Shown here: piece after piece, positions 1-64,000 of the stretch | How positions within the stretch are numbered: the stretch's first letter is position 1 | Layout of the letters: every line of letters begins with the position of its first letter | Assembly: GCA_038065455.1 (NCBI GenBank) | Contig: JBBTQX010000002.1 | Location: 32,001-96,000, forward strand | Source: Patescibacteria group bacterium | Lineage (GTDB): Bacteria > Patescibacteriota > Minisyncoccia > UBA6257 > GWB1-50-10 | Direction: 5' to 3' | DNA: 64,000 bases | Translations under genes and position numbers: made by a program | The notes under the pieces: generated by a model | What the model was told of the DNA's origin: nothing | The model's database searches: none | What the model saw: only the letters and a program-made list of their open reading frames with translations

Positions 1-437
1 TCCTTTCCGTCAAAAGCAGTTTGAACTTTTCTGTTGGTTTCATCTCGCAAATGGCGCATTTGGATTTTATGTTCTTCCATCACTTTCTTGATGTGCTTTA
101 CGAGTTCATCTCGCCGTTCCTGACTCAATTCAGGCAAAAATATCCGGATAATCTGGCCGTCGATATTAGCCGAGAGATTCAAAGTGGAAAGCTCGATTGC
201 CTTGGCGACCGAAGGCACGGCGGCCTTGTCCCAAACCTGGATGACGATTTCCCGCGGCGGCTGAACGCTGATTGTTCCCAATTGCTTTATGGACGTCATT
301 TGGTCGTAATAATTGGTCTTCAAATCTTCGACAATCGCCGCGTTCGGCCGCGTCGTGCGGACGGCGGCTAGAGCTTTTTTCAAGCTATCCAGAATCATTT
401 GTCCCTTCGCCTCCAATTCGTTTAAAATTATTTCCAT
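1..437 (-). CDS. frr: Ribosome recycling factor (3' end runs off the window; absent from the ORF track)
   Basis: Manual translation from the ATG at 437: MEIILNELEAKGQMILDSLKKALAAVRTTRPNAAIVEDLKTNYYDQ...IQVWDK...IRIFLPELSQERRDELVK, which matches RRF motifs. Confidence 0.93.
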   Translation of the reverse strand, partial: MEIILNELEAKGQMILDSLKKALAAVRTTRPNAAIVEDLKTNYYDQMTSIKQLGTISVQPPREIVIQVWDKAAVPSVAKAIELSTLNLSANIDGQIIRIFLPELSQERRDELVKHIKKVMEEHKIQMRHLRDETNRKVQTAFDGK

Positions 438-438
438 T

Positions 439-1203
439 TTATTTGTTTATTCTTTCTTCAATAGCCTTTTTCTGGAGATTCATATTCAAATTATACCTTT
501 TTACCGACATTTCTCTATCCAGAAGCCAAACCAGTATTTCCGCGTTCTTCTTCAGATTCGCCCGGCGCAATTCCAATATCCTGTTTTCTAGTATTTTTTC
601 GAGATTTTCTTCTTCCTTATCCGGCAAATCATCCAGAATTTCGAAAGCCAAACCCGGCCGGCCGAAAGACTGCCGGGTGATTTGTTCGGCTTTCTCTCCC
701 CCGACTCCCCGCTCGTCTTTCAATATCCGGACGATTTCCGATTTCGGGAAGCGCGGAAAATAAATCTTAGTCAGGCGTGAAAGAAGCGGCGGCAAAAGAA
801 CATTCTCGTCGTGGGAAACGAATACAAGCAGTCCGTGGGTCGGCGGCTCTTCCACAACCTTCAAAAGCGCTCCCTGGGCCTCCGGCGTCAAATCCTCGGC
901 ATTATCTATGATCGCGAGCCGATAGTGCGATTTAAGAGGTTTCTGCCAAAGAAATCTTTTTGCCTCCAGAACCTTATCTATTCCCAAACTGTTTTTTTCC
1001 TCGTCCTTCACGACGAAGAGCGCGTCCAAAAGCGTCTCGGGCGTTATTTCGAATTTGCCCGTCTCGAGCGCATAAGCCAGAAGCTTCGCGAAAGAATATT
1101 TGCCGATTCCCCGGTCGCCGTAGAAAAGATACGGTTGGCCGAGCTTATCTTCCTTTATGAGTTTTTCGAAAGACTTTATTTTTTCGTCGTATCCGAAAAG
1201 CAT
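439..1203 (-). CDS. holB: DNA polymerase III delta-prime subunit (short form)
   Basis: YLFYGDRGIGK Walker-like motif, IIDNAEDLTPEAQGALLKVVEEPP and PLLSR clamp-loader motifs. Confidence 0.85.
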   Translation of the reverse strand: MLFGYDEKIKSFEKLIKEDKLGQPYLFYGDRGIGKYSFAKLLAYALETGKFEITPETLLDALFVVKDEEKNSLGIDKVLEAKRFLWQKPLKSHYRLAIIDNAEDLTPEAQGALLKVVEEPPTHGLLVFVSHDENVLLPPLLSRLTKIYFPRFPKSEIVRILKDERGVGGEKAEQITRQSFGRPGLAFEILDDLPDKEEENLEKILENRILELRRANLKKNAEILVWLLDREMSVKRYNLNMNLQKKAIEERINK

Positions 1204-1207
1204 ACGG

Positions 1208-2215
1208 TTAACGTTTATTCAAAAGAGTTCTCTTATAAACGTCCAAGTGATTCAAAATTATGGCCGTCCCCTTCGCCACGCAAAGAATCGGGTCTTCGGC
1301 CGTGTAGGCCGACACGCCGAGCGAGCGCTTGATGAATTCTTCAAGGTCGCGTACCTGCGAACTCCCGCCCGAAAGAATGATGCCTTTTTCCATTATATCG
1401 GCGGCGAGCTCCGGCGGCGTCACATTGAAAACAGACTGCACCGCGCCCATTATTTCCACCAAATGCGGATTGATAGCTTCGGCGATTTCGTTGGAATTGA
1501 TAATGAGGTCTTTAGGCAAACCGGAGGCCAAGTCGCGCCCGCGGATTTTCATTTCTGTTTTTGTTCGATTTGGCAGCGCCGTGCCTATCGTTATTTTTAT
1601 CGTCTCCGCCGTCGTTTCGCCGATCGCGAGACCATATTTTTTCTTGATGTATTCGGAGATAGATTGGTCGAAGCGATTGCCGGCGACGCGCAAACTTGCC
1701 CAAGTCACGATGCCGCCAAGGGAAATTACGGCCACCTCGGTCGTTCCTCCGCCGATATTCACCACCATATTACCTTCGGCCGAATGGATGGGAATGCCAG
1801 CACCCAAGGCCGCCAAAATCGGCTCTTTGACCAGATAAACCTCCTTCGCGCCTGATTCCTTAGCCGCGTTCATCACGGCCCGGTATTCGGTGGAGGTAAT
1901 GCCGGCCGGCACCGAAATGACCACCTCCGGCCGAAAAATGTTGAAAGCGCCTATGCTTTTCGATATAAAATAGCGAAGCATCGCTTGGGTGATATAATAA
2001 TCGGCGATGACGCCGTCCTTCAAAGGCTTATAGGTGACGATATTATCGGGCGTGCGCCCCACCATTTCTTTCGCCTCCGCCCCCACGGCCAAGACTCCGT
2101 TGTCGGGCTTCCGCAAAGCGACGACCGTCGGTTCGTTGATGACGATGCCCCGGTTCGGCAAAAAGACCAAAGTATTGGTCGTCCCCAAATCGATTCCTAT
2201 TTTTCGGATAAACAT
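1208..2215 (-). CDS. mreB: Rod shape-determining actin-like protein MreB/Mbl
   Basis: IGIDLGTTNT, EPTVVA, PLKDGVIAD, IGGGTTEVAVISLGG, ELAADIMEKGIILSGG. Confidence 0.95.
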   Translation of the reverse strand: MFIRKIGIDLGTTNTLVFLPNRGIVINEPTVVALRKPDNGVLAVGAEAKEMVGRTPDNIVTYKPLKDGVIADYYITQAMLRYFISKSIGAFNIFRPEVVISVPAGITSTEYRAVMNAAKESGAKEVYLVKEPILAALGAGIPIHSAEGNMVVNIGGGTTEVAVISLGGIVTWASLRVAGNRFDQSISEYIKKKYGLAIGETTAETIKITIGTALPNRTKTEMKIRGRDLASGLPKDLIINSNEIAEAINPHLVEIMGAVQSVFNVTPPELAADIMEKGIILSGGSSQVRDLEEFIKRSLGVSAYTAEDPILCVAKGTAIILNHLDVYKRTLLNKR

Positions 2216-2225
2216 GATTAAAAAA

Positions 2226-3527
2226 TTAATTTGAAACTCTTTTGATGTCGGCTCCGAGGAAGCTCAAGCGCTCCACGATCTTTTCGTACCCCCGGTCTAT
2301 TTCATGCACGCCCAATATTTCCGATTCCCCTTCCGCAATCAAAGCCGCGAGCACATGGGCGATGCCCGCCCGCAAGTCCGGCACCGTGAGCGTCGCGCTA
2401 TGAAGTTTCGTCGGCCCCTTCACGATTGCGCTATGCGGACAATTCTTTTCTTTGAAACGGCAAGGAACTTCGCTCAAACATTCATTTACCACTCTAATGT
2501 CCGCGCCCATTAAATTCAAGTCTTCAATATAGCCGAAGCGAGCTTCATAGACGGTTTCGTGGATGATTGATTCGCCCTGCGCCTGCGTGAGCATAGTCAG
2601 AAACGGCTGTTGCCAGTCCGTCATAAAACCCGGATGGGTGTCGGTTTCCAACTTGATGCCGGTCAATGGCCGCGCCCGGAAGAAAAGAATGCCCTCACTC
2701 GTCACTTCATACTCTCCGCCGATTCGCCTTAAATTATTCAAAAATGTGATGAGGTCGCCCTGGTCGGCTCCCTTCACCAATATCTTCCCGTTCGTCGCGA
2801 CCGCAAGGCACGCGAAAGAAACGGCCTCATTCCTGTCCGGCAATACCTTATGCCGCGCGCCATACAGTTTTGGAACGCCGTAAATCGTGACGGTGCGGTT
2901 TGTGCCAATCTCGATGATTGCCCCCATTTTCTGGAGCATCTTTATCAAGTCCGTGATTTCCGGCTCGACGGCAGAATTGATAATGGTTGTCTTCCCCTCG
3001 GCCAAAACCGAAGCGAATATTATCTGCTCCGTCGCACCGACGCTGGGATATTTTAAGGCAATAGTCGCTCCCTTGAGCCTTCCCGTGATTCTCGCCTTAT
3101 ATGAATCGGGGCTAGCTTCTATCTCTGCTCCAAGCGCCTTCAGGGATTCCAAATGCATATCCACGGGCCGCGGGCCGATCTTATCTCCGCCCACGATCGG
3201 CACCTCCGCCTCCCCCGCCCGATTCAGAAGCGGCCCCAAAGCCAGAATCGATACTCGATTTTTTTGATTCAGGGAAATCGCCTTGGTGTTTTTTATCTCC
3301 GGCGTCCTTATGACCAGATTGGAATCGATGGATTTTATTTCGCTTCCCAGCGCCACGCAAAGCTCTTTTACGATTTCCGCATCCCCGATTCGGGGGAAAT
3401 TCTCGAACACGCACTCCTCATCGGTTAAAAGCGAGACGATGAGCATTTTCGTCGCCGCGTTCTTCGCCCCGGCCAGTTTTATTTCGCCCGTGAGCGGCCG
3501 CCCACCCCGGATTATGAATTTATCCAC
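2226..3527 (-). CDS. murA: UDP-N-acetylglucosamine 1-carboxyvinyltransferase (Asp at the active-site Cys position)
   Basis: GAKNAA, GGDKIGPRPVDMH, SVGATE, PGFMTDWQQ, DLRAG, IDRGYE; GTG start. Confidence 0.95.
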   Translation of the reverse strand: MDKFIIRGGRPLTGEIKLAGAKNAATKMLIVSLLTDEECVFENFPRIGDAEIVKELCVALGSEIKSIDSNLVIRTPEIKNTKAISLNQKNRVSILALGPLLNRAGEAEVPIVGGDKIGPRPVDMHLESLKALGAEIEASPDSYKARITGRLKGATIALKYPSVGATEQIIFASVLAEGKTTIINSAVEPEITDLIKMLQKMGAIIEIGTNRTVTIYGVPKLYGARHKVLPDRNEAVSFACLAVATNGKILVKGADQGDLITFLNNLRRIGGEYEVTSEGILFFRARPLTGIKLETDTHPGFMTDWQQPFLTMLTQAQGESIIHETVYEARFGYIEDLNLMGADIRVVNECLSEVPCRFKEKNCPHSAIVKGPTKLHSATLTVPDLRAGIAHVLAALIAEGESEILGVHEIDRGYEKIVERLSFLGADIKRVSN

Positions 3528-3535
3528 GCATCCAT

Positions 3536-3609
3536 TATACCCGGTATTACAATGTTTAGAAAAGTTGCTGGTTCATTTTTTTTTGATTAGGTTTGTAATA
3601 CCGGGTATA
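3536..3609. repeat. 17-bp perfect inverted repeat in the divergent murA / GIY-YIG intergenic region
   Basis: TATACCCGGTATTACAA (3536-3552) and TTGTAATACCGGGTATA (3593-3609) around a 40-bp AT-rich spacer. Confidence 0.9.
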
Positions 3610-3620
3610 TTATTAAAGGT

Positions 3621-3908
3621 ATGTATCCCGTTAGAGACATTTCTATGTATTACAATTACGTTTTAAGAAGCAAAAAAGATGGGAAATGGTATACTGGCTA
3701 CACGAATGATCTACGGAAGCGCTTTAGCCAGCACAATAGCGATAAATTCCCTCAATGGACCAAAAATCGGGGTCCTTTTGAAATCATATACTATGAAGCC
3801 TGCAAAGATCTGCAAGATGCAAGGTCGAGGGAATATTATCTAAAAACAGGAATGGGTAAACGTTATATCAAAAATAGGCTAAAGCGCTTCCTGTCTCTAA
3901 CGGGATGA
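3621..3908 (+). CDS. Stand-alone GIY-YIG endonuclease (UPF0213/YhbQ-like); alternative start at 3645
   Basis: YYNYVLRS...WYTGYTNDLRKRFSQHN...TKNRGPFEIIYYE...ARSREYYLKTGMGK; its TGA overlaps the next ATG (ATGA). Confidence 0.9.
   Translation: MYPVRDISMYYNYVLRSKKDGKWYTGYTNDLRKRFSQHNSDKFPQWTKNRGPFEIIYYEACKDLQDARSREYYLKTGMGKRYIKNRLKRFLSLTG
3625..3906 (+). mobile_element. Family A IR element, nuclease-carrying copy (A1)
   Basis: Perfect 15-bp IR ATCCCGTTAGAGACA (3625-3639) / TGTCTCTAACGGGAT (3892-3906) enclosing the GIY-YIG ORF; the same IR occurs at three other sites. Confidence 0.75.
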
Positions 3909-5149
3909 ACCTCAAAACCCGGCGAACTCTCTTTTACTTCTTCATTCTCATATTCGTCCTTGCGGGCGCTTATCTCCTCGCAACCGCCCAGGGGCTGGTC
4001 CTGGATTTCAAAAATCTGAAGATTACCGGCACTGGCGGGCTCTTTTTGAAGTACGTTCCGCCCGACGCGACTGTGGAATTGAACGGCAAAAAAACCGATG
4101 TTTCGCCCGGCCTCGTTTCGAGCGGAATTTTCATCTCTAAATTAATTCCCGACGAATACCGGGTAAAGATTTCAAAACCGGGCTTCTCTGCCTGGGAAAA
4201 GACACTCGCGGTTAAGAACGGCGCGGTGGCTTCGGCGAGCCAAATCAGGCTCTGGCCCGAAGTCTGGGATTTGAATGTCATTACGACGAGCTCCGTCCGG
4301 GATTTCCGGCTCACGGGTGCGGGTCTAGTACTCCAAGGAAAAAACGGAACTCTTCGGCTGGACGGATTTTCTTTGGGAAACAGGAGTGTCGCTTTGAGCG
4401 GGCCGGACTCGTCCCTCATCGTTACGACCGATGAAAAAGAAAATTTTGTAACCAATCTCGAAGATTTGTCACCCGCGCTCGATATCGTCCGGCTCTTTAA
4501 TTCGCTGAAACAAAGCCAGTTGAATCTTCCCGGCACGATCATTCCTAAAAATTACTTCCTTCATCCCTTTAACGCCAAAATTCTCATCACGACCGGAAAC
4601 GCGCTTTACTCGCTCGATATCAAAAGATTGAGACTTGAAAAACTGACCGATATGGCAGGAATTAAGAAGGCGGAATTAAGGGGAAACGAAATGTTTCTTT
4701 TCGATATGAAAGACAATATAACGACATTCAATCTTTTTCTCCAAACTGCCAGAATTTATGAATCGACCTCCACCGAAGCCATCGGAATAGGAGCGAGCCT
4801 GGCCGGCTTGCCGGCCCCCGACGGGAAAAAGATTTTTTTGCTTTCAAAAAACGACACGCTTTCTTTGAAAGTTTTGGAAAATTATTATGCCGACGGCGAA
4901 GTGAGAAAGGGCGATATGTGGCCCGTTTTTTCCGACCGGGGCAAAATAACGGATTTCAAATGGTTGAATGGCAATTCTAATTATGCGCTGGTACTTGCCG
5001 AAAAAAACTTGTTCATCGTTGAAACCGACCGGCGCACCCCGCAGAATATCCGACTCATATCCCAAGGAGTGGAAAAATTCGCGACGGAGGGAAACGATCT
5101 CTATATCCTCAAAACCGACGGCACGCTTCTGAGGGCGAGTTTGAAGTAG
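3905..5149 (+). CDS. Membrane-anchored PEGA-domain protein with a probable beta-propeller C-terminus
   Basis: N-terminal TM helix, then TGGLFLKYVPPDATVELNG...LIPDEYRVKISKPGFSAWEK (PEGA pattern). Confidence 0.7.
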   Translation: MNLKTRRTLFYFFILIFVLAGAYLLATAQGLVLDFKNLKITGTGGLFLKYVPPDATVELNGKKTDVSPGLVSSGIFISKLIPDEYRVKISKPGFSAWEKTLAVKNGAVASASQIRLWPEVWDLNVITTSSVRDFRLTGAGLVLQGKNGTLRLDGFSLGNRSVALSGPDSSLIVTTDEKENFVTNLEDLSPALDIVRLFNSLKQSQLNLPGTIIPKNYFLHPFNAKILITTGNALYSLDIKRLRLEKLTDMAGIKKAELRGNEMFLFDMKDNITTFNLFLQTARIYESTSTEAIGIGASLAGLPAPDGKKIFLLSKNDTLSLKVLENYYADGEVRKGDMWPVFSDRGKITDFKWLNGNSNYALVLAEKNLFIVETDRRTPQNIRLISQGVEKFATEGNDLYILKTDGTLLRASLK

Positions 5150-5159
5150 AAGACGAATT

Positions 5160-5528
5160 TTAAAAAATATCAGAGACTCTAGTCAGTGCAAGCCGATTCA
5201 TGACTTCATCGTCATAGTTATCCATATGGACACAGATGCAAAGTAAGACGATAACGGCGCCTTTTACTGCGAACCACATTCGGGGATACTGATTGGGTCT
5301 TAAATTATCATTAGGAACAACGAGTTCTACTTTCCATAAGGTCCAGATATCATTCTGCGTTACCCTGTGTAATTTTGCCGGGGCTATTATTTGCTTCGGA
5401 TTCTCCGGATTGAATTGAAATTCGCACAACCTCTTGAATGAATCTAAACCGTCTTTAAGATGACGAAATCGCCGCTCAAGGGCGGCGATTTCTTTTTCTA
5501 TGCCGTCATGATACAGAAATTCAATCAT
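5160..5528 (-). CDS. Putative toxin (RelE/ParE-like) paired with the Panacea antitoxin
   Basis: 122 aa; ATGA overlap with the upstream Panacea gene; LWKVELVV...YPRMWFAV...LLCICVH resembles the RelE-superfamily topology (inference). Confidence 0.55.
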   Translation of the reverse strand: MIEFLYHDGIEKEIAALERRFRHLKDGLDSFKRLCEFQFNPENPKQIIAPAKLHRVTQNDIWTLWKVELVVPNDNLRPNQYPRMWFAVKGAVIVLLCICVHMDNYDDEVMNRLALTRVSDIF

Positions 5529-6016
5529 AGGTCGCTGAAATCCGTACCGCGATAGAACGCGAGTTCATATGAAATATCCTCTCCCGGCTTCGTCCCAACA
5601 TATGGGGCCTCAGCATGGGAAAGTTCGCCAAGCTGTTTTCCATTCAATTGGCCGTATTTTATGGCAACGCGATCAAGCATTCTTCTTTCTTCGATATCTA
5701 ATATTAATTCATCCGGTTCCGCCAAAGAACTGTAAACCTCAATTGGATTATATCCATTTCCCAATTCGACGGCTTTGGCAAGAAGTATTTTTTTCTCGGA
5801 CATTTCCGATATAATTTTCTCAAAAGAGACTGGTACTGGCCCCATAGGAAGGGCTTTATATGTATCCCCAGTTATAGGTTTCTGATTCTTTTCGAAGAAA
5901 TCAAAATCAGCAAAATAAAGGAGTTTTGCTAGTTTTTTCTTCCCTTGGATTTCACCTCCTAATTTCTTACAGAGATATAGTATAACTTGCTGATATTTCT
6001 TCTTTTGGAGGGTCAT
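5525..6016 (-). CDS. Panacea (DUF4065/SocA-like) antitoxin
   Basis: KKLAKLLYFADF...PITGDTYKALPMGPVP...LGELSHAEAPY. Confidence 0.85.
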   Translation of the reverse strand: MTLQKKKYQQVILYLCKKLGGEIQGKKKLAKLLYFADFDFFEKNQKPITGDTYKALPMGPVPVSFEKIISEMSEKKILLAKAVELGNGYNPIEVYSSLAEPDELILDIEERRMLDRVAIKYGQLNGKQLGELSHAEAPYVGTKPGEDISYELAFYRGTDFSDL

Positions 6017-6133
6017 TTTACTTAACAGTATTATACCACAATAAAACTCAAAACAACAAGAAAATGGCTATCTGAATAGTAAAATGAAGACTTAACTTAA
6101 ATGTTTCAATGCTCCTTCTCAATGCAACAGTGG

Positions 6134-6160
6134 AAAAAAAATCCCCGAAGGGATTTTTTT
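6134..6160. terminator. Intrinsic terminator after rpsI (potentially bidirectional)
   Basis: AAAAAAAATCCC-CGAA-GGGATTTTTTT. Confidence 0.75.
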
Positions 6161-6611
6161 AACGCTTGCGCCACTGTTGCGGCCGTCTCGCTTTCCGCAG
6201 GCCGTATTTCTTGCGCTCCACCTTCCGGGGGTCGCGTTTCATAAAGCCGAGGGATTTCAATTTGGAACGCCAGGTGGGATTCAAAGCGACGAGGGCGCGA
6301 GACAAGCCGAGCCGGATGGCTTCTGCCTGGGAACTCAAGCCACCTCCTCCAACCAATGCCGTCGCGTGGTATTCCTTGAGCGAAAGCTCGCCGAAGGGAG
6401 CGAGGACGGTCTTCTGCAATTTCGCGGTCGGAAAATATTCGGAAAAGGGCAAATCATTCACGATAATCTCCGGAGTCTTGCTCGCCGCTTTGCGGCCGGA
6501 AAAAAGCCGGACGCGGGCGACCGCGGTCTTCCGGCGGCCGATAGCCTCGATATATTTATCCTTTTCCTTTTCAATTTTCTTCGCCGGATGGGCGGTTGTT
6601 TTCGAAGGCAT
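6159..6611 (-). CDS. rpsI: 30S ribosomal protein S9
   Basis: GRRKTAVARV, GGGLSSQAEAIRLG, RDPRKVERKKYGLRKAR; likely start MPSK at 6611. Confidence 0.97.
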   Translation of the reverse strand: MPSKTTAHPAKKIEKEKDKYIEAIGRRKTAVARVRLFSGRKAASKTPEIIVNDLPFSEYFPTAKLQKTVLAPFGELSLKEYHATALVGGGGLSSQAEAIRLGLSRALVALNPTWRSKLKSLGFMKRDPRKVERKKYGLRKARRPQQWRKR

Positions 6612-6612
6612 T

Positions 6613-6954
6613 TTATTTTTCGATAATGAGATTTTTAAGCCGTTTCGCATTCAGGCGGTTTTTGGGCAACATCAGGCGCACGGCGTGCCGGAGAACCCAG
6701 GCCGGATTCTTTTTGAAAACATCGGCGAATTTCCGCTCCTTGAGATGTCCCAGGGGGCCGGTGTGCTTATAATAAATCTTCTGATTGGTCTTCTTGCCGG
6801 AAACGGCGATTTGCGAAGCGTTCGTGACCAGTACCCGGTCGGTATTCATAAGCCGCGGATTATAATTCGGGCTCTTCTTACCTTGGAGCAAAAAAGCTAT
6901 CTCCGAGGAGAGCCGGCCTAATTTTTTGTTTTTCGCGTCGATTTGATGGTCCAT
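6613..6954 (-). CDS. rplM: 50S ribosomal protein L13 (short)
   Basis: IDAKNKKLGRLSSEIAFLLQGK, YYKHTG, AVRLMLPKN. Confidence 0.95.
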   Translation of the reverse strand: MDHQIDAKNKKLGRLSSEIAFLLQGKKSPNYNPRLMNTDRVLVTNASQIAVSGKKTNQKIYYKHTGPLGHLKERKFADVFKKNPAWVLRHAVRLMLPKNRLNAKRLKNLIIEK

Positions 6955-6955
6955 A

Positions 6956-7309
6956 TTATTTTACGAATTCGATGACGGCCATTTTGGAGCCGTCGTGCTT
7001 CCTCGGAGTAACCGTTTTTACCACCCGGGTGTATCCCCCTTTCCGCTCTTTATAGCGCGGGGCGATTTCGTGGTAAACCTTGTAGGCTGCCGCTTTCGGC
7101 AATTTCTCCAAAAGCAGTTTCATTCCGGCCAGATTTTGCTGTTTGCCGTAGGTGATATAGCGCTCCACGATGCCCTTCAATTCCTTGGCGCGCGCCTCGG
7201 TCGTCGTAATCTTTTCGTGGCTCACAAGGTTATTGGCCAGAATCCTCAAAAAAGACCTGCGAGGGCCTTTTTTCAAACCGAATTTTCTCCCCTTGTGCAT
7301 GTGCCGCAT
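6956..7309 (-). CDS. rplQ: 50S ribosomal protein L17
   Basis: MRH, ITTTEARAKEL, RKGGYTRVVK. Confidence 0.97.
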   Translation of the reverse strand: MRHMHKGRKFGLKKGPRRSFLRILANNLVSHEKITTTEARAKELKGIVERYITYGKQQNLAGMKLLLEKLPKAAAYKVYHEIAPRYKERKGGYTRVVKTVTPRKHDGSKMAVIEFVK

Positions 7310-8056
7310 TTATTTTTCTTTCTTTTTCTTTTCGGGTTTGCCGGAAATCAATTCCGCCGGAACTACTTCGATGGCCAGAACTTTGTCGAAATGGTCTTTC
7401 AAAATATTGCTCGCCTTGTGGAGCGCCTCCGAAGGGCTAATGGAGCCGTCGGTCTCTATTTCCAATTTCAAGCGGTTATAATCGGTGCGGTCGCCCACGC
7501 GCATATCTTCCGAGTGGAAGGATACCCGGACAACCGGGGAAAAGATGGCATCAAGCACGATCGTGCCGACCGAAAGCCTCTCCATCCGGCGGGATTCGCT
7601 CATCACGTAGCCCAAGCCCTTTTCGACGGTGATTTCCATATCCAAATCGGCGGACTTTTTCGAAAGAGTCGCGAGATGCAAATCCTTGTTGATTACCCGC
7701 ACGAGCGTGGAAGATTCGATATCCTCCGCCTTCACTTCCTTCTCGCCTTTCACGTGAAGTTTTAAAGTCTGCGGCTCATCGGCGGTAAAATGAAAGCGGA
7801 CTTTCTTCAGGTTCAACGTGAACTCCACGATATCCTCCACCATGCCGGGCAAAGTCGAAAATTCATGGTCTATATTCTTAATCTTAATCTGAGTAATAGC
7901 CGAACCCGGAAGCGAGGAAAGGAGCGCGCGCCGAAAAGCATTCCCCAAAGTGACGCCATAACCGGTAAAAAGACCTTCAATGTAAAAAACACCGATATTG
8001 TCCTTTTCGGAAATTTTCTTGACCTCGACCGCTTCGCTGATATGTGTATATTTCAT
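7310..8056 (-). CDS. rpoA: RNA polymerase alpha subunit, apparently lacking the alpha-CTD
   Basis: GYGVTLGNAFRRALLSSLPG, HEFSTLPG, DAIFSPV, RVGDRTDY; ends at 248 aa with a Lys-rich tail. Confidence 0.95.
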   Translation of the reverse strand: MKYTHISEAVEVKKISEKDNIGVFYIEGLFTGYGVTLGNAFRRALLSSLPGSAITQIKIKNIDHEFSTLPGMVEDIVEFTLNLKKVRFHFTADEPQTLKLHVKGEKEVKAEDIESSTLVRVINKDLHLATLSKKSADLDMEITVEKGLGYVMSESRRMERLSVGTIVLDAIFSPVVRVSFHSEDMRVGDRTDYNRLKLEIETDGSISPSEALHKASNILKDHFDKVLAIEVVPAELISGKPEKKKKEK

Positions 8057-8074
8057 TTTTTTGTTTTATAAAAT

Positions 8075-8674
8075 TTAACGCGAATAGAATTGGCCGACCA
8101 CGTTTATATCGAAAGGTAGTTGCACTCCGGTAACGGGCGGTTTTGCCACGCACTCGCCTTTCAATTCCTCCGCTTTGAGCTTAAGCCACTCAGGCGGGGT
8201 GTATTGCTTCAACCGGAGTTGAATATCATCGAAAATCTTCGCCGAGCGGGATTCGGGCCGCACAGCAATAATGTCTTTAACCCTAACATAATAGGAAGGA
8301 ATTGTCACTTTTCGGCCATTCACGTGGATATGGCCGTGGGAGACGAGCTGGCGGGCGATTCTCGGAGACTTCGCGAATCCCAAAAGAAAAACCACGTGGT
8401 CGAGGCGGCTTTCGAGCTTGGTCATAATGCCGTCTTTGTCGGAATTCCGGAACATTCTCATCATCTGATGATTATTCAGCCCGTAAAGAATTTGGATTTT
8501 CTGTTTTTCCTGGAGCTGCTTTCCGAATTCGGAAACGGAGTGGCGCGCCTGGCCGTGCTGGCCCGGGCGGTAAGGATGGCGTACCATCGCGCACTTCGGC
8601 GAATTACAGCGGTCTCCCTTGAGGAAGAGTTTGATGCCCAGCGATCTTTCTTTTTTCTCTTTGATTCTTTTCAT
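8075..8674 (-). CDS. rpsD: 30S ribosomal protein S4
   Basis: PGQHG, LQEKQK, LESRLD, ARQLVSHGH; likely start MKRIKE at 8674, and the ORF-track extension lies inside element A2. Confidence 0.96.
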   Translation of the reverse strand: MKRIKEKKERSLGIKLFLKGDRCNSPKCAMVRHPYRPGQHGQARHSVSEFGKQLQEKQKIQILYGLNNHQMMRMFRNSDKDGIMTKLESRLDHVVFLLGFAKSPRIARQLVSHGHIHVNGRKVTIPSYYVRVKDIIAVRPESRSAKIFDDIQLRLKQYTPPEWLKLKAEELKGECVAKPPVTGVQLPFDINVVGQFYSR

Positions 8675-8798
8675 CCCGTTTAGAGACAGGATACGCTTAA
8701 GAAGCATATCCGTGAAGCATTAGCCGATTCGACTTTATTGGATTCTATTGATTGTTTGATAATCATGTTATTCATAAGTTTGATGTCTCTAACGGGAT
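8673..8798 (-). mobile_element. Family A IR element, short copy (A2) at the rpsD start codon
   Basis: ATCCCGTTTAGAGACA (8673-8688, one extra T) / TGTCTCTAACGGGAT (8784-8798); internal hairpin GGATACGCTT-AAG-AAGCATATCC. Confidence 0.8.
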
Positions 8799-8808
8799 TC
8801 ATATTTTT

Positions 8809-8953
8809 ACCAGGCAGTGAAAATGCGATTGCAAATCGTGATTGAATCGACGATTCTCGCTATTTCCAATGACCTTTTATTTATATTCATATGTTTTGAT
8901 ATTATGATGGTTTTCGATTTGAATTCAATCTAATCGCATTTCTACTGCCTGGT
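8809..8953. mobile_element. Family B IR element, short copy (B1) directly after the rpsK stop
   Basis: ACCAGGCAGTGAAAATGCGATT (8809-8830) / AATCGCATTTCTACTGCCTGGT (8932-8953). Confidence 0.8.
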
Positions 8954-9402
8954 TAAACCCTTCTGGTCTTGGCCGGACGCGGTCCGTTGTGCGGAATCGG
9001 CGTCACATCCTTGATGGACAGTATATTCAAGCCCTTGCCGGCGAAAGAACGGATGGCGGAATCGCGGCCGCTACCCACGCCGCGCACGAAAATCTCCACG
9101 GTATTCGGGCCGGTCTTTTCCAATTTCTGGGCAATGGCTTCGGCGACTTTGGAAGACGCGAAAGGAGTCGCCTTCTTGGGTCCGGAAAATCCCAAAGAGC
9201 CAGCGGACATCCATGTAATCACGGCACCCTTATCGTCGGTTACGGTAATAATGGTGTTATTATAGGTGGCTTGAATATAGATACGGCCGTTTTCCCAGTG
9301 CTGTTTGGATGTGGACGAAGATTGCTTAGCCGGCGCCTTTTCGGCCGTCCCCGCTTCCTTCACCGCTTCGTCTTTGGTTTTTATGACTTTTTTCTTTCCC
9401 AT
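8953..9402 (-). CDS. rpsK: 30S ribosomal protein S11
   Basis: ATYNNTIIT, SAGSLGFSGPKKATPF, GVGSGRDSAIR, DVTPIPHNG. Confidence 0.97.
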   Translation of the reverse strand: MGKKKVIKTKDEAVKEAGTAEKAPAKQSSSTSKQHWENGRIYIQATYNNTIITVTDDKGAVITWMSAGSLGFSGPKKATPFASSKVAEAIAQKLEKTGPNTVEIFVRGVGSGRDSAIRSFAGKGLNILSIKDVTPIPHNGPRPAKTRRV

Positions 9403-9415
9403 TTGCCGATTATAT

Positions 9416-9450
9416 ATGAATTTTCGAGTCTACAGACGATGAAAATTCAT
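9416..9450. repeat. Hairpin upstream of rpsK
   Basis: ATGAATTTTC (9416-9425) / GAAAATTCAT (9441-9450), with an inner GTC/GAC pairing. Confidence 0.6.
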
Positions 9451-9464
9451 CCATAGAATCGAGC

Positions 9465-9563
9465 ACCCCGCCATCATCCCCGACTTGGAGCAGGATATTT
9501 TCTTTCATTATGATTTTCGTTATTTTATTGTTTTTCATATTTTTAGTGTAATGATGGCGGGGT
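9465..9563. repeat. IR-bounded AT-rich insert between rpsM and rpsK
   Basis: Perfect 13-bp IR ACCCCGCCATCAT (9465-9477) / ATGATGGCGGGGT (9551-9563). Confidence 0.75.
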
Positions 9564-9573
9564 AAGTGTTCCC

Positions 9574-9957
9574 TTATTTCAAATCGACTTTCCGCTTGCC
9601 ACTACCGGCCGTCTTCCTGACGTTGCCGCGCACCGTCCGGGAATTCGTTTTCGTCCGCTGGCCGCGCACCGGAAGCTTTCGCAAATGACGCACGCCGCGA
9701 TAGGCTTTAATATCTTTCAAGCGAGCGATGTTCTGTTTTATCACTTGCCGCAACTCTCCCTCAATCTTGTAGTTCTTCTCTATCATTGATTGGATGCGGT
9801 TCACCTCGTCCGGCGCCAAATCCTTCGCTCGTTTTTGGAGGTCGATTTTCGCGCCGACCAAAACCTTGGCGGCCAAGGTCGGGCCAATGCCGTAGATGTA
9901 GCCCAAGGCCACGTAGATTTTTTTGTTATCGGGTATGTTTACTCCGGCGATTCTCAT
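9574..9957 (-). CDS. rpsM: 30S ribosomal protein S13
   Basis: MRIAGVNIP, IYGIG, YRGVRH, LPVRGQRTKTNSRT. Confidence 0.97.
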   Translation of the reverse strand: MRIAGVNIPDNKKIYVALGYIYGIGPTLAAKVLVGAKIDLQKRAKDLAPDEVNRIQSMIEKNYKIEGELRQVIKQNIARLKDIKAYRGVRHLRKLPVRGQRTKTNSRTVRGNVRKTAGSGKRKVDLK

Positions 9958-9959
9958 AA

Positions 9960-10076
9960 TTATCCTTGTCTTTGTTTATGCCTCGGGTTCTTGGCACATA
10001 TGACGTAAACCCGCCCTTTTCGACGGACGGTCTTGCAAACGCTGCAGATTTTTTTTACCGATGCTCTGACTTTCAT
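9960..10076 (-). CDS. rpmJ: 50S ribosomal protein L36 (too short for the ORF track)
   Basis: Manual translation [38 protein letters not shown]. Confidence 0.97.
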
Positions 10077-10198
10077 CCCGTTAGAGACAGGATACGCTTA
10101 AAAAGCGCATCCGTGATATGTCGCTTGGTTTGATTATTCCGACCTGTTGGTTATTCATATTGATACATTATTCAAAATTTGTTTGTCTCTAACGGGAT
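10075..10198 (-). mobile_element. Family A IR element, short copy (A3) at the rpmJ start codon
   Basis: ATCCCGTTAGAGACA (10075-10089) / TGTCTCTAACGGGAT (10184-10198); internal hairpin with arms GGATACGCTT and AAGCGCATCC. Confidence 0.8.
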
Positions 10199-10208
10199 TC
10201 ATAAAACT

Positions 10209-10436
10209 TTACAATCTTCGCACGATTCGTCCCCGTTTGTCCAGGATGTTCGCCATCTCCACCATAACCCTGTCTCCGGGGATAACCCGGATGCGGTTGA
10301 TTTTAAGCTTGCCGGCGGGATGCGCTAAAATGTCTTTTTCTTCCCCGTTTTCAAGTTTGACCTTCACGCGGAAAAGCAAACCCGGCAGTGCCTCCACCGC
10401 TATTCCCTCAATCCTGACTAAAGGCGTATTTTCCAT
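10209..10436 (-). CDS. infA: Translation initiation factor IF-1
   Basis: IEGIAVEALPGLLFRV, ILAHPAGK, IRVIPGDRV, RGRIV; upstream of rpmJ. Confidence 0.93.
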   Translation of the reverse strand: MENTPLVRIEGIAVEALPGLLFRVKVKLENGEEKDILAHPAGKLKINRIRVIPGDRVMVEMANILDKRGRIVRRL

Positions 10437-10451
10437 TAACAAACAGAGTGA

Positions 10452-10480
10452 ATTTTAGACAAATACAGATTTTTTGTCAA
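10452..10480 (-). promoter_or_regulatory. Sigma70 promoter for the infA-rpmJ-rpsM cluster
   Basis: Minus strand TTGACA-17 bp-TAAAAT. Confidence 0.8.
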
Positions 10481-10513
10481 TTTTTTAATCTATAAATCGT
10501 CTTTAATATCAGT

Positions 10514-10555
10514 TGTGGATAACTATTGACGCTTATTCATGTAAGTCGTTATAAT
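10514..10555 (+). promoter_or_regulatory. Sigma70 promoter (+ strand) preceded by a DnaA-box match; points into the NYN 3' end
   Basis: TGTGGATAA (10514-10522), TTGACG (10526-10531)-18 bp-TATAAT (10550-10555). Confidence 0.7.
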
Positions 10556-10561
10556 GATAAT

Positions 10562-10642
10562 ACAGAATAACTTCTGTCCTGCCCGTGGATATGGGTTAAC
10601 TTTCCGCAAGACCTGATTCTCTTGAGTCAGGTTTTTGCTTTT
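10562..10642 (+). ncRNA. Candidate ~80-nt sRNA antisense to the NYN gene 3' end
   Basis: Consensus promoter upstream; two small hairpins; terminator AGACCTGATTC-TCTT-GAGTCAGGTTT plus a T-run, with G-U pairs forming on the + strand. Confidence 0.55.
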
Positions 10643-11306
10643 TAACCGCAATATACTTTTTTATGTCTTGAGCATTGATTTTATTATCAACTAGCTCTCC
10701 TAACGACGCATCAATATGCCCTCCTTTTATTAAAATTATCTTTTTCTTTTGTTTCTTTAAGAAACGGATAAGAGCGGCGAAATCGGCATCGGACGATAAT
10801 AGACAGAACGTATCATATGAATTGATGAGTCTTACGGAATCAACTGAAACCTCCACGTCAAAATTGCACTTCGGAATCAATATAAAATTCCCTCCCTTAT
10901 CAACATTTATCTTCCGCATTGTCTCGCTTTTTTCTTCGGAATCCAGATAATGCTTGATTTGCTGTATTGGTTTAGTGAAAACCCTAGACTTACCGAAAAT
11001 ATGTTCCGCGGCCCGTTTGAATCTTAAAGACCCTGGATTAACAGGGTCGTGTCCATAATAAAAACGATCATCGCTGGAAAACGCGCTCAAGAAATCTTTT
11101 AATTTTTGCAGACCAATCGTTAACAACTCATTATCTGCCATTTTCACTCCGCTCTCATCAAAATCATCTTCATCAAACCAATGATTGACGTTCGCAAAAT
11201 CAATGAATGAGATAATGTTCGGATACCTGTCCGGTAAGATATCAAGATTTTTTCTTATTTGATCTTTTTTAAGTTCTTCCAAATCCATTTTAATTTTCTC
11301 CTTCAA
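10596..11306 (-). CDS. NYN (PIN-like, LabA/DUF88) domain nuclease
   Basis: FIDFANV, KCNFDVEVSVD, LLSSDADFAALI acidic catalytic motifs. Confidence 0.85.
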   Translation of the reverse strand: MKEKIKMDLEELKKDQIRKNLDILPDRYPNIISFIDFANVNHWFDEDDFDESGVKMADNELLTIGLQKLKDFLSAFSSDDRFYYGHDPVNPGSLRFKRAAEHIFGKSRVFTKPIQQIKHYLDSEEKSETMRKINVDKGGNFILIPKCNFDVEVSVDSVRLINSYDTFCLLSSDADFAALIRFLKKQKKKIILIKGGHIDASLGELVDNKINAQDIKKYIAVKKQKPDSRESGLAES

Positions 11307-14142
11307 CTGTTTTTATTTCTTCCTCCGTTAAGCCGTAGAGCTTATATACCTCCTCATCAATTTTCTTGTCGGTTCTTCCTATTTCGGATTTCAGTCGTTC
11401 CCATTCGTTGGAATTTTCCTCGACGTCGTGAAATTCTTTATTAAGAAGGATTATCTTATCAACATAAGAAATTATTAATTTCTGCGATGCCTCGTCTGCA
11501 ATATAAATTGGTAGATCTAATAGTGGCTCCTTATCTATTTGTAGTTGATCACCCTGTAATTTCCCCTTATTTCTTAACCAGAAATGCATGATGTTTGAAT
11601 TGAGTAATCCAAGAACATATTTGAGATTCACTTTATCCAATTTTAAAATTATAAAAGCTCTTGTAACATAACAAGGAAAATCAACATATGAAAAGGATGG
11701 TTTTATGGTTTTCCTTATTGAAAAAATACAGTGGCCCTCAAAAAATCTTTCTTCGCGTGCCCTATGAAGACCATAGGGAGCATACACAGAAGTTAAAATT
11801 TTAGAAAATTTATCTAGGTGTTTTTTGAGATTAGGAAACTGTTCAATATGTTCCCGGAAATAACTGTCCGCATAAATTATACGGAGGCTTGTGTTTTTAA
11901 TAGATAAGTATCTATTTATTTCTTTTGTTGTATAGTACGGTCTTAAATATTGATCTTCAGGTTTTGTTGGTGAAAGTTCTTTAATTTCGTCCTCAGATAA
12001 AATAAATATGCCATCGCCTTTCTTTATTGTTTTATCTGACAAACCCTGTAGGTGCTTTTCAGTGATAAAATCTTGCAAAACATCAATGCCATTACCGACA
12101 TCTTTTTCGTTAATGTGGTAATTCTGTTTTGATTTTATCTTTTCTAGGAGAATGTCTTTATTGCTCTCGGTAAAAATTAAAAAGTGGCCCAGTAATTTTT
12201 CTGGTTTAATCTCAATTTCGGTTTTTTCACCAAAAATTCTGGAAATAAGTTCGTTTTCCGCTATATTCCTATCGGGAATCCTTAAATAACTTACCTTGTA
12301 TTTTTCATCTGGTTTTCCTTTTTTAAAGGTAAAAATCATTGTTTGAATCCCAGCTTGTTCAAAAACCTTATAGTCACCAAAATCTAGGAAGGATTTTAGT
12401 TCGCCATCTTTTAAAATTTTATCTCTAAAAATATCTGCGCCGGCATTGCTTACCCAATTATTCGGAGCGATAAAACTCAAAATTCCCCCGTCTTTAAGTA
12501 AATCTATTGAAATGCACGCAAACATTGTCCAAATATCCATTTTACCCTGATAATATGGGCTATCGTGCAGACCATTAAAAGCTTCTTTATTCACAAACTC
12601 CTTGATATACGGCGGGTTTCCGATAATCACATCAAACCCGCCTTGTTTGAAAACCTCCGGAAATTCCTCTTCCCAGTTAAACGGCTTCTTATTGCGAAAA
12701 TTTGCACCAAAATGCTTTTTAAGTTCCGAGTCGGTGCCCGAAATGAGCGAGTTTCCATTCTTTATATTTTTATCGAGCGATGGCAGCTTCTGCCTTTCAT
12801 TTAAAGCGCCTACAAGAAGATTTAATCTGGCGATTTCAACCGCTTGCTCGTCCAGATCAACCCCATAGATATTCTCTAAAAGTATTTGGATTTTTGTGAA
12901 AACATTCCCTGGTGCGCCCATTTTCTTGTATTTTTCATTGATAAGTTCCAACGCCTGAACAAGAAACGAACCGGAACCACAGGCCGGGTCCAGTACCTTT
13001 ATCTTCTTCAAATCCTCTATAGTGTTGCACTTTTCCAAAACCGGCCCCAAGGCGTTTTTCACGATATACTCAACGATAAAATGGGGCGTGTAATAAATCC
13101 CCTGCTCCTTGCGCTTCTTAGCATCCTTATGAACTTCTACGCCCTTCTTTGATTGAGAAAGTTTATAGCCGAGATAGTTTTCATAAACTGTTCCTAGAAC
13201 ATCAGCGGGCATCGCCTTGAAATCATATTCATAATAGCCCGGTTTGCCGTAGAGAATCTGAATAACTTTCTCCGTGGCGTCGCCATATTCCTCCCATTCT
13301 TCAAACGGGTGTTCGGAAAAAAGATTGGAATTGTAGGTTTTATCCAATTCCCTGAATTTATCCACCATGTGCTTGTAAAGCGGCACCTCGTTTTGGTCTT
13401 TGCGATTTTTCCATTCACGAAGCAATGGGATAAGCGTTGGCGGTTCAATTCCTCTATCCTCGGCAACACGTAAAAAGATAAGTCTGTCCAAAAGCTTTTG
13501 AACGCCTTCATCTAAAAATTGGGGGGCAATTTTAGAATTCCAAGCCTTCAACGATTTAGTAAGAATCTCCCGACATTCGTTCAGGTCGTTGAATAACAGC
13601 GAAGTTACCGGAATTTTCTGGAATTTCTTTCCGAATTTTTCTGCCTCTGTATCGATAAGATTTTTCTCGAATGATTCTCTTGATAAGAGCGAAAGTTGGT
13701 CAAAACATTCAATATATCTATCGTAGGAAATTTCAAAGAGAAGTTTGGCGGCCAATGTCGCTTTCGCATCCTGCGTGTTGAAAACTTTTATACTCTCAAA
13801 GTCGGTAAGCACTGCCCAAGTTACGCCCTTATTCCAAGAATATCTTATTGCTTGTTTGGCATATTCTTCGCGATGCAAATCCACCTTAAGTGATTTGGCC
13901 TCTAAATAGAATTTCGCCCGGCCATTTAAATAAAATCCGTAATCAACTCTATCCGAGGATGATAAATTTTCTTCCGCTGAAACCTCATTTTTGTTATGGA
14001 CATCCCACCCAAGCGCTTCAAAAATCGGCAGAATAAAATCTTTTTTTGTTTCCTCTTCCGTATAACTCTTTATCTTGCCGGCCGATTTAGCAATTTCATA
14101 CTTATCAATAAGCAACCTTATCTTCTCTTTCGGGTCATTCAT
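11290..14142 (-). CDS. Fused type IIG/IIL-like restriction-modification enzyme (N-terminal nuclease, N6-adenine MTase, TaqI-C-like specificity domain)
   Basis: EEETK...RVDYGF...YLEAK nuclease; GIYYTP, VLDPACGSGSFL, GFDVIIGNPPY; C-terminal LLNS and IDEEVYKLYGLT. Confidence 0.9.
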   Translation of the reverse strand: MNDPKEKIRLLIDKYEIAKSAGKIKSYTEEETKKDFILPIFEALGWDVHNKNEVSAEENLSSSDRVDYGFYLNGRAKFYLEAKSLKVDLHREEYAKQAIRYSWNKGVTWAVLTDFESIKVFNTQDAKATLAAKLLFEISYDRYIECFDQLSLLSRESFEKNLIDTEAEKFGKKFQKIPVTSLLFNDLNECREILTKSLKAWNSKIAPQFLDEGVQKLLDRLIFLRVAEDRGIEPPTLIPLLREWKNRKDQNEVPLYKHMVDKFRELDKTYNSNLFSEHPFEEWEEYGDATEKVIQILYGKPGYYEYDFKAMPADVLGTVYENYLGYKLSQSKKGVEVHKDAKKRKEQGIYYTPHFIVEYIVKNALGPVLEKCNTIEDLKKIKVLDPACGSGSFLVQALELINEKYKKMGAPGNVFTKIQILLENIYGVDLDEQAVEIARLNLLVGALNERQKLPSLDKNIKNGNSLISGTDSELKKHFGANFRNKKPFNWEEEFPEVFKQGGFDVIIGNPPYIKEFVNKEAFNGLHDSPYYQGKMDIWTMFACISIDLLKDGGILSFIAPNNWVSNAGADIFRDKILKDGELKSFLDFGDYKVFEQAGIQTMIFTFKKGKPDEKYKVSYLRIPDRNIAENELISRIFGEKTEIEIKPEKLLGHFLIFTESNKDILLEKIKSKQNYHINEKDVGNGIDVLQDFITEKHLQGLSDKTIKKGDGIFILSEDEIKELSPTKPEDQYLRPYYTTKEINRYLSIKNTSLRIIYADSYFREHIEQFPNLKKHLDKFSKILTSVYAPYGLHRAREERFFEGHCIFSIRKTIKPSFSYVDFPCYVTRAFIILKLDKVNLKYVLGLLNSNIMHFWLRNKGKLQGDQLQIDKEPLLDLPIYIADEASQKLIISYVDKIILLNKEFHDVEENSNEWERLKSEIGRTDKKIDEEVYKLYGLTEEEIKTVEGEN

Positions 14143-14148
14143 CTTATT

Positions 14149-15885
14149 TTATTCCGCCAGAATCTTTACCTTGTTCAAATAATTGGGAACGGATTTTACC
14201 CAGAAAGGCCAGAAAGAAATGTTGGCTTTTTGGAGGCCCGGCAGAGCGAAAATTTGTGTTTTGAGCGTTTCGCCGTCGAGGCCGAGAATCTGATTTTTGA
14301 AACTTTCCAAATTTATCTTCGGTTCGTAGGTAAGGACGCCGTTCACCGAAAAAGTCATCTTGCCGGCGGCGAAATCCGCGGTACTCGTCGAATAGTCCAT
14401 CGAGAAATTCCTGACCGTAATCTCCTCGGTCGATGTACTCAAAAAATCCACCAGAGCATCTCGGAGCATTCCCTCGTTGAAACCCAGTTGGCGCAACTCC
14501 CCTGCCACGAGGACGCTGAAATTGCCGTCCTGGTCGACTTGGCTCGAAACATTCTCGCTCGTCACTTTGAATTCCGAACCGTTATCCATTATTTTCAAAT
14601 TCTGCGAATCCAAAATCATCGTTTTGCTTTTAAGCGTATTCAAAAGCGCTTCTTCTATTTTCGCCTTCGCGCCGCTCACATCGCTTTCGGAAGGAACGAT
14701 CTGATTGCCTTCCGCTCCGCCCGTCATCGAGGATATTGATTCGGCATAGAATCCTTTATAGAGCGCCGGCGTCGCCTTGAAGCCCGGTATCTTCCATCCT
14801 CCACTCGGGGGCAAGTTGTAATCCGAACCCGCCTTATCCGCCACGACTTTCACCTCGACGGATGACGGCGTTCCATTCGCGGTTTTCATTCCCGGTACCA
14901 CGGCCCTATTCACCAATCTGAAAATTTTTCCTTCCGGAGATTCAAAACGGGTAGTCGCTACGAGCGTCTGGGACTTGGTGCTATAGACGTTATAAACGGT
15001 AAGCGTTCCGCCAGCCTTGGTACTCAAGGTGGAGCTGCCGGTTGCGGGAAAATTCATACTTAGATTCCCGGGCGCCACCGAAAGCTGGCCGGGCAGACTC
15101 GCCGCGTTGCCGCTCACGGAAGGAGTATTCACCTCTTTATCCGCCGTTACCCGAATGGAAAACGGAACAGTAGTTTTTTGTATGAAAATGTTGATTATTG
15201 CTCTGGGCAGAATGTCCGCCACCGCGAAATATCCCGCCGCCAAAACGACGGCCGTGCTGACGAGCATTATCGCCCAGAATTTTTTTCCGCGCTTCGCTTT
15301 CTTTTCGACATTCCTTTCAATCCTTTCGAAATTCTTTTCGATTCTTTCTTCCACTATCGGAGCCGGAATGTATTTCACCAATTCCTCTTCCGACGCGACG
15401 GGCTCCGTAATCGGAATTTTGGTTTCTTCGATTGCCGGGGCTTTTTTCTTTCTCGCGACTCTCGGCTTTTTCACCCCGGACTTCCTCGCCGGTTTTCGTC
15501 CCTCGATTTTTTCCTTCCCTCCGCGTTCCGCGTTCGGGACTTCGCTTTGCCTGACCAATTCTATTTCGGCCGCACCGACATCATCCAATCCCGGCAAAAT
15601 ATCCACCACAGATCTTTCCCTGGTTTTGAAAACCGGATTTATGGCCGGAATAGTCGCCAAGGACGCCAATTCCAGAATACGCTCGTCCACCGATTCTATC
15701 GCCAATTCCTTGCCGGCCGTTTCACACTCGCGCTCCAGTATTTGGAAATTATGGACCGAGGAACCCAGAACGGAGTTTTTGGGAATATTGAGAATGATTT
15801 TTTCCGCCTCGACGGCAGTCAGCTGGCCGACTACTTTGTTCAAGTCGTCGTCTTTGTCCAAAAATATCTTTTTTTCCGATGCCAT
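14149..15885 (-). CDS. Conserved single-pass membrane protein with a baseplate-J-like extracellular region (CPR-type)
   Basis: N-terminal KIFLDKDDDL...IPKNS, central TM helix, AGGTLTVYN...LVATTRF...ADKAGSDYN...MTGG; adjacent to an FtsA-like gene. Confidence 0.6.
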   Translation of the reverse strand: MASEKKIFLDKDDDLNKVVGQLTAVEAEKIILNIPKNSVLGSSVHNFQILERECETAGKELAIESVDERILELASLATIPAINPVFKTRERSVVDILPGLDDVGAAEIELVRQSEVPNAERGGKEKIEGRKPARKSGVKKPRVARKKKAPAIEETKIPITEPVASEEELVKYIPAPIVEERIEKNFERIERNVEKKAKRGKKFWAIMLVSTAVVLAAGYFAVADILPRAIINIFIQKTTVPFSIRVTADKEVNTPSVSGNAASLPGQLSVAPGNLSMNFPATGSSTLSTKAGGTLTVYNVYSTKSQTLVATTRFESPEGKIFRLVNRAVVPGMKTANGTPSSVEVKVVADKAGSDYNLPPSGGWKIPGFKATPALYKGFYAESISSMTGGAEGNQIVPSESDVSGAKAKIEEALLNTLKSKTMILDSQNLKIMDNGSEFKVTSENVSSQVDQDGNFSVLVAGELRQLGFNEGMLRDALVDFLSTSTEEITVRNFSMDYSTSTADFAAGKMTFSVNGVLTYEPKINLESFKNQILGLDGETLKTQIFALPGLQKANISFWPFWVKSVPNYLNKVKILAE

Positions 15886-15901
15886 TGGCTTTTATTTTAA
15901 C

Positions 15902-17026
15902 CTAGAAATTGGGAATCAGCCACTTCACCCGACGCTTTAAAAGCCGGTTTAGATACTCGAATTTCGGAAGATCATATTCGAAAACCAAAAGAGCTAGGGC
16001 ATTCTGTTCGATGAGCGGTTCGAAGCCCAAAGCGGCATTTTTTTTCTTTATAATATACTCTTTACGCTCCAATTCCTCATCGACCCGGATAGCCGCCCCG
16101 GGGAAATTCTTGATCCGGCCGGAAAAATAGATTTTAGGCCGGCTGATTTTTGTTTTTTTCTTGAGCGGCTCCAAAAGACCGGCGAGCTCCCGAACGCTTT
16201 CGTTCACTCTTCCTTCCAGCCATTTTTTTACCTTGACCGAAACATTGTTTTCGAAATAAAGGCGGATTATCGCTCTGGCCGAGGCTTCGTCTATGCCCAG
16301 TTCGGCGGCTACTCCGCCGGTAAAAGTCCCCGTCCCCCAGCCATAACCGACTTCAAAGGCTTTTTCGTTTCCGTGGACTTTGAAAACCGAGGTGGCGGTC
16401 TCGCCGATCTGAACCGAAAAGCTCCCGGATTCGGGAAGGAAGTCCCCCAAAACGCTCGCGCTTTCGAAGACGAATATCTTGCCCCAGTCTTTGAAGCGTT
16501 CCAGAGAAGGCAAAGTTTCGCGCGGAACGAATGTGCCTCGGATTTTCAAATTCAATTCTTTTCCTTCAAAGCCGACCGGGTTATACATTTTGTGAGTTCC
16601 AATGGAAACATCGCGTACCTGGACATAAGCCATAATCAAATCCGAGTCGCTCGTCTTCATTTTTTTGGCCGCCATCGCCCGATAGCGATTCAGAAAATCC
16701 CAAAATCCTTTGTGGACCAGTTGGTCCATTTCGCTTTCGGTTATCGCTTCATTGGGTTTCGGGCGCTTCAAAACCACGGTATTTTCCGCGGTCGTGGCTC
16801 TTTCGCTTCCGAGTGAAAAAATTATGTAGTCCGTCTTCTTGGTAGGCCGCCTCACGCCATCCAAATCCTTCACCGCGTACCCTTCGCAAATCGTGATTTC
16901 TTTCTTCTTCAGATTCCGATAGGCTCGCGTAACCTCATACGCGCCGTTCCATTCCTCCACCAGAAGGAAATATTCCCGGCTGCCGTTCCAAAAATTCTGA
17001 ACGAAATTCCACGTTTTCCAGACCAT
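15902..17026 (-). CDS. Divergent FtsA-like actin-fold protein
   Basis: RPKPNEAITESEMD, NPVGFEG, VQIGETATSV, WGTGTFT; motif resemblance only. Confidence 0.45.
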   Translation of the reverse strand: MVWKTWNFVQNFWNGSREYFLLVEEWNGAYEVTRAYRNLKKKEITICEGYAVKDLDGVRRPTKKTDYIIFSLGSERATTAENTVVLKRPKPNEAITESEMDQLVHKGFWDFLNRYRAMAAKKMKTSDSDLIMAYVQVRDVSIGTHKMYNPVGFEGKELNLKIRGTFVPRETLPSLERFKDWGKIFVFESASVLGDFLPESGSFSVQIGETATSVFKVHGNEKAFEVGYGWGTGTFTGGVAAELGIDEASARAIIRLYFENNVSVKVKKWLEGRVNESVRELAGLLEPLKKKTKISRPKIYFSGRIKNFPGAAIRVDEELERKEYIIKKKNAALGFEPLIEQNALALLVFEYDLPKFEYLNRLLKRRVKWLIPNF

Positions 17027-17054
17027 TACTAATTAGTATAGCTCAATTCTTTTC

Positions 17055-18788
17055 CTACTCCACTGTGGCGCGGATGCGCCGGATGCCGGCCGCCACCGCC
17101 TCTTCTTTGATGATTTTGAACTTCCCTACCTCCCCCGTGCGCGCCACATGCGGCCCGCCGCAGAATTCGATGGAAAATGATTTTTCAAATTGGGGACTTT
17201 CCGCTGTCGCACCCTTCGGGCCGACCGAATAGATTGATACAATATCGGGATACTTCTGGCCGAATTCGTGCTCGGCGCCGAGCTTCTCCGCCTCTTCGCG
17301 GGCGATTTCGCTGTGCACGACCGGCAAGTCTTCCGCAATCTTTTCGTTCACTATCCGCTCCGTTTCTTTTTTCTGCTCGTCCGTCATTTTCGCATTATGT
17401 ATAAAATCCATCCGCAGACGCTCGCTTGTGATGTTGCTTCCCCGCTGTTTCACCTCCGGCCCCAGCACGATTTGGAGCGCTTTGAGAAGAAGATGGTGGG
17501 CTGTATGCAAACGTATAGTTTTTTCCGAATGGTCGGCAAGGCCGCCCTTGAACTGCCCAGCCGAAGACGTCCGAGATAATTCTTGATGGGCTGATTTTCT
17601 GCGTTCGAAATCTGCCTTATCGATTGAAACTCCCTTCTCTTTCGCCAACTCCTCAATCATCTCAATCGGCAAGCCGTGCGTCTGGTACAGGTCGAAAACG
17701 ATTTCTCCGGTCAACTCCGCTTTTTCGAATTCCCGTGCTCCTTTTTTCAACGCTTCGGAAAAAGCTTCTTTTTCCTTATTAAACTCATCAAGCACTAGCT
17801 CCCGGTTTAATTCCGGATAGAACCCCTCGTAATTTTCGAATACTTCGCCGAATAGATGTTCGGCTAACTCTTCGTTTTTGGAAAGATGGAGATGAACCAT
17901 TACCCGCCTCATCAAGCGCCGGAGGACATATCCGGCTTCTTTATTGGACGGCTTCACGCCATCGGAAATCAAAAATGCGATGCCGCGGATATGGTCGCTT
18001 AAAATACGGCGCGTCCGAACTTCCATTTCTTCCGGCAAAAGGGCTATTATCGGCGCAAATAAATCTGTTTCGAATATAGTCGCCTTCTTCTGCGACACCA
18101 TAGTAAGTCTCTCCAAACCCATGCCCGTATCCACGCCCGGCGTTTCGAGCGGGGTAAGTTTTTGATTTTTCGCGTAGAACTGATTGAAAACGATATTCCA
18201 AACCTCGACGGCTTTCCCAGCAGCGTTTTTCACGTAAATTTCCGTTGTCGGACCGCACGGGCCTTCGTTCCCCGTCGGACCCCAGAAAACGTCCACGCCC
18301 TCGCGGATTATTTTTTTCTCCGGCATCCCGATATCTTTCCAGATATCGTAGGATTCTTGGTCGAACGGCACGCCGTTTTTCCGCCAATCTCCTGCCGGCA
18401 CCTTGACCGGATCAAAAATCGTCACATAATCGATATCCAATCCCATTTCTTTCACGATGAAATCGTGGCCGAATCGAATGGCTTCTTTTTTGAAATATCC
18501 GCCGAAGGAAAAATTGCCGAGCATTTCGAAGAATGTCAGATGACTTTCATCCCCCACTTCGTCTATATCCGAAGTGCGGAAGCATTTTTGAACCGAGGCG
18601 GTATTCTTCGAATTGAAATCCTTCATCGGGTCGGAATCGTTCGTGTAGTAGGGCTTGAACTGCTGCATGCCCGCAGTCGTAAGGAGCACCGACGGATCGT
18701 CGGGAATCAAAGATGAGGACGGCACGACCGCGTGCCCGTTCTTCTCAAAAAACTCCAGGAATTTTCTGCGTATCTCCGAAGAGGTCAT
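17055..18788 (-). CDS. alaS: Alanine--tRNA ligase (short form without C-Ala)
   Basis: LLTTAGMQQFKP, HLTFFEMLGNFSFG, GPCGP, DTGMGLER, HTAHHLL, EFCGGPHV. Confidence 0.96.
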   Translation of the reverse strand: MTSSEIRRKFLEFFEKNGHAVVPSSSLIPDDPSVLLTTAGMQQFKPYYTNDSDPMKDFNSKNTASVQKCFRTSDIDEVGDESHLTFFEMLGNFSFGGYFKKEAIRFGHDFIVKEMGLDIDYVTIFDPVKVPAGDWRKNGVPFDQESYDIWKDIGMPEKKIIREGVDVFWGPTGNEGPCGPTTEIYVKNAAGKAVEVWNIVFNQFYAKNQKLTPLETPGVDTGMGLERLTMVSQKKATIFETDLFAPIIALLPEEMEVRTRRILSDHIRGIAFLISDGVKPSNKEAGYVLRRLMRRVMVHLHLSKNEELAEHLFGEVFENYEGFYPELNRELVLDEFNKEKEAFSEALKKGAREFEKAELTGEIVFDLYQTHGLPIEMIEELAKEKGVSIDKADFERRKSAHQELSRTSSAGQFKGGLADHSEKTIRLHTAHHLLLKALQIVLGPEVKQRGSNITSERLRMDFIHNAKMTDEQKKETERIVNEKIAEDLPVVHSEIAREEAEKLGAEHEFGQKYPDIVSIYSVGPKGATAESPQFEKSFSIEFCGGPHVARTGEVGKFKIIKEEAVAAGIRRIRATVE

Positions 18789-18805
18789 CTATACAATCTA
18801 GAGAA

Positions 18806-19228
18806 TTACCTCAAACTCATCAAGACGGCGCCGGCCGTGAGAAGCGCCGCGCCAAGGCCGGATTTCCAAGTCAGGTTTTCCCCTAAAAAGAGAATAGCGA
18901 GAACGAGCACAAAAACCACGCTTAGCCTATCCAAAGCCGCGACACCAGAGGCCGGGCCGTTCTTCAGGGCGAAGAAGTAGAAGAGCCACGAAAGCGCCCC
19001 GGCAACGCCGGAAAGAGCGATAAAAACCAGGGCTTTGTTATCTATGGATCTAAACGATTCCCAACTTCCGAGGCCAAAAGAAACGGCCAAAAGGAAAACT
19101 GCCATTATAACGGCGCGGACGGTCGTAGCAAGCGTCGAGTCGATGTTCGATATCCCGATTTTGCCGAAGACGGCGACGAGCGCCGCCGAAACAGCCGATA
19201 ACAAAGCGAAAAATATCCAACTAGGCAT
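18806..19228 (-). CDS. EamA/DMT family small transporter
   Basis: Multi-TM; KIGISNIDSTLATTVR, SWLFYFFALK, DRLSVV, LGE. Confidence 0.85.
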   Translation of the reverse strand: MPSWIFFALLSAVSAALVAVFGKIGISNIDSTLATTVRAVIMAVFLLAVSFGLGSWESFRSIDNKALVFIALSGVAGALSWLFYFFALKNGPASGVAALDRLSVVFVLVLAILFLGENLTWKSGLGAALLTAGAVLMSLR

Positions 19229-19646
19229 TGATTTTATTATACCTCAAAGAAAATGTGAGGCCGAGAGCGAAAAGAATAATTGAATCGAAAGCCGAGAAGA
19301 GGCAATAAAAACAAAGCGAATGGATTATGAAAAGCTGGACATATAAGAACCAAAGCGAGGCAATAAATCCGAAAATCGTCAAAAGCCCGGCCAAGAAGAA
19401 CAATTTTTCGTCTCTCTTTATAAACGAAATAAGAGAAAGAATGAATATGCCGAGATAATAAACCACGCCGAGGAGCGACACCGGCACCGAGCCTAGTGTG
19501 GCATAGGAGCTTTGGAGCACCAAATCGCAGGTATTTATAAGCAGACAAACTACCGACACATCCTGATAATGCGTTATCGTAAGATATGTAGCATCAATCA
19601 ATCCAAGAAAGCTCAATACCAAAAAAATTATCGCTATTTTTTTCAT
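19221..19646 (-). CDS. Vitamin K epoxide reductase (VKOR) family protein
   Basis: C-x5-CDLVLQSSYA, PVSLLG, LCFYC. Confidence 0.9.
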   Translation of the reverse strand: MKKIAIIFLVLSFLGLIDATYLTITHYQDVSVVCLLINTCDLVLQSSYATLGSVPVSLLGVVYYLGIFILSLISFIKRDEKLFFLAGLLTIFGFIASLWFLYVQLFIIHSLCFYCLFSAFDSIILFALGLTFSLRYNKINA

Positions 19647-19676
19647 TTTAAATTAGTCTATGGGTGGTATAATTGA

Positions 19677-20135
19677 CTATACCACCTGGTTTTTTACTCT
19701 GGATACTTTGCCATCCAAGCCGAAATAATTTCCGGCGTCCATTATGAAGAATAAAATAAGTAGCGCGGCGTAGATAACATGGTCGTCCACGATAAATCCG
19801 TTCGCCACGACCGGAAAAGCGTTGCCGGCAAAATAATACAAAACCATTAAAAGCGCCCCGGGGATGGCGCTCCACCGCACGAAGAGCCCCAATATAAGGG
19901 AAATGCCCAAAAGCAAAAGTGCCCATTCGTTTATGAAATTCACAACCCCGATGACACTCGGCCCGGCAAACCAGGCATATAATCCGGAAAATGTCTTGGC
20001 ATTAGCCAGGAATCCCGCCGCGCTCCAACTCGCGTCCAATATCTTCACGAGTCCGGCATAAAAGAAAATCCAGCCCAGCGCTATTCTCCCGACAGCCAGC
20101 CAAACCTTCGTATTTTTATTTAAAATATTTTCCAT
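19677..20135 (-). CDS. DoxX/DoxD family membrane protein
   Basis: RIALGWIFFYAGLVKI, GISLILGLFVR, AGNYFGLD; start MENILN. Confidence 0.85.
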   Translation of the reverse strand: MENILNKNTKVWLAVGRIALGWIFFYAGLVKILDASWSAAGFLANAKTFSGLYAWFAGPSVIGVVNFINEWALLLLGISLILGLFVRWSAIPGALLMVLYYFAGNAFPVVANGFIVDDHVIYAALLILFFIMDAGNYFGLDGKVSRVKNQVV

Positions 20136-20142
20136 ACTTCGA

Positions 20143-21912
20143 TTATACCACCTCGGCGTTATAGCAGCTTTCACAATATACGATTTCCTTGCGGTCGGGG
20201 GAATATGAGGTTTCGAATTCATTCGGGCACTTCCCTTCTCTATGCTGGTGCTTCACGGTGTTTTGATAAATTCCGTTCTCCGATTTTTGACTGGAGCATT
20301 GGCATTGGCGATGCCAAAGCGAAAATGGATTGCGTAATCCAAAACGCGCCCCGGCTCGACAATGAAAACAATTATGCGGTATTGGAATACGCATTTTTCT
20401 GTAGAACATTAATTCCGACGGCACAATCCGATAATTTCTTGCGCATAATGAACAACGCAGAGTTTCATTTAAGATAGTATCCGACACATCGGAAATGCTC
20501 TCCGGCAACTTATCCAGGGAAATAGTTTCTTTGCCGGTAGTAACTTGAAAATGTTCTTGCCAACAGATTTTTTCTTCTTCCGCCTGTTTTTGAGTTATCG
20601 GAAAAAAATCCTGCGCTACCGTTTCATTGTAGGCAAAGTACGATAGTTCAGTCGGAAAGAATTCTCCATGTTTGTATGTTCTTCCTTTCGAATCGATGTA
20701 TGGTATTTCATCCATTTGTTTCTTTATTTTTGAAATCAATTCTTCATATTCTTCTTTGGAATATTGCTTATTCAAAACGCAATATTGGGCTTTCTTCAGG
20801 CCGCAACAGCCAAAAATGTCTTTTGACGAGTGGCATCCATCGACATAGGAAACTTCCGTATTTTTCCAGGAAAATATCGAGAAGCGGCTTCTATACGAGT
20901 GGTCGGGAGTAATTCCTTCATAGCATTGATCAAGCTCGCCTCCTACACTTAGGTCATAGCTCGCTTTAGGGGTATCGGAATTTTCAACCCATCGGCAATC
21001 TTCCGGACGCTGAACATTGAAACAGTCTCTGGAATTCTTGCCGTTTATGAGGGCATCACCCGTGCAATTAACACAATTTCTTAAACTTGAGAATTTCCTG
21101 GGGTAGAGAGGAAAAATAGATAAAAGCTCTTTCATTGCTCTTTCTGCGCCTGCGTGGGTATCAAGCCGATATTCGGCGAGAATGCGATTGTATTCCTCTT
21201 TTGTATATTCTTTATTCTTGAAACAATAACGCTTATGCCTGATGCCGACAGATAGGAAACAATCGGAACAATCCCTGCAATCCCAGCAAAAATTGCAATC
21301 GGAAAGCGCGACGGAATAATAAACATTCCGACATCGATAACATTTCTCCGTATAAACAGTTTCATAAATCGCTTCGCATTCTCCCATTGAATTAAGGCTA
21401 TCCACAATTTCTTTTCCATCGAGGAGATAAACGCTATAAAGACATTCTTCAAGTTTCCAGGCAATAAAAACCATATAGCAGTTCTTGCTACGCGCGAAAT
21501 CCTGGGTATATTCGCAATTCAAGCTTCCGATTCCGTTGTCATTCACCATCGCGAGCGCTGGCACGCGTCTTTGCAGTTCCGCGAATTGTTCGAAGAATGA
21601 TTTGGAAAAATCATATTCTTGCGCATAAGACTTCGGATCCCATCCGTCGGACCACCAGCATTTCTGACAATACACGCTTTTCATTGGTCCATCCGGAGAA
21701 TAGAGGGAAATTATGTTTTTATTGCATAAGTCGCATTTTCTGGAGTAAAGCGATAAATCATTCCGCCAGGAAAGCCGGCGCTGTTTTCGGCATTCCGGGC
21801 ACCAAGTCGGCGGCGGAACCTTCATTTTCTCATAAAACAAGAAATCGTCCGGTTCGATTGTGAACGGGTTTTTGCAGTTCTGACAGTTTTTGGTTTCTAT
21901 TTTATTACTCAT
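20143..21912 (-). CDS. Cys-rich protein with multiple CxxC zinc ribbons and short Cys repeats (CPR-type, function unknown)
   Basis: CQNC, PPTWCPECR, CDLC, CQKCWWSD, CFKNKEY, GEFFP, CSLC, CFHCR, YCESCY. Confidence 0.75.
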   Translation of the reverse strand: MSNKIETKNCQNCKNPFTIEPDDFLFYEKMKVPPPTWCPECRKQRRLSWRNDLSLYSRKCDLCNKNIISLYSPDGPMKSVYCQKCWWSDGWDPKSYAQEYDFSKSFFEQFAELQRRVPALAMVNDNGIGSLNCEYTQDFARSKNCYMVFIAWKLEECLYSVYLLDGKEIVDSLNSMGECEAIYETVYTEKCYRCRNVYYSVALSDCNFCWDCRDCSDCFLSVGIRHKRYCFKNKEYTKEEYNRILAEYRLDTHAGAERAMKELLSIFPLYPRKFSSLRNCVNCTGDALINGKNSRDCFNVQRPEDCRWVENSDTPKASYDLSVGGELDQCYEGITPDHSYRSRFSIFSWKNTEVSYVDGCHSSKDIFGCCGLKKAQYCVLNKQYSKEEYEELISKIKKQMDEIPYIDSKGRTYKHGEFFPTELSYFAYNETVAQDFFPITQKQAEEEKICWQEHFQVTTGKETISLDKLPESISDVSDTILNETLRCSLCARNYRIVPSELMFYRKMRIPIPHNCFHCRAGARFGLRNPFSLWHRQCQCSSQKSENGIYQNTVKHQHREGKCPNEFETSYSPDRKEIVYCESCYNAEVV

Positions 21913-21920
21913 TTTATTTC

Positions 21921-21950
21921 CTAGGTGGTGTCTTTAAAGACACCACCTAG
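21921..21950. repeat. Family C perfect palindrome, copy 1
   Basis: CTAGGTGGTGTCTTTAAAGACACCACCTAG (30 bp). Confidence 0.9.
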
Positions 21951-21968
21951 TTTTTGTCTTATTTTATA

Positions 21969-23168
21969 TCAACCGTATAGTCTTTCTAGCTCCTTGTATT
22001 TGGAATTGCGGCTCTCGACGGGCGCGCCGATCTTCACGCCATAGGCGCCGCCGGCCTTGGCGAAGTGGATTATGAAAGCGTCCTCCACTTCCCCCGAACG
22101 GTGGGAAACGATGGTTTTCACGCCGTTCAAGCGGGCAATCTTCATGGCTTCGCAGGTTTCGGTCACAGTGCCGATTTGATTCGGCTTCACTATCAATCCG
22201 CTGATTAGCCCTTCGCGGACTGCCTTCTCAATCGCGATGGGATTGGTTGTCGTGAGGTCATCCCCCACCACAAGCGCTCCCGCGGAACGGGAAGTTAATT
22301 TCTTGAAGCCTTCTTCGTCGGTTTCGGCGAACGGGTCTTCGATAGACATAAGAAGCGGGAAGGATTTCAGATAGAATTCGTAAACCTCCGCCATCTCATT
22401 GGTCGAAAGATTCCGTCCGTCGAATCGGTAGCGGCCGTTCTCAAAAAATCCGCTCGCGGCGGCATCAATAGCCAGAGAAAAATCGGGCGCCAACTTCCCC
22501 TCTTCTATCGCTTTTCCGAGAACTCTCAAAGGCCCGGCATTATCGGGAAAATCCAGAGAATATCCCCCTTCGTCCCCCAGCACCAATTTTCTTAGGCCGA
22601 ATTCTTCTTTGATTTTCCCTCCCAATTTTTCATAGAAATCTTTCAATTCCGCGATGCTCCTCCCGAAGGAATCGTGGGTTTTCGCCACAACCATATATTC
22701 CTGGATATCCAGATTGTTCTTCGCGTGCGTCCCGCCATTTATGAGATTAGAAAATATTAGCGGATTTTCCCCAAAAATCTCTCCGCCGAAGAATTCCTCG
22801 TTCAAAACTTCCCACAATTCCTTGTTCTTCGACTTGGCAACCAGACGCGCGAAAGAAACCGAGATGCCTAATATCAGGTTCCCGCCCAATATTTCTTTCC
22901 GCGGCGTGCCGTCCAAAGTGATGAGGAACGCATCCAGTTCGCCGATAGATTCGAAGTTCCGCCTTAAAATCTCCGGCTTTATCTTTTTTCCTGCGACTCG
23001 TATCGCCTCCGCGGGCTCCAGAACATCCGCCTCGTTCTTTCCCCGGCTCTTACCGGAGGGAATCTGCGCCGAAGCGGTATCGCCATATTCTCCCGTCAAA
23101 AACACCTCGATGGTCGGCTTCCCCCTGAAATCCGTTATTTCCTTTACTTCAATGTCTTTTATCCTCAT
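21969..23168 (-). CDS. eno: Enolase
   Basis: NGGTHA, IQEYM, GDEGG, SIEDPF, VGDDL, VKPNQIG, SHRSGE. Confidence 0.92.
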   Translation of the reverse strand: MRIKDIEVKEITDFRGKPTIEVFLTGEYGDTASAQIPSGKSRGKNEADVLEPAEAIRVAGKKIKPEILRRNFESIGELDAFLITLDGTPRKEILGGNLILGISVSFARLVAKSKNKELWEVLNEEFFGGEIFGENPLIFSNLINGGTHAKNNLDIQEYMVVAKTHDSFGRSIAELKDFYEKLGGKIKEEFGLRKLVLGDEGGYSLDFPDNAGPLRVLGKAIEEGKLAPDFSLAIDAAASGFFENGRYRFDGRNLSTNEMAEVYEFYLKSFPLLMSIEDPFAETDEEGFKKLTSRSAGALVVGDDLTTTNPIAIEKAVREGLISGLIVKPNQIGTVTETCEAMKIARLNGVKTIVSHRSGEVEDAFIIHFAKAGGAYGVKIGAPVESRNSKYKELERLYG

Positions 23169-24163
23169 GCGATGAAATTCTTCGGGTCTGCGCTGTTATT
23201 AATAAAACCCGAGATGTTCTGGAGTGTTACGGTCAATATCCTCATTAAAGCTTCGACGGTATTGAAAGCGTTGTGCGGAGTGATTAAAACGTTCGGCATT
23301 TTTATGAGCGCGTGATTTTCGAGAATTATTTTCATCGCTTCTCCGCTCGGCTCCGGCCCTTTTTCATATTTCGTTCCGCTCTCTTCTTCGAGTACATCCA
23401 ATCCCGCGCCAGCCAGTATTCCATCTTGGAGCGCTTTCACGAGCGCATTCGTCTCCACGATCGGCCCGCGGGCGGTATTCACCAAATACGCTCCTCTTTT
23501 TATCAAACTAATGTTATTTATATTAATGAGATGGCGGGTTTCCGGAGTCAAAGGACAATGGATAGTGAGTACATCGGACTGCTTGAGCAATTCCTCGAGC
23601 GGAAGATATATGAAACCCAGTTCCTTTGCAGCCGCCGCATTTTCTATTACATCATAGGCGATGATTTTCATCCCGAAGCCGTTCGCGATTCTCGCCGATT
23701 CCAACCCGATCCGGCCCGTACCGATAATGCCGATTGTCCGGCCCTTGAGATCGATACCTCGAAGACCTTCAAGCGAAAAAGAGCCGCTTTCCTTGATGCG
23801 GTCTACCGCCAGATAGATTTTCCGGGTTAAATTCAGAAGGAGTCCGAAGGCCAGTTCCGCCACCGTGTTGTTGCCATAGCCCGGCACGTAACCCACTTTT
23901 ATTCCTTTCGCTTTGCACGCCTCAAGGTCGATATGGTCGAAGCCGGTGGAATTTGTCGTCACCATCTTCAAATTTGGGAAATGTTCCAACACCTTCGCCG
24001 TTATCTTCGAATTGACGAAAATGGCGAGAATGTCGAAATCGTTCCGTTCCGGCAGTTCTTCCTCCGTAATCGCCTTATTCGAGAAATACAATTCGTGGCC
24101 GGGCAGGCTCTCTCGCGCCGTTTTTTCCTCCCACCCCTCCGCCTCGAAAAATCCTATTTTCAT
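23165..24163 (-). CDS. D-isomer-specific 2-hydroxyacid dehydrogenase (D-lactate or glycerate dehydrogenase-like)
   Basis: STGFDHID, GIIGTGRIG, HCPLTPET, NTARG, GLDVLEEE, TPHNAF. Confidence 0.9.
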   Translation of the reverse strand: MKIGFFEAEGWEEKTARESLPGHELYFSNKAITEEELPERNDFDILAIFVNSKITAKVLEHFPNLKMVTTNSTGFDHIDLEACKAKGIKVGYVPGYGNNTVAELAFGLLLNLTRKIYLAVDRIKESGSFSLEGLRGIDLKGRTIGIIGTGRIGLESARIANGFGMKIIAYDVIENAAAAKELGFIYLPLEELLKQSDVLTIHCPLTPETRHLININNISLIKRGAYLVNTARGPIVETNALVKALQDGILAGAGLDVLEEESGTKYEKGPEPSGEAMKIILENHALIKMPNVLITPHNAFNTVEALMRILTVTLQNISGFINNSADPKNFIA

Positions 24164-24202
24164 ATGGCTTCATTATAACGGAATGGGCCGATTTATAAAA
24201 AC

Positions 24203-24230
24203 AAAAAAACCGCGGTATATAATACCGCGG
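24203..24230 (-). terminator. Intrinsic terminator after the 84-aa ORF
   Basis: Minus strand CCGCGGTAT-TAT-ATACCGCGG followed by TTTTTT. Confidence 0.7.
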
Positions 24231-24231
24231 C

Positions 24232-24486
24232 TTATAATGACTGTAATCCGGAAAAGGCAAATTCGTCGAAATCTTCGATTGGTTCCGAGATCAAATCATC
24301 CTTGGAGATATCGCAACCGAGTTTTTCACTTGAAATTATCCCTTTTCCCGATTTGAATATCGTTCCGATAATTTCTCTGCCTTTGATTTCCTCTATTTTT
24401 ACCACAAATATCGAGGTTCCTTCTATCTTCGCATGGGAACCGTAGAATTTGCCGATCTCGAACTTTTTCGAGTCACCGTTTTTCAT
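24232..24486 (-). CDS. Hypothetical protein
   Basis: 84-aa ORF with an AGGA SD-like motif upstream and a terminator downstream. Confidence 0.55.
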   Translation of the reverse strand: MKNGDSKKFEIGKFYGSHAKIEGTSIFVVKIEEIKGREIIGTIFKSGKGIISSEKLGCDISKDDLISEPIEDFDEFAFSGLQSL

Positions 24487-24591
24487 AGGGTTCTTTTCCT
24501 TTCTTTTTTGATTGGTGATATAAAACTACTGAATAAAAAATAACACCGGAACGAGTCCGGTGTCAAACCCAGGCGTGTTTTAGAGACGAAA

Positions 24592-25032
24592 TTAACTTTC
24601 CTTCGTTACTAGATAAATACCGAAGATTATTGCGATTACCGGCCAGATGAACATTCCCATATGAAAGAATGGGAAGAATTGCTGAATCATGAAAAAGATG
24701 CCGGCAACGACAATAATCGCCCCGATAATGACGCGGAAGCCGCCGTGCTTCTTGTCTTTCTTGATTTCTTCCGCCACCACCTTTGCTTCTTTTTTGACCT
24801 TCTTGGCAAAATCTTTCACCTCTTCTTTCGGGCTCGTTTCCGCTCCCGCTTCAAGCGGAGTTATAACGGAGAGTACCAAATATACGAAAAGACCCACGCC
24901 GCCGGGCATTGTAAGGAGAACGAAGATGATCCTCACGACCGTCGAATCGATATTGAAATATTTTCCCAATCCGCCGCACAAGCCGAATATCATCCTATCG
25001 CTCCGCGAACGATAAAGTTTTTTATGTTCCAT
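24592..25032 (-). CDS. PspC-domain membrane protein
   Basis: KKLYRSRSDRMIFGLCGGLGKYFNIDSTVVR. Confidence 0.9.
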   Translation of the reverse strand: MEHKKLYRSRSDRMIFGLCGGLGKYFNIDSTVVRIIFVLLTMPGGVGLFVYLVLSVITPLEAGAETSPKEEVKDFAKKVKKEAKVVAEEIKKDKKHGGFRVIIGAIIVVAGIFFMIQQFFPFFHMGMFIWPVIAIIFGIYLVTKES

Positions 25033-25047
25033 AATCTAAAATATAAT

Positions 25048-27462
25048 CTATTTCCGGCTTAATTTCAAAATCGTCTTGATGACGGAATCCGGATTCAAAG
25101 AAATGCTCTTTATCCCCTCCTTTACCAAGAATTCCGCGAAATCGGGATAATCGGAGGGCGCCTGGCCGCAAATGCCAATGTATTTTTTCTTCGCGTTGCA
25201 CTTGTGGATTATTTCCGCGATGAGTTTTTTGACCGAAGGGTTATTCTCGTTCGCGATATGGGTCACGATACCAGAGTCCCTATCCAAACCGAGCGTGAGC
25301 TGAGTCAGATCGTTGGAACCGATGGACATCCCGTCGAAAATTTCCAAAAATTCGTCCGCCAAGAGTATATTGGAAGGAATTTCGCACATCACATAAATCT
25401 TGAGATTTTTGTCTTTTTTCCTGTTCAAGCCGTACTTCGCCATTATCTCCACTACTTTTCTTCCCTCTTCGGGCGTCCGGCAGAAAGGTATCATCGCTAC
25501 TACATTTTGAAGCCCCATCGTCTCACGCACTTTCTTCAGAGCTTTCACTTCCAAACTGAAAGCATCCTTGAACTTCGGGTCATAGTAGCGAGAAGCGCCG
25601 CGCCAGCCAAGCATCGGGTTTTCTTCGTTCGGCTCGTAACGCTCGCCGCCCAAAAGCTTGGAATATTCGTTTGTTTTGAAATCCGAAAAGCGGATAATCA
25701 CTTCGTTCGGCCAGAAGGCCGCGCCGATTTTCGCGATGCCCTCCGCGAGCTCGTCCACGTAGAAGTCTGTCTTCCGGCGGTAACCGAGCGTGATGGCGTC
25801 TATTTTCTCTACCAATTTTTTGGTTGCGGGATTCTTCTTCGCTTCGGAAACCAATTTCGGATAGTCGATGAGCGCGTTCGGATGGATTTTGATATGCGAA
25901 GCGATAATGAATTCGAGCCGTCCCAAGCCGACGCCCTGCGCCGGCAAGAAATGATTCTTGAAAGCCTCATCCGGCGAAGCGACATTCACCATCACTTTCA
26001 CTTTAGACTTCGGAAGCTTGTCCAAATGACGCTCCGTGACGCCAAAAGGCAGAATGCCCGCATATACCTTCCCCTCCTCGCCCGAGGCGCAATCCACCGT
26101 CACCTTCTGGCCGGTCTTCAAAACTTTCGTCGCCTTGCCCGCGCCTACGATGCACGGAATGCCAAGCTCGCGCGAAACGATTGCGGCGTGGGATGTCCGG
26201 CCGCCCTTGTCCGTAACGATGGCCGAGGCGATTTTCATAATCGGCTCCCAATCCGGATCGGTAATCTCGGTCACCAGCACCTCCCCTTTTTTGAAATCTT
26301 TTATTTTCTTAGCATCTTTGATGACGCGCACCGGACCCGCACCGATTTTCGCCCCGACAGCGATGCCATTTATAAGAACTTTAGATTGTTTCTGAAGATG
26401 GTATTCCTTATATATTTTCTTGTCCGTCAGAGCCTGAACGGTTTCCGGTCTGGCCTGGACAATGAAAAGCTTCTTCGTCCGTCCGTCCTTCGCCCACTCT
26501 ATATCCATCGGCTGATAGTGTTTATGGAGTTTCGAAAAATACTTCTCTATCTCCAAAGACCATTTCGCGAGCGTAAGCACCTCGTCCTCCGAAATGCAGA
26601 ACTTCGCCTGCTGGGACTCCGTTACCGAAACTCTCTTCGTTCCCTCTTTTCCGTATATGAGCTTCACATTCTTCTTCCCCAAATTCTGCTCGATAATGGC
26701 GCGATGGCCGGTTTCAAGCGTCGGTTTGAAAACCATGAATTCGTCCGGCGTCACCTGACCTTGAACGATCATCTCTCCTAAGCCCCAGGAGCCGGTGATA
26801 ATAATGGCGTTATCGAAGCCGCTCTCGGTATCAATCGTGAAAGCCACGCCCGAGGAGGCCAGGTCGGAGTGCACCATCTTCTGCACGCCGACCGAAAGCG
26901 CAATATCCGTATTGGCGAAACCCTTATCCACGCGGTATGAAATAGCGCGGTCGGTAAAAAGCGAAGCGATGCATTTTTTAGCCGAAAGAAGAACCGCTTC
27001 CACTCCCACTACATTCAGATAAGTTTCCTGCTGGCCGGCGAAAGATGCGCCCGGCAAATCCTCTGCAGTCGCGGACGAACGCACAGCCGTGTCGGTATTT
27101 TTGCCGTACATCTTCTCCAGTTTCCGATAGGCTTCGCGGATAGCCCTCGTGAGCTCTTTCGGTAATTCGGCTTCAATTATTATTTTGCGAATTTCTTTTC
27201 CGCTTTTCTGCAGTTCCCGAATATCCTTTGTATTCGTCCTCTTCATTATCTCCCGGATTTTCTTGTCCAAACCGGTCTTTTTCAAAAAGAAGCGGTAGGC
27301 AAAGGCGGTGAGCGCGAAACCGTTCGGGATATTTACGCCGAGCGGAACGAGGTGCGAATACATCTCCCCCAGTGCGGCGTTCTTCCCGCCCACGAGTGGG
27401 ACATCCTTGATACCAAGTTCCTTGAACCACAAAACGAACGATTTTTTCTTAGATTGAGCCAT
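25048..27462 (-). CDS. ppsA: Phosphoenolpyruvate synthase (pyruvate, water dikinase)
   Basis: VGGKNAALGEM, AVRSSATAEDLP, DIEWAKDG, GGRTSHAAIVSRE, EENPMLGWRGASRY, ICGQAPSD. Confidence 0.96.
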   Translation of the reverse strand: MAQSKKKSFVLWFKELGIKDVPLVGGKNAALGEMYSHLVPLGVNIPNGFALTAFAYRFFLKKTGLDKKIREIMKRTNTKDIRELQKSGKEIRKIIIEAELPKELTRAIREAYRKLEKMYGKNTDTAVRSSATAEDLPGASFAGQQETYLNVVGVEAVLLSAKKCIASLFTDRAISYRVDKGFANTDIALSVGVQKMVHSDLASSGVAFTIDTESGFDNAIIITGSWGLGEMIVQGQVTPDEFMVFKPTLETGHRAIIEQNLGKKNVKLIYGKEGTKRVSVTESQQAKFCISEDEVLTLAKWSLEIEKYFSKLHKHYQPMDIEWAKDGRTKKLFIVQARPETVQALTDKKIYKEYHLQKQSKVLINGIAVGAKIGAGPVRVIKDAKKIKDFKKGEVLVTEITDPDWEPIMKIASAIVTDKGGRTSHAAIVSRELGIPCIVGAGKATKVLKTGQKVTVDCASGEEGKVYAGILPFGVTERHLDKLPKSKVKVMVNVASPDEAFKNHFLPAQGVGLGRLEFIIASHIKIHPNALIDYPKLVSEAKKNPATKKLVEKIDAITLGYRRKTDFYVDELAEGIAKIGAAFWPNEVIIRFSDFKTNEYSKLLGGERYEPNEENPMLGWRGASRYYDPKFKDAFSLEVKALKKVRETMGLQNVVAMIPFCRTPEEGRKVVEIMAKYGLNRKKDKNLKIYVMCEIPSNILLADEFLEIFDGMSIGSNDLTQLTLGLDRDSGIVTHIANENNPSVKKLIAEIIHKCNAKKKYIGICGQAPSDYPDFAEFLVKEGIKSISLNPDSVIKTILKLSRK

Positions 27463-27506
27463 ATTTCGTATTTCAGACTACCTCGCTATTATAACACTAC
27501 CGATAT

Positions 27507-28784
27507 TTACCCTTTAATTGCGATAATTAAATCCGACACATTGGAACCGGTGTCGCCGGTCAGGAGATAGTCCCCAACTTCTTTGAAAAACGCGTAGGAA
27601 TCGTTGTTCTTCAAAAATTCCTCCGGCTTCAGACCGAGTTTCGCGGCCTTTTCACTGGTTATTTTATCACAAAGCGCGCCCGCGAAATCGGTGTTGTCCC
27701 GCCCATCCGAGGCAAAAGAAAGTATCAGTTCGCCGTCGCCTACCTCTCCCAAAGCACCCATCGCCACCTCCTGGTTCCGACCGCCTTCACCCGCGCCTTT
27801 CACACAAACAGTCGTCTCTCCGCCATAAAGAACGGCGGTTTTTCGGTTCTCCTTATGGAGATTGGCGGCAATTTCCTTTCCCTTATCCCTCGCTTCTCCC
27901 TCCAGGATATTGGTATGGATATCGGCATCGAAACCCAACTCCTTCGCCTTTTCGGACATAGCCGAAAGAGCGGTGATGTTGTCCATAAAAACGATATTCG
28001 CCATCTTCTCGAAGAATTTGTTTCCTTTGGGCGTTTCGAGCGGCTCTATTTTCAAGCCGATTGATTTTTCAATGCCGTATTTTTCCAAAACGAGGCGCGC
28101 ATCCTCCACTGTCGTCGTATCTTTCACCGTCGGCCCGGAAGCGACGAATTCGATGCTTCCCCGCACATCCGAAAAAATGAGCGCGACCGAGGTGGCCGGA
28201 TAGGCGTAGGCCGCGAGATGCCCGCCGCGCGCGAGCGATAAGTGCTTCCGAACCGTATTGGTTTCCTCAATATTGGCGCCCGCGCGAAAAAGCGCCTGCA
28301 GAATATCCTTTTCATCCTGACAGACCAACTCTTTGGGCTGGCATAAAAGCGTCGAGCCGCCGCCGGATATCACAAACAAAACAAAATCCTTTTCGGCCAA
28401 AGAAGAAAGTAGTTTGATTATCTCCGCCGTCGCATCGATATTCCTAGGCTCGGGAAAAGGATGGGCGCCGGCGAATGTCTTTATTTTATTTAAGCTTCCT
28501 TCGTGCACATCGAGTACGATGCCGCCGTTCAATTTTTCGCCCAAAATCTCCTCAAGCGCTCGGCCGGCCTCAAGCGCGCACTTCCCCACCCCCACCACGA
28601 AAATGCGTTCAAAATGCGAAAGGTCAAATTCCCTGCCTTTTACGGAAAGAGTGTTTTCCCCGAGAATAATTTCTTTTTTTATATATTTTTCCGTATCAAT
28701 CGCATCGAGTCCCGCCTCCGCTATTTCCAAAGCGGCTTTCCGCAAATCCGTCTCCGCCAATTCCTTGAAATTCCGGATCTTCAT
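27507..28784 (-). CDS. Glycerate 2-kinase (DUF4147/MOFRL family)
   Basis: VVGVGK, HPFP, ISGGGSTL, VRKHLS..RGG, SDV, GGETTV, GGRNQE, TGDTGSNVSD. Confidence 0.9.
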   Translation of the reverse strand: MKIRNFKELAETDLRKAALEIAEAGLDAIDTEKYIKKEIILGENTLSVKGREFDLSHFERIFVVGVGKCALEAGRALEEILGEKLNGGIVLDVHEGSLNKIKTFAGAHPFPEPRNIDATAEIIKLLSSLAEKDFVLFVISGGGSTLLCQPKELVCQDEKDILQALFRAGANIEETNTVRKHLSLARGGHLAAYAYPATSVALIFSDVRGSIEFVASGPTVKDTTTVEDARLVLEKYGIEKSIGLKIEPLETPKGNKFFEKMANIVFMDNITALSAMSEKAKELGFDADIHTNILEGEARDKGKEIAANLHKENRKTAVLYGGETTVCVKGAGEGGRNQEVAMGALGEVGDGELILSFASDGRDNTDFAGALCDKITSEKAAKLGLKPEEFLKNNDSYAFFKEVGDYLLTGDTGSNVSDLIIAIKG

Positions 28785-28802
28785 TTATCTAACATTTTAG
28801 CA

Positions 28803-30947
28803 CTAAAGAACCCTTCGTTTCAGCAGAACGGCATTCACCGAAACAATTACGGTGCTTAATGACATTAAAACAGCCGAAACAGCCGGTTGAAGCAGAATTC
28901 CGTAGGAAACGAGAACGCCCGCCGCGAGCGGCATCGCGATAATGTTGTATCCGGTCGCCCACCACAAATTCTGAATCATTTTTGCGTATGTCAGGCGCGA
29001 AAGCTTTATTATCTTCGGAATATCCCTCGGATCGTTCCTGACCAATATGATTCCGGCCGATTCCACCGCTACATTCGTTCCGGCGCCGATGGCGATTCCC
29101 AAATCCGCCTGGGTCAAAGCCGGCGCATCGTTTATGCCATCGCCCACCATCGCGACTTTAAGGCCCTTGGATTGGAGTAATTTAACCTTCTCCGATTTTT
29201 CTCCCGGCAGAACCCGAGCGAAATATTCGTCGATTTCCAGTTCGTCCGCCACCCACTTCGCCACTTCTTCGGAATCGCCGGTAACCATCGCTGTTTTTAT
29301 GCCCATCGCTTTCAATCCGGCAATCGCTTCGCGCGATTCGTTTCGAATGATATCTCCCAAAACGATGAATCCAATTATATTTTCATCCGCTATAGCATAA
29401 ATAATCGTCTTCCCCTGCCCAGCAGATAACCCGATTTCTTTTGGAGTTTGGAATTTGGAATTTGGAATTTCCGAAAGTATCGCCTCTCCTCCGGCAAGAA
29501 TCCTTTTCCCTTGCACCGAGGCGCTTACGCCTTTTCCCGAAATTCTTTTGAAATCCTCAATCGGCAGAAGCGGAATATTTTTATCTTTCGCATACCGGAC
29601 AATAGCCTTGGAAACGAAGTGCTCCGAATGGCTGTCTACCGAAGCGGCCAACTGAATCACATCGCTCTCTTTCTGATTCGGCGCGGCAACGACTTTTTCC
29701 ACACCGTATTCGCCGGTCGTGAGCGTTCCCGTTTTATCGAAAAGGATTATGTCGATATTCCGGGCGGACTCCAACGCCATTCGCTGTTTCACCAAAAATC
29801 CGTTTTTGGCGGCAAGCGTCGTCGAGATGGAAGCGATGAGCGGCACCGCAAGACCCAAAGCGTGCGGACAAGCGATGACCAGAACCGCCACCAATCTCTC
29901 GATTGCGAATGAAGCTCCGCTCCCGCCCGAAAGCCACGCGGCGAAAGTTATAACGCCGACGGTTATAGCGATAAGCGTGAGATAGAAAGCGGCCCTATCC
30001 GAAAGAACCTGGAGGCGGGATTTCGAAGATTGGGCCTCCTGCACCAATTTCATCACGCCGGCCAGAAAAGTGTGTTCGCCGATTTTGGTCACTTGAATCT
30101 TCAATGAACCGTCGGCATTCAAGGTGCCGGCAATAACTTCGCTCCCCTCGCTCTTCAAAATCGGCTTTGACTCTCCGGTCACGGCGGATTCATTGACCTC
30201 CGATTTGCCTTCCACCACTTTTCCGTCGGCGGGAATCTTCGCTCCGGGCCGCACAAAAACCACGTCCCCGACCTTCAATTCGGCCAGAGGGATGGATATG
30301 CTATTGCCGCCGCGCAACACTTCTGCCATATCGGGCAAGAGCTTCGACAATTCTTTCAAGGCTCCCTGAGCGCTCTGGACCGACTTCATCTCGATATAAT
30401 GGCCCAAGAGCATTATCGTTATCAGAGTCGCAAGCTCCCAAAACAGCGTGTGTTCGCTTCCGGAAATAACCGACCCAACACTGAAAAAATAAGCGGCAGA
30501 AACCGCGATAGCGATAAGCGTCATCATTCCGGGCAAGCGCGCCCGAAGCTCGTGCCAAGCACCCATTAGAAAAACCCAGCCGCTGTAGAAAAACACTATT
30601 GAGCCCAAAATCAGCGCTAGATACCGGGAACCGACGAATGCCGGGAATTGCCAACTGAAAAGTGCTTCCGGCAAATCCGAATAAGCCAATATCGGAATCG
30701 TAAGAATCAGGCTTATCCAAAATTTACCGAGAAAACTCGATGTTTTGTGTCCGGCATGTCCCGATGGCTTTGCCATCGAGGATCCTCGATTGTTATACAA
30801 TCGGGACTTGTTGAATTCTTTTTTCTTTTTCTCCGGCACCAGATTCATTCCGCATTCCGGGCAATGGCCCGGCTTGTCGCTCTTCACTTCCGGATGCATC
30901 GGACAGATGTAGGTTTTTTGCTGTTCTCCTTGATTTTCGTGATTCAT
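28803..30947 (-). CDS. P1B-type copper-translocating ATPase (CPH type, CopB-like)
   Basis: YICPMHPEV...CPECGM metal-binding domain, TGES, ACPHALG, DKTGTLT, GDGINDAPAL, YN, MSLST; start could be 30971. Confidence 0.92.
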   Translation of the reverse strand: MNHENQGEQQKTYICPMHPEVKSDKPGHCPECGMNLVPEKKKKEFNKSRLYNNRGSSMAKPSGHAGHKTSSFLGKFWISLILTIPILAYSDLPEALFSWQFPAFVGSRYLALILGSIVFFYSGWVFLMGAWHELRARLPGMMTLIAIAVSAAYFFSVGSVISGSEHTLFWELATLITIMLLGHYIEMKSVQSAQGALKELSKLLPDMAEVLRGGNSISIPLAELKVGDVVFVRPGAKIPADGKVVEGKSEVNESAVTGESKPILKSEGSEVIAGTLNADGSLKIQVTKIGEHTFLAGVMKLVQEAQSSKSRLQVLSDRAAFYLTLIAITVGVITFAAWLSGGSGASFAIERLVAVLVIACPHALGLAVPLIASISTTLAAKNGFLVKQRMALESARNIDIILFDKTGTLTTGEYGVEKVVAAPNQKESDVIQLAASVDSHSEHFVSKAIVRYAKDKNIPLLPIEDFKRISGKGVSASVQGKRILAGGEAILSEIPNSKFQTPKEIGLSAGQGKTIIYAIADENIIGFIVLGDIIRNESREAIAGLKAMGIKTAMVTGDSEEVAKWVADELEIDEYFARVLPGEKSEKVKLLQSKGLKVAMVGDGINDAPALTQADLGIAIGAGTNVAVESAGIILVRNDPRDIPKIIKLSRLTYAKMIQNLWWATGYNIIAMPLAAGVLVSYGILLQPAVSAVLMSLSTVIVSVNAVLLKRRVL

Positions 30948-30958
30948 ATTTTTTATTT

Positions 30959-31711
30959 TTATACTCCGCAAGACGAGCCTTTATTCTCGGTCGGCTTTAA
31001 TTTCGCGACTATCGCCTGATATCCCGAAGCGCTTGAATAGTTGGCCGAAAGAATCTCTTTGGCGGATATTCCGTCAGCTGACGAACCAATACTCTTTCCT
31101 TGTTGGGCCAAATATGCCTCAATGTTCGCATACATATCCGGAAACCAGGAAGTGTTGGCTTTTAGCGCCTCGTCATACATTTCCGCTTCATCCGCGCCTT
31201 GGCTTGCCATCAATTCAAGAAGCCCCAGCATCGCCATTCCGTGATTGCAATCCGGAAAATAAACCGAGTTGCCGCAACAAGGACGAAAGATGTTTTTGGA
31301 CACTCTTTCGACAAGCGCCTGCTGTTCCGGAGTCAATTCGATGAAATTATGCATCGAATAGTGATTCATCGCATTGCCGACGGAAATAGTCCAGCCGCCG
31401 GTCGAAGCGAATTTGTCCGCGCCGCCGTAGCTTGAATCCATCATCGGCCCTTTTTCCAAAATCGGATTTTTATTGGATAAGCCGAGCGCCCAAAGAAGAT
31501 TGAGGGTCGTGCTGGCCGATTCGAATTTTTTTTCGTCTATCACGCCCGCCTGAACCATTTTTATTTTAAGGCTCCCCAAATCGAGACTTCTATTTCCGGT
31601 CCGATTGGAATCGGCCGGAACACCCGCCCGATAAACTAGAGCCAAAGCGACAATCAAAACGGAAAACAAAACGCTGATCAGAATCAAATAATTCCCATTT
31701 TTATTTATCAT
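30959..31711 (-). CDS. Membrane-anchored Cys/His-motif hypothetical protein
   Basis: N-terminal TM; RPCCGNSVYFPDCNHGMA; C-terminal SCGV. Confidence 0.7.
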   Translation of the reverse strand: MINKNGNYLILISVLFSVLIVALALVYRAGVPADSNRTGNRSLDLGSLKIKMVQAGVIDEKKFESASTTLNLLWALGLSNKNPILEKGPMMDSSYGGADKFASTGGWTISVGNAMNHYSMHNFIELTPEQQALVERVSKNIFRPCCGNSVYFPDCNHGMAMLGLLELMASQGADEAEMYDEALKANTSWFPDMYANIEAYLAQQGKSIGSSADGISAKEILSANYSSASGYQAIVAKLKPTENKGSSCGV

Positions 31712-31729
31712 AGTGATTTTTAAGAGCGG

Positions 31730-32107
31730 TTAATTCTGAGGCAAGGGGCACACCGTCTTGTCGGATAATTCCTGAAAAGACATTTCTCCCGCTATCCGAC
31801 TGCCATCCTGGAATATCCAGGTCGGATATCCATTAATGCCCTTTGCGGTGCATTTTGCCGTTTCCTGAGTACATTCTACATACGGCACATATTGGAACGC
31901 GCTCCCGAAAAGTTTCTTCTGATTCTGGCAATGAGGGCACCAATAGGCGCCGTACATCACGACATCTTTGGATGCCAAACATTTGGCGAATGTATCTATC
32001 GCCGCATTGGCTTTGGTCGGGCCGTTCGTTAAAACCATCGTGAGAATCACGGCTACCAATACCAGAACTAAAACTCCCACCGAAATTAATGTGTTTTTTG
32101 TATTCAT
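31730..32107 (-). CDS. Membrane-anchored thioredoxin-like protein (VKOR-partner type)
   Basis: FAKCL, MYGAYWCPHCQNQK, YVEC, GYPTW. Confidence 0.85.
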   Translation of the reverse strand: MNTKNTLISVGVLVLVLVAVILTMVLTNGPTKANAAIDTFAKCLASKDVVMYGAYWCPHCQNQKKLFGSAFQYVPYVECTQETAKCTAKGINGYPTWIFQDGSRIAGEMSFQELSDKTVCPLPQN

Positions 32108-32120
32108 AATTCCAATTAAA

Positions 32121-32618
32121 TCATTCTTTACAGCAATCGACCAGTTTATTCACGATATCCTCGTGAGTCCAAGGCCCGTCGCCCTCCGGATTTTTTTTCA
32201 AATCTTCCATATTTATCAACTTCAAACGCAAGCCCCAGAAGAGCGAGTATAATTTGTAGGATTTGTCGAACATCTCCTTCGCCTCCTTCCGCTGGCCCGC
32301 GCCCTCCAGTTTCGTACCCACTTCCATCAGCCGCATTGAGGTCGCAAGCAGATGTTTCGAGATACACCAAGTTTCTCCTTCATGCTTATCAATCAACTTC
32401 CCTAAAAGTTCTTTTCGCATCTCCCGCGTTTCCCGAAGCAAATCGAAATAATCGTCCTTCTTCGTCTTCTCGGCCGTGAAGAAAAAATGCTCCTCCAGAC
32501 TTATGAGATTCATCACGGCAATCGACAAATCCTCATCGAGCGACAAATCGAAATTGCCGCTTTTTTTCAGCTCCGCCACTTTCTTCATCAGTTCTTCGAA
32601 ATTTAATTTCTTGTCCAT
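32121..32618 (-). CDS. Helical hypothetical protein
   Basis: NLISLEEH, WCISKHLL, C-terminal DCCKE. Confidence 0.7.
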   Translation of the reverse strand: MDKKLNFEELMKKVAELKKSGNFDLSLDEDLSIAVMNLISLEEHFFFTAEKTKKDDYFDLLRETREMRKELLGKLIDKHEGETWCISKHLLATSMRLMEVGTKLEGAGQRKEAKEMFDKSYKLYSLFWGLRLKLINMEDLKKNPEGDGPWTHEDIVNKLVDCCKE

Positions 32619-32622
32619 ATGT

Positions 32623-33405
32623 CTATATTAAAAAGGTTAATATGCCTAAAATAATGACAATGACCGCGCCCCACAAATGAAACTTCCTTATATTATTTTT
32701 GCGCCATTCCTGAATTTTGTCCAAGACCGCCCGATTACTCGCTCCGAGGAGTATCAAAACCAGTGGCAGAACGAAAATCAGATTGTAGAAGACGAGATAA
32801 CCGAGGCCGCTCCAATATGTGCTGGTGTCGTGCAGAAGCCCCAAAATCAAAAGATAAGGGCCGCCGGTGCAGGGAAATTCGCAGATTCCCACGAGCGCTC
32901 CCAGAATAAACGCCGTCGGAACGGAAGCTTTTTCCATCAAACCGGCGATTGTTCTGTGGCTCAAAGTCGGAATCGCAAGCCTAATCGGAAAAGACGGGAA
33001 AAACTCGTTGATAATTCCGATGAAACCCAGAAGAATCAGAAGCGTCGCACCGACCTTCGCCATAAAGTGTGGCACGCTGAAGACGTGAAGCGCCTGAAGA
33101 ATTCCTAAACCAATCAGAAGATAGGCCAAAAATATCCCGAAGATATAGACTCCGCCGATTTTAAGGATACTCGAACGCATTTTTCCCAGACTGAAGAGGA
33201 AAGCAATCGTGAGAAGCAGGACGGAAAAAGCGCAGGGATTAATACTGTCCACTGCCGCCGCGACGACGACGAGCGGCGCAAGGAATTTTCCTCCTCCGCT
33301 CCACTGCCACAGAAACGGGGCGATACCGGGAGAAAGCTTCAGAAAAACCACGAGTGCCCCGAAAGCCGCGATTGCCAAAATTATTCCCAAAAATTTCTTG
33401 TTCAT
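32623..33405 (-). CDS. CcdA/DsbD-like transmembrane thiol-redox protein
   Basis: DSINPCAF and CEFPCTGGPY motifs in a multi-TM protein. Confidence 0.8.
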   Translation of the reverse strand: MNKKFLGIILAIAAFGALVVFLKLSPGIAPFLWQWSGGGKFLAPLVVVAAAVDSINPCAFSVLLLTIAFLFSLGKMRSSILKIGGVYIFGIFLAYLLIGLGILQALHVFSVPHFMAKVGATLLILLGFIGIINEFFPSFPIRLAIPTLSHRTIAGLMEKASVPTAFILGALVGICEFPCTGGPYLLILGLLHDTSTYWSGLGYLVFYNLIFVLPLVLILLGASNRAVLDKIQEWRKNNIRKFHLWGAVIVIILGILTFLI

Positions 33406-33409
33406 AATT

Positions 33410-33913
33410 TTAAGGCCTTACAACCGCTTTTATTTCGAACTCTTTTGCATTACCACCGGATTCGAGCCGGACCAGCCGGTCAACCGGGCCCACGCCCGCC
33501 GGACCGTGCGCCGCCGGATCGAAAACCGCTCTCACTACCGCTTTTTCGCCCGCTTTCAGTTCGCGGCCCAATCCGGGCACAAAGCCGTGCCCCGGCATTC
33601 CGAACGGGCCGGACTCTTCGCCACCCAAGATGAAATATGCGTTCGTGCACATGCAAGAAGTGAAAAGTTTTTCGAATACGATTGTCGAGGACGAATTATT
33701 CGTTATTTCGAAATCGTGAGAAACTTTTCCGGCCGCCATGCTGATTTCGCCGAAATCGAAATTCGTTTCGGGCGCGCTAATATCGACAATCGAGCTCAAT
33801 GACGCGGCCTTATCCGATACCTTTTCTTTCTGGGAATTGGGATACGAAACGGCGATAAGAGTTATAACCGCCAAAATTCCCACTCCCAACCAAATGCTTA
33901 TTTTCTTGTTCAT
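33410..33913 (-). CDS. DUF1573-like Ig-fold exported protein
   Basis: FDFGEI, FEITN, TSCMCT, FGMPGHG, FDPAAHGP. Confidence 0.75.
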   Translation of the reverse strand: MNKKISIWLGVGILAVITLIAVSYPNSQKEKVSDKAASLSSIVDISAPETNFDFGEISMAAGKVSHDFEITNNSSSTIVFEKLFTSCMCTNAYFILGGEESGPFGMPGHGFVPGLGRELKAGEKAVVRAVFDPAAHGPAGVGPVDRLVRLESGGNAKEFEIKAVVRP

Positions 33914-33990
33914 AGATTTGATTTAATGCGACAAAAAATCCCTTTTGGGGATTGGAGGCGCGAAATCCGATTACTCGACAGTAATTCGAA

Positions 33991-34407
33991 TCAAGCGCCT
34001 ATCGCGAAAGCGGGAGAACGTTCCAAGCCGGCGAACCACGAAATCATTTTCGGTCCGGAATCAGCGACCTTGTCCTCATAATTTTTTCTGAAATAAGCTT
34101 GGCTTAGTATTTTATTCTTTCCGATCTCCGAAAAAATCAAAGCCAGGGAAAAGGCCAAAAGAAGAGCGGAGAGAAGAAACAACGGCGAAACATCCAAAAA
34201 GCCCGACTGGCCCAAATTCTGGATATTCTTGAAATGGAAAGCCGCGAAAGCGAAGACGCCGTCTTTCACGGGACAGGGCGTGCCCTGGGTGGCATCGGCG
34301 AAACAATTATTTCCCATCGCGCCGTGCATCTCGTTCAAGCCGACAAAGCCGAAAACACTGATTGAAAGCAGCGCTATTAAAACTATATTGGCGAAAACGG
34401 TTTTCAT
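33991..34407 (-). CDS. Hypothetical membrane protein with Met/His/Cys residues
   Basis: Signal/TM, EMHGAMGNNCF...CP...FH, second TM, C-terminal LERSP. Confidence 0.6.
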   Translation of the reverse strand: MKTVFANIVLIALLSISVFGFVGLNEMHGAMGNNCFADATQGTPCPVKDGVFAFAAFHFKNIQNLGQSGFLDVSPLFLLSALLLAFSLALIFSEIGKNKILSQAYFRKNYEDKVADSGPKMISWFAGLERSPAFAIGA

Positions 34408-34442
34408 TCGGTTAAATCATATCAATTTCTCCCATAAAAGCA

Positions 34443-34590
34443 AACCCTGCTCCTAGATTAATCCCGGCGTTTGCCAAAATGGGTATTGTCTAGTTCCGAG
34501 GTTTAAGAAAAAATTAATTCTCTGTCGCGTCGGAAAATTTGACACCCCTGGTAAGGATTATTTGATCCGGAATCTAGCGTGAGCAGGATC
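34443..34590 (-). ncRNA. Candidate ~150-nt rod-shaped ncRNA (6S-like)
   Basis: TATAAT (34598-34603, minus strand) just upstream; 5' GATCCTGCTC pairs with 3' GAGCAGGGTT; nested stems CTAGATT/AATCTAG, CCGG/CCGG, TTACCA/TGGCAA, TTCCGA/TCGGAA. Confidence 0.45.
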
Positions 34591-34701
34591 ACTGTTAATT
34601 ATACCCCTATCCAAATGTCCGCAAATCAGCCTCTGTGCACAAAAGTTTGACAGAAACGATGAATAATGACGGCCAGCCGGAATACTAAGGTTTCTCCTTG
34701 A

Positions 34702-35295
34702 TTATTCGAGGATCCCGTTCAAATCCACATCGTAAAGCATCCGTTCGCCGATATATTGGTAATTGATTATTTCTTCAGGTTTGAACCAAATGGCAATTTC
34801 TCTTTCGGATTCTTTAGGGTCATCGGTACAATGAATGAGATTCCTGACACATCTATCATCTTCATTCGATAAATCATAAGAATCAATCGTCAAGTCACCT
34901 CGTATAGTTCCAACATCCGATGTCAGCGGCTCCGTACCGCCGACTATCTTCTTCACTATTCCTACGGCTTTATTTCCTTCCCATATCATCGGAACTATCG
35001 GCCCGCATGTGATAAACGAAACATTACCTCTGACTATATCCATACCATATTCGCGAGCTGTTTTTTCTATCGGTTTGCCGGCTTCCGTTCTTTGTTTTAT
35101 GCGCAACTCGCCTTTAGCCTGGAGCCAAATTTCATCTTTTTTATAATGCTCGTTCCCTTGTTCTTTTGTGCCTAATGAAAATTTGGCGGCTATGAGCTTC
35201 AAACCAGTGCGTTCAATTCTATGAATCAGTTCACCCACCAATCCTCTCTGAATGCCGTCCGGTTTGATAATTACAAGCGTTCGTTCTTTTTTCAT
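34702..35295 (-). CDS. ndk: Nucleoside-diphosphate kinase
   Basis: ERTLVIIKPDGIQRGLVGE, GTIRGD, RNLIHCTD, EREIAIWF. Confidence 0.93.
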   Translation of the reverse strand: MKKERTLVIIKPDGIQRGLVGELIHRIERTGLKLIAAKFSLGTKEQGNEHYKKDEIWLQAKGELRIKQRTEAGKPIEKTAREYGMDIVRGNVSFITCGPIVPMIWEGNKAVGIVKKIVGGTEPLTSDVGTIRGDLTIDSYDLSNEDDRCVRNLIHCTDDPKESEREIAIWFKPEEIINYQYIGERMLYDVDLNGILE

Positions 35296-35296
35296 A

Positions 35297-36694
35297 TTAT
35301 TTCTTTTTATCTATTTTAATGCGGAGTTCTTTTAGTTGTTCCTCCGAAACGTCCGACGGACCGTCCATCATCAAATCTCTGCCGTCGCCGGTCTTCGGGA
35401 ATGCGATGACTTCCCGGATATTCGGCTCGTTTTCCAATATCATCGCAAAGCGGTCCAATCCCCAGGCAATGCCGCCGTGCGGCGGCGCGCCGAAACCCAA
35501 TGCCTCGAGCATATGCCCGAAATTGCTTTTTATCCTCGCCGATTCGAATCCCATTATTTCGAAAACTTTCTCGAGCGCCTCGGGCGTATGATTCCGAATG
35601 CTTCCCCCGCCAATCTCCCAGCCATTCAGCACGATATCATACTGCGTAGTCAAAATTTCCGGAATATTTTTCTTATCCATCAAATCCTTCATAAATTCCG
35701 GCTTCGGCGCGGAGAAAGGATTATGAGTAAAGGTCCAGTCGCCGTTATCGGTCTTCTCAAAAAACGGAAAGTCTATCACCCAGCAAAAAGCCAGCAAATT
35801 CAAATTATTTTTATCATCCCGCAAATCCGGCCGGTCCGTACCATACTTCTCCTTCGCCTCCTTGTAGGATAGGCACGGAAAAGGAATTTCCTGGATTTTC
35901 TTCTCGGGATAAAGCTTCCCTATGAGCTCAATCAGAAGCTTTTCATTCAATTCCATCACATCCTCGCGCTCCACGAAGCTCATCTCCAAGTCCAATTGGG
36001 TGAACTCCGGCTGGCGGTCGCCACGCGTATCCTCGTCGCGGAAACAGCGGGCAATCTGGAAATACCGCTCAAGGCCTGCCACCATCAAAAGCTGCTTGTA
36101 TTGCTGGGGCGACTGGGGCAAAGCGTAAAATTTGCCTTCATAAAGCCGAGACGGCACCAAATAGTCCCGCGCGCCTTCCGGCGTAGATTTGGTCAAAATC
36201 GGCGTCTCCACTTCTATAAATTCTTCCCCATCCAAATAGTCGCGAATGAATTTTATTATCCTGTGGCGATGGCGGATATTTTTCTGGAGACGGGAACGAC
36301 GCAAATCCAGATAGCGGTATTTCATCCGCACCTCCTCATTTATGTCAAGACCGTCGCTCGTAACATCGAAGGGCGGAGTCTTCGCCTCCGAAATTATCTC
36401 CAGGCTTTCCGCCGGCACCTCATGGTAGCCGCTCGGAATCTTCGGGTTTTCCATGCCCGCGGGGCGCTTTCCCACCTTGCCTTTTATTTTTACCACCCAC
36501 TCCGAACGCAAAGTTTCCGCCTTCGCGTGAAGCTCTTTGTCTTTCGGAATAAAAACTACTTGGGCAATACCACTCCGATCTCTCAAATCGATGAAGATAA
36601 GTTTGCCGTGGTCGCGCCGGACATCCACCCAACCTGTGAGTTCCACCTCCTGGCCTTCTTTCGAAGCGATGTCTTTGGCTAAAGTCCTCATCAT
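35297..36694 (-). CDS. aspS: Aspartate--tRNA ligase (short, GAD domain largely absent)
   Basis: RRDHGKLIFIDLRD, YRYLDLR, TPEGARDY, PQSPQQYKQ, CFRDED, QPEFTQLD, PPHGGIAWGLDR. Confidence 0.96.
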   Translation of the reverse strand: MMRTLAKDIASKEGQEVELTGWVDVRRDHGKLIFIDLRDRSGIAQVVFIPKDKELHAKAETLRSEWVVKIKGKVGKRPAGMENPKIPSGYHEVPAESLEIISEAKTPPFDVTSDGLDINEEVRMKYRYLDLRRSRLQKNIRHRHRIIKFIRDYLDGEEFIEVETPILTKSTPEGARDYLVPSRLYEGKFYALPQSPQQYKQLLMVAGLERYFQIARCFRDEDTRGDRQPEFTQLDLEMSFVEREDVMELNEKLLIELIGKLYPEKKIQEIPFPCLSYKEAKEKYGTDRPDLRDDKNNLNLLAFCWVIDFPFFEKTDNGDWTFTHNPFSAPKPEFMKDLMDKKNIPEILTTQYDIVLNGWEIGGGSIRNHTPEALEKVFEIMGFESARIKSNFGHMLEALGFGAPPHGGIAWGLDRFAMILENEPNIREVIAFPKTGDGRDLMMDGPSDVSEEQLKELRIKIDKKK

Positions 36695-36701
36695 TACGGA
36701 A

Positions 36702-37589
36702 TTATTTTATCACAAAAAACCTTAATATGTCATCCGTGGCCTCGAATTTCACCAAGCCGTCCCGATCGGTGCGAAATATCTTCGCGCCGACATCCGCTAA
36801 CCGATTCAAAGCTTCTTTTGTCGGATGGCCGTAGGAATTCTTCCCTACTTCTATAACCGCGACTTTCGGCCTGATCGAATCCAAGAAATTCGCCGAAGAC
36901 GAGAATTTCGAGCCGTGATGCCCGACTTTCAAAATATCCACCTTGTCCGCCATATCCGCCATTATTTTATTTTCCGTTTCCTCACCCATATCGCCGGTGA
37001 AAAGTGCGCGAGTGTTTTTGCTTTCTAGCTCGAGTACCAGTGCGGTCTCATTCAAACTGTCTCCGGAAGCAATGGTGTTCTTCGGAGGCCAAAGCACTTT
37101 CATTCTACTTGCACCGTACCGGATGACATCCCCCGCCGCAAGCGTTATAAGCGGGATATTCTTGTCTTTTATCGTTTTTATAAGCTCTTTCGCCGCCGAA
37201 GTGTCTTTCGGCACGCCGTTCCAAACAAACGCGCCGATGCGATAGCGTTTCAATACTTCCATTAGACCGCCGAAATGGTCCAATTCGGCATGACTCAAAG
37301 CGACGATGTCTATATAATGATCGCGCGAAGGCAATATCTTGTCCAAATTCTCGAGCACCAACGAGTCCGGCGGCCCGCCGTCAATGAGAATCTTCGCCCC
37401 GCCCGGAAATTTGACGAGTTCGCTGTCCCCTTGGCCCACCGACAGGAAATAAAGAGATAATCTGTCTTTTTCCGAAGCGTCGGCTCCGATTTGCCGGAAA
37501 ACAAGAATATCCAGAATAAAAAACAAAGTCAGCCAGAAAACGACTTTCCCGAAATTATTCCCGATGAATTTACGAATGAATTCCTTCAT
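36702..37589 (-). CDS. ComEC-associated metallo-beta-lactamase-fold nuclease
   Basis: VGQGDS, LIDGG, SHAELDHFGG, FTGD, LKVGHHGS, YGHP. Confidence 0.9.
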   Translation of the reverse strand: MKEFIRKFIGNNFGKVVFWLTLFFILDILVFRQIGADASEKDRLSLYFLSVGQGDSELVKFPGGAKILIDGGPPDSLVLENLDKILPSRDHYIDIVALSHAELDHFGGLMEVLKRYRIGAFVWNGVPKDTSAAKELIKTIKDKNIPLITLAAGDVIRYGASRMKVLWPPKNTIASGDSLNETALVLELESKNTRALFTGDMGEETENKIMADMADKVDILKVGHHGSKFSSSANFLDSIRPKVAVIEVGKNSYGHPTKEALNRLADVGAKIFRTDRDGLVKFEATDDILRFFVIK

Positions 37590-37607
37590 TTTTCCATCTT
37601 CGTGCCC

Positions 37608-39092
37608 TTATCCCCAGGGTGGTGTCTTTAAAGACACCACCCTGTTTTTCGACGTTTTCAAAATGAAAGTTGCGATTGCCAGATAATAAGCAACAATAAA
37701 AATCCAACCCAAAGACACGCTTAGAGATAGATTGAAGTTGCCGAAGAATTCTATCAGTCCCGTCTCGACTTTCAATAGCGGCCAAACGAACCAGCCGGCG
37801 ATGAGCGCGAGATAATGCGAGATGCCGGAGAGAACGGCGACGGCGAAGCCGAGCATCATCGTATACGGAATAAGCTCCAGAACCAGAACATTCGAGATGA
37901 GCGAAATAGGCGAAAAATTCCCGAAGTTCTGGATTAATATCGGAAGAACCATAAGCTGAGCGGAGCCGGTCATCAGGAGATTCTCCCGCCAGGAAAAAGT
38001 TTCTTTTTTCCCGCCGACCGGCAAATTGAAAAGCTCTTCGAGCGCCGGCTTCAAATATACGATGCCGATGAGCGCGAGGAATGAAAGTTCAAAACCGGCA
38101 TCGAATACCAACACCTTGGGATTTATAAGCACCATCAAGAGTCCCGCTAAAGTTATGGCATTCCGCGGATTGAAGATGCGGCCGCTCTCGGTCGCAACGA
38201 CGACGAGCGCGCCCATAATCGCCGCTCGCACGACCGATGCCTCCGCTCCGGTCATAAGCACGAAGGCGACAAGGAAAATGAAGGCGACAATAAAAGCAGT
38301 CCTTCTTTTCAAGAATGAAGTGAGTAAAGCCATTGCCGCCACGATGACGATCGAGACGTTGTAGCCCGAAAGCGCGACCAGGTGCGTCGTGCCGCTTATC
38401 TGCATCGCCACTTTGAACTCGGGAGAAAAATCGCTCCGCTCACCCAAGGTCAGGCCGGAAAGAAAAGCCGCTTCCTCGACCGGCAATATCTCTCCGAAAT
38501 TATCCACAGTGGAATTCTTGAGATTGAATAAAAAAGATTTGAAGGGCGCGCCCTTATCTTCCGCGATTAGCTTAACTTCGGGATATGAAACAATTCCGCT
38601 TATTCCCTCCTTCGCCAGATATTGGGCATAGCCTGCCTGCGCAGGCAGGCCTCCCAATTCCGGTTTTTTGACCGCGCCATTTACCGAAATCAAGTCGCCA
38701 TAATGGAATTCGGGATAGCGCGGAGCATTTACGAGAATTTTCACCTTGGCGCCGGAAAATTCCGTTTGGACGTAAAGATTTTGATAACTCCCCCTTGGGG
38801 CGGGATTATTCACCACCAATCCCTGGAAATTGAGCTTTTCTCCGGTCGGAATATACTTTTCAGTAAAATTCCTATCGTCGGCGGCCGAATAAAGCGCACC
38901 GATGGCTATAAAGGCCGAAAGTCCCGCAATCCAAAAAAACCGCCGGCTCTTCTTCCAAAATCCCAGCGAAACAAAAACAGCCGCGCCAGCGGCCGTCAAA
39001 ACCAATATCCAGAAATTCAAATGGAGGCTCTCTAACCCTACTCCAAAAAGAAAGAAAATCGAACCGAAAAAGAAAATATTATACGGCTCCAT
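37608..39092 (-). CDS. comEC: ComEC/Rec2 competence channel
   Basis: GTTHLVALSGYNV, ASVVRAAIMG, NPKVLVFDAGFELSF. Confidence 0.9.
   Translation of the reverse strand: MEPYNIFFFGSIFFLFGVGLESLHLNFWILVLTAAGAAVFVSLGFWKKSRRFFWIAGLSAFIAIGALYSAADDRNFTEKYIPTGEKLNFQGLVVNNPAPRGSYQNLYVQTEFSGAKVKILVNAPRYPEFHYGDLISVNGAVKKPELGGLPAQAGYAQYLAKEGISGIVSYPEVKLIAEDKGAPFKSFLFNLKNSTVDNFGEILPVEEAAFLSGLTLGERSDFSPEFKVAMQISGTTHLVALSGYNVSIVIVAAMALLTSFLKRRTAFIVAFIFLVAFVLMTGAEASVVRAAIMGALVVVATESGRIFNPRNAITLAGLLMVLINPKVLVFDAGFELSFLALIGIVYLKPALEELFNLPVGGKKETFSWRENLLMTGSAQLMVLPILIQNFGNFSPISLISNVLVLELIPYTMMLGFAVAVLSGISHYLALIAGWFVWPLLKVETGLIEFFGNFNLSLSVSLGWIFIVAYYLAIATFILKTSKNRVVSLKTPPWG
37615..37644. repeat. Family C perfect palindrome, copy 2 (inside the comEC 3' end)
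   Basis: CAGGGTGGTGTCTTTAAAGACACCACCCTG (30 bp). Confidence 0.9.
38631..38650. repeat. 20-bp perfect palindrome within comEC
   Basis: GCCTGCCTGCGCAGGCAGGC, read as (G)LPAQAG. Confidence 0.8.
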
Positions 39093-40219
39093 TATAAAAT
39101 TATACCACCGCCTAGCATACGTCGACCGCGCAGACCAGCCAAAAATCCCGCTTCGTAAAAGACGGCCGACTGGCCGGGAGCGACGAATTTGACCGGTTTT
39201 GAAAAAATCAATTTATATTTCCCGCCCTCTTCTTTTATAAGCGTTGCCGGAATGAGCGGCTGGCGATACCGAACTCTGGCAAAAACTGATAACTTATGAC
39301 CTATAACTTGAAACTTACTAACGAGTTTTGGGTTTATAAAATGCGTGTCTGCTAACTCTATCTCTTTTTTGAAAAGCGCCGGATTGTCGCTTCCCAGCGC
39401 GACTACAAGTGTGTTCGTATTGATGTTTTTATCCGCAACGTAAAGCGGTTTTTGGAATTTGGTATTTGGGATTTGGATTTTGGCGCCCAAATGTCTTTGC
39501 CCAATCGTATAGAACTGGGCGCCCATGTGCTCCCCCATCTTCCGGCCTTCCGTATCGACGATCGGCCCTTTTTTCGGCTTGATATAATCTTTCAAAAATT
39601 CATCGAGTTCCACCTCGCCCAAAAAGCATATCCCTTGAGAATCTTTCTTTTCCGCCGTCGGCAATCCCGCTTCTTTCGCTATTCTCCGCACTTCGGGCTT
39701 CACATAATCCCCGATCGGAAAAAGGCAGTGTTTCAATTGTTCCTGTGTGAGCGTCCACAGGAAATAAGATTGGTCTTTGTTTTTATCTCTAGCCTCAAGG
39801 AGAGAAAATGCATTTTCTCTCTCCGCGAGCCGTACATAATGACCGGTCGCGATATAATCCGCGCCCATCTCGAGCGCCTTCTTGAAAAATAAGCCGAATT
39901 TAATTTCCTTATTGCACATCACATCCGGATTGGGTGTGAGCCCGCTCCGATAGCCCACTACCATATACTCCACCACTTCCTTCTTATATTCCTTTTCAAA
40001 ATCAAAAACGTAGAATGGAACGCCTAAATGTGCGGCCGCCCGCCGAGCATCTTCCGCATCACGTTCGGCACAGCCGTCCACGTTGAATGAGCGGATAAAA
40101 ACGCCAGTGATATTATATCCCTGTTTCTGTAGCAAATAAGTGGCTACGGAAGAATCCACTCCGCCCGATAAGCCAACAAAGACCCTTCGCTTCTGCTCAG
40201 GGCAGACCTTTTTACTCAT
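39092..40219 (-). CDS. mnmA: tRNA-specific 2-thiouridylase
   Basis: GLSGGVDSS, TPNPDVMCNKEIKF, ATGHY, KDQSYFL, DSQGICF, TIGQR, PGQSAV. Confidence 0.96.
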   Translation of the reverse strand: MSKKVCPEQKRRVFVGLSGGVDSSVATYLLQKQGYNITGVFIRSFNVDGCAERDAEDARRAAAHLGVPFYVFDFEKEYKKEVVEYMVVGYRSGLTPNPDVMCNKEIKFGLFFKKALEMGADYIATGHYVRLAERENAFSLLEARDKNKDQSYFLWTLTQEQLKHCLFPIGDYVKPEVRRIAKEAGLPTAEKKDSQGICFLGEVELDEFLKDYIKPKKGPIVDTEGRKMGEHMGAQFYTIGQRHLGAKIQIPNTKFQKPLYVADKNINTNTLVVALGSDNPALFKKEIELADTHFINPKLVSKFQVIGHKLSVFARVRYRQPLIPATLIKEEGGKYKLIFSKPVKFVAPGQSAVFYEAGFLAGLRGRRMLGGGIIL

Positions 40220-40791
40220 ACTTTCTCCACGCGCTCCACGTACTCGCCTGTTGTCGTATTCACTCTCAAAATATCGCCTTCATTGATGAAGAGAGGAGCA
40301 TCCACCTTCGCGCCCGTTTCGAGCGTCACCACTTTCGTACCGCCTTGGGCCGTATTGCCCTTCACGGCCGGCGGAGCTTCGGTCACTTTCAAATCCATTT
40401 TTATCGGCAATTCCACATTGATAACCTTCTCGCCGAATTTATAGGCCGTTACTTCCAGATTGGTTTTGAGAAATTGGGCGGCCTTGCCGATAACGTCGAC
40501 GCTCAAGGTAAAGCGGTTTTTGGGATTACCTTTTTCGTTGAACCAAAATTCGCCGCGGCTCTGATAAATGAATATCACCGTCGTCGTGTCTATCTCGGCT
40601 TCCTCATATTCCTCGTTTTGGTGGGCGGAATAGTCCACCACCTTGCCGTTCACTAGATTCTCGATTTTGAGCTGGACGACTGGCTTCCTCTGTTGCATCC
40701 GGACGAAGGCGTATTCTATCACCTTCCACGGCTCGCCATCCTTGATGAAAACCGTGCCTATCTTCAACTCGTTATAGGATAATCTGGACAT
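40216..40791 (-). CDS. efp: Elongation factor P
   Basis: VELP, PAVKGNT, TLETG, PLFINEGD, GEYVER. Confidence 0.93.
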   Translation of the reverse strand: MSRLSYNELKIGTVFIKDGEPWKVIEYAFVRMQQRKPVVQLKIENLVNGKVVDYSAHQNEEYEEAEIDTTTVIFIYQSRGEFWFNEKGNPKNRFTLSVDVIGKAAQFLKTNLEVTAYKFGEKVINVELPIKMDLKVTEAPPAVKGNTAQGGTKVVTLETGAKVDAPLFINEGDILRVNTTTGEYVERVEKV

Positions 40792-40792
40792 A

Positions 40793-40929
40793 CCAGGTAG
40801 TGAAAATGCGATTTAAAATCGCGATAATTTGATTAATTTTTATAATAGATGACCTTTTATGTATCTTTTTACAATGCTGGGCAATAAATACGACTTAAAC
40901 TTGTTTCCAGTCGCATTTCTACTACCTGG
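40793..40929. mobile_element. Family B IR element, short copy (B2) at the efp start
   Basis: CCAGGTAGTGAAAATGCGA / TCGCATTTCTACTACCTGG flanked by a CATA direct repeat (40789-40792, 40930-40933). Confidence 0.8.
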
Positions 40930-41013
40930 CATAATTGCTGACTATTCTATTCAAAATCCGGAAGATTTGCAAATTCCTTTAGAAATCAGCCAATAACATA
41001 TTTAAGTGAAGCG

Positions 41014-41157
41014 CGGCATGATAAAAAAGTGGGTAAAAGCTCCGCTTTTTATCGACATCACTCGGACAAAACAAAAACATTGTTTTTGCTTTGCTCCTCG
41101 CTCGTCGATATAAGACTTGGCCTAGCGGCCCGGAGCGCACACTTTTTTGGCGTGCCG
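41014..41157. repeat. Long nested hairpin sharing 28 bp with the insert in tgt
   Basis: CGGCATG/CGTGCCG, AAAAAAGTG/CACTTTTTT, GCTCCG/CGGAGC, TATCGAC/GTCGATA, CAAAAACA/TGTTTTTG; 41111-41138 identical to 54140-54167. Confidence 0.7.
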
Positions 41158-41171
41158 AACCTAGCTTAGCG

Positions 41172-43022
41172 CTACTCTATCTTCGTGAGTGCGCTTTTCA
41201 AAGCATCTTTGAGACTCTCCACGCTCATTTCCTCTTTCGGATCTTTAGTTCTTTTTTCCTCATGAGGCTTGGATAATTCCGAAAGAGACACTCCGGGCCT
41301 TCCCGTTTCTTCCATAAAAGGTTTTTCTTCAAAGGCGGCCGAGTGTTGCGGCCGAGCAATTTCTGGCTTCACGAACGCAGGTTTGGGCTTGGGTTTGAAG
41401 ACCTCGAAAGCTTTCTTTATCGGCTGGAAGTTTTCTCTCTTCGGAGCGGCTGGCGCCTGCGTCTTCTGCTGTTCGAATTCGATGCCTAAAACGGCTAAAT
41501 CGGAGTATTGCTGATTCTGCACCTGGGGCGAAGGAGCGAATTCTCGGTCGGACGGAATCGGTTTCAATTCCCCCGCTTTTATCTTCGCGAGGCAATCCTG
41601 GCAGTAGACCGGCCGGCCCGGCTGAGGTTCAAAAGGAACGGTCGTTGTTTTCCCGCACGATGAGCAGACCACCTGGTATTTGCCAGAAGCGCTGATTGGC
41701 CCACTCGCGGTCATACCCGGTCCACCCATGCCACTCCATTCGTTGATTTCTTTCTCCACCATCCAGGACGGCCGGGCATAGCGCTTTTTGGAATTTTCTA
41801 TGATGGTATTCACGAGCTCGGAAGATGAGTTCACTTTGAAACCCGGCAGGGTTTTGGCCGAAAATGGCCGGCTCGTCACGCCGTCCACCATCAGTTTCAG
41901 GTAGATGGTATAGTTCGGAAGATTGACGAAATCCGCCGGGACGAATTCCGGATCGAACTCACTTTCCAAAAATTCGGCATCCGCCGCGCCCACCCGGAAA
42001 CAAATCATCGTGCCGACGTTGCCGAAAACCGCGTCGCGCACCTTGGTGGAAACATCGGTCACCAATTGGCCGATATATTGATGGGCCAGGATAAGGTCCA
42101 ATCGATATTTTCTGGATTCGGAAAGAATACTGGCGAAGGAATCGGTCGCGAAGTTCTGGAATTCGTCCACATAAAGGTAGAAATCCACGCGCTCGTCTTC
42201 GGGCACACGCACGCGCTCCATCGAAGCAAGCTGGATTTTTGTGATGAGCATCGCGCCCAAAAGCGCCGAGTTGTCTTCTCCGATCCGGCCCTTCGATACA
42301 TTCACGATGAATATCTTTCCGGAATTCATTATGTCAAAGATATCGATCGTACTCTTGGATTGGCCGACGATATTCCGCACGACGGAAGTCGAAAGGAATT
42401 GGCCGACTTTGTTTTGAATCGGGGCGATGGCTTCGTTGCGGAACTGGTCTTTCCATTCCTCGTATTCGTTCAACCAAAAAGCCTTCACGACCGGGTCTTT
42501 GATGTTCCCAACGATTTTCTGGCGGTACTCTTTGTCCACAAGAAGCCGGGTGATGCCCAAAAGAGTGGAGCCGGGCGTGTCCAAGAGCGCGAGAATCGCG
42601 TTATTCAAAATATATTCCATACGCGCCGACCAAACGCCGGACCAAATCTTCGTGAAGATGCTCATCAGGCCCGAAGCGGCCAAATGCTTGTATCTCGGGT
42701 CGGGCAGTTCCAAAACATTGAAGCCGATATGGGACTCCGTGTCGGCCGGGTTGAAATAAATAACGTCGTCCATCCGCTCCTTCGGAATCTTTTCCAATAT
42801 TCCTTCCGCCAATTCGCCGTGCGGGTCGATGACGCACAAACCCTCGCCGTTCGCGATATCCTGCGTAATGAGATTGTTCAGGAGGACGGACTTGCCCGTG
42901 CCGGTCTTGCCCACCACATACATATGCTGGCGGCGGTCCTTCCGCTTGATGCCAAAAAGCCGGTCGGCGTTCCGGAAATTCGTTCTCGCGAAATATGCGA
43001 CGTCTTTATCTATTTCAGCCAT
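41172..43022 (-). CDS. VirD4/TraG/HerA-like P-loop ATPase with a C-terminal CxxC-x17-CxxC zinc ribbon
   Basis: HMYVVGKTGTGKS, IDPHGEL, LYVDEFQNF, SESRKY, AHQY, CSSCG...PFEP...PVYCQDC. Confidence 0.85.
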   Translation of the reverse strand: MAEIDKDVAYFARTNFRNADRLFGIKRKDRRQHMYVVGKTGTGKSVLLNNLITQDIANGEGLCVIDPHGELAEGILEKIPKERMDDVIYFNPADTESHIGFNVLELPDPRYKHLAASGLMSIFTKIWSGVWSARMEYILNNAILALLDTPGSTLLGITRLLVDKEYRQKIVGNIKDPVVKAFWLNEYEEWKDQFRNEAIAPIQNKVGQFLSTSVVRNIVGQSKSTIDIFDIMNSGKIFIVNVSKGRIGEDNSALLGAMLITKIQLASMERVRVPEDERVDFYLYVDEFQNFATDSFASILSESRKYRLDLILAHQYIGQLVTDVSTKVRDAVFGNVGTMICFRVGAADAEFLESEFDPEFVPADFVNLPNYTIYLKLMVDGVTSRPFSAKTLPGFKVNSSSELVNTIIENSKKRYARPSWMVEKEINEWSGMGGPGMTASGPISASGKYQVVCSSCGKTTTVPFEPQPGRPVYCQDCLAKIKAGELKPIPSDREFAPSPQVQNQQYSDLAVLGIEFEQQKTQAPAAPKRENFQPIKKAFEVFKPKPKPAFVKPEIARPQHSAAFEEKPFMEETGRPGVSLSELSKPHEEKRTKDPKEEMSVESLKDALKSALTKIE

Positions 43023-43046
43023 CTTACTTATCTATTATACATCAAA

Positions 43047-43166
43047 TTACACGATTTCTTTCTGATAGCACTCCTCGCAAGCGATACGTTCATACCCCCA
43101 TTCAGGCAGAATATAAGTCGTGATTTCTTTCTTGCAGTGTTCGCAAATTATTTCTTTTCAATCCAT
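43047..43166 (-). pseudogene. Zinc-ribbon fragment with an in-frame TGA
   Basis: MD*KEIICEHCKKEITTYILPEWGYERIACEECYQKEIV*, resembling the C-terminus of 20143-21912. Confidence 0.5.
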
Positions 43167-43198
43167 ATATTTATATTATCTCCTTAAGATAACACGCC

Positions 43199-43555
43199 TT
43201 ACATCGGAATTTTCTGTATTTCAAAGATTAATAGGCCCTTGACCACCAAAGCGGAAAGTTCCCGGGAAACCTTGCGAGCGGTGGCGAACAAAATTACCTT
43301 TTTGCCTGCGCTTATCAATTTTTGAATTGGGTCGGCAAAATCGCTATCTCCGCTTCATAGTACGAACGTTTCCGCGCTGTTTCTTTCACAATCAATGAGC
43401 ATGTCAACGCCAATTTCCACGTCAAAATTGCATTTCATGTCCTGAATGAAATAATCCTTTTTCTTATTCATATCCTTCTCCAGGGTCGCCGTTTGGGACT
43501 CATAACCTATTGAACGGATATTTGATGATGAAATTAATATTCTTTGCATGAACAT
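43199..43555 (-). pseudogene. Chimeric remnant: KTSC-like N-terminus joined to an NYN C-terminal half, with an in-frame TGA
   Basis: MQRILISSSNIRSIGYE (KTSC-like), then KCNFDVEIGVDML...FVL*SGDSDFADPIQKL...KKVILF. Confidence 0.7.
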
Positions 43556-43627
43556 TTACGATTACTTGGATTATGCGAGATTTTCTTCAAAAAATAACCC
43601 GCTCGCGGGTTATTTTATTTTTCCGTC

Positions 43628-43822
43628 TTAACCGTTATCTCCGTCGCCGTCCTTCGAAGTTTCTTCGAATTCCAGTTCGGGTTCGGAAACTTTTTCATTT
43701 GTTTTTTTACCCTTTAAAATCATTCGGGAACAGTGAGCAATCCACATCCCTTTTATGATTCGATAAATCATAAAAATGGCTGCTATCGCGATTACGATGA
43801 CCCACCATCGAAGGCTCATCAT
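43628..43822 (-). CDS. Small single-TM hypothetical protein
   Basis: 64 aa; TATAAT 8 nt upstream; terminator-like hairpin AAAATAACCCGC-TC-GCGGGTTATTTT downstream. Confidence 0.5.
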   Translation of the reverse strand: MMSLRWWVIVIAIAAIFMIYRIIKGMWIAHCSRMILKGKKTNEKVSEPELEFEETSKDGDGDNG

Positions 43823-43856
43823 TTTCTGGAATTATACCATAGCTGATGCGTGTTCG

Positions 43857-44162
43857 TCAACCGATTATTCCCGACATCCATTCCTTATAGACCCGGTTTA
43901 TCCGCTTTACGTCTATCGCGGCCACAATCGGGGTGGAATACGAGTGGTTCTCGTGAATCATATCCTCTATATCCTGAATCTTGGATTCATTCGTCTTGAT
44001 GATAAGAGCGTACTCGTTTTCGCACTTCATCGCGCCCTCCCAGATATAGCAGGATTCAATCGGCCACATATTGACGCAGGCGGCCACTTTCCTTTCCACT
44101 ATCAATTTGGAGAGTTTGCGCGCTTCTTCGATATCTCGGCAGGTGGAGTAAATAAAAACCAT
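43857..44162 (-). CDS. cutA: Divalent-cation tolerance protein CutA
   Basis: AACVN, YIWEG, ENEYALIIKT, HSYSTP. Confidence 0.9.
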   Translation of the reverse strand: MVFIYSTCRDIEEARKLSKLIVERKVAACVNMWPIESCYIWEGAMKCENEYALIIKTNESKIQDIEDMIHENHSYSTPIVAAIDVKRINRVYKEWMSGIIG

Positions 44163-44185
44163 ATATTTAATTATACTCCTTTTTT

Positions 44186-45640
44186 CTATATCAAAGGCTC
44201 CGGCGTGTCGTCCTTCTTGGCGGCCGCTCCGCCTCCGGAATTTCCCGTAATGGCCGCCTTTTCCTGGGCACTCCGGAAGATGCCTGCCTCCTCCTCGGCG
44301 AGAAGTTTCTTGGCCGCGTCGGCCAGAATGGTGTATTTCGCCCGCGAAGCTTTAATAATTTTTTCTTTGAATGAGCTGTGGGGCGGCGGAAGAATCTTGA
44401 GCGTTTCGGCGGAGAAGGGGTCATAGGTCTCGCCATCAATCGTCATTTTTATGTAAAATTCTTGCATCCCGAGATTGATCATATCCTTGGATTTGAATAT
44501 CGGGGTCATTTCGGATTCCAATCGCGCGGCATCTTCGCCGCCCACTCGAAAAACGATAATACTCCCCGTATTACCCAAAACCGCCGCCTGAATCTGCGGA
44601 ATCAATTGTTGCATATATTGATGCGCCACCGTAAGACAAAGACCGTACTTCCGTGCTTCGGAAAGTAGATTCTCGAAAGTTTCCGTCACGAGGCTATGGA
44701 ACTCATCTATATAAAGATAGAAATCGTGCCGCTTGGATTCGGCCAGGGACGCCCGAGCCATGCCGGCCTGTTTTATTTTTGTAACGAACATCGAGCCGAA
44801 GAAACTGGAATTCTCCTCGCCCAGCTTTCCTTTTGAGAGATTGATGAGAATTATTTTCTTCTGATTCATCAGTTCTTCCAAGTTTATTTTATTCTCCTTC
44901 TGGCCGAAGATGTTCCGGAGGAGCGGATTAGAAAGAAACTGGCCGAGCTTGTTCACCAAAGGAATAATGGCATCGGTATCGAACTTCTCCGACCAGTCGG
45001 CGAACTCAATCGCCCAAAAGCGCTTGACCATATCGTCTTCGATGTACTCCACCACTTTCTGGCGGTAATTGCGGTCGTTCAAAAGCGAGATCATTCCACG
45101 CATGGTGGCGTAGGGATAGTCCAGCAGCGCAAGACAGGTGAAGCGGAAAACGTGCTCCAGCCGTGGCGTCCAATTCGCGCCGAATTGTTTTTCCATCACC
45201 TCAATAAGGCCTTGGGTGAGCTGATGTTTGAAAGATGGATCGATATTGGCGAGTGGATTGAATGAAACCGGGTATTCCGCGTCCGATGGGTCGATGATGC
45301 AGACGTCGTCGACGCGGTTTTCCGGAATGGCATCAAGAATTGCGTCAATCACGTCGCCGTGCGGGTCCATCAGGCACAATCCATAACCGTAGGCGATATC
45401 CTGACGGATTAGAAGCTCCAAAAGTTTGGACTTACCCACGCCGCTCTTGCCGACTATGTAGATATGGCGCCGGCGATCCACCCGCTTAATGCCGAAAACG
45501 AAGCGCTTTTCCTCGAGGGCCGCGATGTAGTTCGTACGCCCGATATAGGAAATTTCACTCGCGTCGGCCCTGCCGTAGACCGGGAGTTCCGGCGGCGGCG
45601 GGGCATACTTGATTATTTGAAGCTTTCCGGCTTTTGGCAT
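44186..45640 (-). CDS. Second VirD4/TraG/HerA-like P-loop ATPase
   Basis: HIYIVGKSGVGKS, MDPHGD, LYIDEFH, SEARKY, AHQY. Confidence 0.85.
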   Translation of the reverse strand: MPKAGKLQIIKYAPPPPELPVYGRADASEISYIGRTNYIAALEEKRFVFGIKRVDRRRHIYIVGKSGVGKSKLLELLIRQDIAYGYGLCLMDPHGDVIDAILDAIPENRVDDVCIIDPSDAEYPVSFNPLANIDPSFKHQLTQGLIEVMEKQFGANWTPRLEHVFRFTCLALLDYPYATMRGMISLLNDRNYRQKVVEYIEDDMVKRFWAIEFADWSEKFDTDAIIPLVNKLGQFLSNPLLRNIFGQKENKINLEELMNQKKIILINLSKGKLGEENSSFFGSMFVTKIKQAGMARASLAESKRHDFYLYIDEFHSLVTETFENLLSEARKYGLCLTVAHQYMQQLIPQIQAAVLGNTGSIIVFRVGGEDAARLESEMTPIFKSKDMINLGMQEFYIKMTIDGETYDPFSAETLKILPPPHSSFKEKIIKASRAKYTILADAAKKLLAEEEAGIFRSAQEKAAITGNSGGGAAAKKDDTPEPLI

Positions 45641-45642
45641 TT

Positions 45643-45956
45643 ACCAGGCAGTAGAAATTCGACTATTTGTGGTTTTTATCATAAAAGTATTCTTTGAGCA
45701 TGCGCTTTAGCAATCTGGCACCTTGGCTCGTCTTCAGATATTGCTCTCTTCTTGTTGCGTCCCTTGAATTCAAGTATGCCTCATAGTGTATCAATATCCA
45801 AGGTGCTTTTTTCTGGTTGAATAGCTCTTTTTGCGATTATGTTCTTTGAATCTTCTCTTTAAATCATTGGTATAGCCTATATACAACGAATTGTCTTTTA
45901 GACTCCGGAGAATGTAGATATAGAACATAATCGCGGTCGAATTTTCACTGCCTGGT
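45643..45956 (-). mobile_element. Family B IR element, nuclease-carrying copy (B3)
   Basis: ACCAGGCAGTAGAAATTCGAC (45643-45663) / GTCGAATTTTCACTGCCTGGT (45936-45956) enclosing a GIY-YIG gene. Confidence 0.78.
45663..45928 (-). pseudogene. GIY-YIG endonuclease split by a -1 frameshift at A_AAA_AAG (pseudogene, recoded gene or assembly error)
   Basis: Frame 0: MFYIYILRSLKDNSLYIGYTNDLKRRFKEHNRKKSYSTRKK; the -1 frame continues APWILIHYEAYLNSRDATRREQYLKTSQGARLLKRMLKEYFYDKNHK*; not in the ORF track. Confidence 0.85.
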
Positions 45957-45961
45957 GAAGT

Positions 45962-46477
45962 TTATTTTAAAGCGCCGATTTCTTTCAGGAACGATTCGAA
46001 TATATTCAGTATTTCTTTCGCTTCGCTTTCTTTTATTTCAAAGCCGGCCGTGTGCACCAAATCGTTTCGGATGCGATGGGCCCGCCAAAGATTTTCCAAG
46101 GTTTTCAGTTCCTTCGGGTTGAGCTTCTGGAGCTTGTCGGCGATATGCTCCCCTTCCAAACCCAGATCGTCGAGCGCTTCGCCCACCAGATTGTCAGCCG
46201 CCATTATCGCGAGCGTAAAAGAATGAGGCGGAGCGGAATGGGCCTTTTCCAATATCTTTTCCCAAACCTTCGCGTATCTTTCCGTATCGAATTCGCTTTG
46301 GGCGGCTTCCGTTCCTTCTTCTTTTTTCTTTCTCAGCGAACTGATTAAATCGGGGCGGTATTTGAGCGCCTTACGAAGTACAATAAAAAAACCAACCAGA
46401 AAAACGACGTCCAAAATAATGAATATGGTGCGAGCGGTGTAATAAAATCCCTCCAATTTTCCGAAAAAATCAGCCAT
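45962..46477 (-). CDS. Conserved single-TM hypothetical protein
   Basis: TM, W..I, LAIMAADNL, GEHIADKL, LWRAHRIRNDLVH (HEPN-like RxxxxH). Confidence 0.7.
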   Translation of the reverse strand: MADFFGKLEGFYYTARTIFIILDVVFLVGFFIVLRKALKYRPDLISSLRKKKEEGTEAAQSEFDTERYAKVWEKILEKAHSAPPHSFTLAIMAADNLVGEALDDLGLEGEHIADKLQKLNPKELKTLENLWRAHRIRNDLVHTAGFEIKESEAKEILNIFESFLKEIGALK

Positions 46478-47896
46478 TTATTTGTATCTTTCCAATTCTT
46501 CTTCTTCCCCGAAAATTGGTAATCCCGAAGGCGGACCAGCCCGCTTGCTCTCAAGATGTTTCAAATGGGGTTCGGTAAGCACAGTTGAAGTCGGAATATG
46601 GAAAAGCGTAGCGAGGCACTTCGTATTCATAATGAAACGCTTGGAAGTAGTATTCCAATTAAAAAGATAGGAGGTGAGCATTCTGCCGATGAGCGTTTCG
46701 ACCGGTACTTCGCGCTTCCGGTAATTTAAAAGCATCCTGGCTTTTCGGAACTCAAGCCGGGTACCGGGGAAAACGTAGGGTTTTTTCCAAATCATTGTTC
46801 TGGTGGCCACTCCATTATTTTGGCCGAAAGAATTCATATCCAAGTTGGAATATTGATTGAAAGCGCCCACGATACCTTTGCGGGGAAAATTATCGGAAAA
46901 GGTTTTTTTATTCGAGAAGTATACAAAACGTATCAAGGTGTTGAAGGCGGGCTTCGAAAGATTTTCTTCCACGGCCTTCAAAACATCGGCTTGGCCGGGC
47001 GAACGCATCATAGCCATTTCATACTCTTCGTTTCCGCCCGTAGGCAATGCGCGACCCTTCACCTTCCTCGTTTGCGGCTCTCTTAATTTTTTTAAATCGT
47101 CCTCCCATTTATCGTCCCAATTCTCCGAGCCGGCCGGAGCGATAAGGAACTGAATGCCGACGATTTCCGTCTTCTTCAATTTTCCCAGAATTTCCAAAAA
47201 AGATGAAATAGGGTCAAAACTTTTTTCCTCGGCTTCGTTCTCAAAATCGGTGTAGGTTTTTATCGGATACATATCGTCTTTTTTGAGTGTCATTTCGGTG
47301 CCCCACATATCCAAGTCTTTTTCGTAAACCTCATAAACCTTGTCGGGCAACTGGTCGACATAATCCGGCACCTCGACGATATCCAAGCCGGGATAATAAG
47401 AGAAGAAAGCCGCCTCTATCAAGTTTCTCAACTTGGCGTAACACCGAATATAGAGATGGATCTCGCCGCCGAAGCTGACCATTTCAAGCGAATACCATCG
47501 GGGCACTTCGCCGTCCCAATATTTTTCGCGAATATCATCCGGCGCATTCCTTAAGGAATGGAATGCCGCTAAAACCTGCTCCATTGCCTGAGAACTCTTT
47601 TCGATGAGGCGAGGTATCCTAAGCTCGAGAAAAACCCATTTAATATCAGTCTTAAATATCTCCTGGCGCCAATGAAGCCAGGTCTCGAGAAAAAGTCGGA
47701 AAATTACGATGAAAAACCATAGCCACCAAGTCCGTTTCAAAAAATCAATTACGACCGTGCCGAGAACGGAGGGAGCAACAAGGGGTACGACGAGCGCCCC
47801 GGCCGCGCCGGAAATGAAGAGTATCCACCAGGTCTCTTCTTTGCTGAACGCCTCTTCGAGAAAAGAGCCGAGCTCCTTCAAAAAATTACCTAACAT
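46478..47896 (-). CDS. Conserved membrane protein upstream of the ATPase pair
   Basis: N-terminal TMs, LELRIPR, AMEQV, SLEMVS, YPIKTY, LATLFHIP, PPSGLP. Confidence 0.75.
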   Translation of the reverse strand: MLGNFLKELGSFLEEAFSKEETWWILFISGAAGALVVPLVAPSVLGTVVIDFLKRTWWLWFFIVIFRLFLETWLHWRQEIFKTDIKWVFLELRIPRLIEKSSQAMEQVLAAFHSLRNAPDDIREKYWDGEVPRWYSLEMVSFGGEIHLYIRCYAKLRNLIEAAFFSYYPGLDIVEVPDYVDQLPDKVYEVYEKDLDMWGTEMTLKKDDMYPIKTYTDFENEAEEKSFDPISSFLEILGKLKKTEIVGIQFLIAPAGSENWDDKWEDDLKKLREPQTRKVKGRALPTGGNEEYEMAMMRSPGQADVLKAVEENLSKPAFNTLIRFVYFSNKKTFSDNFPRKGIVGAFNQYSNLDMNSFGQNNGVATRTMIWKKPYVFPGTRLEFRKARMLLNYRKREVPVETLIGRMLTSYLFNWNTTSKRFIMNTKCLATLFHIPTSTVLTEPHLKHLESKRAGPPSGLPIFGEEEELERYK

Positions 47897-47932
47897 TGAT
47901 TTCTTTTTATTTTACCTTATTAGAGAAATAAC

Positions 47933-47966
47933 AAAAACCCCGCCAATCCATAGACTGGCGGGGTTT
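47933..47966 (-). terminator. Intrinsic terminator
   Basis: Stem CCCGCCA...TGGCGGG next to an A-run on the + strand (U-tract on the minus strand). Confidence 0.65.
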
Positions 47967-47978
47967 CCGAACATTGGC

Positions 47979-48998
47979 TTAGGCCTCGCGAACCTGGTAT
48001 TTACCGCTATCCAATCGCTTGAAATACCGGCGATTTTGGAGATTAAGAAGAATGGTATTCTCCTTGAGAAGGCGCTGTTCGTTCACGAGACGCACCACCG
48101 TCGCGGATTCCAAAGAACCGTGTTTTTTCAGGAGCCGAGCGATGACCTCCCGCACCGTACCGGGTTCGTAGCCTTTTTCCTTCAGGGCATAAACGCCGCG
48201 CCCGACGAGAACGAAGCGATTGTCCTTGATGAGCTCGTTGTGCACTGTTTGAACGTGCGCCGGTTTCTTATCCAAACCGAACTTGTTGATATTCTTCGCG
48301 ATATCCCCGAAATGAAGAGGCCGTTCGTGTTTCTTCAAAACCAGATAAACTTTGTCGCGGATCGTCTTAGGCTCGATCTCGGGCCATTCTTTCAAACCGA
48401 AATCGCCGAAGATGTTCGTGCCAAAATGTTTCGGGATGGAAAGAAGATGGGCGGAAACCAAATCTTTCATATGATTCAAATAAAGTTTCTTGTTTAAAAT
48501 TTCTTCCTTCTTGCCGGACTTCAGGAAATTTGTGACCGTCTTTATGAAATCATGGAATTTTTCTTTGGATTTTTCATCGGAGAACCAGAAGGCTTGCGCG
48601 TTGTCGTCGTTCTTCGAATAAGAGGGTACACCCGCCACGAGAAGAATGAAGCGCAGTTTCTGGTCGGCGTGCTTCACATCCGCTCCAATCTCAAGGCCGT
48701 GAATAAGGTCGTTCATAAAATTGTCGTCGCGCTTCACGCCGCCCACACCCGCCAGGTGCTTCCTGGCATAATCCAAAATGACCGCCGCTTCTTCTTTTAC
48801 CTTCTTCGAAAGTTTTTTAATCGCCTGCTCCTCTATCTGGCGCACCCGCTCGCGGGTGATTTTGAGTTCATCGCCGATGAATTGGAGTGTCGAGCGCTCG
48901 CCGGTCTTCAAACCGAAACGGCCGACAATCACCCGGCGCTGTTTGGGGCTGAAATCGGCGAGAAGATTATCTATTAATTGGTCGAGATTTTGTTTCAT
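47979..48998 (-). CDS. Sigma70 region-4-like HTH plus C-terminal HARE-HTH-like protein
   Basis: RFGL...TLQFIGDELKITRERVRQIE; PLHFGDIA, TVHNELIKDNRFVLVGRGVYALKE. Confidence 0.8.
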   Translation of the reverse strand: MKQNLDQLIDNLLADFSPKQRRVIVGRFGLKTGERSTLQFIGDELKITRERVRQIEEQAIKKLSKKVKEEAAVILDYARKHLAGVGGVKRDDNFMNDLIHGLEIGADVKHADQKLRFILLVAGVPSYSKNDDNAQAFWFSDEKSKEKFHDFIKTVTNFLKSGKKEEILNKKLYLNHMKDLVSAHLLSIPKHFGTNIFGDFGLKEWPEIEPKTIRDKVYLVLKKHERPLHFGDIAKNINKFGLDKKPAHVQTVHNELIKDNRFVLVGRGVYALKEKGYEPGTVREVIARLLKKHGSLESATVVRLVNEQRLLKENTILLNLQNRRYFKRLDSGKYQVREA

Positions 48999-49041
48999 AT
49001 TTTAATGATGATAACGATAGCATAATGGTTTTACGGTGTCA

Positions 49042-49111
49042 ACCAGGTAGTGAAAATTCGGCCGCTTCGCACAGTCTGCCTTTGGCAGAAGCCGAATTTC
49101 TACTACCTGGT
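49042..49111. mobile_element. Family B IR element, minimal copy (B4) after secF
   Basis: ACCAGGTAGTGAAAATTCGGC / GCCGAATTTCTACTACCTGGT; TCAA direct repeat at both ends; inner hairpin TCTGCC-TTT-GGCAGA. Confidence 0.8.
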
Positions 49112-49126
49112 CAATCCCCCATCAGA

Positions 49127-50017
49127 CTATTTTTTCTGCCAAAGATACAACAGCGGGCTGGCCACGAATATGGAGGAATAGGTCCCGAAAACCGTTCCCA
49201 CGAGAATAGTGAGAATGAAGAAGAATATGGAAGCCGGGCCGAAAATAAGCAGGGTCACGAGCACAATAACGAGTGTGAGCGTGGTGTTTATGGAACGGGC
49301 CATGGTTTCGTTCACGCTGAAATTAATGATTTCGCCCAAGTCGAATCTTTTGCCTCGATTCAAAGTCAGGTTCTCCCGAATGCGGTCGAAGACCACGATG
49401 GTGTCATGGACGGAAAAACCCATCACGACAAGCAGTGCCACGATGAAATTCGTGTCTATTTCAATTCCTTTCCAGTGTCCCAAAATGGCCAAAAGGCCGG
49501 CCGGGATACTCACGTCGTGCAGGAGTGTCAAAAGAGTTACGATACCATACTTCCAAGATTTGACCGGTTCCGAAACCTTTCGGAAAGCCCAAGCAATGAA
49601 AAGCGATATACCGAACATTACGAGCGCCACGGCCCAAATGGATTTATTTTTGAGTTCCGAACCGATAGCCGGACCGATCGAGGAGTAACTTTTTTCGGAT
49701 ACCTCGCCGAATTCTTTTGCGAGCTCTTCCTTATAGTTCCGCCTCTGCTCTTCGCTCAAGCTCGGCAGGCGAACAAGGAAAGTTCCGTCATCGGAACTCT
49801 TCACGCTCACTGTACTTCCCTCTCCCGCCGTTTTTTGCAAAGCCTCCTTGATCGCCGTTTCGGTCACATCGCTCTTTCCAAAACTCATCTGCCATTCCGT
49901 GCCGCCTTTAAGGTCAATGCCGGGCCGGAGGCCGAAGATTATAATGAGCGCCCAAGCCGCGACAACCATAAGTCCAGAGAATCCTAAAAAGTAATTTTTA
50001 TTCGCTATCAGATTCAT
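49127..50017 (-). CDS. secF: Protein translocase subunit SecF
   Basis: GIDLKGG, IGPAIGSEL, LLHDV, GFSVHDTIVVFDRIRE, RSINT, YSSIFVASP. Confidence 0.95.
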   Translation of the reverse strand: MNLIANKNYFLGFSGLMVVAAWALIIIFGLRPGIDLKGGTEWQMSFGKSDVTETAIKEALQKTAGEGSTVSVKSSDDGTFLVRLPSLSEEQRRNYKEELAKEFGEVSEKSYSSIGPAIGSELKNKSIWAVALVMFGISLFIAWAFRKVSEPVKSWKYGIVTLLTLLHDVSIPAGLLAILGHWKGIEIDTNFIVALLVVMGFSVHDTIVVFDRIRENLTLNRGKRFDLGEIINFSVNETMARSINTTLTLVIVLVTLLIFGPASIFFFILTILVGTVFGTYSSIFVASPLLYLWQKK

Positions 50018-50140
50018 CCCGTTAGAGATAGGATACGCTTAACAAGCGTATCCGTGATATTTTTGTTTGTTCGACTGATTTTGATTGTTTTGATTTTATG
50101 GAAGTCATATTATTTATACTTTGAAAATCTCTAACGGGAT
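50016..50140 (-). mobile_element. Family A IR element, short copy (A4) between secD and secF
   Basis: ATCCCGTTAGAGAT (50016-50029) / ATCTCTAACGGGAT (50127-50140); ATGAAT direct repeat on the coding strand; supplies the secD stop codon. Confidence 0.82.
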
Positions 50141-51420
50141 TCATTATCTTCAACAGATTTATTATCTTGACCAATAAATATCCGAAGCATTGTGCGCGTG
50201 ATGGTAATAGCCGAGAACATACTGATCAAAACTCCGATTAAAAGTGTAAGAGCAAAACCGCGCACGAAACTCGAAGTGAAATAATAAAGGACGGTCGCTG
50301 TAATAATGGTCGAGATATTGGAATCCCGGATGGAGGTCCAAGCCCGTCGGAAACCCTCTTCAATGGCGGAATAGTGGGATAATCCCTTTTTAAGTTCTTC
50401 CTTCGTCCTTTCGAAAACGAGAATATTCGCGTCCACCGCCATACCAATAGACAGAATGAAGCCAGCGATACCCGAAAGAGTCATCGTTATGGGAACGATT
50501 TTGAAGATTGCGAGCGTCAAAGCCACGTACATTAAAAGCGCGAAAGCGGCGAATACTCCCAAACCGCGGTAATAAATAATCATAAAAAGGAGGATCGCGA
50601 GCGTTCCGACAATGCCCGCGAAAACGGCCTTATCGAAGGCTTCCTTTCCGAAATCGGGGCTTACTGTCCGCTGATTCACGAGTGTAATCGGCGCGGGCAA
50701 AGCTCCCGCGTTGAATCTTTCCGCGAGCTGGCGAGCCGTATCGACGGTAAAATTTCCGCTGATTTGAGCCTTGCCGCCCGTGATTTTCTGCTGGACCGTC
50801 GGCATCTCAATCAATTGATTATCCAAAAATATAGCGAGCGGCTTTCCTACATTCTTTCCGGTCAGATCGGCGAAAATTTCCGCTCCTGCGCTCGAAAAAG
50901 TGAGGTCTACTTGGGGCTGGCGCGTCACGGAATCAAAACTTATCTGCGCGCTCACAACATAACGGCCATTCAATTCCGTTGGAATAAATTGAACAGTGGA
51001 ACTCGCCTCAAGCGAACCCGTTGCGGGAGCGATTACTTCGCGAAAATCCAAAAAAGGCGTAGCACCAATCTCTTTAATAGCCTCATCGATATCCTTTATT
51101 CCGGCCAACTCCACCGCCAGCCTGGTCGATTCTCCTGCTTTCTCGACGAAAACTCGCGGTTCGCTCACTCCGAATAAATTGACGCGCTTTTCGATGACAT
51201 CCCTGAGACCACTGACCACCGAATCCCGATCGGCGAAACCGACTTTCGAGAGATCCACTTCATACGTCAAAAGACTGCCGCCGGCCAAATCCAGGCCGAA
51301 GTTCCAGGGCCGGAAGGAGCTTATTTTCTGCCACAAGGGTTCGTAGGAAAAAACAGCGGCGAAGGCGGCTACCGCCACGAGAAGAATCAATACTGCTACC
51401 AGTCGCTTCTTGGAAATCAT
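50131..51420 (-). CDS. secD: Protein translocase subunit SecD
   Basis: GLDLAGG, RVNLFGVSEP, AGALPAP, IGMAVDANILVFER, IRDSN, VRGFA. Confidence 0.95.
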   Translation of the reverse strand: MISKKRLVAVLILLVAVAAFAAVFSYEPLWQKISSFRPWNFGLDLAGGSLLTYEVDLSKVGFADRDSVVSGLRDVIEKRVNLFGVSEPRVFVEKAGESTRLAVELAGIKDIDEAIKEIGATPFLDFREVIAPATGSLEASSTVQFIPTELNGRYVVSAQISFDSVTRQPQVDLTFSSAGAEIFADLTGKNVGKPLAIFLDNQLIEMPTVQQKITGGKAQISGNFTVDTARQLAERFNAGALPAPITLVNQRTVSPDFGKEAFDKAVFAGIVGTLAILLFMIIYYRGLGVFAAFALLMYVALTLAIFKIVPITMTLSGIAGFILSIGMAVDANILVFERTKEELKKGLSHYSAIEEGFRRAWTSIRDSNISTIITATVLYYFTSSFVRGFALTLLIGVLISMFSAITITRTMLRIFIGQDNKSVEDNESR

Positions 51421-51498
51421 TTCCCCAAAGTATATAGCAAGCTCGTTTTCAAATCAAATAAAAAACCGAGTTATTGAAACTCGGTTTCGATAAATTAA

Positions 51499-52002
51499 TC
51501 ACCCTCCAAAATTCCTCTTTCTTTTATAAGAGGGGAACTTATGGAAAGACGCTATGTGCGGTATATTTCCCATTTGTTCCTCCAATATATCCAGCATATC
51601 GAAGGAATCGAGATGTTGAAAGAAAGAAAATGTTTTTTCCGCTTCTCCAACGGCAAGTGGTAATCCTTCATCCATCACCATTAATAGTTCGGTTTTGTTT
51701 TTTTTCGAAGCCAGTTCCCTATCGATTTTTTCTTCCACTTCGGAAAAAAAATTATCCTGATCGGGAATATCGTCATCGGAAACATACCTGTGAGGATCGT
51801 GGCAAAAAACGAATTCATCGTCGTCAAAGTCAGGAATATTGAATTCCGAATTTGACGGAACAAGATTGCGAAGAGCCAGGCATTTCCGACCGGAGTTTTC
51901 GTTCGGCGGCCGCTTCAAGTTGATTTTTTCTTTTGCCAGCGAGAGCGTTTCTTTCGTCGGGAAGAAAACTTCTTTCGATACTACCAACATGGATTTTTCC
52001 AT
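51499..52002 (-). CDS. Hypothetical acidic protein
   Basis: AGGAGG 7 nt upstream of the ATG at 52002; terminator-like hairpin AAACCGAGTT...AACTCGGTTT near 51463-51488. Confidence 0.55.
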   Translation of the reverse strand: MEKSMLVVSKEVFFPTKETLSLAKEKINLKRPPNENSGRKCLALRNLVPSNSEFNIPDFDDDEFVFCHDPHRYVSDDDIPDQDNFFSEVEEKIDRELASKKNKTELLMVMDEGLPLAVGEAEKTFSFFQHLDSFDMLDILEEQMGNIPHIASFHKFPSYKRKRNFGG

Positions 52003-52150
52003 GACATTTCCTCCTATTATTAGGGTTGGTTGATAAGGGTGGATTATTGATTTTTTGTGGTACTCATTCAATTATACCCCCGAATTTTCAATAATATCAA
52101 TTGGGTGTACTGGCTTTTATTTGAAAATATTGACGAATTTCACCGGGTTC

Positions 52151-52221
52151 ACCAGGTAGTAGAAATGCGATCAGTTCGCTTTGCGAACTAAACTTGAATC
52201 ATCGCATTTTCACTACCTGGT
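52151..52221. mobile_element. Family B IR element, minimal copy (B5) overlapping the M23 gene stop
   Basis: ACCAGGTAGTAGAAATGCGAT / ATCGCATTTTCACTACCTGGT; inner hairpin AGTTCGC-TTT-GCGAACT. Confidence 0.8.
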
Positions 52222-53082
52222 CAAACCGAATATGTTAATAAATTTTATTGGATCAACCGAGACGGTGTTTATCTTTATCGATAGATGAAGATGCGGACCG
52301 GTCGCGTAACCCGTCTCCCCCACCGTGCCGATAATTTGGCCGGACTTCACGGATTGCCCAACCTTCGCCTTAATGGCGTCCAGGTGCATATATAAAGAGA
52401 AGATGCCCGCGCCGTGATCCACTATTATAGTGTTACCGTAAATCGGATCGTTCTCGGCCTTCCGCACAATGCCGTCGTTTATCGCCGCAACCGCGCTTCC
52501 TTTGGGCGAACCAAAATCAATGCCTAAATGCCTTATCATCTGTTCTCCGCTTTTCCGCAATTCACCGTAGGGCGCCACGATTTTTCTGTTGTTATAAAGC
52601 GCCAATCCGAATGACTTGGAAAAAAATATATTATCGGTTTTTATCGTCACAATAGAGTCGAGTTTGGATTGCTCGACCGCCAAATTTTTTGAAAGTTCAT
52701 CCGAAGTCAGGCCTAATTTATCGGGCACACCGAGGTCCACAAGCGGGAACTTCCGCGCCCGAATGTAGAGCTTGGCGTCGAAAACCGAACCATCGGCAAA
52801 CTTCACCGAGAAAGAGTGGTAGCCAGCCGTCTCGTTCGCCTTAATCGGACCGACAATTTGTTTTGAATTTTTATAGGAGATAACGGAAAGAGTCCGATTA
52901 TCGAAGGAGGCACTCAAAGGAACCGCGTTCTTATCCGAAACGACGGCGACCAAGGTATCCCCTTGAAAAAGCAAAGAATTCAAAAAACTCACATTAGCTG
53001 TCGCGGCCCGGGACGACCCGGCGAATATCAGAAAACCCAGAAGAAAAACGAAGGGAATGAATCTTTTGATTGAAATTGACAT
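52213..53082 (-). CDS. Secreted M23 family peptidase
   Basis: Signal peptide; HLGIDF, YGNTIIVDHG, YMHL, TGPHLH. Confidence 0.9.
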   Translation of the reverse strand: MSISIKRFIPFVFLLGFLIFAGSSRAATANVSFLNSLLFQGDTLVAVVSDKNAVPLSASFDNRTLSVISYKNSKQIVGPIKANETAGYHSFSVKFADGSVFDAKLYIRARKFPLVDLGVPDKLGLTSDELSKNLAVEQSKLDSIVTIKTDNIFFSKSFGLALYNNRKIVAPYGELRKSGEQMIRHLGIDFGSPKGSAVAAINDGIVRKAENDPIYGNTIIVDHGAGIFSLYMHLDAIKAKVGQSVKSGQIIGTVGETGYATGPHLHLSIKINTVSVDPIKFINIFGLTR

Positions 53083-53134
53083 AAAAACTTAATTAGCCTT
53101 TATGAATAAAACGTGGAAAGGCGGGAAGTGTTTC

Positions 53135-54406
53135 TTAGAGATTTGCCGAGAATTCCTTTTTAAACTCCGAAAATCTCCCTTCCTTTATCGAGGTTCTGAT
53201 TTTCTCCAGAAGATCGTTGAAAAAGAAAATGTTGTGTATCGTGGCGAGGCGCCCCGCGTTCAAGTCCTTCGCCTTGAACAACTCGCGCAATTTTCCCCTC
53301 GTGAGCTTCATTTCCGAACAAACCGGGCAAGAACAGCCGCTTTGAATTTTCATATGACTCCCCTGCCAAACGCCTTTCTTGATATCAAACCGGCCGAACT
53401 TGGTCCATAAGGAGCCGTGCCGCGCCTCGCGCGTCGGTATCACGCAATCGAAGGTATCCATTCCCAATTCCACCGCGTCAAAAACGTCTTCTATCCGGCC
53501 AATGCCCAAAAGATGGCGCGGCTTTTCTTCCGGCAGATGCGCCGCGCTCCAACGGATAACGGAGAGCATTTGTTCGCGGGGCGCGCCCATCGATTCGCCG
53601 TAAGAGCCGCCGATTGCAAAGCCCTCGAACGGCTGGGCGCCGATGAATTTCGCGCTCGTCTCCCGCAAATCGCGGAAAGCGCCGCCCTGCACCACGCCAT
53701 ACATCGCTTGGTCTTTCCGTGTTCGAGCCGCGAGCGACCGCAAGGCCCACTTGTGCGTCCGTTCAAGTGATTTTTTCGTATACGCGTAGTCGTGACGCGG
53801 CGAGGTCGGCTCATCGAAAGCGACGATAATATCCGCTCCCAACTTTTCCTGTATTTTTACGGAGGTTTCCGCATCCAAATACGATTCACCATAATTGTCA
53901 TTGAAACGGGCCCCATCTTCCGTTACCCTAACAAGGTTTTTTTCAGATTTGAGAGAAATATCGTCCTTTCTCGAATCTATCCCACCGAACTTTCCCATAC
54001 CGTGCTCGCGCCCGAAACCCAGGCTGAAAACCTGAAAACCCCCGCTATCGGTCATAATCGGACCGGGCCACATATAATCGTGTAGATCTGGAAGATTATT
54101 TAATTTATCTAGCCCCGCCCCGTGTACTGGATGGGAGGGTAAGACTTGGCCTAGCGGCCCGGAGCGCCCGACCAGACGGTATGCGGGGCGGGGCTCATGC
54201 TCAAATGTTCGCCAGAGATGATAAGTGTTCGAAATAATTAGCTGAGTCAAAGTCCTCGGAATATCTTCGGAATTCAAGCATCGCACCGCTCCGTGCGTCC
54301 CCACCACTACATAAGAAGGGGTCTCAATGATACCGTGCGGGGTTTTTAAAACGCCCGCGCGGGCGTTTGTTTTCGAATCTTTTTTCAGAATGTCGAATTC
54401 AAGCAT
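53135..54406 (-). CDS. tgt: tRNA-guanine transglycosylase with an in-frame ~28-aa insertion
   Basis: NTYHL, TDSGGFQVFSL, VVQGG, PRHLLGIG, DTFDCV, CSCPVC, HN. Confidence 0.93.
   Translation of the reverse strand: MLEFDILKKDSKTNARAGVLKTPHGIIETPSYVVVGTHGAVRCLNSEDIPRTLTQLIISNTYHLWRTFEHEPRPAYRLVGRSGPLGQVLPSHPVHGAGLDKLNNLPDLHDYMWPGPIMTDSGGFQVFSLGFGREHGMGKFGGIDSRKDDISLKSEKNLVRVTEDGARFNDNYGESYLDAETSVKIQEKLGADIIVAFDEPTSPRHDYAYTKKSLERTHKWALRSLAARTRKDQAMYGVVQGGAFRDLRETSAKFIGAQPFEGFAIGGSYGESMGAPREQMLSVIRWSAAHLPEEKPRHLLGIGRIEDVFDAVELGMDTFDCVIPTREARHGSLWTKFGRFDIKKGVWQGSHMKIQSGCSCPVCSEMKLTRGKLRELFKAKDLNAGRLATIHNIFFFNDLLEKIRTSIKEGRFSEFKKEFSANL
54111..54195. repeat. Palindromic insert inside tgt
   Basis: AGCCCCGCCCCG (54111-54122) / CGGGGCGGGGCT (54184-54195); the stem extends to 19 bp with three G-U pairs on the + strand. 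Confidence 0.8.
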
Positions 54407-55157
54407 TTTCTATTTCACTGCGCGCCCCGAAATAGTCGCAATAATCGCAATCTTTCCCGCTCTCGGGCAACTCGTCCGACTCCAGGCATTTTTTTATCTC
54501 TTCGAGCGTTCCCGAAACCCAATCGTCGTTCCCTTCGTAAGGAATTATTTTGATATCGAATTCAAGCTTCGCGTCGAAGGCTTCTTTGTCCGCATTGCCG
54601 TTGCAGTAGACGAAATAAGCGGTATTTGAGACCGGAAAATCGTTCCGGCGGAAAAGCCATTGGTAAACTTCCACCTGGCGCTTATAGCCGATCTGCCATT
54701 CCGCATCGAGATTCACCTCGCTGGATTTTGAGGTAGCCTTATAGTCCACGATATGCAATTCGTTTTTATTATTCAGCCAAACGTCGTCCACGCCGCCCCG
54801 GACAATCAGATTGGTCGGGCTATGGAAGAATTTTATTCCCTGCGTCCGGGAATTCCGCCACTCCTCCAGCTTGTCGTTGGGATACGGCACCGCATCGATT
54901 TTATATTTTTTCATCAGCGGATGAGCGGAGCCAGCGGCCCGATGAGCATCGAATTCTTTCTTAAGAAGGGCGTCGACCGCCGTATTCAAACTGAAGGGGT
55001 ATCCGGGCGGACGACCGGTGCCGAGCCGCTTATCAATATAAAAACAACGGGGACATTGGAGAAACAAATCTATTCCGCTTCGACTTATCACGAACGGGTC
55101 GGCGGAATTTGGAACGAACAAATTCCTTATCTTATGCGGATTATAATATTCGGACAT
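54399..55157 (-). CDS. PD-(D/E)XK nuclease, Cas4/AddB-like with four Cys
   Basis: SRSGIDLFLQCPRCFY, GGVDD, IVDYK, QVEVY, CDYCDY; start MSEYYN. Confidence 0.85.
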   Translation of the reverse strand: MSEYYNPHKIRNLFVPNSADPFVISRSGIDLFLQCPRCFYIDKRLGTGRPPGYPFSLNTAVDALLKKEFDAHRAAGSAHPLMKKYKIDAVPYPNDKLEEWRNSRTQGIKFFHSPTNLIVRGGVDDVWLNNKNELHIVDYKATSKSSEVNLDAEWQIGYKRQVEVYQWLFRRNDFPVSNTAYFVYCNGNADKEAFDAKLEFDIKIIPYEGNDDWVSGTLEEIKKCLESDELPESGKDCDYCDYFGARSEIENA

Positions 55158-55366
55158 TAATCTTGAATCTTCTGTATTCTTTTCGAAAAGAAAAATATAT
55201 AAGCTATCTCGAGAATTCCCACGGTATTGATAATAAGCAACGCGATAAACCAATTTCTATCGGAACGTCTAGCGGCCTTCCAGAGCGCCACTCCTTTCCA
55301 AGGCAGGGTCCAAATTAACAGAAGGATAAGAATCCATTGATCTTGGCTTTGAAGAATATTGAACAT
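55157..55366 (-). CDS. DUF5652-like small membrane protein
   Basis: WTLPWKGVALWKAAR...WFIALLIINTVGILEIAY. Confidence 0.8.
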   Translation of the reverse strand: MFNILQSQDQWILILLLIWTLPWKGVALWKAARRSDRNWFIALLIINTVGILEIAYIFFFSKRIQKIQD

Positions 55367-55483
55367 TTTTTATGTTTAGATTAACGGCCTTTATATTTTT
55401 GCGAAACCAATATAAACGAGTACGAAACCGATAATTACGAAGATTAAAAATTCGGCATGTTTCATATTGGTATATATTATATC

Positions 55484-56722
55484 TTATTCGTACCTTAACG
55501 CTTCAATCGGGCTTTTTTTAGAGGCCTGCCGGGCGGGATAAATGCCAAAAACTAGGCCCACGAATGCGGCTACTCCCAAACCAAGTGCTGCCGCGCCCAC
55601 CGGAAAAGTAAAAGCCCAATTTACCGCCAAAACATTGCTTAAAACAATGGATATGAGAAACGATAACGAAGCGCCAAGAGCAATACCAATTGCGCCGCCC
55701 ACGGCGGTGAGAATAACCGACTCAAGGAGGAATTGAACGAGAATATCTTTTTCGGTTGCTCCCAGTGCTTTTCGAAGGCCAATTTCCCGCGTTCGTTCGG
55801 TCACTGATACGAGCATAATATTCATAATACCGATGCCGCCAACCAGAAGAGAGATTGCGGCCACTGCCGCAAGAAAAAGTGTCAGCACATTCGTGATGGT
55901 TGAGACCATTTGAACCGCCTCTGCCTGAGTTTCGATGAAGAAATCATCCTTGTCGGGGTTGTCTATATTATGCGAATTCCGGAGTGTGACTTTCACATCC
56001 TCGACCGTCTGGGCTACGGCGGATTCCGTATCGGTCTCCACCACAATGCGATTAAAATGTTTGATACCAAAAACATACTGCTGGCCGGTGGTATAAGGAA
56101 TGAAAGCCACTTCATCGAAATTAATAAACGACGACTGGCCTTTTTTAGGCAGGATACCGATAACCCGAAAATTTCGGCCCTTGATTTTTATTTTCTGATT
56201 TAAAATGTCATCGTTTCCAACCAATTCTTCTTTTACCTTGGAACCGATAATAACGACGTCGGCATAACTTTTCACTTCATCATCCGAAAAAATCCGGCCC
56301 TTCTCAGGATAAATATTGTAAATTTCCGAAAAGAGTCCGGTCACGCCGAAAATGGTCGGCCGATAAGTCTCGCTCCCAAAGGCAGCCGTTTCCGCACCAA
56401 ATACGACGGGCATAATACCGTTGAGGTGCGGTACATTGGCTTTTTTGTTCAAAGCGTCGATATCCTTCGACTTCAGCGAATCAGCGAATGTGGAAATAAA
56501 ATCCGTCGGCCCTTTGGGCTGTCGGCCGGGTACGATAGCGATAACTTTAGATCCAATTCCTTGAACCTGGCCCAAAATCAAATCCTGTGCTCCTTGACCC
56601 AGCGACATTACGAGAATGATGGAAGTGATACCTATCACGATTCCCAAAATTGTAAGCACCGATCGGGATTTGTGGGTCGCGAGTCCGTTCAAAGCGGTTT
56701 TCATCGAATACTTGATATGCAT
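55484..56722 (-). CDS. MacB/FtsX-family ABC permease
   Basis: RSVLTILGIVIG, GGIGIMNIMLVSVTERTREIGLRKALGA, PIEALRYE. Confidence 0.93.
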   Translation of the reverse strand: MHIKYSMKTALNGLATHKSRSVLTILGIVIGITSIILVMSLGQGAQDLILGQVQGIGSKVIAIVPGRQPKGPTDFISTFADSLKSKDIDALNKKANVPHLNGIMPVVFGAETAAFGSETYRPTIFGVTGLFSEIYNIYPEKGRIFSDDEVKSYADVVIIGSKVKEELVGNDDILNQKIKIKGRNFRVIGILPKKGQSSFINFDEVAFIPYTTGQQYVFGIKHFNRIVVETDTESAVAQTVEDVKVTLRNSHNIDNPDKDDFFIETQAEAVQMVSTITNVLTLFLAAVAAISLLVGGIGIMNIMLVSVTERTREIGLRKALGATEKDILVQFLLESVILTAVGGAIGIALGASLSFLISIVLSNVLAVNWAFTFPVGAAALGLGVAAFVGLVFGIYPARQASKKSPIEALRYE

Positions 56723-57442
56723 TTATTTTGAAAATTCGTCGCTTCGGCGCCGATGGCCGACTTTTTCGTCTTTATCTATCTTACCGTCCAGAATATGGAT
56801 AATTCTTTCGGCGTGTTCGGCAGTATATGTTTCGTGGGTGATGAGAATAATGGTATGGCCGTGTTTTTCGTTCAGGTGCTGGATGGTTTCCATCACAGCC
56901 AAGCCGGATTTGGAATCCAGGTTTCCGGTCGGCTCGTCGGCGAAGATGATTTGCGGGTCGAGCACGAGCGCCCGCGCGATAGCCACTCGCTGTTTTTCGC
57001 CACCCGAAAGCTTGGCCGATTCGTGATTCACCCGATGGGAAAGGCCGACGGCTTCAATTGCCTTCATTGTTTTCTCGTTCCAAAGTGATTCTTCGATATC
57101 CGAATACAAAAGGGGCAGTTTCACATTTTCAAGGACGGATGCTCTGGACAGCAAATTGAAAGTTTGAAAAACGAAGCCCATTTGTCGGTTGCGCACCCGA
57201 GCCAGCTCTACCGGCGAATAATCGTCGATGGTTTTTCCGTCGAAACGGTAAGTGCCGCCGCTTTGGCGATCGAGAAATCCGAGAATATGGAGAAGCGTCG
57301 ATTTACCGGAGCCGGATGGCCCCATAATCGCCACAAACTCTCCTTTGTTTATTTTAAATGTAACGCCCCGCACGGCTTGTGTGACCGCGCCGCCATCCTC
57401 GTCGTAAGTTTTCTCCAGACCTTCCGCCTCGATTAAAGCCAT
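56723..57442 (-). CDS. ABC ATP-binding protein (MacB/LolD type)
   Basis: GPSGSGKST, LSGGEKQRVAIARAL, ADEPTGNLD. Confidence 0.95.
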   Translation of the reverse strand: MALIEAEGLEKTYDEDGGAVTQAVRGVTFKINKGEFVAIMGPSGSGKSTLLHILGFLDRQSGGTYRFDGKTIDDYSPVELARVRNRQMGFVFQTFNLLSRASVLENVKLPLLYSDIEESLWNEKTMKAIEAVGLSHRVNHESAKLSGGEKQRVAIARALVLDPQIIFADEPTGNLDSKSGLAVMETIQHLNEKHGHTIILITHETYTAEHAERIIHILDGKIDKDEKVGHRRRSDEFSK

Positions 57443-57448
57443 GAAAAT

Positions 57449-58885
57449 TTAAAGATTATTTGTGATTACCGATTCATTTTCCTCCAGGCCTTTCAGTATT
57501 TCCACATTCCCATCCACTCCTCGAAGTCCCGTTTCAATGACGCGTTTTTCGGAAACGCCGTTCCCTTTATCCACAAGCACAAATTTTTCGCCGTTCTGAT
57601 TAGTGACCGCTCTTTGCGGAATCGTGAGTGCATTCTCGCGCTTATCGGTAAAGACGGTGATATTGGCCGTCATGCCGGACTTCACCCGATCATCATTCTT
57701 CAAAAACTGGAATTTTGTTTTGTAAGTGGCTACACCCTCGACCACGGTCTCGGCCGGCTCAATTGAAGAAACTTTAATGTTGAAAATAATATCGTTACCG
57801 TACGTATCCAATGTAACAGTGCCCTCTTCGCCGACTTTGATTTTGGCGATGTCGGCTTCCGGCACGTTGGCTTCCACTTCGAAATTGCTGGCGGAAATAA
57901 TCGAAACCATGAGCGCGCCCGGCGAAGCAATTTCGCCGACCTTAGCGTTTTGGAACGTCACGACGCCCGAGATCGGCGAGTAAATTACGGTTTTCGATAT
58001 CTGCGCTTTTATATTCGCCAGTCCGGCTTCATATGATTTCACGTTTGCTTCGAGCGAAGCGACGGCGGCTTTCTGGGCCGATATGGATTGTTCCTGGTCC
58101 GTGATATCCGCAAGAACGGCGTTCACATTCGTCCGGGCAGTATTGATATTCGTTTTATAGGAGTCGATTAAAGATTGGGTTAAAGACGAATCGGCCGCAT
58201 TCACGACTGCCTCCATTGCCTTCGAAAGCAGGGAGCGAACAGTCGTCAGATAATTTTTGGACTTCACGAGATAATTCTGAAATTCGATTTTGGAATCCAT
58301 TCCGGCCATGACGGCGAGATCCGACGACCAGCCGGCGAGATCGCTCGTCGCCGAAAGGCGCAGCTGCCTCAAATTGTTGTCTATCGCGATATCTTTGGTC
58401 TGGAAAGTCAGGCTCGGATTCTGCAAATCGTCGTTCGTAAAAAGCGCGTCCAGCTGTTTTCTTACGGCATCGTCGGCTTTGGCATAAGCGTTATTCAAAA
58501 TATCCGGAATACTTCCGTAATAATTTGAAAGGATAATCTCGGCCTTGGCCAAATCCGAATTTTGCGCGGCGAGATCCGCTTCGGCTTTGGAAAGTTGGGC
58601 CTCGAATTCGACCGCGTCCAGAGCAATCACCGATTCGCCGATATAAACGCGATCGCCAACTTGGGCATTGACCGCCGCAATGCGGCCGCTCTTTTCAAAA
58701 GCCAGGTCAACATTCTTTGCCGGCTTCACCTTGCCCGTAACCGAAACCTCTTCGGAAACGCTCCCCCGAACGACTCTCGCGGTTTCAAAGGGCGATTTGC
58801 TCTTACCCGAAAAGACAAGGAAAACCGCGATTACGATTACAATGCCCAAAACCGCCAATACCCAGGGTTTTTTGAAATAATTCAT
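57449..58885 (-). CDS. Efflux membrane-fusion (periplasmic adaptor) protein
   Basis: N-terminal TM, lipoyl halves, long coiled coil, SPISGVV, VPEADI, KSGMTA. Confidence 0.9.
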   Translation of the reverse strand: MNYFKKPWVLAVLGIVIVIAVFLVFSGKSKSPFETARVVRGSVSEEVSVTGKVKPAKNVDLAFEKSGRIAAVNAQVGDRVYIGESVIALDAVEFEAQLSKAEADLAAQNSDLAKAEIILSNYYGSIPDILNNAYAKADDAVRKQLDALFTNDDLQNPSLTFQTKDIAIDNNLRQLRLSATSDLAGWSSDLAVMAGMDSKIEFQNYLVKSKNYLTTVRSLLSKAMEAVVNAADSSLTQSLIDSYKTNINTARTNVNAVLADITDQEQSISAQKAAVASLEANVKSYEAGLANIKAQISKTVIYSPISGVVTFQNAKVGEIASPGALMVSIISASNFEVEANVPEADIAKIKVGEEGTVTLDTYGNDIIFNIKVSSIEPAETVVEGVATYKTKFQFLKNDDRVKSGMTANITVFTDKRENALTIPQRAVTNQNGEKFVLVDKGNGVSEKRVIETGLRGVDGNVEILKGLEENESVITNNL

Positions 58886-58895
58886 ATTGCGCTCT

Positions 58896-60038
58896 TTATT
58901 GTATCGCGCGGGCGATCGCTTTCACAACTGCTTTATCAAAAGCGTCCGGCAGGATTCTTTCGCGATTCGGGTGCTTGATTATAGCAGCGAGATTTTTGGC
59001 GGCTTTGACGAGCATCTCGTCCGTAATATCCCTCACTTTGTGATCCAGCGCTCCCCGGAAAATTCCCGGAAAAGCCAGCACGTTGTTTATCTGGTTCGGA
59101 AAATCCGAGCGCCCGGTCGCGATTATCCAAGCACCGGCTTTCTTTGCCTCGTCCGGCATTATCTCCGGTACCGGATTGGCCATGGCAAAAATAATTGGCT
59201 TCGGGTTCATTTCTCTTATCATTCGGGGCGTGAGGAGTCCAGCTTTGCTCACCCCGATGAATATGTCGGTGCCCTTCAGGCTTTCTTCTAATCCACCCTT
59301 CATCTTCTTTTTATTCGTCGATTTCGCGAGTTTCTTCTTGTATTCATCCAAGCCGGGCCGGCCTTCATATATAGTGCCCTTGGAATCAACGAGGACGATA
59401 TTTTTGAAGCCGAATTTCAAAAGCAGCTGCGCAATGGCGTTTCCGGCCGCGCCCGCGCCATTCAAAACCAGTTTCGCTTTTTCTTTCGTGAGGCCGCGCA
59501 CCTTTAAAGCGTTTATGAGCGCCGCGAGGACGACTGTCGCCGTGCCGTGCTGGTCGTCGTGCATCACGGGGATTTTCAATTCTTTTTTGAGGCGCGCTTC
59601 TATCTCGAAACAGCGCGGCGCGGAAATATCTTCCAGATTTATTCCGCCGAAGACCGGCGCGATTCTTTTTACCGTTTCCACTATCTCATCCGGGTCTTGG
59701 GTGTCTAAGCAAATCGGAAAAGCATCCACGTTCGCGAATGCTTTGAAAAGAATAGCTTTCCCTTCCATTACGGGAATGGCCGCCTCCGCTCCAAGATTGC
59801 CCAAACCCAAAATGGCCGAGCCATCCGAAACGATTGCCACTGTATTGCTTTTGAGCGTGTATATTTCCGCGAGCTTTTTATCTTTCCCGATGACTCGGCT
59901 CACCGCGCCCACGCCCGGCGTGTATGCAAGCGTAAGATCCGCCCTATTTTTGAGCGGCACTTTACTCGCAATCTCAAGCTTCCCCGAATATTTTTTATGG
60001 AGAACGAGCGAAGCGGCATAGACATCCCGCTTTTTCAT
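58896..60038 (-). CDS. NAD(P)-dependent malic enzyme
   Basis: AYTPGV, GLGNLG, PVMEGKA, INLEDI, HDDQHGTA, GAGAAG, GRSDFPNQINN. Confidence 0.94.
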   Translation of the reverse strand: MKKRDVYAASLVLHKKYSGKLEIASKVPLKNRADLTLAYTPGVGAVSRVIGKDKKLAEIYTLKSNTVAIVSDGSAILGLGNLGAEAAIPVMEGKAILFKAFANVDAFPICLDTQDPDEIVETVKRIAPVFGGINLEDISAPRCFEIEARLKKELKIPVMHDDQHGTATVVLAALINALKVRGLTKEKAKLVLNGAGAAGNAIAQLLLKFGFKNIVLVDSKGTIYEGRPGLDEYKKKLAKSTNKKKMKGGLEESLKGTDIFIGVSKAGLLTPRMIREMNPKPIIFAMANPVPEIMPDEAKKAGAWIIATGRSDFPNQINNVLAFPGIFRGALDHKVRDITDEMLVKAAKNLAAIIKHPNRERILPDAFDKAVVKAIARAIQ

Positions 60039-60047
60039 TTGATGGAG

Positions 60048-60281
60048 TTAAATTTTTAGAAGTTGGGCAAGCTTCGCCTTGTCGAAACCGATAATAATTT
60101 TGTCGTCCACCTCGATAACCGGCACGCCCATCTGGCCGGATATATCAATCATCCTTTTCTGGGCTGGAATATCCACGGAAACGTCTTTTTCTTCGAACGC
60201 GACATTGTTGGCCTGGAAATAGGCCTTGGCCATTTTGCAAAACACACAACTCGGAGTGCTGTAGATTATTACTTTTGGCAT
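60048..60281 (-). CDS. Glutaredoxin/NrdH-like protein
   Basis: YSTPSCVFC, SGQMGVPVI, IGFD. Confidence 0.9.
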   Translation of the reverse strand: MPKVIIYSTPSCVFCKMAKAYFQANNVAFEEKDVSVDIPAQKRMIDISGQMGVPVIEVDDKIIIGFDKAKLAQLLKI

Positions 60282-60322
60282 ATCCCTTAATTATGGGGGA
60301 ACATTATTCCCAGTCAACTTGA

Positions 60323-62308
60323 CTAATATTCCACCGATTCATCGTCATCTATCCCGTCCGTTTCGTCGTTATAGTTGGTCTTTTTTTTGGCGTTCCCCAT
60401 CGAAAGGTCTTTGTGCTGGACGCTCAAGAGCACGCTCGGGTCGTCCAGAAAACGCGAAAGCCGATTGAAGGACATTGGACCCATATTTCCCGCTAAATGG
60501 AATAGGAGAAATAGTTTATTCCGGGCGCGGGTAATGGCAACATAGAAAAGCCGGCGCTCTTCCTCGATTTCATCTTTCGACTTCAAAGCCATTTTAGAAG
60601 GCAGAATTCCTTCTATTATTCCGAGAAGATACACCGCATCCCATTCCAAGCCTTTCGCCGAGTGAATGGTGGAAAGAGTAAGGGGCTTTTCCTCGTCTTT
60701 TTCCGAGTCTTTTCCTTTCTGGTTTTCTTCCGGTATCTCTATCGCCAAATCCGCCAGCAAATCGTTCAAGTCCGTATAATTATCTGCGATCGGTCGGATG
60801 GCTTCCAAATCGTTCAGCCGATTCGGCCACTCGTCGAACTTGTCTTTCAGAAACGGCAGATAGTAATCGGCAACAAGACCGAACTTCTCGGAGACCGTTT
60901 TATCTTGGAAAGCTTCCGCAAGAGTTTCCTTCAAATCCAGGAGATAGGGCGAATACTTGTATCCGGCGGAATATTCATCGAGAGCGGCGAGCGCCGAATC
61001 CCAATCCTCCGCTCGATGTATTGTTGAAGAAATATTCTCCGCCGTCTTTCCCCCGATGCCCGGCAAAAGCGTAAGAACCCGGCTCCAGCTCAATTCGTCT
61101 TTGAAGTTCGCGAGTATTTTCAAATGCGCGAGCACATCTTTCACGTGCGCCGTTTCGTAGAATTTCAATCCGCCGAAAAATTTGAATGGAATCCGCGCGC
61201 GGGCAAGCTCCGCCTGAAGCGGGATGGAAATATAAGATGAGCGGAAAAGCACCGCCTGATGCGCGAAAGGCATACCGTCCAGTACCGCTTCCTGAATAGT
61301 CTCCTTTATCCATTCCGCTTCGTCTTCCGCATCGCCGAAATACATTATCGTCGGTTTCTCCCCCGTACTTTCCCGGGCAGCCGTCAGAACTTTCTTAAAC
61401 TTGTTCTCCATGTTGTCGAGAACCGAATTCGACAAATCCAATATTGCCTGCGTGCTCCGATAATTGCTCTCCAGCTTCACGAGCTTGCACTCCTTGAACT
61501 GGTCGGGAAAATTCATAATGTTTTCGTGATAGGCGCCGCGGAAGCCGTAGATGCTCTGCGCGTCATCCCCCACCACCATCACATTCTTGTGCTTGGAAGC
61601 CAAAAGATAAGTGATATCGCCCTGCATTTTGTTCGTGTCCTGGTATTCGTCCACCATTATGTATTCATATTTTTGGGAGAGGATATTCCTGATTTGCTCG
61701 TCTTTCAGGACTTCGCGGGCATAGAACAGGAGATCGTCATAATCCAGATAGCCGTTTTCCTTCTTGTATTCGGCATAATTCTTCTTGACCCGCTCAATAT
61801 CTCCGACGAATTGGCTCAAGTGCTCGTATTCCTTTTCCAGTATCCCCTCTATCGAAAGATTTTTGTTCAAGGCGCCGCTAATGATATTTCGGAGCGTGCC
61901 CTTTTGGGGAAATTTCTTATCCCCGCCCGAAAATCCCAATCTCGTCGCAATCTTCCCCACTGCTTCCTGCGCGTCGTCTTCATCCATAATTATGAGATTC
62001 TTCGGCAAGCCAATCTGCGCGCCATATTGCTTCAATAATTTATAAGCGAACGAATGGAATGTGCCGCCCTCCACCTTGCAAGCGCGGGGGTCGTGTTCGG
62101 CTGCGCGGTTAAGCATCTCGGCGGATGCCCGGCGCGTGAAGGTCAAAAGCAAAATAGATTCGGGCTTTATGCCGTGTTCTATCAAATTCAAAACGCGGTA
62201 TTCGATAACCCGCGTTTTTCCCGAGCCCGGCCCCGCAATCACCAAGACCGGCCCCTTAATTGTCTCCACCGCCTCCCGCTGGCTGGAGTTTAGAAGTTTA
62301 TCGGACAT
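60323..62308 (-). CDS. UvrD/PcrA/Rep family helicase
   Basis: AGPGSGKT, TFHS, VDEYQD, GDDAQSIYGFRGA, NYRS, TIHSAKGLEW, EERRLFYVAITRA. Confidence 0.94.
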   Translation of the reverse strand: MSDKLLNSSQREAVETIKGPVLVIAGPGSGKTRVIEYRVLNLIEHGIKPESILLLTFTRRASAEMLNRAAEHDPRACKVEGGTFHSFAYKLLKQYGAQIGLPKNLIIMDEDDAQEAVGKIATRLGFSGGDKKFPQKGTLRNIISGALNKNLSIEGILEKEYEHLSQFVGDIERVKKNYAEYKKENGYLDYDDLLFYAREVLKDEQIRNILSQKYEYIMVDEYQDTNKMQGDITYLLASKHKNVMVVGDDAQSIYGFRGAYHENIMNFPDQFKECKLVKLESNYRSTQAILDLSNSVLDNMENKFKKVLTAARESTGEKPTIMYFGDAEDEAEWIKETIQEAVLDGMPFAHQAVLFRSSYISIPLQAELARARIPFKFFGGLKFYETAHVKDVLAHLKILANFKDELSWSRVLTLLPGIGGKTAENISSTIHRAEDWDSALAALDEYSAGYKYSPYLLDLKETLAEAFQDKTVSEKFGLVADYYLPFLKDKFDEWPNRLNDLEAIRPIADNYTDLNDLLADLAIEIPEENQKGKDSEKDEEKPLTLSTIHSAKGLEWDAVYLLGIIEGILPSKMALKSKDEIEEERRLFYVAITRARNKLFLLFHLAGNMGPMSFNRLSRFLDDPSVLLSVQHKDLSMGNAKKKTNYNDETDGIDDDESVEY

Positions 62309-62320
62309 ACGATTGGTTTT

Positions 62321-62797
62321 TTAATTCAGAAGCCAGATGGACCAGTTCAGATAGGTCGCGAAGGTTACCCAAACGATGTACGGTGCCAAAAGCCAGGCGG
62401 CCGGACGGGAGATTTTGGAAAACGAGATAATCGTCGCGAGAACCGCAACCCAAAGCGAAATCAACTCGATAAGAGCCGGTCCGGGGCTTTGCAAGCCAAA
62501 GAAGACGATGGACCAGGCCGCATTCAAAGCCAATTGGATGCCGAAAACTCCAAGCGCCAATCTCACCTCCTTATTCTCCCAACCATTCGTCCATACGATA
62601 TATGCCGCAATGCCCATCAAGAGATAAAGCGCCGTCCAGACGGGACCGAAAAGCCAACCCGGCGGATTTATTACCGGCTTTATAAGCTCGGTATACCACG
62701 AAGGGATCGCCCACGCCGTGAAAAACGAGCCGATTACTCCGACCAGCTCCGAAATTACGATTGCGATGATTAGCTTGGGGAAGTTGATTGACCTCAT
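62321..62797 (-). CDS. tspO: TspO/MBR family protein
   Basis: WYTELIKP, PPGWLFGPVWT, LNAAWSIVFFG, PYIVWVTFA. Confidence 0.92.
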   Translation of the reverse strand: MRSINFPKLIIAIVISELVGVIGSFFTAWAIPSWYTELIKPVINPPGWLFGPVWTALYLLMGIAAYIVWTNGWENKEVRLALGVFGIQLALNAAWSIVFFGLQSPGPALIELISLWVAVLATIISFSKISRPAAWLLAPYIVWVTFATYLNWSIWLLN

Positions 62798-62804
62798 TTT
62801 TTTA

Positions 62805-63449
62805 TTATAGCAGATTTTCCTGCTCTATCTTGTCTTTATGCTCCGCAGGATTCGCCTTTTGCTTTACCCGGCGCTCGGCGAGGAATTCATCATACTTCCC
62901 AGGCAGAAGCTTCAATTTATGAAAATCTATCTCGAGCGCTCTTAAGACATTCGTGGCGCGGAGTGCGGCGGCGGGGTGATAAAGAGGAATCACGAGCCGC
63001 TCGCCCCACCAGAAGACCCGACCGTGGTCGTTAGAAATCTTTGCGAGCGGAAGAATGTAGTTCATCGAATATCGCCCCAACGGCGCGATAATCTTCGGAT
63101 TCAATGTTTCTATCTCCTCCGTAAGGTACGGGCGATAGGCCTCCAACTCCTCCGGAAACGGGTCGCGATTCTCCGGCGGGCGGCGCTTCACGATATTGGA
63201 AATATAAATATCTTCCCGTTTCCAGCCGATGCTATCGATTAGCTTATCCAAAAGTTTTCCGGCGCGTCCCACGAACGGCCGGCCCAACTTGTCTTCCGAC
63301 GCTCCCGGCGCCTCGCCGATAAACATCACCTCGCTTTGGGCGCTCCCCTCCCCGAAAACAAAATTAGCTTCCTGAAGCGGCAGGGATTCGTCCCCCGCCA
63401 TTCTGGCTTTCAACTCTTCAAGTTTTTTTGATTTATTTTCTTGTGGCAT
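62805..63449 (-). CDS. Family 4 uracil-DNA glycosylase
   Basis: [30 protein letters not shown]. Confidence 0.9.
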
Positions 63450-63460
63450 ATTAAATACTC

Positions 63461-63484
63461 GGTGGTGTCTTTAAAGACACCACC
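63461..63484. repeat. Family C perfect palindrome, copy 3
   Basis: GGTGGTGTCTTTAAAGACACCACC (24 bp) between hisS and udg. Confidence 0.9.
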
Positions 63485-63494
63485 TTATTTTTGA

Positions 63495-64000
63495 CTAACA
63501 ATTTAGGATGTTTTTCAAATATTCCAAAATGTCGTCCTTCTCGATTTCTTCCTGCGTCCTTTCTCTCATATTCTTCACCTGCACCGTTTCTTTTTTGCGC
63601 TCATCGGAGCCCAGGATAATCACGAAGGGGTAATTTCCTTTCGCGGCATAGGCCAGCTGGCCCCGCAAAGTCTTTTCCTGGCCGAGATAGAACTCGGTCG
63701 AAATGCCCCCTTGGCGCAAATCGGTCGCAAGCGACTCGCAAATCATTTCGGATTCATCGTCGAAATTCAGGAGAAGAACGCTCGCATTCGCGCTGAAATT
63801 GGGAAAAAGCTTGAGCTTCTCCAAAGCTACGAAGAGCCGATCCACGCCGATGGAGCCCCCGGTCGCCGGAATCGAGGCCGTTCCGAAGCGGGAAACCAAA
63901 TCATCATACCGCCCGCCCGAGGCAACCGAACCCAAATCAGGATATTCGTTTACGACGGTTTCAAAAACCATGCCGGTGTAGTAGCCCAAGCCGCGCGCGA
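63495..64000 (-). CDS. hisS: Histidine--tRNA ligase, C-terminal part (5' end outside the window)
   Basis: ARGLGYYTGMVFE, SGGRYDDL, GGSIGVDRL, anticodon-binding domain. Confidence 0.92.
   Translation of the reverse strand, partial: ARGLGYYTGMVFETVVNEYPDLGSVASGGRYDDLVSRFGTASIPATGGSIGVDRLFVALEKLKLFPNFSANASVLLLNFDDESEMICESLATDLRQGGISTEFYLGQEKTLRGQLAYAAKGNYPFVIILGSDERKKETVQVKNMRERTQEEIEKDDILEYLKNILNC

Follow-up and report, generated by a model that had tools for sequence, protein, structure and literature searches.

Two families of short inverted-repeat (IR) elements, A and B, are demonstrably mobile DNA in a Patescibacteria group genome and have moved recently. We rather favor the reading that they are small IS-like transposons, in which full-length members carry a gene for a GIY-YIG nuclease, nuclease-less members are MITEs, and movement is driven by the nuclease. 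We know of no nuclease of the GIY-YIG kind that drives transposition in bacteria.

Elements in the window

The window is the whole stretch of 64,000 nucleotides that was analysed. Its nine A and B copies were correctly placed in a preliminary description made from the sequence alone, to within 1 nt, and are given here with a third, minor IR family; G004 is the closest relative.

3626..3905, plus strand: family A full-length element, IR TCCCGTTAGAGAC at both ends (TCCCG...CGGGA), flanked by TGTA (3622-3625) and TGAA (3906-3909). The nuclease ORF runs from 3621 or 3645 to 3908, and the ATG of the host gene (3905-5149) is the element's last A plus TG. The orthologous site in G004 is without the element.
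8674..8797, minus strand: family A MITE, left IR with one extra T, flanks TTCA/TTCA. The host ORF (minus strand) begins at a rebuilt ATG at 8674. Absent in G004.
8810..8952, plus strand: family B MITE, 5′ end GTGAAAAT and 3′ end ATTTCTAC (CCAGG...CCTGG), adjoining the stop codon of ORF 8953-9402 (minus strand). G004 has just a remnant of ~14 nt resembling the right end.
9465..9563, no strand assigned: third, minor IR family, ~100 bp, with ACCCCGCCATCAT at both ends. Its ends look like IRs found around GIY-YIG genes in relatives (ACCCCGCC...), and it falls in a 171-bp stretch missing in G004.
10076..10197, minus strand: family A MITE; its 4-bp duplication, TTCA (10072-10075 and 10198-10201), is perfect. 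A 38-aa host ORF begins at the rebuilt ATG (10076, minus strand). G004 has a clean empty site, GACT-TTCA-TAAAAC.
40793..40929, plus strand: family B MITE between two identical CATA (40789-40792 and 40930-40933); this perfect duplication includes the start codon of ORF 40216-40791 (minus strand). G004 has a single CATA.
45644..45955, minus strand: family B full-length element, its GIY-YIG gene split by a frameshift. Host ORF 44186-45640 (minus strand) begins 3 nt from the element's 3′ end. Absent in G004.
49043..49110, plus strand: family B hairpin-like short copy (68 bp), duplication TCAA/TCAA. It is the sole window copy found at the same site in G004, where it is degenerate.
50017..50139, minus strand: family A MITE, duplication TTCA/TTCA. 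Host ORF 49127-50017 (minus strand) begins at the rebuilt ATG, and the upstream ORF 50131-51420 (minus strand) terminates at a TAG within the IR. Absent in G004.
52152..52220, minus strand: family B short copy (69 bp). ORF 52213-53082 (minus strand) terminates at a TAG within the IR. Absent in G004.

Copy number and layout

Counting both IRs across the genome, which at 654 kb is very small, gave about 21 copies of family A and about 23 of family B. The 13-mer of A has 7 exact matches (1.56 expected; 0 of 100 shuffles reached 7) and the 15-mer of B has 10 (0.02 expected; 0 of 100 shuffles reached 10). Copy number differs strongly between genomes of the same genus: there are 24 family B IR ends here and 0-2 in each of four such genomes.

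The IS/MITE-like layout of autonomous and non-autonomous copies, proposed in the preliminary description, was borne out, with full-length copies bearing the nuclease gene and short copies lacking it. Nuclease-less derivatives (MITEs and hairpin-only forms) measure 60-145 bp and have the same ends as the full-length elements; a few copies of 32-74 bp are hairpin-like. Beyond the IR of 13-15 nt, the 3′ end of MITE-A has ~24 nt in common with the 3′ end of the nuclease gene, and the MITE-B at C8:18824 has CGACCGCGATT in common with the B nuclease element. As ssDNA, these copies and the full-length elements fold into long hairpins, and an asymmetry (GA/AG) distinguishes the strands in 23/23 family B copies.

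Two of the original statements hold in part. Exactly one copy per family is filled by a nuclease gene inside the window, but not genome-wide: a second family A nuclease copy (C8:28385-28668) is 99.65% identical over 284 bp, the identity ending at the IRs, and a second family B copy is cut off by the end of contig C3. The two IRs, described as unrelated, do differ in sequence but have a common build of C-rich termini and a 4-bp flanking duplication.

Target duplications and empty sites

A target duplication of 4 bp, sometimes 3 bp, flanks both families. For family A, identity is perfect (4/4) in 15 of 24 candidate pairs and in one more with a corrected boundary, while two to three pairs are spurious; matched pairs of non-standard sequence are CTCA, TCAA, TAAA (twice) and TCCA. 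TTCA prevails among the targets of this family to such a degree that identical flanks, taken by themselves, are weak evidence: mismatched pairings are already identical in 102/552. For family B, 10/23 pairs are perfect and 7 agree at 3/4 positions, against 34/506 for mismatched pairings; 13/23 copies are without a perfect 4-bp repeat.

Empty orthologous sites were found in relatives. In G004, 8 of the 9 window copies are absent at syntenic sites with flanks 81-95% identical, and the sites of the 10076 and 40793 copies hold a single TTCA and a single CATA. Contigs of X7, X9 and X11 (three runs from three metagenome studies) join 10071 to 10198 and 8674 to 8939. Reciprocally, of the host genes bearing a GIY element in G001 or G002, four could be tested, and all four lack the element here.

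Insertion at start codons

Insertions of family A fall exactly at ATGAA start codons, always in the same direction as the host gene. The rebuilt host ATG is made from the element's terminal A and the duplicated TGAA, and the host ORF begins at this A plus TG for 18/22 family A copies, plus a 38-aa ORF. The orientation of MITE-A, which has a conserved sub-terminal hairpin, is identical relative to the host gene in 15/15. The A nuclease ORF can begin at the host's original ATG, passing through the IR as M-N-P-V-R-D, and stops within the other IR (L-S-L-T-G-stop), with an ATGA overlap with the host gene. Among relatives, a same-strand ORF starts at most 8 nt from the right IR for 21 of the 33 IR-boxed nuclease genes.

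The nuclease

The family A protein (ORF 3621-3908) is a GIY-YIG protein, as first described, matching PF01541 with E 5.5e-16 (59.1 bits, cut-off 22.6). The family B gene at 45663-45928, taken earlier for an intact ORF of ~90 aa, is split by a frameshift into two minus-strand fragments, 45791-45928 (45 aa, PF01541 E 4.5e-11) and 45663-45794 (43 aa), whose frames overlap beside a run of six A at 45807-45812. The assembly has no complete family B nuclease gene other than this frameshifted one, yet family B is expanded here.

The nucleases have 87-95 aa and a single domain. Conserved residues are Y5, Y16, G18, R26 and H30 (39/39) and E51, R62 and E63 (38/39), and the same active-site residues are invariant in 48 close homologues; we presume their catalytic roles from I-TevI. 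The structure model is confident (pLDDT 92.8), has elements in the order E-E-H-E-H-H and contains the beta-beta-alpha-beta-alpha fold. Foldseek matches were 1zg2 (E 4.5e-5), Slx1 chains (TMq ~0.6) and I-TevI (1ln0). The best PDB match is UPF0213. The protein of the full-length members is close to the UPF0213/Ssn group.

Nucleases and repeats across relatives

Of 71 small GIY-YIG genes in 41 related genomes, 33 have an IR score of at least 13, compared with 0 of 400 random 260-bp stretches. The association of such genes with tightly flanking IRs is general among these genomes, and at least 12 IR types box them. The nuclease phylogeny also tracks IR type. On a tree of 67 GIY proteins (30 without IR and 37 IR-labelled, 7 of the 37 labels having been set by eye, of which three, L010, L023 and L024, denote an adjacent hairpin or MITE and not a flanking pair), IR presence changes 5 times (shuffled mean 22.3, minimum 16) and IR class 13 times (shuffled mean 33.4, minimum 27), although these shuffle figures and the Fisher figures overstate the case because related genomes are not independent. 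The A-type nuclease occurs in 10/14 genomes rich in A IRs and 2/27 poor ones, while the corresponding numbers are 5/14 and 4/27 for rve, and 8/14 and 7/27 for Y1_Tnp. Units with a nuclease precede different host genes in nearly every genome, and several are decaying, with frameshifts and stops.

Relation to known systems

Among published systems, the Ssn family (cd10448) comes nearest. Chenal et al. (2025, Nat Commun, PMC11893778) describe in their main text small GIY-YIG ssn genes flanked by multi-copy hairpin repeats, whose products, of similar size to ours, bind and cut ssDNA beside the repeats flanking their own genes; the authors remarked on the IS-like layout and drew a comparison with RAYT/REP, with mobility as speculation only. 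As far as that main text goes, both systems have a single-domain GIY-YIG protein of ~90 aa without a DNA-binding domain (Ssn ~94 aa), encoded between inverted copies of a genome-wide multi-copy repeat on both sides, but Ssn repeats are self-contained hairpins of 20-50 nt, whereas the two ends of our elements are half-sites that pair with each other only, across 30-280 bp. Target duplications, empty sites, MITE-like derivatives, start-codon targeting and Patescibacteria do not come up in a word search of the main text of PMC11893778, supplements apart. Active-site residues are likewise conserved in both, and the C-terminus of an Ssn-type protein can extend into the downstream repeat (L174). The published SRM motif has 1 match in our whole genome (shuffles gave 2-6) and none among the elements (0/24 A and 0/23 B, or 0/47).

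Pairs of a DDE IS and its MITEs are familiar from IS630/Tc1-mariner and IS5/PIF-Harbinger, and Correia elements are orphan MITEs. In common with such pairs as we know them, A and B have terminal IRs, a short A/T-rich target duplication, one coding copy with many short non-coding copies sharing its ends, and presence/absence between relatives. They differ in that a GIY-YIG protein of ~90 aa is the sole product, with no DDE, DEDD, HUH, Ser or Tyr domain, in that the coding sequence passes through both IRs, and in that A keeps a fixed orientation to an asymmetric target, TGAA. Like RAYT/REPIN and IS200/IS605, they combine a small element-encoded enzyme with hairpin-forming repeats, strand asymmetry (GA/AG in B) and, for A, a fixed orientation to a short target word. 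Unlike those systems, they have no HUH protein and do have target duplications, and the Y1 genes of this genome have other palindromes.

In sequence and fold, the nuclease is matched best by UPF0213 (cd10456; PDB 1zg2, 1ywl) and the nuclease domain of Slx1. UPF0213-like genes in this and the related genomes (for example C7:26543 and the clade L049-L064) differ from those of the elements in having no flanking IR. Slx1 cuts branched and four-way DNA and needs Slx4 and a RING domain; such cutting would agree with a nuclease that recognises a cruciform or the base of a stem. As with GIY-YIG homing endonucleases (I-TevI, Seg) and Penelope-like elements, the nuclease appears to serve a selfish element that minimises damage to host genes, but there is no separate DNA-binding domain, intron, reverse transcriptase or homing to a single allelic site, and the insertion sites are many and unrelated, with IRs and duplications.

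Alternative explanations

The elements encode no transposase of a recognised class (DDE, DEDD, HUH, Ser, Tyr, Cas1), the GIY-YIG gene being their sole ORF. That the window is without a recognisable recombinase was upheld: no match to rve, DDE_Tnp_1, Y1_Tnp, TnpB, or a tyrosine or serine recombinase falls inside it. Outside it are an rve IS, two Y1_Tnp genes, one tyrosine recombinase and two to three serine recombinases, and DDE_Tnp_1 and TnpB have zero matches anywhere in the genome. The elements could be ordinary MITEs that depend in trans on a conventional or still unrecognised transposase, encoded elsewhere in the genome or already lost, with the GIY-YIG gene a passenger or selfish hitch-hiker. 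MITEs without a known transposase, such as Correia elements, give this some precedent; the rve IS, which we take to be IS481-like, is present in two identical 1114-bp copies plus one partial rve gene, the A-type nuclease was not found in four of the 14 A-rich genomes (G003, G014, G025, G028), and B, whose nuclease gene is broken, has nonetheless expanded. We nevertheless consider it unlikely. The ends of the rve IS (TGCATAAGGCCAC...) are unrelated to those of A or B, no conventional transposase with A or B ends was found in the genome, and no IR-A or IR-B pair was seen at the 1-2 kb spacing of an IS. Nine of the 14 A-rich genomes are without rve, and four of these (G001, G002, G005, G026) have the A-type nuclease and no match to rve or Y1_Tnp. 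Were the gene a passenger, one would not expect it to occupy at least 12 different IR types over their full length, or its tree to track IR type. That the elements are REPIN-like and owe their movement to the genome's pair of RAYT-like Y1 (HUH) proteins (Y1_Tnp, 235-236 aa) is much less probable still. It would suit the long ssDNA hairpins and the strand asymmetry of B, but the Y1 genes are flanked by short palindromes of their own, which are not multi-copy and bear no relation to A or B, and Y1_Tnp is missing from 6 of the 14 A-rich genomes. To our knowledge HUH single-strand transposition (IS200/IS605) makes no target duplication, whereas A and B have duplications that empty sites confirm.

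Some doubt also attaches to the role of the nuclease, which might be a domesticated, Ssn-like host function that cuts ssDNA at repeats, for example restricting incoming or recombining DNA, while the repeats multiply otherwise. Such a function is shown for Neisseria SsnA in the main text of PMC11893778, and the NTS-flanked Ssn-type proteins L173 and L174, our SsnA proxies, are 30-43% identical to the proteins here (E 1e-14 to 1e-9), with all sub-clades alike, including those without IRs. Domestication predicts a fixed locus, however, and the changing host genes behind the nuclease units, their presence and absence between genomes of the same genus, the two near-identical nuclease copies, the decaying units and the failure of the SRM motif to match any A or B copy make it improbable. 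We find it scarcely tenable that the repeats do not move at all and have a fixed regulatory or structural role, whether as promoter modules, processing modules or structured RNAs. Elements are always at gene junctions, and MITE-A has its fixed orientation and conserved hairpin, but sites in relatives that lack the element and have the duplicated 4-mer just once, the presence/absence data and the very different copy numbers within the genus contradict this reading. In the window there was no Rfam match for the repeats and no Rfam intron match, and a simple promoter scan predicted none within the 10076-10197 copy. A secondary regulatory use of the repeats is possible.

Mechanism and significance

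Returning to nuclease-driven transposition, we infer that the nuclease itself recognises the IRs and drives movement. It would recognise the stem formed by paired IRs on one strand, in ssDNA or in a cruciform, and might cut at the stem base with a 4-nt offset, much as Ssn cuts just upstream of hairpin repeats. The target would be cut with the same 4-nt stagger. As far as we know, GIY-YIG enzymes act on DNA by hydrolysis and have no known strand-transfer activity, and joining is therefore ascribed to host ligase or repair; with no GIY-YIG enzyme known to join DNA, half of the reaction is left unexplained.

Small GIY-YIG genes flanked by hairpin repeats in an IS-like layout are already published as Ssn, and the idea is not wholly new. 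New here are the target duplications and empty sites, together with the MITE derivatives and the targeting of start codons.

Copies in the window and census of the genome

All nine copies of families A and B named in the preliminary description are present in the window sequence, and its observations were sound except for the family B nuclease gene, which is broken (see below). Family A elements start with TCCCGTTAGAGAC and finish with GTCTCTAACGGGA; family B elements start with CCAGGYAGT and finish with ACTRCCTGG. The A 13-mer occurs exactly seven times in the window (1.56 expected) and the B 15-mer ten times (0.02 expected), counts that were reached in 0 of 100 shuffles for either word. Rfam at gathering thresholds gave no match in the whole window, which covers positions 32001-96000 of contig C2.

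A scripted pair search of the genome (G000; 654,420 bp in 10 contigs, rated 100% complete) yielded 24 candidate pairs for family A, two to three of them spurious, and 23 pairs of 61-312 bp for family B. Family A pairs are mostly 111-141 bp, with six of 32-74 bp and two of 280 bp. Both 280-bp copies bear the nuclease, and they are 99.65% identical over 284 bp, the identity ending at the IR ends. Contig C3 finishes in 50 bp that match the beginning of the family B nuclease element exactly but have a different flank, so that a second family B nuclease copy exists. Family B ends number 24 in G000 versus 0-2 in four same-genus genomes, and family A ends range from 0 to 46 per genome across the 41 related genomes. 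Three other PF01541 loci were found in G000.

Other PF01541 loci in G000
C7:26543, UPF0213-like gene without IR
C8:92151, gene adjoining a tRNA gene with a partial tRNA duplication
C9:46218, in a 400-aa frame, which we take to be UvrC

The locus on C8 (92050-92560) has a counterpart in a related genome (L028, G024:C25). Both are IR-less small GIY-YIG genes directly upstream of a tRNA gene, with ~11-16 nt of the 5′ part of the tRNA duplicated on the far side of the GIY-YIG gene, which suggests a different, tRNA-associated insertion mode used by another clade of the same protein family.

Direct repeats and empty sites

Short direct repeats border both families. For family A, 15 of the 24 candidate pairs have perfect 4-bp identity, and the copy at 8674 adds a 16th after boundary correction; the word TTCA (TGAA on the element strand) is so dominant that 102 of 552 mismatched pairings are identical as well. 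Rarer words matched on both sides are CTCA, TCAA, TAAA (twice) and TCCA. Family B flanks are perfect in 10 of 23 pairs and agree at three of four positions in seven more (mismatched pairings, 34/506), the perfect words being CATA, TCTA, TATA, TCAA, TTGA, TTAA and TTTA; several of the imperfect flanks would fit a 3-bp duplication of TTA or TAA. One nuclease-less copy (MITE-A, C4:38107-38217) is flanked by TTCA and, on the opposite side, by TGAA, the reverse complement of that word, as expected if inversion or recombination between two copies had swapped the flanks.

The decisive evidence of mobility is the empty sites. The closest same-genus relative (G004) is syntenic with the window, its flanks being 81-95% identical. 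It reads GACT-TTCA-TAAAAC where the window has GACT-TTCA-[element]-TTCA-TAAAAC at 10076, and CTGGA-CATA-ATTGC at the 40793 site. The elements at 3626, 8674, 8810, 45644, 50017 and 52152 are likewise absent from G004, which at the 8810 site retains ~14 nt resembling the family B right end, which are a remnant or else a footprint. The 49043 copy alone is common to both genomes, and in G004 it is degenerate.

Contigs from three metagenome runs of three studies (X7, X9 and X11) carry two further joints. One (10071 to 10198) skips 126 bp, with five ambiguous letters and sides of 25, 122 and 158 letters; the other (8674 to 8939) skips 264 bp, with sides of 30, 255 and 30 letters. In this mapping of reads and contigs we excluded low-depth bins and many short-sided joints between repeat copies, and used the two long-sided contig joints. 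Identity of these contigs to the window is 93-98%, and they were placed at a likeness of 90; they therefore come from relatives that are not necessarily of the same population. Reciprocally, a nuclease element sits at four host genes of the related genomes G001 or G002 whose orthologues in G000 are element-free, starting ATGAA, ATGAA, ATGAG and ATGGG.

The IR-bounded units with their 4-bp duplications have thus inserted recently and repeatedly, and the elements of both families are almost certainly transposable DNA.

Family A at start codons

In the orientation of the host gene a family A copy reads A-TGAA-[TCCCG...CGGGA]-TGAA, so that the host start codon is rebuilt from the terminal A of the element and the duplicated TG. 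An ORF of at least 60 aa begins exactly at the rebuilt ATG in 18 of 22 copies, and a 19th has a 38-aa ORF there which, by eye, we take to resemble ribosomal protein L36; other host genes presumably resemble those for RpoC, SSB and tRNA synthetases, again by eye. The internal orientation of MITE-A relative to the host gene is the same in 15/15 copies, and a conserved hairpin (ACGGATGCGCTT-loop-AAGCGCATCC) adjoins the 3′ IR. Such a fixed orientation at an asymmetric target word points either to insertion specific to one strand or to selection that favours read-through into the host gene.

In coding copies the reading frame often extends without a stop from the original ATG of the host across the IR (M-N-P-V-R-D...), which accounts for the 86-88-aa and 94-95-aa forms of the nuclease that gene callers report. 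The ORF ends L-S-L-T-G-stop within the other IR, with an ATGA overlap with the host gene. Among the related genomes a same-strand ORF begins at most 8 nt from the right IR in 21 of 33 IR-boxed nuclease genes, and does so in nearly all A-like ones. Family A may be a 'start-codon hitch-hiker', borrowing the initiation signals of the host for its own ORF and handing back a rebuilt ATG.

A promoter and terminator scan of 8600-10300 gave three promoter-like sites (2.0 expected), none within the 10076-10197 copy, and a -35/-10 pair read by eye in MITE-A is unsupported by the scan of this copy. A tRNA-derived origin of the family A IR was also considered and dropped by eye, and translational bypass was weighed as a possible reading of the duplicated ATGAA.

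One GIY-YIG element in a related genome (L029, G021:C54; IR ACCCGCCCGC) lies ~34 nt inside a host gene (MKIFITGGTGF...), and the 34-nt start of that gene is repeated after the element. As a result the nuclease ORF carries the first 11 host codons as a fusion, and the host gene has a new start downstream of the element.

Family B

The window's family B gene is broken in two, an N-terminal ORF of 45 aa (PF01541, E 4.5e-11) and a C-terminal one of 43 aa, whose frames overlap beside a run of six A; the break is either a real mutation or a homopolymer error. The two ends of the element differ, one always being GTGAAAAT and the other GTAGAAAT in 23/23 copies, and the same swap occurs in B-like IRs of other genera (loci L021 and L025). 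Owing to this swap, the ends when paired in single-stranded DNA would give stems of 10 bp and 9 bp separated by a 2x2 internal loop. In both families every copy tested folded with its termini paired (z -4.3 to -8.4). Family B copies occupy gene junctions and occur in either orientation (11 plus, 12 minus), and 14 of 46 ends are within 6 nt of the start or stop of a long ORF. The GTAGAAAT word was also considered as a CRISPR repeat, a reading dropped by eye with no arrays and no spacers seen.

The nuclease and its association with IR types

ORF 3621-3908 encodes a GIY-YIG protein (PF01541, E 5.5e-16). The model of this family A protein (pLDDT 92.8) consists of a GIY-YIG domain alone, with a long helix at the C-terminus, and is best matched by UPF0213 protein BH0048 (1zg2), Slx1 nuclease domains and I-TevI. 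Residues Y5, Y16, G18, R26, H30, E51, R62 and E63 are conserved in 38-39 of 39 IR-associated and Ssn-type sequences (Ssn being the published small GIY-YIG ssDNA nucleases). At least 1992 close homologues are in the protein collection; those with names come from Candidatus Terrybacteria, Giovannonibacteria and Ryanbacteria MAGs, which suggests a Parcubacteria-type CPR bacterium as the host. NCBIfam gave sub-threshold matches only, the group I intron endonuclease scoring 20 bits where the cut-off is 56; a group I intron reading was considered and dropped by eye.

Searching the 41 related genomes with the family A protein found up to 13 small GIY-YIG genes per genome. We fetched 67 loci, and for each gene the best inverted repeat lying no more than ~110 bp from the gene ends was scored. 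A score of at least 13 was obtained for 33 of 71 small GIY-YIG genes versus 0 of 400 random 260-bp stretches of G000 (maximum 12). At least 12 IR types box GIY-YIG genes, with mostly C-rich termini.

Examples of IR types boxing GIY-YIG genes
TCCCGTTAGAG
TCCCGTACG
TCCCGATAGTG
CCCTCCCAAC
CCCAGTACAAT
CCCGCCTAAC
TCCCTCAC
CCCCCCACCAC
GCCCxCACACCAATT
ACCCCGCxC
CCCAGTAGTGAAAAC (B-like)

A tree was made of 67 nuclease proteins, leaving out four truncated ones (the window's B gene, L003, L006 and L046). Most IR-bearing genes group in a single clade of 40 rows (SH-aLRT 90), within which 20 rows make up an A-like sub-clade (SH-aLRT 94). IR presence requires five changes on the tree (shuffled mean 22.3, minimum 16) and IR class 13 (shuffled 33.4, minimum 27), figures that overstate the association since kin share labels. 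Of the 37 IR labels, seven were given by eye, and three of the seven (L010, L023 and L024) refer to an adjacent hairpin or MITE, with no flanking pair. An A-type nuclease is present in 10 of 14 genomes with at least 10 family A ends versus 2 of 27 others. MITE-A and the coding copies have ~24 nt in common at the 3′ end, beyond the IR, and one family B MITE has CGACCGCGATT in common with the B nuclease element. Coding and non-coding copies have common ends, and nuclease lineage and IR type go together.

Other transposases and recombinases, and neighbouring variation

G000 encodes other enzymes of this kind, including one tyrosine recombinase and two to three serine recombinases besides the genes listed here; DDE_Tnp_1 and TnpB had no match in the genome.

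Transposase genes of G000 outside the two families
C8:60505-61618 and C8:81221-82334, rve insertion sequence of 1114 bp, two 100% identical copies, transposase of ~365 aa with rve domain
C7, end of contig, partial rve gene
C3:12622-13329 (-) and C10:7392-8102 (+), Y1_Tnp (RAYT-like) genes, 235-236 aa

The rve insertion sequence, which we read as IS481-like, has ends (TGCATAAGGCCAC.../...GTGGCCTCATACA) unrelated to those of A or B, and each Y1_Tnp gene is flanked by its own short palindrome (e.g. TTACGAGGTTAAACCTCGTAAG) that is not multi-copy in G000. No rve, Y1_Tnp, tyrosine or serine recombinase gene of G000 lies within the 64-kb window, and neither rve nor Y1_Tnp had a link to family A richness comparable to that of the nuclease (14 rich versus 27 other genomes).

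Three other variable stretches were seen in the window. A third IR element of ~100 bp has ACCCCGCCATCAT at both ends (9465-9477/9551-9563), within a 171-bp stretch (9403-9573) absent from G004 and from the X7, X9 and X11 contigs; one more such end is at C5:15966 and a one-mismatch end at C4:11, and these termini resemble IRs boxing GIY-YIG genes in relatives (L060, L065). A 37-47-bp word at 41040-41180 (TAAGACTTGGCCTAGCGGCCCGGAGCGCACAC...) is found about 8 times in G000 and some 25 times in G002; next to it lies an 81-bp repeat with four copies, this part of the window being absent at the same place in G004. The X7 and X9 contigs skip 1004 bp (5146-6149) and have 23 other letters instead. This stretch spans minus-strand ORFs 5160-5528 and 5525-6016, a gene-content difference between close relatives.

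Relation to the Ssn family

According to the main text of Chenal et al. (2025, PMC11893778), Ssn proteins are 94-aa single-domain GIY-YIG nucleases (cd10448) that cut only ssDNA, beside hairpin repeats (NTS/SRM) which flank ssn genes and occur in hundreds of copies. The authors note there that the NTS-ssnA-NTS unit resembles an insertion sequence, liken it to RAYT/REP, and leave open whether it is mobile. The words 'duplication', 'start codon' and 'Patescibacteria' do not occur in that main text; its supplements may list Patescibacteria homologues or other repeat types.

Our NTS scan of public genomes gave 120 loci, and inspection of the intervals between convergent NTS copies found two with an NTS-flanked Ssn-type gene.

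NTS-flanked Ssn-type genes
L173, Anaerolineales MAG
L174, Gammaproteobacteria MAG

A tblastn search with proteins of our set against the first 80 NTS loci found nothing; L173 and L174 sit in later loci. Their proteins are 30-43% identical to every sub-clade of our nuclease set, IR-less ones included, so that homology is clear and specific membership of the Ssn family is not. None of the 47 A and B elements has a match to the published SRM motif, which misses their split-IR architecture, distinct from that of Ssn.

The general nuclease-repeat association is already known, having been published in 2025 (PMC11893778). The present analysis adds genetic evidence of transposition, the split-IR architecture, MITE derivatives and start-codon targeting. 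G000 and its relatives supply the missing genetic evidence, namely duplications, clean empty sites, near-identical dispersed copies, nuclease-less derivatives and co-diversification of nuclease and ends.

Proposed mechanism and significance

The preliminary description had proposed that the small GIY-YIG proteins recognise their own IRs and spread or maintain the elements. Mobility and the link between nuclease and IR type bear out part of this, and we infer movement driven by the nuclease, which we lean towards as the mobilising enzyme. It may read the stem of the paired IRs, in ssDNA or a cruciform, a proposal that fits the biochemistry of Ssn and the Slx1-like fold. Its cut would fall at the base of the stem, offset by 4 nt; an equal stagger at the target would give the duplication, and host enzymes might do the joining. 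Movement would then be a restriction-like cut-and-ligate cycle with 4-nt staggered cuts at both element ends and at the target, in which the element would be precisely excised and its 4-nt overhang carried to the next site. Carried-over overhangs would explain the precise empty sites, the dominance of TGAA in family A and the one duplication word per sub-family. That the ~90-residue nuclease is itself the transposase by such a cycle, with family A a start-codon hitch-hiker, we put forward tentatively, at somewhat short of even chances.

To our knowledge a GIY-YIG-only element is not among the handful of enzyme chemistries by which bacterial transposons are classified. Our literature search turned up one paper bearing directly on the subject (PMC11893778) and did not find the phrase 'GIY-YIG transposase', nor GIY-YIG, target site duplication and insertion sequence combined for a bacterial element. 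The question of mobility can now be tested directly, with a 280-bp element and an 87-residue protein. If nuclease specificity for its own IR holds, the dozen-plus IR types are a panel of small sequence- or structure-specific nucleases. Annotation is affected as well, since gene callers will be misled by upstream mini-ORFs and by N- and C-termini encoded in the IRs. If the cut-and-ligate reading is true, these elements would add a further enzymatic class to the DDE, DEDD, HUH, Ser, Tyr and Cas1 classes of prokaryotic transposons. Start-codon hitch-hiking would let family A precede genes that by eye seem essential in a 0.65-Mb genome, and the start-codon targeting shows a way for selfish DNA to persist where intergenic space is nearly absent.

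Follow-up and report, generated by a model that had tools for sequence, protein, structure and literature searches.

Four genes in the 64-kb stretch of DNA analysed here (referred to as the window) are preceded, exactly at their start codons, by related short sequences bounded by inverted repeats, which raises the question of what kind of DNA settles on the start of a gene and how it arrives there. A preliminary description had pointed out this pattern, and its basic observations are confirmed: the arrangement ATG(T/A)AT-...-ATGAA is found at the gene starting at 3905 and at rpsD, rpmJ and secF, the copies all face the same way with respect to their host genes (4/4), and the secF copy is flanked by ATGAAT on both sides, an exact 6-nt repeat. 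The proposed identities of rpsD (8075–8674; Pfam Ribosomal_S4 from residue 4), rpmJ (9960–10076; Ribosomal_L36, residues 1–38) and secF (49127–50017; SecD_SecF_C) also stand, while the PEGA protein proposed as the remaining host is backed by a weak match (E 6.2e-4; 20.1 bits, below the Pfam cut-off of 20.8). The left flank ATGAAT occupies positions 8802–8797, 10202–10197 and 50144–50139 at rpsD, rpmJ and secF, where the host ATG lies at 8674–8672, 10076–10074 (both reading on as ATGAAA) and 50017–50015, respectively. The repeat arm CCCGTTAGAGA has seven matches in the window when one mismatch is allowed, all seven of them exact, against 0.84 expected, and 0/100 shuffles reach seven; the eighth arm, in the rpsD copy, has one extra A.

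Table 1. Positions in the window of the family A copies, the nuclease frame and the host gene of the full-length copy.
Feature	Position	Strand	Remarks
Full-length family A element	3626..3905	+	outer T...A pair counted
GIY-YIG nuclease reading frame	3621..3908	+	95 aa read from flanking ATG 3621-3623
Host gene of full copy	3905..5149	+	414 aa, weak PEGA-like match
Miniature on rpsD start	8674..8797	-	122 bp CCCG to CGGG (8675-8796), extra A in right arm
Miniature on rpmJ start	10076..10197	-	120 bp (10077-10196)
Miniature on secF start	50017..50139	-	121 bp (50018-50138)

These sequences belong to what is termed here family A, whose autonomous form measures 271–283 bp (278 bp in the genome under study, G000) and consists of a single reading frame for an 87–95-aa GIY-YIG nuclease of the UPF0213/Slx1 type. 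The full-length copy in the window runs from CCCG to CGGG at 3627–3904, with the left arm starting at 3626 and the right arm ending at 3905, and its flanks read ATGTAT-CCCG...CGGG-ATGAAC on the coding (+) strand. The inverted repeats are perfect, span 13–14 bp and are translated within the nuclease frame, the left arm CCC GTT AGA GAy giving PVRD and the right arm TCT CTA ACG GGA giving SLTG. The frame contains an internal ATG at 3645, and its stop codon TGA (3906–3908) overlaps the host ATG (3905–3907), which is composed of the last A of the element and the TG of the right TGAA copy. A second full copy (G000:C8:28387-28664) is identical at 277/278 positions. The 278-bp copy holds one ORF, with GIY-YIG as the sole Pfam match above the curated cut-off, and ORF and Pfam searches found inside it no transposase belonging to one of the established classes (DDE, DEDD, serine, tyrosine, HUH or Cas1). 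As in IS and MITE-type elements, terminal inverted repeats, a target duplication, multiple copies and empty sites in relatives are all found, and family A probably consists of very small mobile DNA elements.

The target duplication comprises 4 bp, TGAA, and the repeats end in T...A, so that the last A of the element rebuilds the host ATG. The idea that the start codon is duplicated is thereby refined, since the A of the rebuilt ATG is supplied by the element. One empty site in the sister genome G004 reads GTGAA and its filled counterpart GTGAA-T...A-TGAA; seven other loci carry an exact 4-nt repeat with a differing fifth base, one of them, L084, reading ATGAA-C...G-TGAA, an element whose final G turns the host start into GTG. 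The exact 4-nt repeat is present in 32/53 T...A loci and absent in 21/53, including the full copy in the window (TGTA vs TGAA) and the copy at C8 28387 (missing one T); the left flank of a few copies has TTCA instead of TGAA.

Comparison with related genomes, as the preliminary description had suggested, reveals the corresponding empty sites. No family A repeat pair was found in G004, which lacks the element at 16/16 alignable sites, including the one orthologous to the full copy in the window, where the orthologue of the host gene begins ATGGAACTC; at 5 of the 16 sites the flank alignments overlap by 5–7 nt, that is, by a single ATGAA. The rpmJ site is cleanly empty in G004 (TTTT-ATGAA-AGTC), and in contigs of a related strain, from 4/4 sequencing runs, a joint from 10071 to 10198 leaves out 126 nt, its two sides sharing 5 letters. 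Similarly, the rpsD copy is missing from both G004 and those contigs, and the secD–secF spacing in G004 is 23 nt with one ATGAA. Moreover, the miniatures at a TraG-like ATPase gene and at rpoC are 100% identical over 121 nt, and such identity at different genes, together with that of the two full copies, indicates recent movement. Family A occurs in 13/41 genomes, G000 included, with a patchy distribution among relatives. It could be argued from the uniform position ahead of many genes that these sequences are not mobile and represent an ancient leader motif that many genes share. However, this view is already contradicted by the empty sites, as G004 has no such motif despite 72–95% DNA identity of the alignable flanks, as well as by the 4-bp duplications, the identical copies at unrelated genes and the patchy presence, and it is hardly tenable.

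The 654-kb genome contains 24 family A elements, namely 2 full copies, 17 miniatures (109–139 bp) and 5 shorter members, the repeat-pair listing having included a 25th pair (C4 123185) that was judged to be due to chance. All 19 copies of at least 109 bp are placed immediately 5' of an ATG with which an ORF (38–1207 aa) begins, in one orientation; their hosts, 18/19 of which have Pfam matches, many starting at residue 13 or earlier, include rpoC, rpsD, rpmJ, rpsR, ssb, leuS, ftsH, smc and secF. The statement that insertion is always at a start codon holds for these 19 copies and fails for three of the five short members (30, 40 and 70 bp), which are clearly off starts, those of 66 and 72 bp being ambiguous. 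In relatives, 32/35 miniatures abut the ATG of a gene start when orientation is set by the longer downstream ORF, a procedure that favours finding one, and the opposite flank starts with a start codon in just 3/35. Among the best 80 related loci, full-length elements of the T...A type in other genomes abut an ATG in 50/53 cases, while a C...G-ended sister subtype is mostly off starts (4/17 at starts). Thus, the random placement that the preliminary description had opposed to its own reading is not what the genomes contain.

A crude count based on crude gene calls gives 2201 ATGAA sites in G000, distributed among called starts (153), intergenic (189) and coding sequence (1859), and predicts that about 45% of insertions would be at starts even if all those in coding sequence were purged. 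The flank profile of 64 sites conserves A-T-G-A-A alone, so that by sequence a start codon is indistinguishable from the roughly 2000 ATGAA sites elsewhere. This conservation is compatible with insertion at any TGAA or TNAA and with survival as the sole source of the start-codon pattern: copies within genes would be lethal and those in spacers would be lost by deletion, whereas those on essential start codons would be tolerated thanks to the rebuilt ATG and protected because imprecise loss kills the gene. Such a view is also favoured by the many essential genes among the hosts, by the members at non-start sites (C4 39414 at ATCAA, two tiny copies at TAAA and most of the C...G type) and by the TCAA or TTAA flanks of a second repeat family, family B. 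However, 19/19 long copies at starts against about 45% would have a probability of about 0.45^19 if they were independent, which strictly they are not, as the copies are related to each other. Moreover, the youngest pair, which is 100% identical, and both full copies are all at starts, and orientation is uniform. Survival as the whole explanation is consequently rather unlikely, and we infer that the restriction to start codons combines a TGAA preference with better survival or expression at gene starts.

The anatomy suggests what an insertion at a start codon does to the reading frames. At an ATGAA gene start the element would insert into TGAA in a single orientation and duplicate this tetranucleotide, and its last base plus the right TGAA copy restores the host ATG. 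At the other end, the host's own A and the left TGAA copy form an ATG provided with the host initiation context and able to start the nuclease. The right TGAA copy also supplies the nuclease with a TGA stop overlapping the host ATG (ATGA), and the host gene could then be translated through termination–reinitiation. In 54/76 full-length loci the nuclease ends at the TGA of the right TGAA copy, and in 26/76 a start codon in the flank shares its frame, 14 of these 26 having no internal start codon. These sequence features support the capture of translation initiation put forward in the preliminary description. Among the miniatures, the frame of the upstream ATG is open to within 12 nt of the element end in 20/52, compared with 1/52 and 0/52 for the other frames, and in the rpsD copy it is open up to a TAA within the right arm. 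Translational coupling thus appears to operate, although it cannot be general, since early stops interrupt the upstream frame in 32/52 miniatures. If this scheme is correct, one 4-bp duplication builds the element's start, the element's stop and the host's new start, and an element placed on the start codons of essential genes would hold them hostage against imprecise deletion.

Besides the repeats, the miniatures retain about 14 nt at the left end and 22–26 nt at the right end. Nuclease copy and short copies are alike over those last 22–26 nt (87–95% identity), and no similarity was found between their interiors, which fits the likeness of KRFLSL and KRILSL reported in the preliminary description. 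Presumably, the miniatures are mobilised in trans. A stem-loop adjoins the right repeat and, according to our own reading of the folds, is kept through compensatory changes in about 45/52 miniatures, and the repeat stem closes the predicted RNA fold of the rpmJ copy (z = -5.6) as well as a second predicted fold (z = -7.8). Across the whole window no Rfam family reached its gathering score, and 8600–10300 gave hits of chance level only; an assignment of family A to group I/II introns or any other Rfam family was rejected, as no covariance model matched.

The closing stem also bears on the proposal that the repeats work primarily in RNA, their stem being a processing or splicing signal, the elements resembling intervening sequences and the start-codon copies being leader cassettes. 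In a relative, G010, a repeat-flanked tRNA-Leu(CAG) lies in the apparent anticodon-loop region of another class II tRNA, and its removal in silico restores a tRNA call; furthermore, the GIY-YIG proteins in rRNA genes of CPR bacteria are, according to PMC11270868, all encoded by intervening sequences unlike group I/II introns. However, the host protein would be made from start-codon copies without any removal, Rfam offers no match, the outer tRNA of G010 is not called by ARAGORN in intron mode, and movement at the DNA level is shown by the empty sites, the duplications and the copies that are identical although they lie at unrelated genes. A function exerted mainly in RNA is, thus, quite improbable.

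With movement of DNA as the preferred reading, attention turns to the protein. Its GIY-YIG match (PF01541) covers residues 9–76 (59.1 bits vs a cut-off of 22.6; E 5.5e-16), and its 3343 homologues, mostly of 94–95 aa, begin with MNPVRD and end with LSLTG. An alignment of 26 homologues has 25 invariant columns, with Y13, Y24, G26, R34, H38, E71 and N85 invariant in 26/26; we take the two Tyr and the Arg, His, Glu and Asn to be equivalents of the I-TevI catalytic residues. A profile search of the PDB retrieved 1zg2 (UPF0213 BH0048; 3.1e-12), 1ywl (2.1e-6) and the SLX1 homologue 7wme (2.6e-3), and in Foldseek ranks 1–11 were taken by 1zg2, in first place, and by Slx1 chains (the latter with TM about 0.6 normalised to the query), with I-TevI at rank 24 and UvrC at rank 38. 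The nuclease belongs to the UPF0213/Slx1 (URI-type) branch and is closer to it than to I-TevI or UvrC. Modelled as a homodimer, it scores 0.74, compared with 0.00 for the best of 3 controls, a mark reached by 20/30 proteins solved as one-chain pairs and 1/23 solved as single chains, counts that hold only roughly because our own alignment was used; contact agreement between runs is 93% or higher, and the partner pLDDT does not fall below 78. According to the model, the nuclease is probably a homodimer.

The nuclease and the repeats travel together. The repeat pair is present in 80/80 of the best related loci, which, in many lineages, consist of the repeats and this ORF with nothing else. The 12-nt arms are identical in 64/76 loci, and arm positions 10–12 co-vary (GAT/GAT 33, GAC/GAC 28, GCC/GCC 5, GAA/GAA 3, three singletons; 4 discordant). 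In addition, the second repeat family of G000 has its own homologous, frameshifted GIY-YIG gene. We infer that the GIY-YIG nuclease is the mobility enzyme of family A. Nevertheless, GIY-YIG enzymes hydrolyse DNA, those characterised leaving 1–2-nt 3' overhangs, so that a 4-bp duplication is not predicted by their chemistry, and we know of no strand transfer by them.

Since we know of no hydrolytic nuclease that joins DNA, the elements could instead be moved in trans by a Y1 (IS200/RAYT-like) or DDE transposase, the GIY-YIG gene being cargo, or else encoding a maintenance nuclease that, like TnpB in the case of IS605, cleaves sites left vacant. G000 does encode 2 Y1_Tnp and 3 rve proteins above curated cut-offs, outside the element, and the conserved subterminal stem-loop of the miniatures is a hallmark of Y1 substrates. 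However, a genome-wide motif scan found no good family A repeat near the Y1 genes, IS200/IS605 elements lack terminal inverted repeats and target duplications, and a nuclease cutting every empty ATGAA would strike about 2200 sites. The best 80 loci with their single ORF, the co-variation of repeat and protein termini and the family B nuclease also argue against a transposase in trans, which we regard as improbable.

Tentatively, and with somewhat less than even confidence, family A can be viewed as a new class of prokaryotic transposon whose sole protein is a dimeric Slx1-like GIY-YIG structure-specific nuclease and for which the start codon is an evolved landing pad. The repeats would fold the element into a stem and the nuclease, as a guess, would make a structure-specific cut at its base; the non-palindromic 4-nt TGAA ends would set orientation, and host ligase or repair would seal the DNA. 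Related forms may also reside inside tRNA and rRNA genes. The literature searched yielded no description of a bacterial start-codon-targeting transposon with a single small nuclease gene. Nearest to the protein in sequence and fold are Slx1 and UPF0213 (BH0048, EF2693), neither of which has been described within a repeat-bounded mobile element. Slx1 differs from the family A nuclease in being a cellular repair enzyme of structure-specific action that has a RING domain and Slx4 as its partner, and UPF0213 proteins carry no functional assignment.

Several known systems share part of these properties. The GIY-YIG homing genes seg and mob of T4-like phages are likewise selfish, consist of a nuclease only, lie between host genes and use host expression signals. 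The targets of homing endonucleases are long, and these genes are propagated when a double-strand break is repaired through flanking homology, without terminal inverted repeats, target duplication or miniature derivatives. In family A, the repeats measure 13–14 bp, 4 bp are duplicated, the target is 5 nt long and dozens of copies without a gene lie at unrelated genes, and its UPF0213/Slx1-type nuclease has no separate DNA-binding domain. A free-standing homing endonuclease gene is ruled out by the 5-position target, the inverted repeats and the duplication. IS200/IS605 elements and their palindrome-associated miniatures are also very small, insert in a fixed orientation by a fixed 4–5-nt sequence and carry subterminal stem-loops, with a likely role for single-stranded or folded DNA. 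They use a Y1 HUH transposase and have neither terminal inverted repeats nor a duplication; an assignment of family A to them was rejected, as it has both and no Y1 gene inside.

Bacterial MITEs such as the Correia/NEMIS elements of Neisseria resemble family A in their terminal inverted repeats, short target duplication and many non-autonomous copies of 100–150 bp, co-transcribed with neighbours and with repeats that can pair in RNA. Known MITEs go back to parent elements whose transposases are of the DDE or another established type, whereas family A has as its only parent gene a GIY-YIG nuclease, whose frame extends from one end of the element to the other and takes both start and stop from the duplicated target. 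To our knowledge, no MITE is inserted in a fixed orientation exactly at start codons, and no such case turned up in the literature searched. Finally, the palindromic elements of Rickettsia are, like family A, short repeats tolerated in or at the edge of essential genes, whose reading frame stays intact; they are inserted in frame inside coding sequence and no parent gene is known for them, whereas family A lies before the start codon and has an autonomous parent.

Family A is shown to be mobile, has a new anatomy and habitually occupies start codons, and the overall interpretation of the preliminary description is supported with refinements, its observation being confirmed. On the coding strand, the four copies in the window share the layout ATG(A/T)AT-CCCGTTAGAGA...TCTCTA(A)ACGGG-ATGAA, which had been described correctly on every point, including the exact ATGAAT repeat flanking the secF copy. 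The repeat CCCGTTAGAGA has seven matches in the window with up to one mismatch permitted, all seven of them exact, against an expectation of 0.84, and none of 100 shuffles yielded at least seven. Together with an eighth arm at rpsD that contains one additional A, these matches make up four inverted-repeat elements. The copies at rpsD, rpmJ and secF are gene-less miniatures of 120–122 bp, and the remaining copy is full-length. The hosts, i.e., the genes behind the elements, proposed as rpsD, rpmJ and secF were recovered by Pfam, but the supposed PEGA protein reaches only E 6.2e-4.

Coordinates of features in the window and of Y1_Tnp- and rve-domain genes in its source genome (G000; C, contig)
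Feature	Position	Remarks
Full-length family A copy, 278 bp	window 3627-3904	encodes GIY-YIG nuclease, Pfam E 5.5e-16
Host ORF, 414 aa	window 3905-5149	weak PEGA match, below cut-off
rpsD	window 8075-8674	host of family A copy; Pfam
rpmJ	window 9960-10076	host of family A copy; Pfam
secF	window 49127-50017	host of family A copy; Pfam
Family B miniature	window 8810-8952	
Family B element, 312 bp	window 45644-45955	frameshifted small GIY-YIG gene, Pfam 45803-45928, minus strand
Y1_Tnp-domain genes	G000:C3:12877-13119; C10:7617-7847	open frames of 235 and 248 aa
rve-domain genes, three	G000:C7:50720; C8:61088; C8:81804	two with identical scores

Pairing of repeat arms across the whole of G000 (654 kb, 10 contigs) yielded 25 family A repeat pairs, one of which (C4 123185) was judged to be due to chance, leaving 24 elements. 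These comprise two full-length copies identical at 277 of 278 positions, 17 miniatures of 109–139 bp, three GC-rich members (66–72 bp) and two tiny ones (30 and 40 bp). The claim that family A always inserts at a start codon holds for all 19 members of at least 109 bp, but the 30-, 40- and 70-bp members lie clearly off starts, and the 66- and 72-bp members adjoin GTG or ATG codons and are ambiguous. The ATG directly 3' of each of the 19 longer members opens 38–1207 codons, and their gene-side end is identical throughout, as expected from the single orientation noted earlier. Pfam matches (E ≤ 1e-5) were obtained for 18 of the 19 hosts, with S4, L36, S18, SSB, RpoC, LeuRS, class I Trp/Tyr-tRNA synthetase, FtsH, SMC, SecF, RecR, PBP transpeptidase, iPGM, ribulose-phosphate epimerase, AI-2E transporter, GT2 glycosyltransferase, GFO-like oxidoreductase and TraG-like ATPase represented. 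Many of these matches start within residues 1–13, which makes the ATG next to the element the true N-terminus. The 72-bp GC-rich member at C8:43685-43756 makes up, with six flank bases, 78 nt that are stop-free in the frame of the downstream ORF, and thus it may lengthen the downstream protein by 26 residues and not precede its gene.

Beyond G000, the nuclease has 3343 database relatives (clusters) at E ≤ 1e-3, the best of which are mostly 94–95 aa long with N-terminal MNPVRD and C-terminal KRFLSLTG, i.e., proteins made of ATG AAT plus the left repeat at the start and the right repeat at the end. Matches with E ≤ 1e-10 occur in 249 of 401 sampled genomes of the phylum. A scan of one genome per species returned at least 542 related loci, and the repeat pair is present in all of the best 80, of which 76 could be analyzed (two lay at locus edges, one contained N and one had no pair at full-length spacing). 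The outermost base pair of the repeat is T...A in 53 of the 76 loci, 50 of which adjoin ATG (opening at least 80 codons in 45 of those 50), with TGAA as right flank in 41 of the 53. C...G ends are found in 17 loci, just four of which adjoin a start codon; a link of this subtype to stop codons was considered and rejected, given that only six of the 17 have an ORF of at least 60 aa whose end is no more than 9 nt from the left repeat, at varied spacing. Among the best 80 loci, the T...A form is confined to MAGs labelled Patescibacteria, candidate division (e.g., Terrybacteria, Saccharibacteria) or "bacterium". According to our own cross-tabulation, the ten analyzable loci whose MAGs carry labels of other phyla (Clostridia, Nitrospirota, Omnitrophota, Planctomycetota, Elusimicrobiota, Desulfobacteraceae and Ratteibacteria) comprise nine C...G, one other and no T...A. 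Therefore, the start-codon habit is tied to the T...A form. In IMG/VR, no contig contained an exact family A repeat pair at full-length spacing, and phage records yielded only distant GIY-YIG genes (<40% identity), none covering 80% of the query.

Empty sites were sought in the sister genome G004, which belongs to the same genus, shows 72–95% DNA identity over alignable flanks and was examined entire (378,758 bases, 85% complete). No family A repeat pair occurs in these 378,758 bases, where the nearest matches to the repeat are five half-sites with one mismatch each, a chance-like result. At all 16 sites (of 24) with both flanks aligned on one G004 contig the element is absent, in agreement with the expectation of empty sites. 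In five of these 16 (rpmJ, C4 4794, C4 8390, C6 7388 and C6 11635) the flank alignments overlap by 5–7 nt on G004, so that the empty site is a single ATGAA where G000 has ATGAA-T-[CCCG...CGGG]-ATGAA. Moreover, contigs in all four public sequencing runs examined (one of them an RNA library) skip exactly 126 nt at rpmJ, with five letters shared; given their 10–14 other differences per 200–270 nt, they derive from a related strain. In one contig of the RNA library, a family A element is followed by letters that, by eye, match the flank upstream of the C4 68603 copy in reverse complement, a junction that does not show transcription. At the G004 locus orthologous to the miniature on the rpsR start (G000:C6:6782), a 79-nt spacer without repeats resembles by eye the interior of a miniature (ATGAATAATAATCAGTCGAAT...) and may be a decayed copy.

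The ATGAA sites fit two models alike, namely duplication of 5 bp with one T added, or of 4 bp (TGAA) with T...A repeat ends, and the informative cases favour the latter. At C8 43685, the G004 empty site is GTGAA and the filled site is GTGAA-T...A-TGAA, so the ATG on the right-hand side is new. An exact 4-nt repeat with a differing fifth base was found in seven of the 76 full-length loci from other genomes, with GTGAA changed to ATGAA in L112, L115 and L142, and ATGAA to GTGAA in L084, which has C...G ends. With the outer pair counted, the perfect repeat measures 13–14 bp in 56 of the 76 loci. The A of the restored start codon is therefore supplied by the element. Consequently, of the start-codon duplication proposed at first, the copying of TGAA stands, but the A of the rebuilt ATG comes from the element.

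The same duplicated letters serve the nuclease gene. In 54 of the 76 loci its stop is the TGA of the right TGAA copy, which overlaps the host ATG as ATGA, and in six it ends at a TAA from a TAAA target. The suggestion that the element captures the translation start of its host is supported: a start codon of the flank lies in the nuclease frame in 26 of the 76 loci, and in 14 of these it is the sole start codon preceding the GIY motif, so that the ATG or GTG taken from the host is the only one from which the nuclease can be made. In 64 loci the two repeat arms do not differ over 12 nt, and positions 10–12 vary between loci with both arms changing together (four loci are discordant), which alters N- and C-terminal residues jointly, e.g., PVRA with LALTG. 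It follows that the complementarity of the repeats is itself under selection, beyond the protein.

We infer that the GIY-YIG nuclease moves family A, and likewise infer its manner of movement and the reason why only start codons are occupied. All 26 aligned homologues keep the catalytic-type residues of the nuclease unchanged, and the solved structures closest to it are those of BH0048 and EF2693, both UPF0213 proteins, followed by Slx1. The AlphaFold model (pLDDT 84) matches BH0048 first and Slx1 chains next (TM ~0.6, query-normalised), before I-TevI and UvrC. Modelling of two copies supports a dimer, with a score of 0.74 versus 0.00 for the best of three controls, at least 93% of contacts agreeing between runs and a partner pLDDT of at least 78. 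Of 30 proteins solved as one-chain pairs, 20 attained this score, as did one of 23 solved as single chains; these counts are approximate because our own alignment was used. The predicted interface comprises residues 55–63, 65–66, 69–70, 86–90 and 93. Slx1 cuts branched DNA according to the titles of the matched structure entries, which favours a structure-specific cut; the nuclease would cut at the foot of the stem made by the paired repeats. Mobilization in trans by another enzyme is also possible, since G000 encodes two Y1_Tnp and three rve proteins, so that this 654-kb genome has several mobile-element enzymes besides its GIY-YIG elements. However, all of the best 80 of the at least 542 loci have a one-ORF architecture, the repeats and the nuclease protein co-vary, and a second repeat family, family B, has a GIY-YIG gene of its own, all of which argue against such mobilization. 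Two more small GIY-YIG genes of G000 (C7:26543-26761 and C8:92151-92357) have no flanking inverted repeat by script, the latter being set in GC-rich hairpin-like sequence.

With the full copy, the miniatures have in common only the repeats, 22–26 nt at the right end and, by eye, ~14 nt at the left end. A stem-loop of 7–10 bp adjoins their right repeat, and its sequence varies by lineage while pairing is kept in ~45 of 52 (folds read by the author). Of 41 genomes, 13 (among them G000) contain miniatures with family A repeats, and start-codon placement extends to relatives, where 32 of 35 miniatures (10 genomes) lie on an ATG or GTG that opens at least 37 codons, the gene-side end being the stem-loop end in those 32; orientation was set by the longer ORF, and in just three of the 35 did a start codon begin the opposite flank. 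A pair of miniatures located at different genes shows 100% identity, and thus the gene-less form has moved recently. Read from the upstream ATG, the frame has no stop before the last 12 nt of the miniature in 20 of 52 (11 of 17 in G000 and nine of 35 in relatives), and the same is true of the other two frames in one and none of 52, although these counts overstate independence because the copies are mutually related. Typically, the frame stops at a TAA within the right repeat, 4 nt 5' of the host ATG. This pattern fits selection of many miniatures for termination–reinitiation, while early stops in 32 of 52 indicate that such coupling is not universal.

In the flanks of 64 start-site insertions, information is present at A-T-G-A-A only, and no informative position was found beyond it that would indicate wider target recognition. 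A crude census counted 2201 ATGAA sites in G000 (153 at called starts, 189 intergenic and 1859 coding), so that starts would take ~45% of insertions if all coding insertions were lethal, against the 19 of 19 observed. Two explanations are left, either insertion guided by something beyond sequence or faster loss of copies elsewhere. Autonomous copies would depend on the initiation signals of the host, and imprecise deletion would not be possible for copies on essential start codons.

A full-text search of the open-access literature returned no repeat-bounded GIY-YIG element and no start-codon-targeting MITEs. The closest description (PMC11270868) has the GIY-YIG proteins of CPR rRNA genes all encoded by intervening sequences unlike group I/II introns, and these proteins seem to be outside homing-type spread. 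If the reading proposed here is true, family A would rank among the smallest autonomous mobile elements known, and small GIY-YIG proteins of the widespread UPF0213/COG2827 type would gain a function. The enzyme defines a transposon class, and an element bounded by repeats whose sole gene encodes a 90-aa GIY-YIG nuclease would, if true, add one. Its economy is unusual, with translated repeats, start and stop taken from the duplicated target and the host ATG restored by its last base. In CPR genomes, gene callers are misled by such insertions: upstream ATGs are fused to hosts and the nuclease is annotated as "excinuclease ABC subunit C". Moreover, essential genes (rpoC, ssb, ribosomal protein genes) tolerate 120–280 added bases at the start codon, which bears on translation start in these organisms.

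The repeat stem may also work at the RNA level, a possibility toward which one tRNA locus counts. In a relative (L003, G010:C36, 1460–1680), a family-A-type repeat pair surrounds a complete tRNA-Leu(CAG), and the unit lies within a second tRNA gene of class II, in its apparent anticodon-loop region. ARAGORN in intron mode made no call for the outer tRNA; in-silico deletion of the unit restores a tRNA call, with no deletion variant clean. Apparently, a family A element can carry cargo, and it may live within RNA genes. In the window, no Rfam family reached gathering score, and 8600–10300 gave only chance-level hits.

Family B has a distinct repeat, CCAGGCAGT(G/A)(A/G)AAAT..., with 18 pairs in G000 and flanks that include TCAA...TCAA and TTAA...TTAA. 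It was considered as a "stop-codon" counterpart of family A, but only six of the 18 adjoin a stop, which is suggestive and does not establish the role; ~10 of the 18 lie 1–11 nt upstream of a start. Between rpsK and rpsD, the stop of rpsK is immediately followed by a B miniature, and an A miniature sits on the rpsD start. Just upstream of the first family A copy, a 74-bp element (window 3536–3609) with a perfect 17-nt inverted repeat TATACCCGGTATTACAA is absent from the same G004 site. A further miniature family is probably represented by window 9403–9573, a stretch of 171 nt that separates a gene with its end at 9402 from the following gene and is skipped by the related-strain contigs in all four runs; it has a 13-nt perfect inverted repeat (9465–9477 and 9551–9563), and portions of the stretch recur elsewhere in relatives. 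Finally, contigs in two of the four runs skip 1004 nt at window 5145–6150, with 23 other letters in place, which is a gene-content difference between co-occurring strains.

Follow-up and report, generated by a model that had tools for sequence, protein, structure and literature searches.

Free-standing GIY-YIG homing endonuclease genes of phages are copied into one cognate site by way of flanking homology, and have neither terminal inverted repeats (TIRs) nor a target duplication. Both features are likewise missing from REP/RAYT systems and the IS200/IS605 family, which depend on HUH tyrosine transposases. Among the relatives of the UPF0213/Slx1 type whose structures have been solved, we know of none that is the gene product of a mobile element. 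Bacterial MITEs (ERIC, Correia, BOX and the like) are described in a review (PMC10969869) as TIR-bounded, foldable sequences that are co-transcribed with their neighbours and derive from a longer coding partner; the same review portrays the Rickettsia palindromic elements (RPEs) as sequences of ~110-150 bp that lie within ORFs without shifting the frame, so that the protein gains residues. The terms 'start codon', 'translational coupling', 'GIY' and 'nuclease' are absent from its text. Translational coupling itself is reported to require overlaps or very short distances (PMC10666635).

Here we consider a repeat, family A, of which we found no description in print. Its source is a Patescibacteria group bacterium (GCA_038065455.1), and the window – the whole stretch of DNA analysed, 64,000 nt – covers positions 32,001-96,000 of the forward strand of contig JBBTQX010000002.1. 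Like MITEs as portrayed in PMC10969869, family A is short, multi-copy and TIR-bounded, makes a short target duplication, shares a transcript with adjacent genes, can form a stem-loop and has a longer coding partner. It departs from them in that the partner encodes no DDE or other known transposase, its product being a putative GIY-YIG nuclease, and in that family A inserts on a start codon, rebuilds that codon and has an ORF whose stop lies at the host start. With RPEs, as the review describes them, it shares the character of a palindromic selfish element tolerated in expressed parts of essential genes of a small genome; unlike them, it forms a separate upstream cistron with a known coding partner. 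An in-frame intragenic insertion of the RPE type was considered and rejected: none of 111 copies at start codons fuses to the host protein, and stops are enriched in the host frame.

Family A resembles homing endonuclease genes in being a small selfish gene with a putative GIY-YIG nuclease as its product, and differs from them in its dozens of unrelated target genes and its non-coding derivatives. A homing endonuclease gene was also rejected as a candidate, because a single genome offers 19 distinct host genes and because the element has TIRs and duplicates 4 bp of its target. The likeness to REP/RAYT and IS200/IS605 lies in small hairpin-bearing repeats tied to a single small, putatively mobilising gene, and in a covarying subterminal stem, whereas the GIY-YIG nuclease, the 13-bp TIRs and the 4-bp duplication set family A apart.

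The long element and its short derivatives

Family A is repeated beyond chance: the window contains 7 TIR matches against 0.6 expected, a number reached in none of 100 shuffles. In the genome as a whole there are 17 short, 2 long and 3 mini copies, and Table 1 sets out one long copy (A1) and three short ones (A2 to A4) from the window.

Table 1. Family A copies, their reading frames, hairpins and host genes, in positions of the window
Feature	Position	Strand	Remarks
A1 long (autonomous-type) copy	3626..3905	+	terminal T; core CCCG...CGGG 3627-3904; terminal A = A of host ATG
A1 95-aa ORF, putative GIY-YIG (UPF0213-type)	3621..3908	+	from 5′ flank ATG through both TIRs to TGA overlapping host ATG (ATGA)
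A1 host gene, PEGA-domain protein	3905..5149	+	weak Pfam match
A2 short copy	8674..8797	-	terminal T 8797; terminal A 8674 = A of rpsD ATG
A2 40-codon ORF	8680..8802	-	5′ flank ATG 8802-8800 to TIR TAA 8682-8680
A2 hairpin	8689..8711	-	stem 10 bp, loop 3 nt, one G-T pair
A2 host gene rpsD (S4)	8075..8674	-	ATG 8674-8672
A3 short copy	10076..10197	-	terminal T and A included
A3 first ORF, 15 codons	10155..10202	-	5′ flank ATG start; TGA overlaps next ATG
A3 second ORF, 25 codons	10081..10158	-	ends at TIR TAA, 4 nt ahead of rpmJ ATG 10076-10074
A3 hairpin	10090..10112	-	one G-T pair
A4 short copy	50017..50139	-	terminal T and A included
A4 40-codon ORF	50022..50144	-	ends at TIR TAA, 4 nt ahead of secF ATG 50017-50015
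A4 hairpin	50031..50053	-	stem 10 bp, perfect

The long element measures ~280 bp, has inverted repeats at both ends and contains a sole ORF of 94-95 aa that spans it from tip to tip; the second long copy of the genome (G000 C8:28387-28664) is 1 nt apart from A1. The A1 protein matches Pfam PF01541 (E 5.5e-16) and PDB 1zg2, a UPF0213 protein (E 3.3e-12), and residues Y11, Y13, Y24, G26, R32, H38, E59 and N85 are invariant across 23 aligned homologues. By domain match and hallmark residues, then, the product is a putative UPF0213/Slx1-like GIY-YIG nuclease. It is of the UPF0213 type, without a DNA-binding extension, and scores 19.6 bits against the NCBIfam group I intron endonuclease model, under the cut-off of 56. 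Nuclease domain and hallmark residues are shared with solved UPF0213/Slx1-type GIY-YIG proteins (PDB 1zg2, 1ywl; SLX1 7wme); unlike in those relatives, the termini of the element's protein (MNPVRD... and ...RFLSLTG) are encoded by the TIRs. Homologues of the protein number 3343 in all, and among the best 120 of these 78 start with M-x-P-V/A-R and 114 end in LTG. A TGA overlaps the host ATG in all 10 long copies (2 from this genome, 8 from relatives), in 6 of which an ATG in the 5′ flank is in frame with the nuclease ORF.

Alignment shows the short copies to be non-autonomous, MITE-like deletion derivatives of the ~280-bp element, as judged from what the two forms have in common. TIRs, a target duplication with empty sites, and a longer coding partner with common ends – the marks of a MITE – are all present, and both the TIRs and the subterminal stem recur in the long copies (2 in the genome, 8 in relatives). 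Over the 5′ 100 nt of a short copy, 67 of 96 positions align with the long copy. What remains in a short copy is ~97 nt from the 5′ end, equal to about 33 nuclease codons, then a loop of 3-5 nt and the final ~24 nt, so that its 40-codon ORF is the N-terminal third of the nuclease joined to the 3′ end. The deletion collapsed a conserved long-range 10-bp stem (LRKRF codons against KRFL codons of the 3′ subterminal part) into a hairpin, and also caused the frame to end at the TIR TAA, with 4 nt left before the host ATG. Of the invariant nuclease residues, the five that lie outside the hairpin have all gone from the short-copy interior, from which it follows that many substitutions have passed.

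Ends, target site and host genes

The inverted repeats are of 13 bp, (T/C)CCCGTTAGAG...CTCTAACGGG(A/G). A TIR of 13-14 bp is present in every copy, and 180 of 184 copies have complementary bases at their two tips (T/A in 134, C/G in 46). Flanks of 4 nt are identical in 125 of the 184, 22 of these matching at 4 and not at 5 nt; the target duplication is of 4 bp, TGAA in most cases. Within the host's lineage the target is A/TGAA at the start codon of the host gene, with the element oriented as the gene. The old ATG is kept 5′ of the element, where it starts the element's ORF, and the host ATG is rebuilt on the 3′ side from the element's last A and the duplicated TG. Empty sites for rpsD (...ATGAAAAG...) and secF (...ATGAAC...) are found in a genome of the same genus (G004), and A3 is exactly missing from a related strain, where a joint from 10071 to 10198 skips 126 nt, with 5 letters fitting both sides.

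All 19 genome copies of at least 109 nt show the ...CGGG/ATG junction ahead of an intact gene, which places an element at the start of ~3% of the genes in this genome (19 of about 660). The host genes include rpoC, leuS, a class I W/Y tRNA synthetase, ftsH, rpsD, rpsR, rpmJ, ssb, smc, secF and recR, among others; between secD and secF, A4 sits within a native ATGA overlap. At least 30 open codons lie downstream of 54 of 57 copies from this and related genomes, and only 5 of 128 copies have a 5′ flank ending in CAT, which would mark an element inserted the other way round.

The small reading frame and the hairpin

An earlier note on this DNA had described 40-codon frames in A2 and A4 that stop just ahead of the host gene, and in A3 a broken frame that restarts by an overlap. 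These descriptions were borne out: the quoted 40-aa products lie on the minus strand, with the TAA 5 nt before the rpsD ATG in A2 (whose 3′ TIR has one A more) and 4 nt before that of secF in A4, and the frame of A3 breaks after 15 codons at a TGA/ATG overlap before a 25-codon ORF runs to the same TIR TAA. In a larger set of copies the frame is open more often than expected, and many members lack it. Of 111 start-codon copies, 65 carry a terminal ATG-ORF of at least 24 codons, where 17.9 would be expected (59% vs 16%), and at the level of clusters 35 of 75 do so against 9.9; 46 of the 111 have no such ORF. Sorted by the path open to a ribosome, 24 start-codon copies are broken relays and 26 are without a 5′ ATG or GTG. 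Stop-free interiors are in excess in frame c (43 vs 18.2 expected) and frame a (31 vs 17.6), and are depleted in frame b, which would fuse to the host (11 vs 18.6). In-frame fusion to the host protein was found in none of the 111, though 22 have a 5′ ATG in the host frame; a closed fusion frame in frameshifted copies is expected under pure inheritance too, and so does not discriminate.

Openness is found in 18 of 29 copies whose duplication has decayed and in 47 of 82 with an intact one. Away from starts, T/A-type copies are also enriched for the terminal ORF (6 of 19 vs 1.7 expected), and none of 40 C/G-type copies has it. The contrast between start and non-start copies is thus partly a lineage effect, and because the small ORF descends from the nuclease gene its openness is partly inherited. 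Several copies of the Saccharibacteria type contain stops in all frames and are nonetheless followed by open genes.

The hairpin is as the earlier note described it, perfect in A4 and with one sense-strand G-T pair each, at differing positions, in A2 and A3. Covariation is also strong: the share of cells that pair is 87.1%, where shuffles give 59.6% (0 of 500 reach the observed value), and double changes occur at all 8 pairs. In the long copies the corresponding long-range stem is complementary at 10 of 10 positions in 7 of 10 copies, with compensatory changes in L033 and L035. Less of the proposed G-U signature survives, since the excess is modest (G-T over A-C, 19 vs 6) and resembles that in copies not at starts (8 vs 3); the asymmetry is weak, with nothing to tie it specifically to host mRNA. 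Selection on RNA structure, as the note framed it, is unsupported: the hairpin is no rarer in non-start copies, has a long-range counterpart in the long element, and for this reason seems to belong to the element as such, DNA and RNA levels being indistinguishable. The terminal stem, of 14-15 bp, engages two bases of the host AUG, the A and the U, in pairing; energies of folding range from -37.7 to -46.5 kcal/mol (z -5.7 to -6.5).

Proposed passage of ribosomes across the element

In every copy with a terminal ORF the stop lies at a fixed place relative to the host ATG, TAA at -7/-8 or TGA at +1. The resulting stop-start distances, -4 nt (ATGA) in long copies and in short ones of class 2, +4/+5 nt otherwise, are like those of native ATGA and short-distance coupling and within the range at which termination-reinitiation is reported to be possible (PMC6728339; PMC10666635). 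Unlike in native coupling, it is a mobile element that supplies the upstream cistron, and that cistron is without a conserved protein in the short copies. None of the 111 copies has a Shine-Dalgarno (SD) core ahead of the rebuilt ATG; this says little, since SD motifs are unused throughout this genome (64 of 634 starts, vs 9% of random 16-mers). The translational coupling put forward by the earlier note is favoured by the stop-start spacing, the AUG within the stem and the frame-specific enrichment of ORFs, and weakened by the copies that lack the ORF, by inheritance and by the lineage effect. It is plausible, from the arrangement of the reading frames, that the small frame probably hands ribosomes to the host gene.

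The best explanation, to which we assign a probability of roughly 0.55, joins three parts: MITEs of a GIY-YIG element at start codons, termination-reinitiation, and mobility driven by the nuclease. Ribosomes would initiate at the old ATG and read through the element, their passage keeping the 14-bp terminal stem open; they would then stop at -4 or +4 nt and resume translation on the host gene, which would explain why the frame tends to be open in start-codon copies. The putative nuclease may mobilise both long and short forms, with which it is associated, TIR and subterminal stem serving as its presumed cis signal.

The small ORF might instead be a functionless leftover of the first ~33 nuclease codons, the host gene being translated independently and selection acting only against N-terminal fusions or gross damage. 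Homology to the nuclease N-terminus fits such an account, as do the 46 start-codon copies that lack the ORF, its enrichment in T/A-type non-start copies, and the finding that 12 of 15 non-zero length differences from the cluster consensus are not multiples of 3. Counts of within-cluster stop gains depend on the clustering, and in some settings (12 vs 13.3 expected, 31 vs 39.8) also agree with it; under other clusterings they fall to 1 vs 12.4, 1 vs 8.0 and 1 vs 3.3. Yet the frame is open far beyond expectation in spite of the loss of five invariant nuclease residues, it is no less open where the duplication has decayed, and the orientation bias is strong. We regard a mere relic as unlikely, though a reading to be taken seriously. 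More doubtful still is that structure matters and translation does not, the folded element bridging the leader to the rebuilt AUG, or a double-strand RNase cut leaving an mRNA with a short leader, the upstream ORF being irrelevant in either case. A stable terminal stem with its stacked hairpin, ORF-less copies with long terminal stems ahead of open genes, and the disuse of SD in the lineage would all accord with this, but frame-specific stops and the lack of fusions indicate that ribosomes read the element, and a stem that pairs part of the AUG should hinder direct initiation.

Those same frame-specific stops argue that the element stays in the translated mRNA, and so bear on RNA-level excision, by which it would be removed from the transcript and the original start region restored. 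The terminal stem does bring the duplicated TGAA copies together, and a contig of the RNA library joins 10071 to 10198; the joined forms of the RNA run, however, are present in DNA runs too (X9 and X10), with the variant letters of the related strain, and Rfam gave no match for family A in window positions 3500-10400 at E up to 1. With no sign of it in these data, we consider excision very improbable. Scarcely any credence can be given to the 40-aa product as a functional micro-protein: lengths of 39-46 aa recur and the N- and C-termini are conserved, but these ends are dictated by TIR and hairpin DNA, the interiors are almost wholly different between subfamilies, and in many copies a different frame, or a relay, takes its place.

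Returning to start-codon MITEs with termination-reinitiation and a mobilising nuclease, a wider proposal may be tentatively advanced, to which we give somewhat less than even odds. Family A would represent a new class of prokaryotic DNA transposon, with a sole ~94-aa UPF0213/Slx1-like GIY-YIG nuclease encoded from one tip to the other between inverted repeats of 13 bp. It would target A/TGAA starts, take over the host's initiation site, rebuild the ATG with its last base and return ribosomes via ATGA or TAA-N4-ATG; the otherwise meaningless frame of its MITEs would be kept open for that end, and the covarying subterminal stem would be the cis signal read by a structure-specific nuclease.

If this is true, a very small selfish element is able to live in the most gene-dense of bacterial genomes: sitting on the starts of essential genes (rpoC, tRNA synthetase and ribosomal protein genes), it would borrow the translation start and give the ribosome back. 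It would also provide a natural system for the study of termination-reinitiation in bacteria that make no use of Shine-Dalgarno sequences. The starts of host genes will tend to be misplaced by gene callers, and the thousands of annotations as 'GIY-YIG nuclease family protein' in Patescibacteria probably are this element. The widespread small UPF0213 GIY-YIG proteins have, to our knowledge, no established role; this reading, if it holds, offers a candidate one, and suggests a transposition chemistry so far undescribed for prokaryotic TIR elements.

Family A and its nuclease-encoding copy

The repeats of family A – short elements bounded by TIRs – are far beyond chance in the window: seven TIR matches were found where 0.6 were expected, a number reached by none of 100 shuffles. 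The earlier note had described, in the short copies preceding rpsD (A2) and secF (A4), an upstream reading frame (uORF) of 40 codons stopping just ahead of the host ATG, a broken and restarted frame in the short copy before rpmJ (A3), and an internal hairpin; this observation is confirmed. In A3, 15 codons lead to a TGA overlapping an ATG, from which a 25-codon frame runs to the same TAA as in the others, leaving 4 nt to the rpmJ ATG. Of the 10-bp hairpins, that of A4 is perfect; those of A2 and A3 contain one G-T pair each, at different positions.

The genome carrying the window (654 kb, 10 contigs) holds 44 occurrences of the TIR 11-mer with at most one mismatch. Leaving aside one further TIR match, its copies sort into 17 short (core 109–139 nt), two long (core 278 nt) and three mini copies (66–72 nt), along with one 30-nt palindrome. 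The long copies reveal a coding capacity. The ORF of A1, the long copy in the window, opens with an ATG in the flank immediately next to the 5′ TIR, spans both TIRs and stops at a TGA overlapping the ATG of the next gene; the same terminal overlap is found in 10 of 10 long copies (two from this genome, eight from relatives), and the flanking ATG is in frame in six of the ten, being the sole ATG in four of these six. The nearest solved structures are UPF0213 proteins (1zg2, E 3.3e-12), then SLX1. A protein search with the nuclease returned 3343 homologues, those named being of Patescibacteria type; among the best 120 of the 3343, 78 begin M-x-P-V/A-R, 30 begin at an internal Met, and 114 have LTG at the C-terminus. 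The hallmark GIY-YIG residues are invariant across an alignment of 23 sequences, which points to purifying selection on the protein. From association only, we infer that the nuclease may mobilize the element.

Coordinates of family A copies and of neighbouring repeats (window positions unless a contig or locus is named; G000 is the genome of the window)
Feature	Position	Remarks
Long copy A1	3626-3905	Single ORF 3621-3908; GIY-YIG domain (PF01541, E 5.5e-16)
A2 uORF	ATG 8802-8800 to TAA 8682-8680, minus strand	40 residues; rpsD ATG 5 nt on
A4 uORF	50144 to 50022	40 codons; stop 4 nt ahead of secF ATG
Element in secD/secF overlap	50015-50160; locus L166	
Family B, a second MITE-like family	8805-8959, 40791-40929, ~45636-45959, 49042-49118, 52145-52225	Ends ACCAGGCAGTGAAAATGCGAT
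171-nt insertion between rpsM and rpsK	9403-9573	Inverted ends CCCCGCCATCAT/ATGATGGCGGGG
Identical 24-nt palindrome, then T run	21924-21947, 37618-37641, 63461-63484	GGTGGTGTCTTTAAAGACACCACC
Mini copies	G000 C4:18656-18721, C4:39414-39483, C8:43685-43756	GC-rich interiors; TIR common to all; C4:39414 has duplication TCAA, away from a start codon
Family A copies with 18-nt palindrome in hairpin loop	G000 C4:4794-4932, C6:7388-7526	CCTGCCTGCGCAGGCAGG
Tandem pair	L089:5473-5710	Second copy on ATGAA behind the first

Several repeats accompany family A. The 18-nt palindrome occurs in the hairpin loop of copies from two different family A subfamilies, inserting six in-frame codons in both, while the 24-nt palindrome looks like a shared terminator or other small repeat. 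The insertion between rpsM and rpsK is missing from a related strain (joint 9402->9574).

Target sites and spread

All 19 copies of at least 109 nt in the genome end in ...CGGG abutting the ATG of an intact gene. The hosts include PBP transpeptidase, leuS, a class I W/Y tRNA synthetase, ftsH, rpoC, ssb and smc, as well as recR, rpe, iPGM, rpsR, rpsD, rpmJ, secF and others. The TIR is present in 30 of 61 related genomes searched, and among the 57 copies that reach 100 nt in this and related genomes, 54 precede at least 30 open codons. A scan of species-representative genomes gave at least 120 loci and at least 128 copies. Beyond Patescibacteria the records among the matches listed carry the labels Omnitrophota, Planctomycetota, Elusimicrobiota and others, MAG labels being taken at face value; many of the copies so labelled, again among the matches listed, show C-CCCG...CGGG-G ends between flanks of the kind ATTTAC...GTTTAC. 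The element nearly always has the orientation of its host gene, a 5′ flank ending in CAT being present in only 5 of 128 copies among the matches listed.

Examination of the junctions defines the target duplication. Complementary outermost bases are found in 180 of 184 copies (T/A in 134, C/G in 46); the flanks agree over 4 nt in 125 of the 184, and 22 of these 125 match at four nucleotides and not at five. This sets the duplication at 4 bp and assigns the first base of the rebuilt start codon, A in ATG or G in GTG, to the element. TGAA is the commonest duplication (68 copies), followed by TGGA (14), TGAG and TAAA (9 each), TTTA (6) and others.

Empty sites confirm insertion of the element. A genome of the same genus reads ...ATGAAAAG... 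at rpsD and ...ATGAAC... at secF, neither site carrying the element. Contigs of a related strain (approximately 90–93% identical), taken from two DNA runs and one RNA run, lack A3 exactly: 126 nt are absent at the joint, where five letters fit either side. These contigs also skip A2, jointly with the family B repeat directly upstream of it. The element-less joints in the RNA-run contigs are also present in DNA, and the RNA-run cover over elements, which may stem from other copies, was set aside as evidence. A sister species with an empty site at secF shows overlap of the secD stop with the secF start (ATGA). It is within this overlap that the element lies in the present genome, where the secD frame stops at a TAG in the 5′ TIR.

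A census of ATGAA sites, with crude ORF calls, counted 1765 intragenic, 255 intergenic or edge sites and 181 at first ATGs, and suggests – as far as such rough gene calls allow – a preference for starts beyond the motif alone. The tandem pair at L089 suggests that a rebuilt site is open to repeat insertion. At one host gene (start MKKLLLIDANSLIHRSF...) a short copy in one species (L026, G001) has as its counterpart in another species a long, nuclease-coding copy (L033, G002).

Origin of the hairpin and the upstream reading frame

In long copies the 10 nt ahead of the 3′ TIR can pair with a 10-nt stretch at approximately positions 88–97 of the element, the (L)RKRF codons: the complementarity is complete in seven of ten copies and 9 of 10 nt in the other three, and L033 and L035 show compensatory changes at synonymous positions. 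Short copies retain the first ~97 nt, a 3–5-nt loop and the last ~24 nt; aligned with the long copy, the 5′ 100 nt of a short copy agree at 67 of 96 positions. The hairpin is thus the collapsed long-range stem and the uORF the first ~33 nuclease codons, after which the frame leaves that of the nuclease and runs into a TAA within the TIR. The conserved length of 40 codons follows from this arrangement. Our structural account – that the short copies are a MITE of a GIY-YIG element, placed on start codons – has in our judgement a probability of about 0.9. No Rfam family matches the element.

The earlier note had further proposed that selection acts on the RNA structure. Covariation gives the hairpin strong support: across 81 diverse copies 87.1% of pairing cells are paired, as against 59.6% in shuffles (reached by 0 of 500), slid controls pair at 37–47%, and double changes occur at all eight pairs. 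But the hairpin is equally present in copies away from start codons, which marks it as a property of the element and not of the host mRNA. Nor does it hold as a general rule that G-U pairs form only on the mRNA strand, as the earlier note had read them in A2 and A3: whole-region fold energies divide 23 sense to 22 antisense over 47 copies. Stem G-T pairs outnumber A-C by 13 to 5 among the 47, and in a larger set, uncorrected for relatedness, by 19 to 6 among 79 distinct hairpins of start copies (those directly before a host start codon) and 8 to 3 among 39 non-start hairpins. A single-stranded top strand, RNA or DNA, is possible on this weak evidence, which has no tie to host mRNA.

Proposed translational coupling and the wider finding

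A further issue is whether the frame is kept open. Of 175 short copies, 174 entered the scoring, one being left out for its short flank. A copy counted as start-associated when ATG or GTG followed it with 30 or more open codons (n=111), and otherwise as non-start (n=63). The measure was an ATG-initiated ORF of at least 24 codons ending at a junction stop, that is, the TAA in the TIR or a TGA overlapping the host ATG. Such an ORF is present in 65 of 111 start copies, where dinucleotide-shuffled interiors predict 17.9, and in 6 of 63 non-start copies (4.0 expected); counted by single-linkage cluster, 35 of 75 start clusters (9.9 expected) and 2 of 52 non-start clusters (3.2 expected) have it. 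The signal in start copies is frame-specific: stop-free interiors number 43 in the TAA frame (18.2 expected), 31 in the TGA frame (17.6) and 11 in the frame that would fuse with the host (18.6), while in non-start copies all three frames are at expectation. No in-frame fusion to the host was found among the 111 start copies, 22 of which have a 5′ ATG in the host frame.

The earlier proposal that translation across the element delivers ribosomes to the host start is borne out in part. Against it, 46 of the 111 start copies lack a terminal ORF of at least 24 codons, and some subfamilies have stops in every frame; predicted ribosome paths comprise 31 single ORFs, 28 two-ORF relays, two others, 24 broken paths and 26 copies without a 5′ ATG or GTG. 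The contrast between start and non-start copies is largely one of lineage, the non-start copies of the T/A type (named for the outermost base pair) having the ORF in 6 of 19 cases (1.7 expected) and those of the C/G type in 0 of 40. Part of the openness, moreover, is inherited, since the frame descends from a gene. Length classes, in which the parental frame is open in 26 of 55, 14 of 34 and 1 of 22 copies, cannot separate inheritance from selection, because frameshifted descendants of an open ancestor give the same pattern. Within-cluster stop gains (observed against expected, by setting: 1 vs 12.4, 1 vs 8.0, 31 vs 39.8, 12 vs 13.3, 1 vs 3.3) were set aside as support, the outcome shifting with clustering and consensus quality. 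Openness is no lower after decay of the duplication (18 of 29 copies, compared with 47 of 82 with an intact one). Upstream of rpe, the orthologous copies of two species are 101/124 identical and gapless, with both frames open, and the third positions of the host are 60% identical over 90 nt; the pair is compatible with constraint, though too small as proof.

How coupling might work can be outlined from the predicted fold, in which a terminal stem of 14–15 bp stacks on the hairpin with ~70 unpaired nt between, and the A and U of the host AUG lie within the stem (-37.7 to -46.5 kcal/mol, z -5.7 to -6.5; the antisense strand is almost as stable). A ribosome starting at the old ATG would have to melt the 5′ arm of this stem, and an open frame would bring it to a stop that overlaps the host ATG or lies 4 nt ahead of it. 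In experiments on native gene pairs, reinitiation is reported to require overlap or a very short distance and to be nearly gone at ~20 nt (PMC10666635), which would be a reason for keeping the frame open to the junction. No SD precedes the rebuilt ATG; this is no argument for coupling, given that SD cores are found at 64 of 634 starts in the genome and in 9% of random 16-mers, without excess, and initiation in the lineage seems to do without SD. We give about even odds to the suggestion that the uORF hands ribosomes to the host gene.

The nearest known systems are bacterial MITEs, Rickettsia palindromic elements, free-standing GIY-YIG homing endonuclease genes and native ATGA-coupled gene pairs. 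A literature search, light on subscription journals and supplements and thus leaving absence from print uncertain, found no description of a prokaryotic TIR element with a GIY-YIG nuclease or of MITEs on start codons. The text of a 2024 review of prokaryotic MITEs (PMC10969869) contains none of the terms 'start codon', 'translational coupling', 'GIY' and 'nuclease'; from what is available of their texts, PMC12455944 merely lists a GIY-YIG gene with putative horizontal transfers and PMC8565304 is unrelated. The larger finding is the mini-element itself: widespread, nuclease-encoding, occupying and rebuilding start codons, it appears to be undescribed so far, and is worth experimental follow-up.
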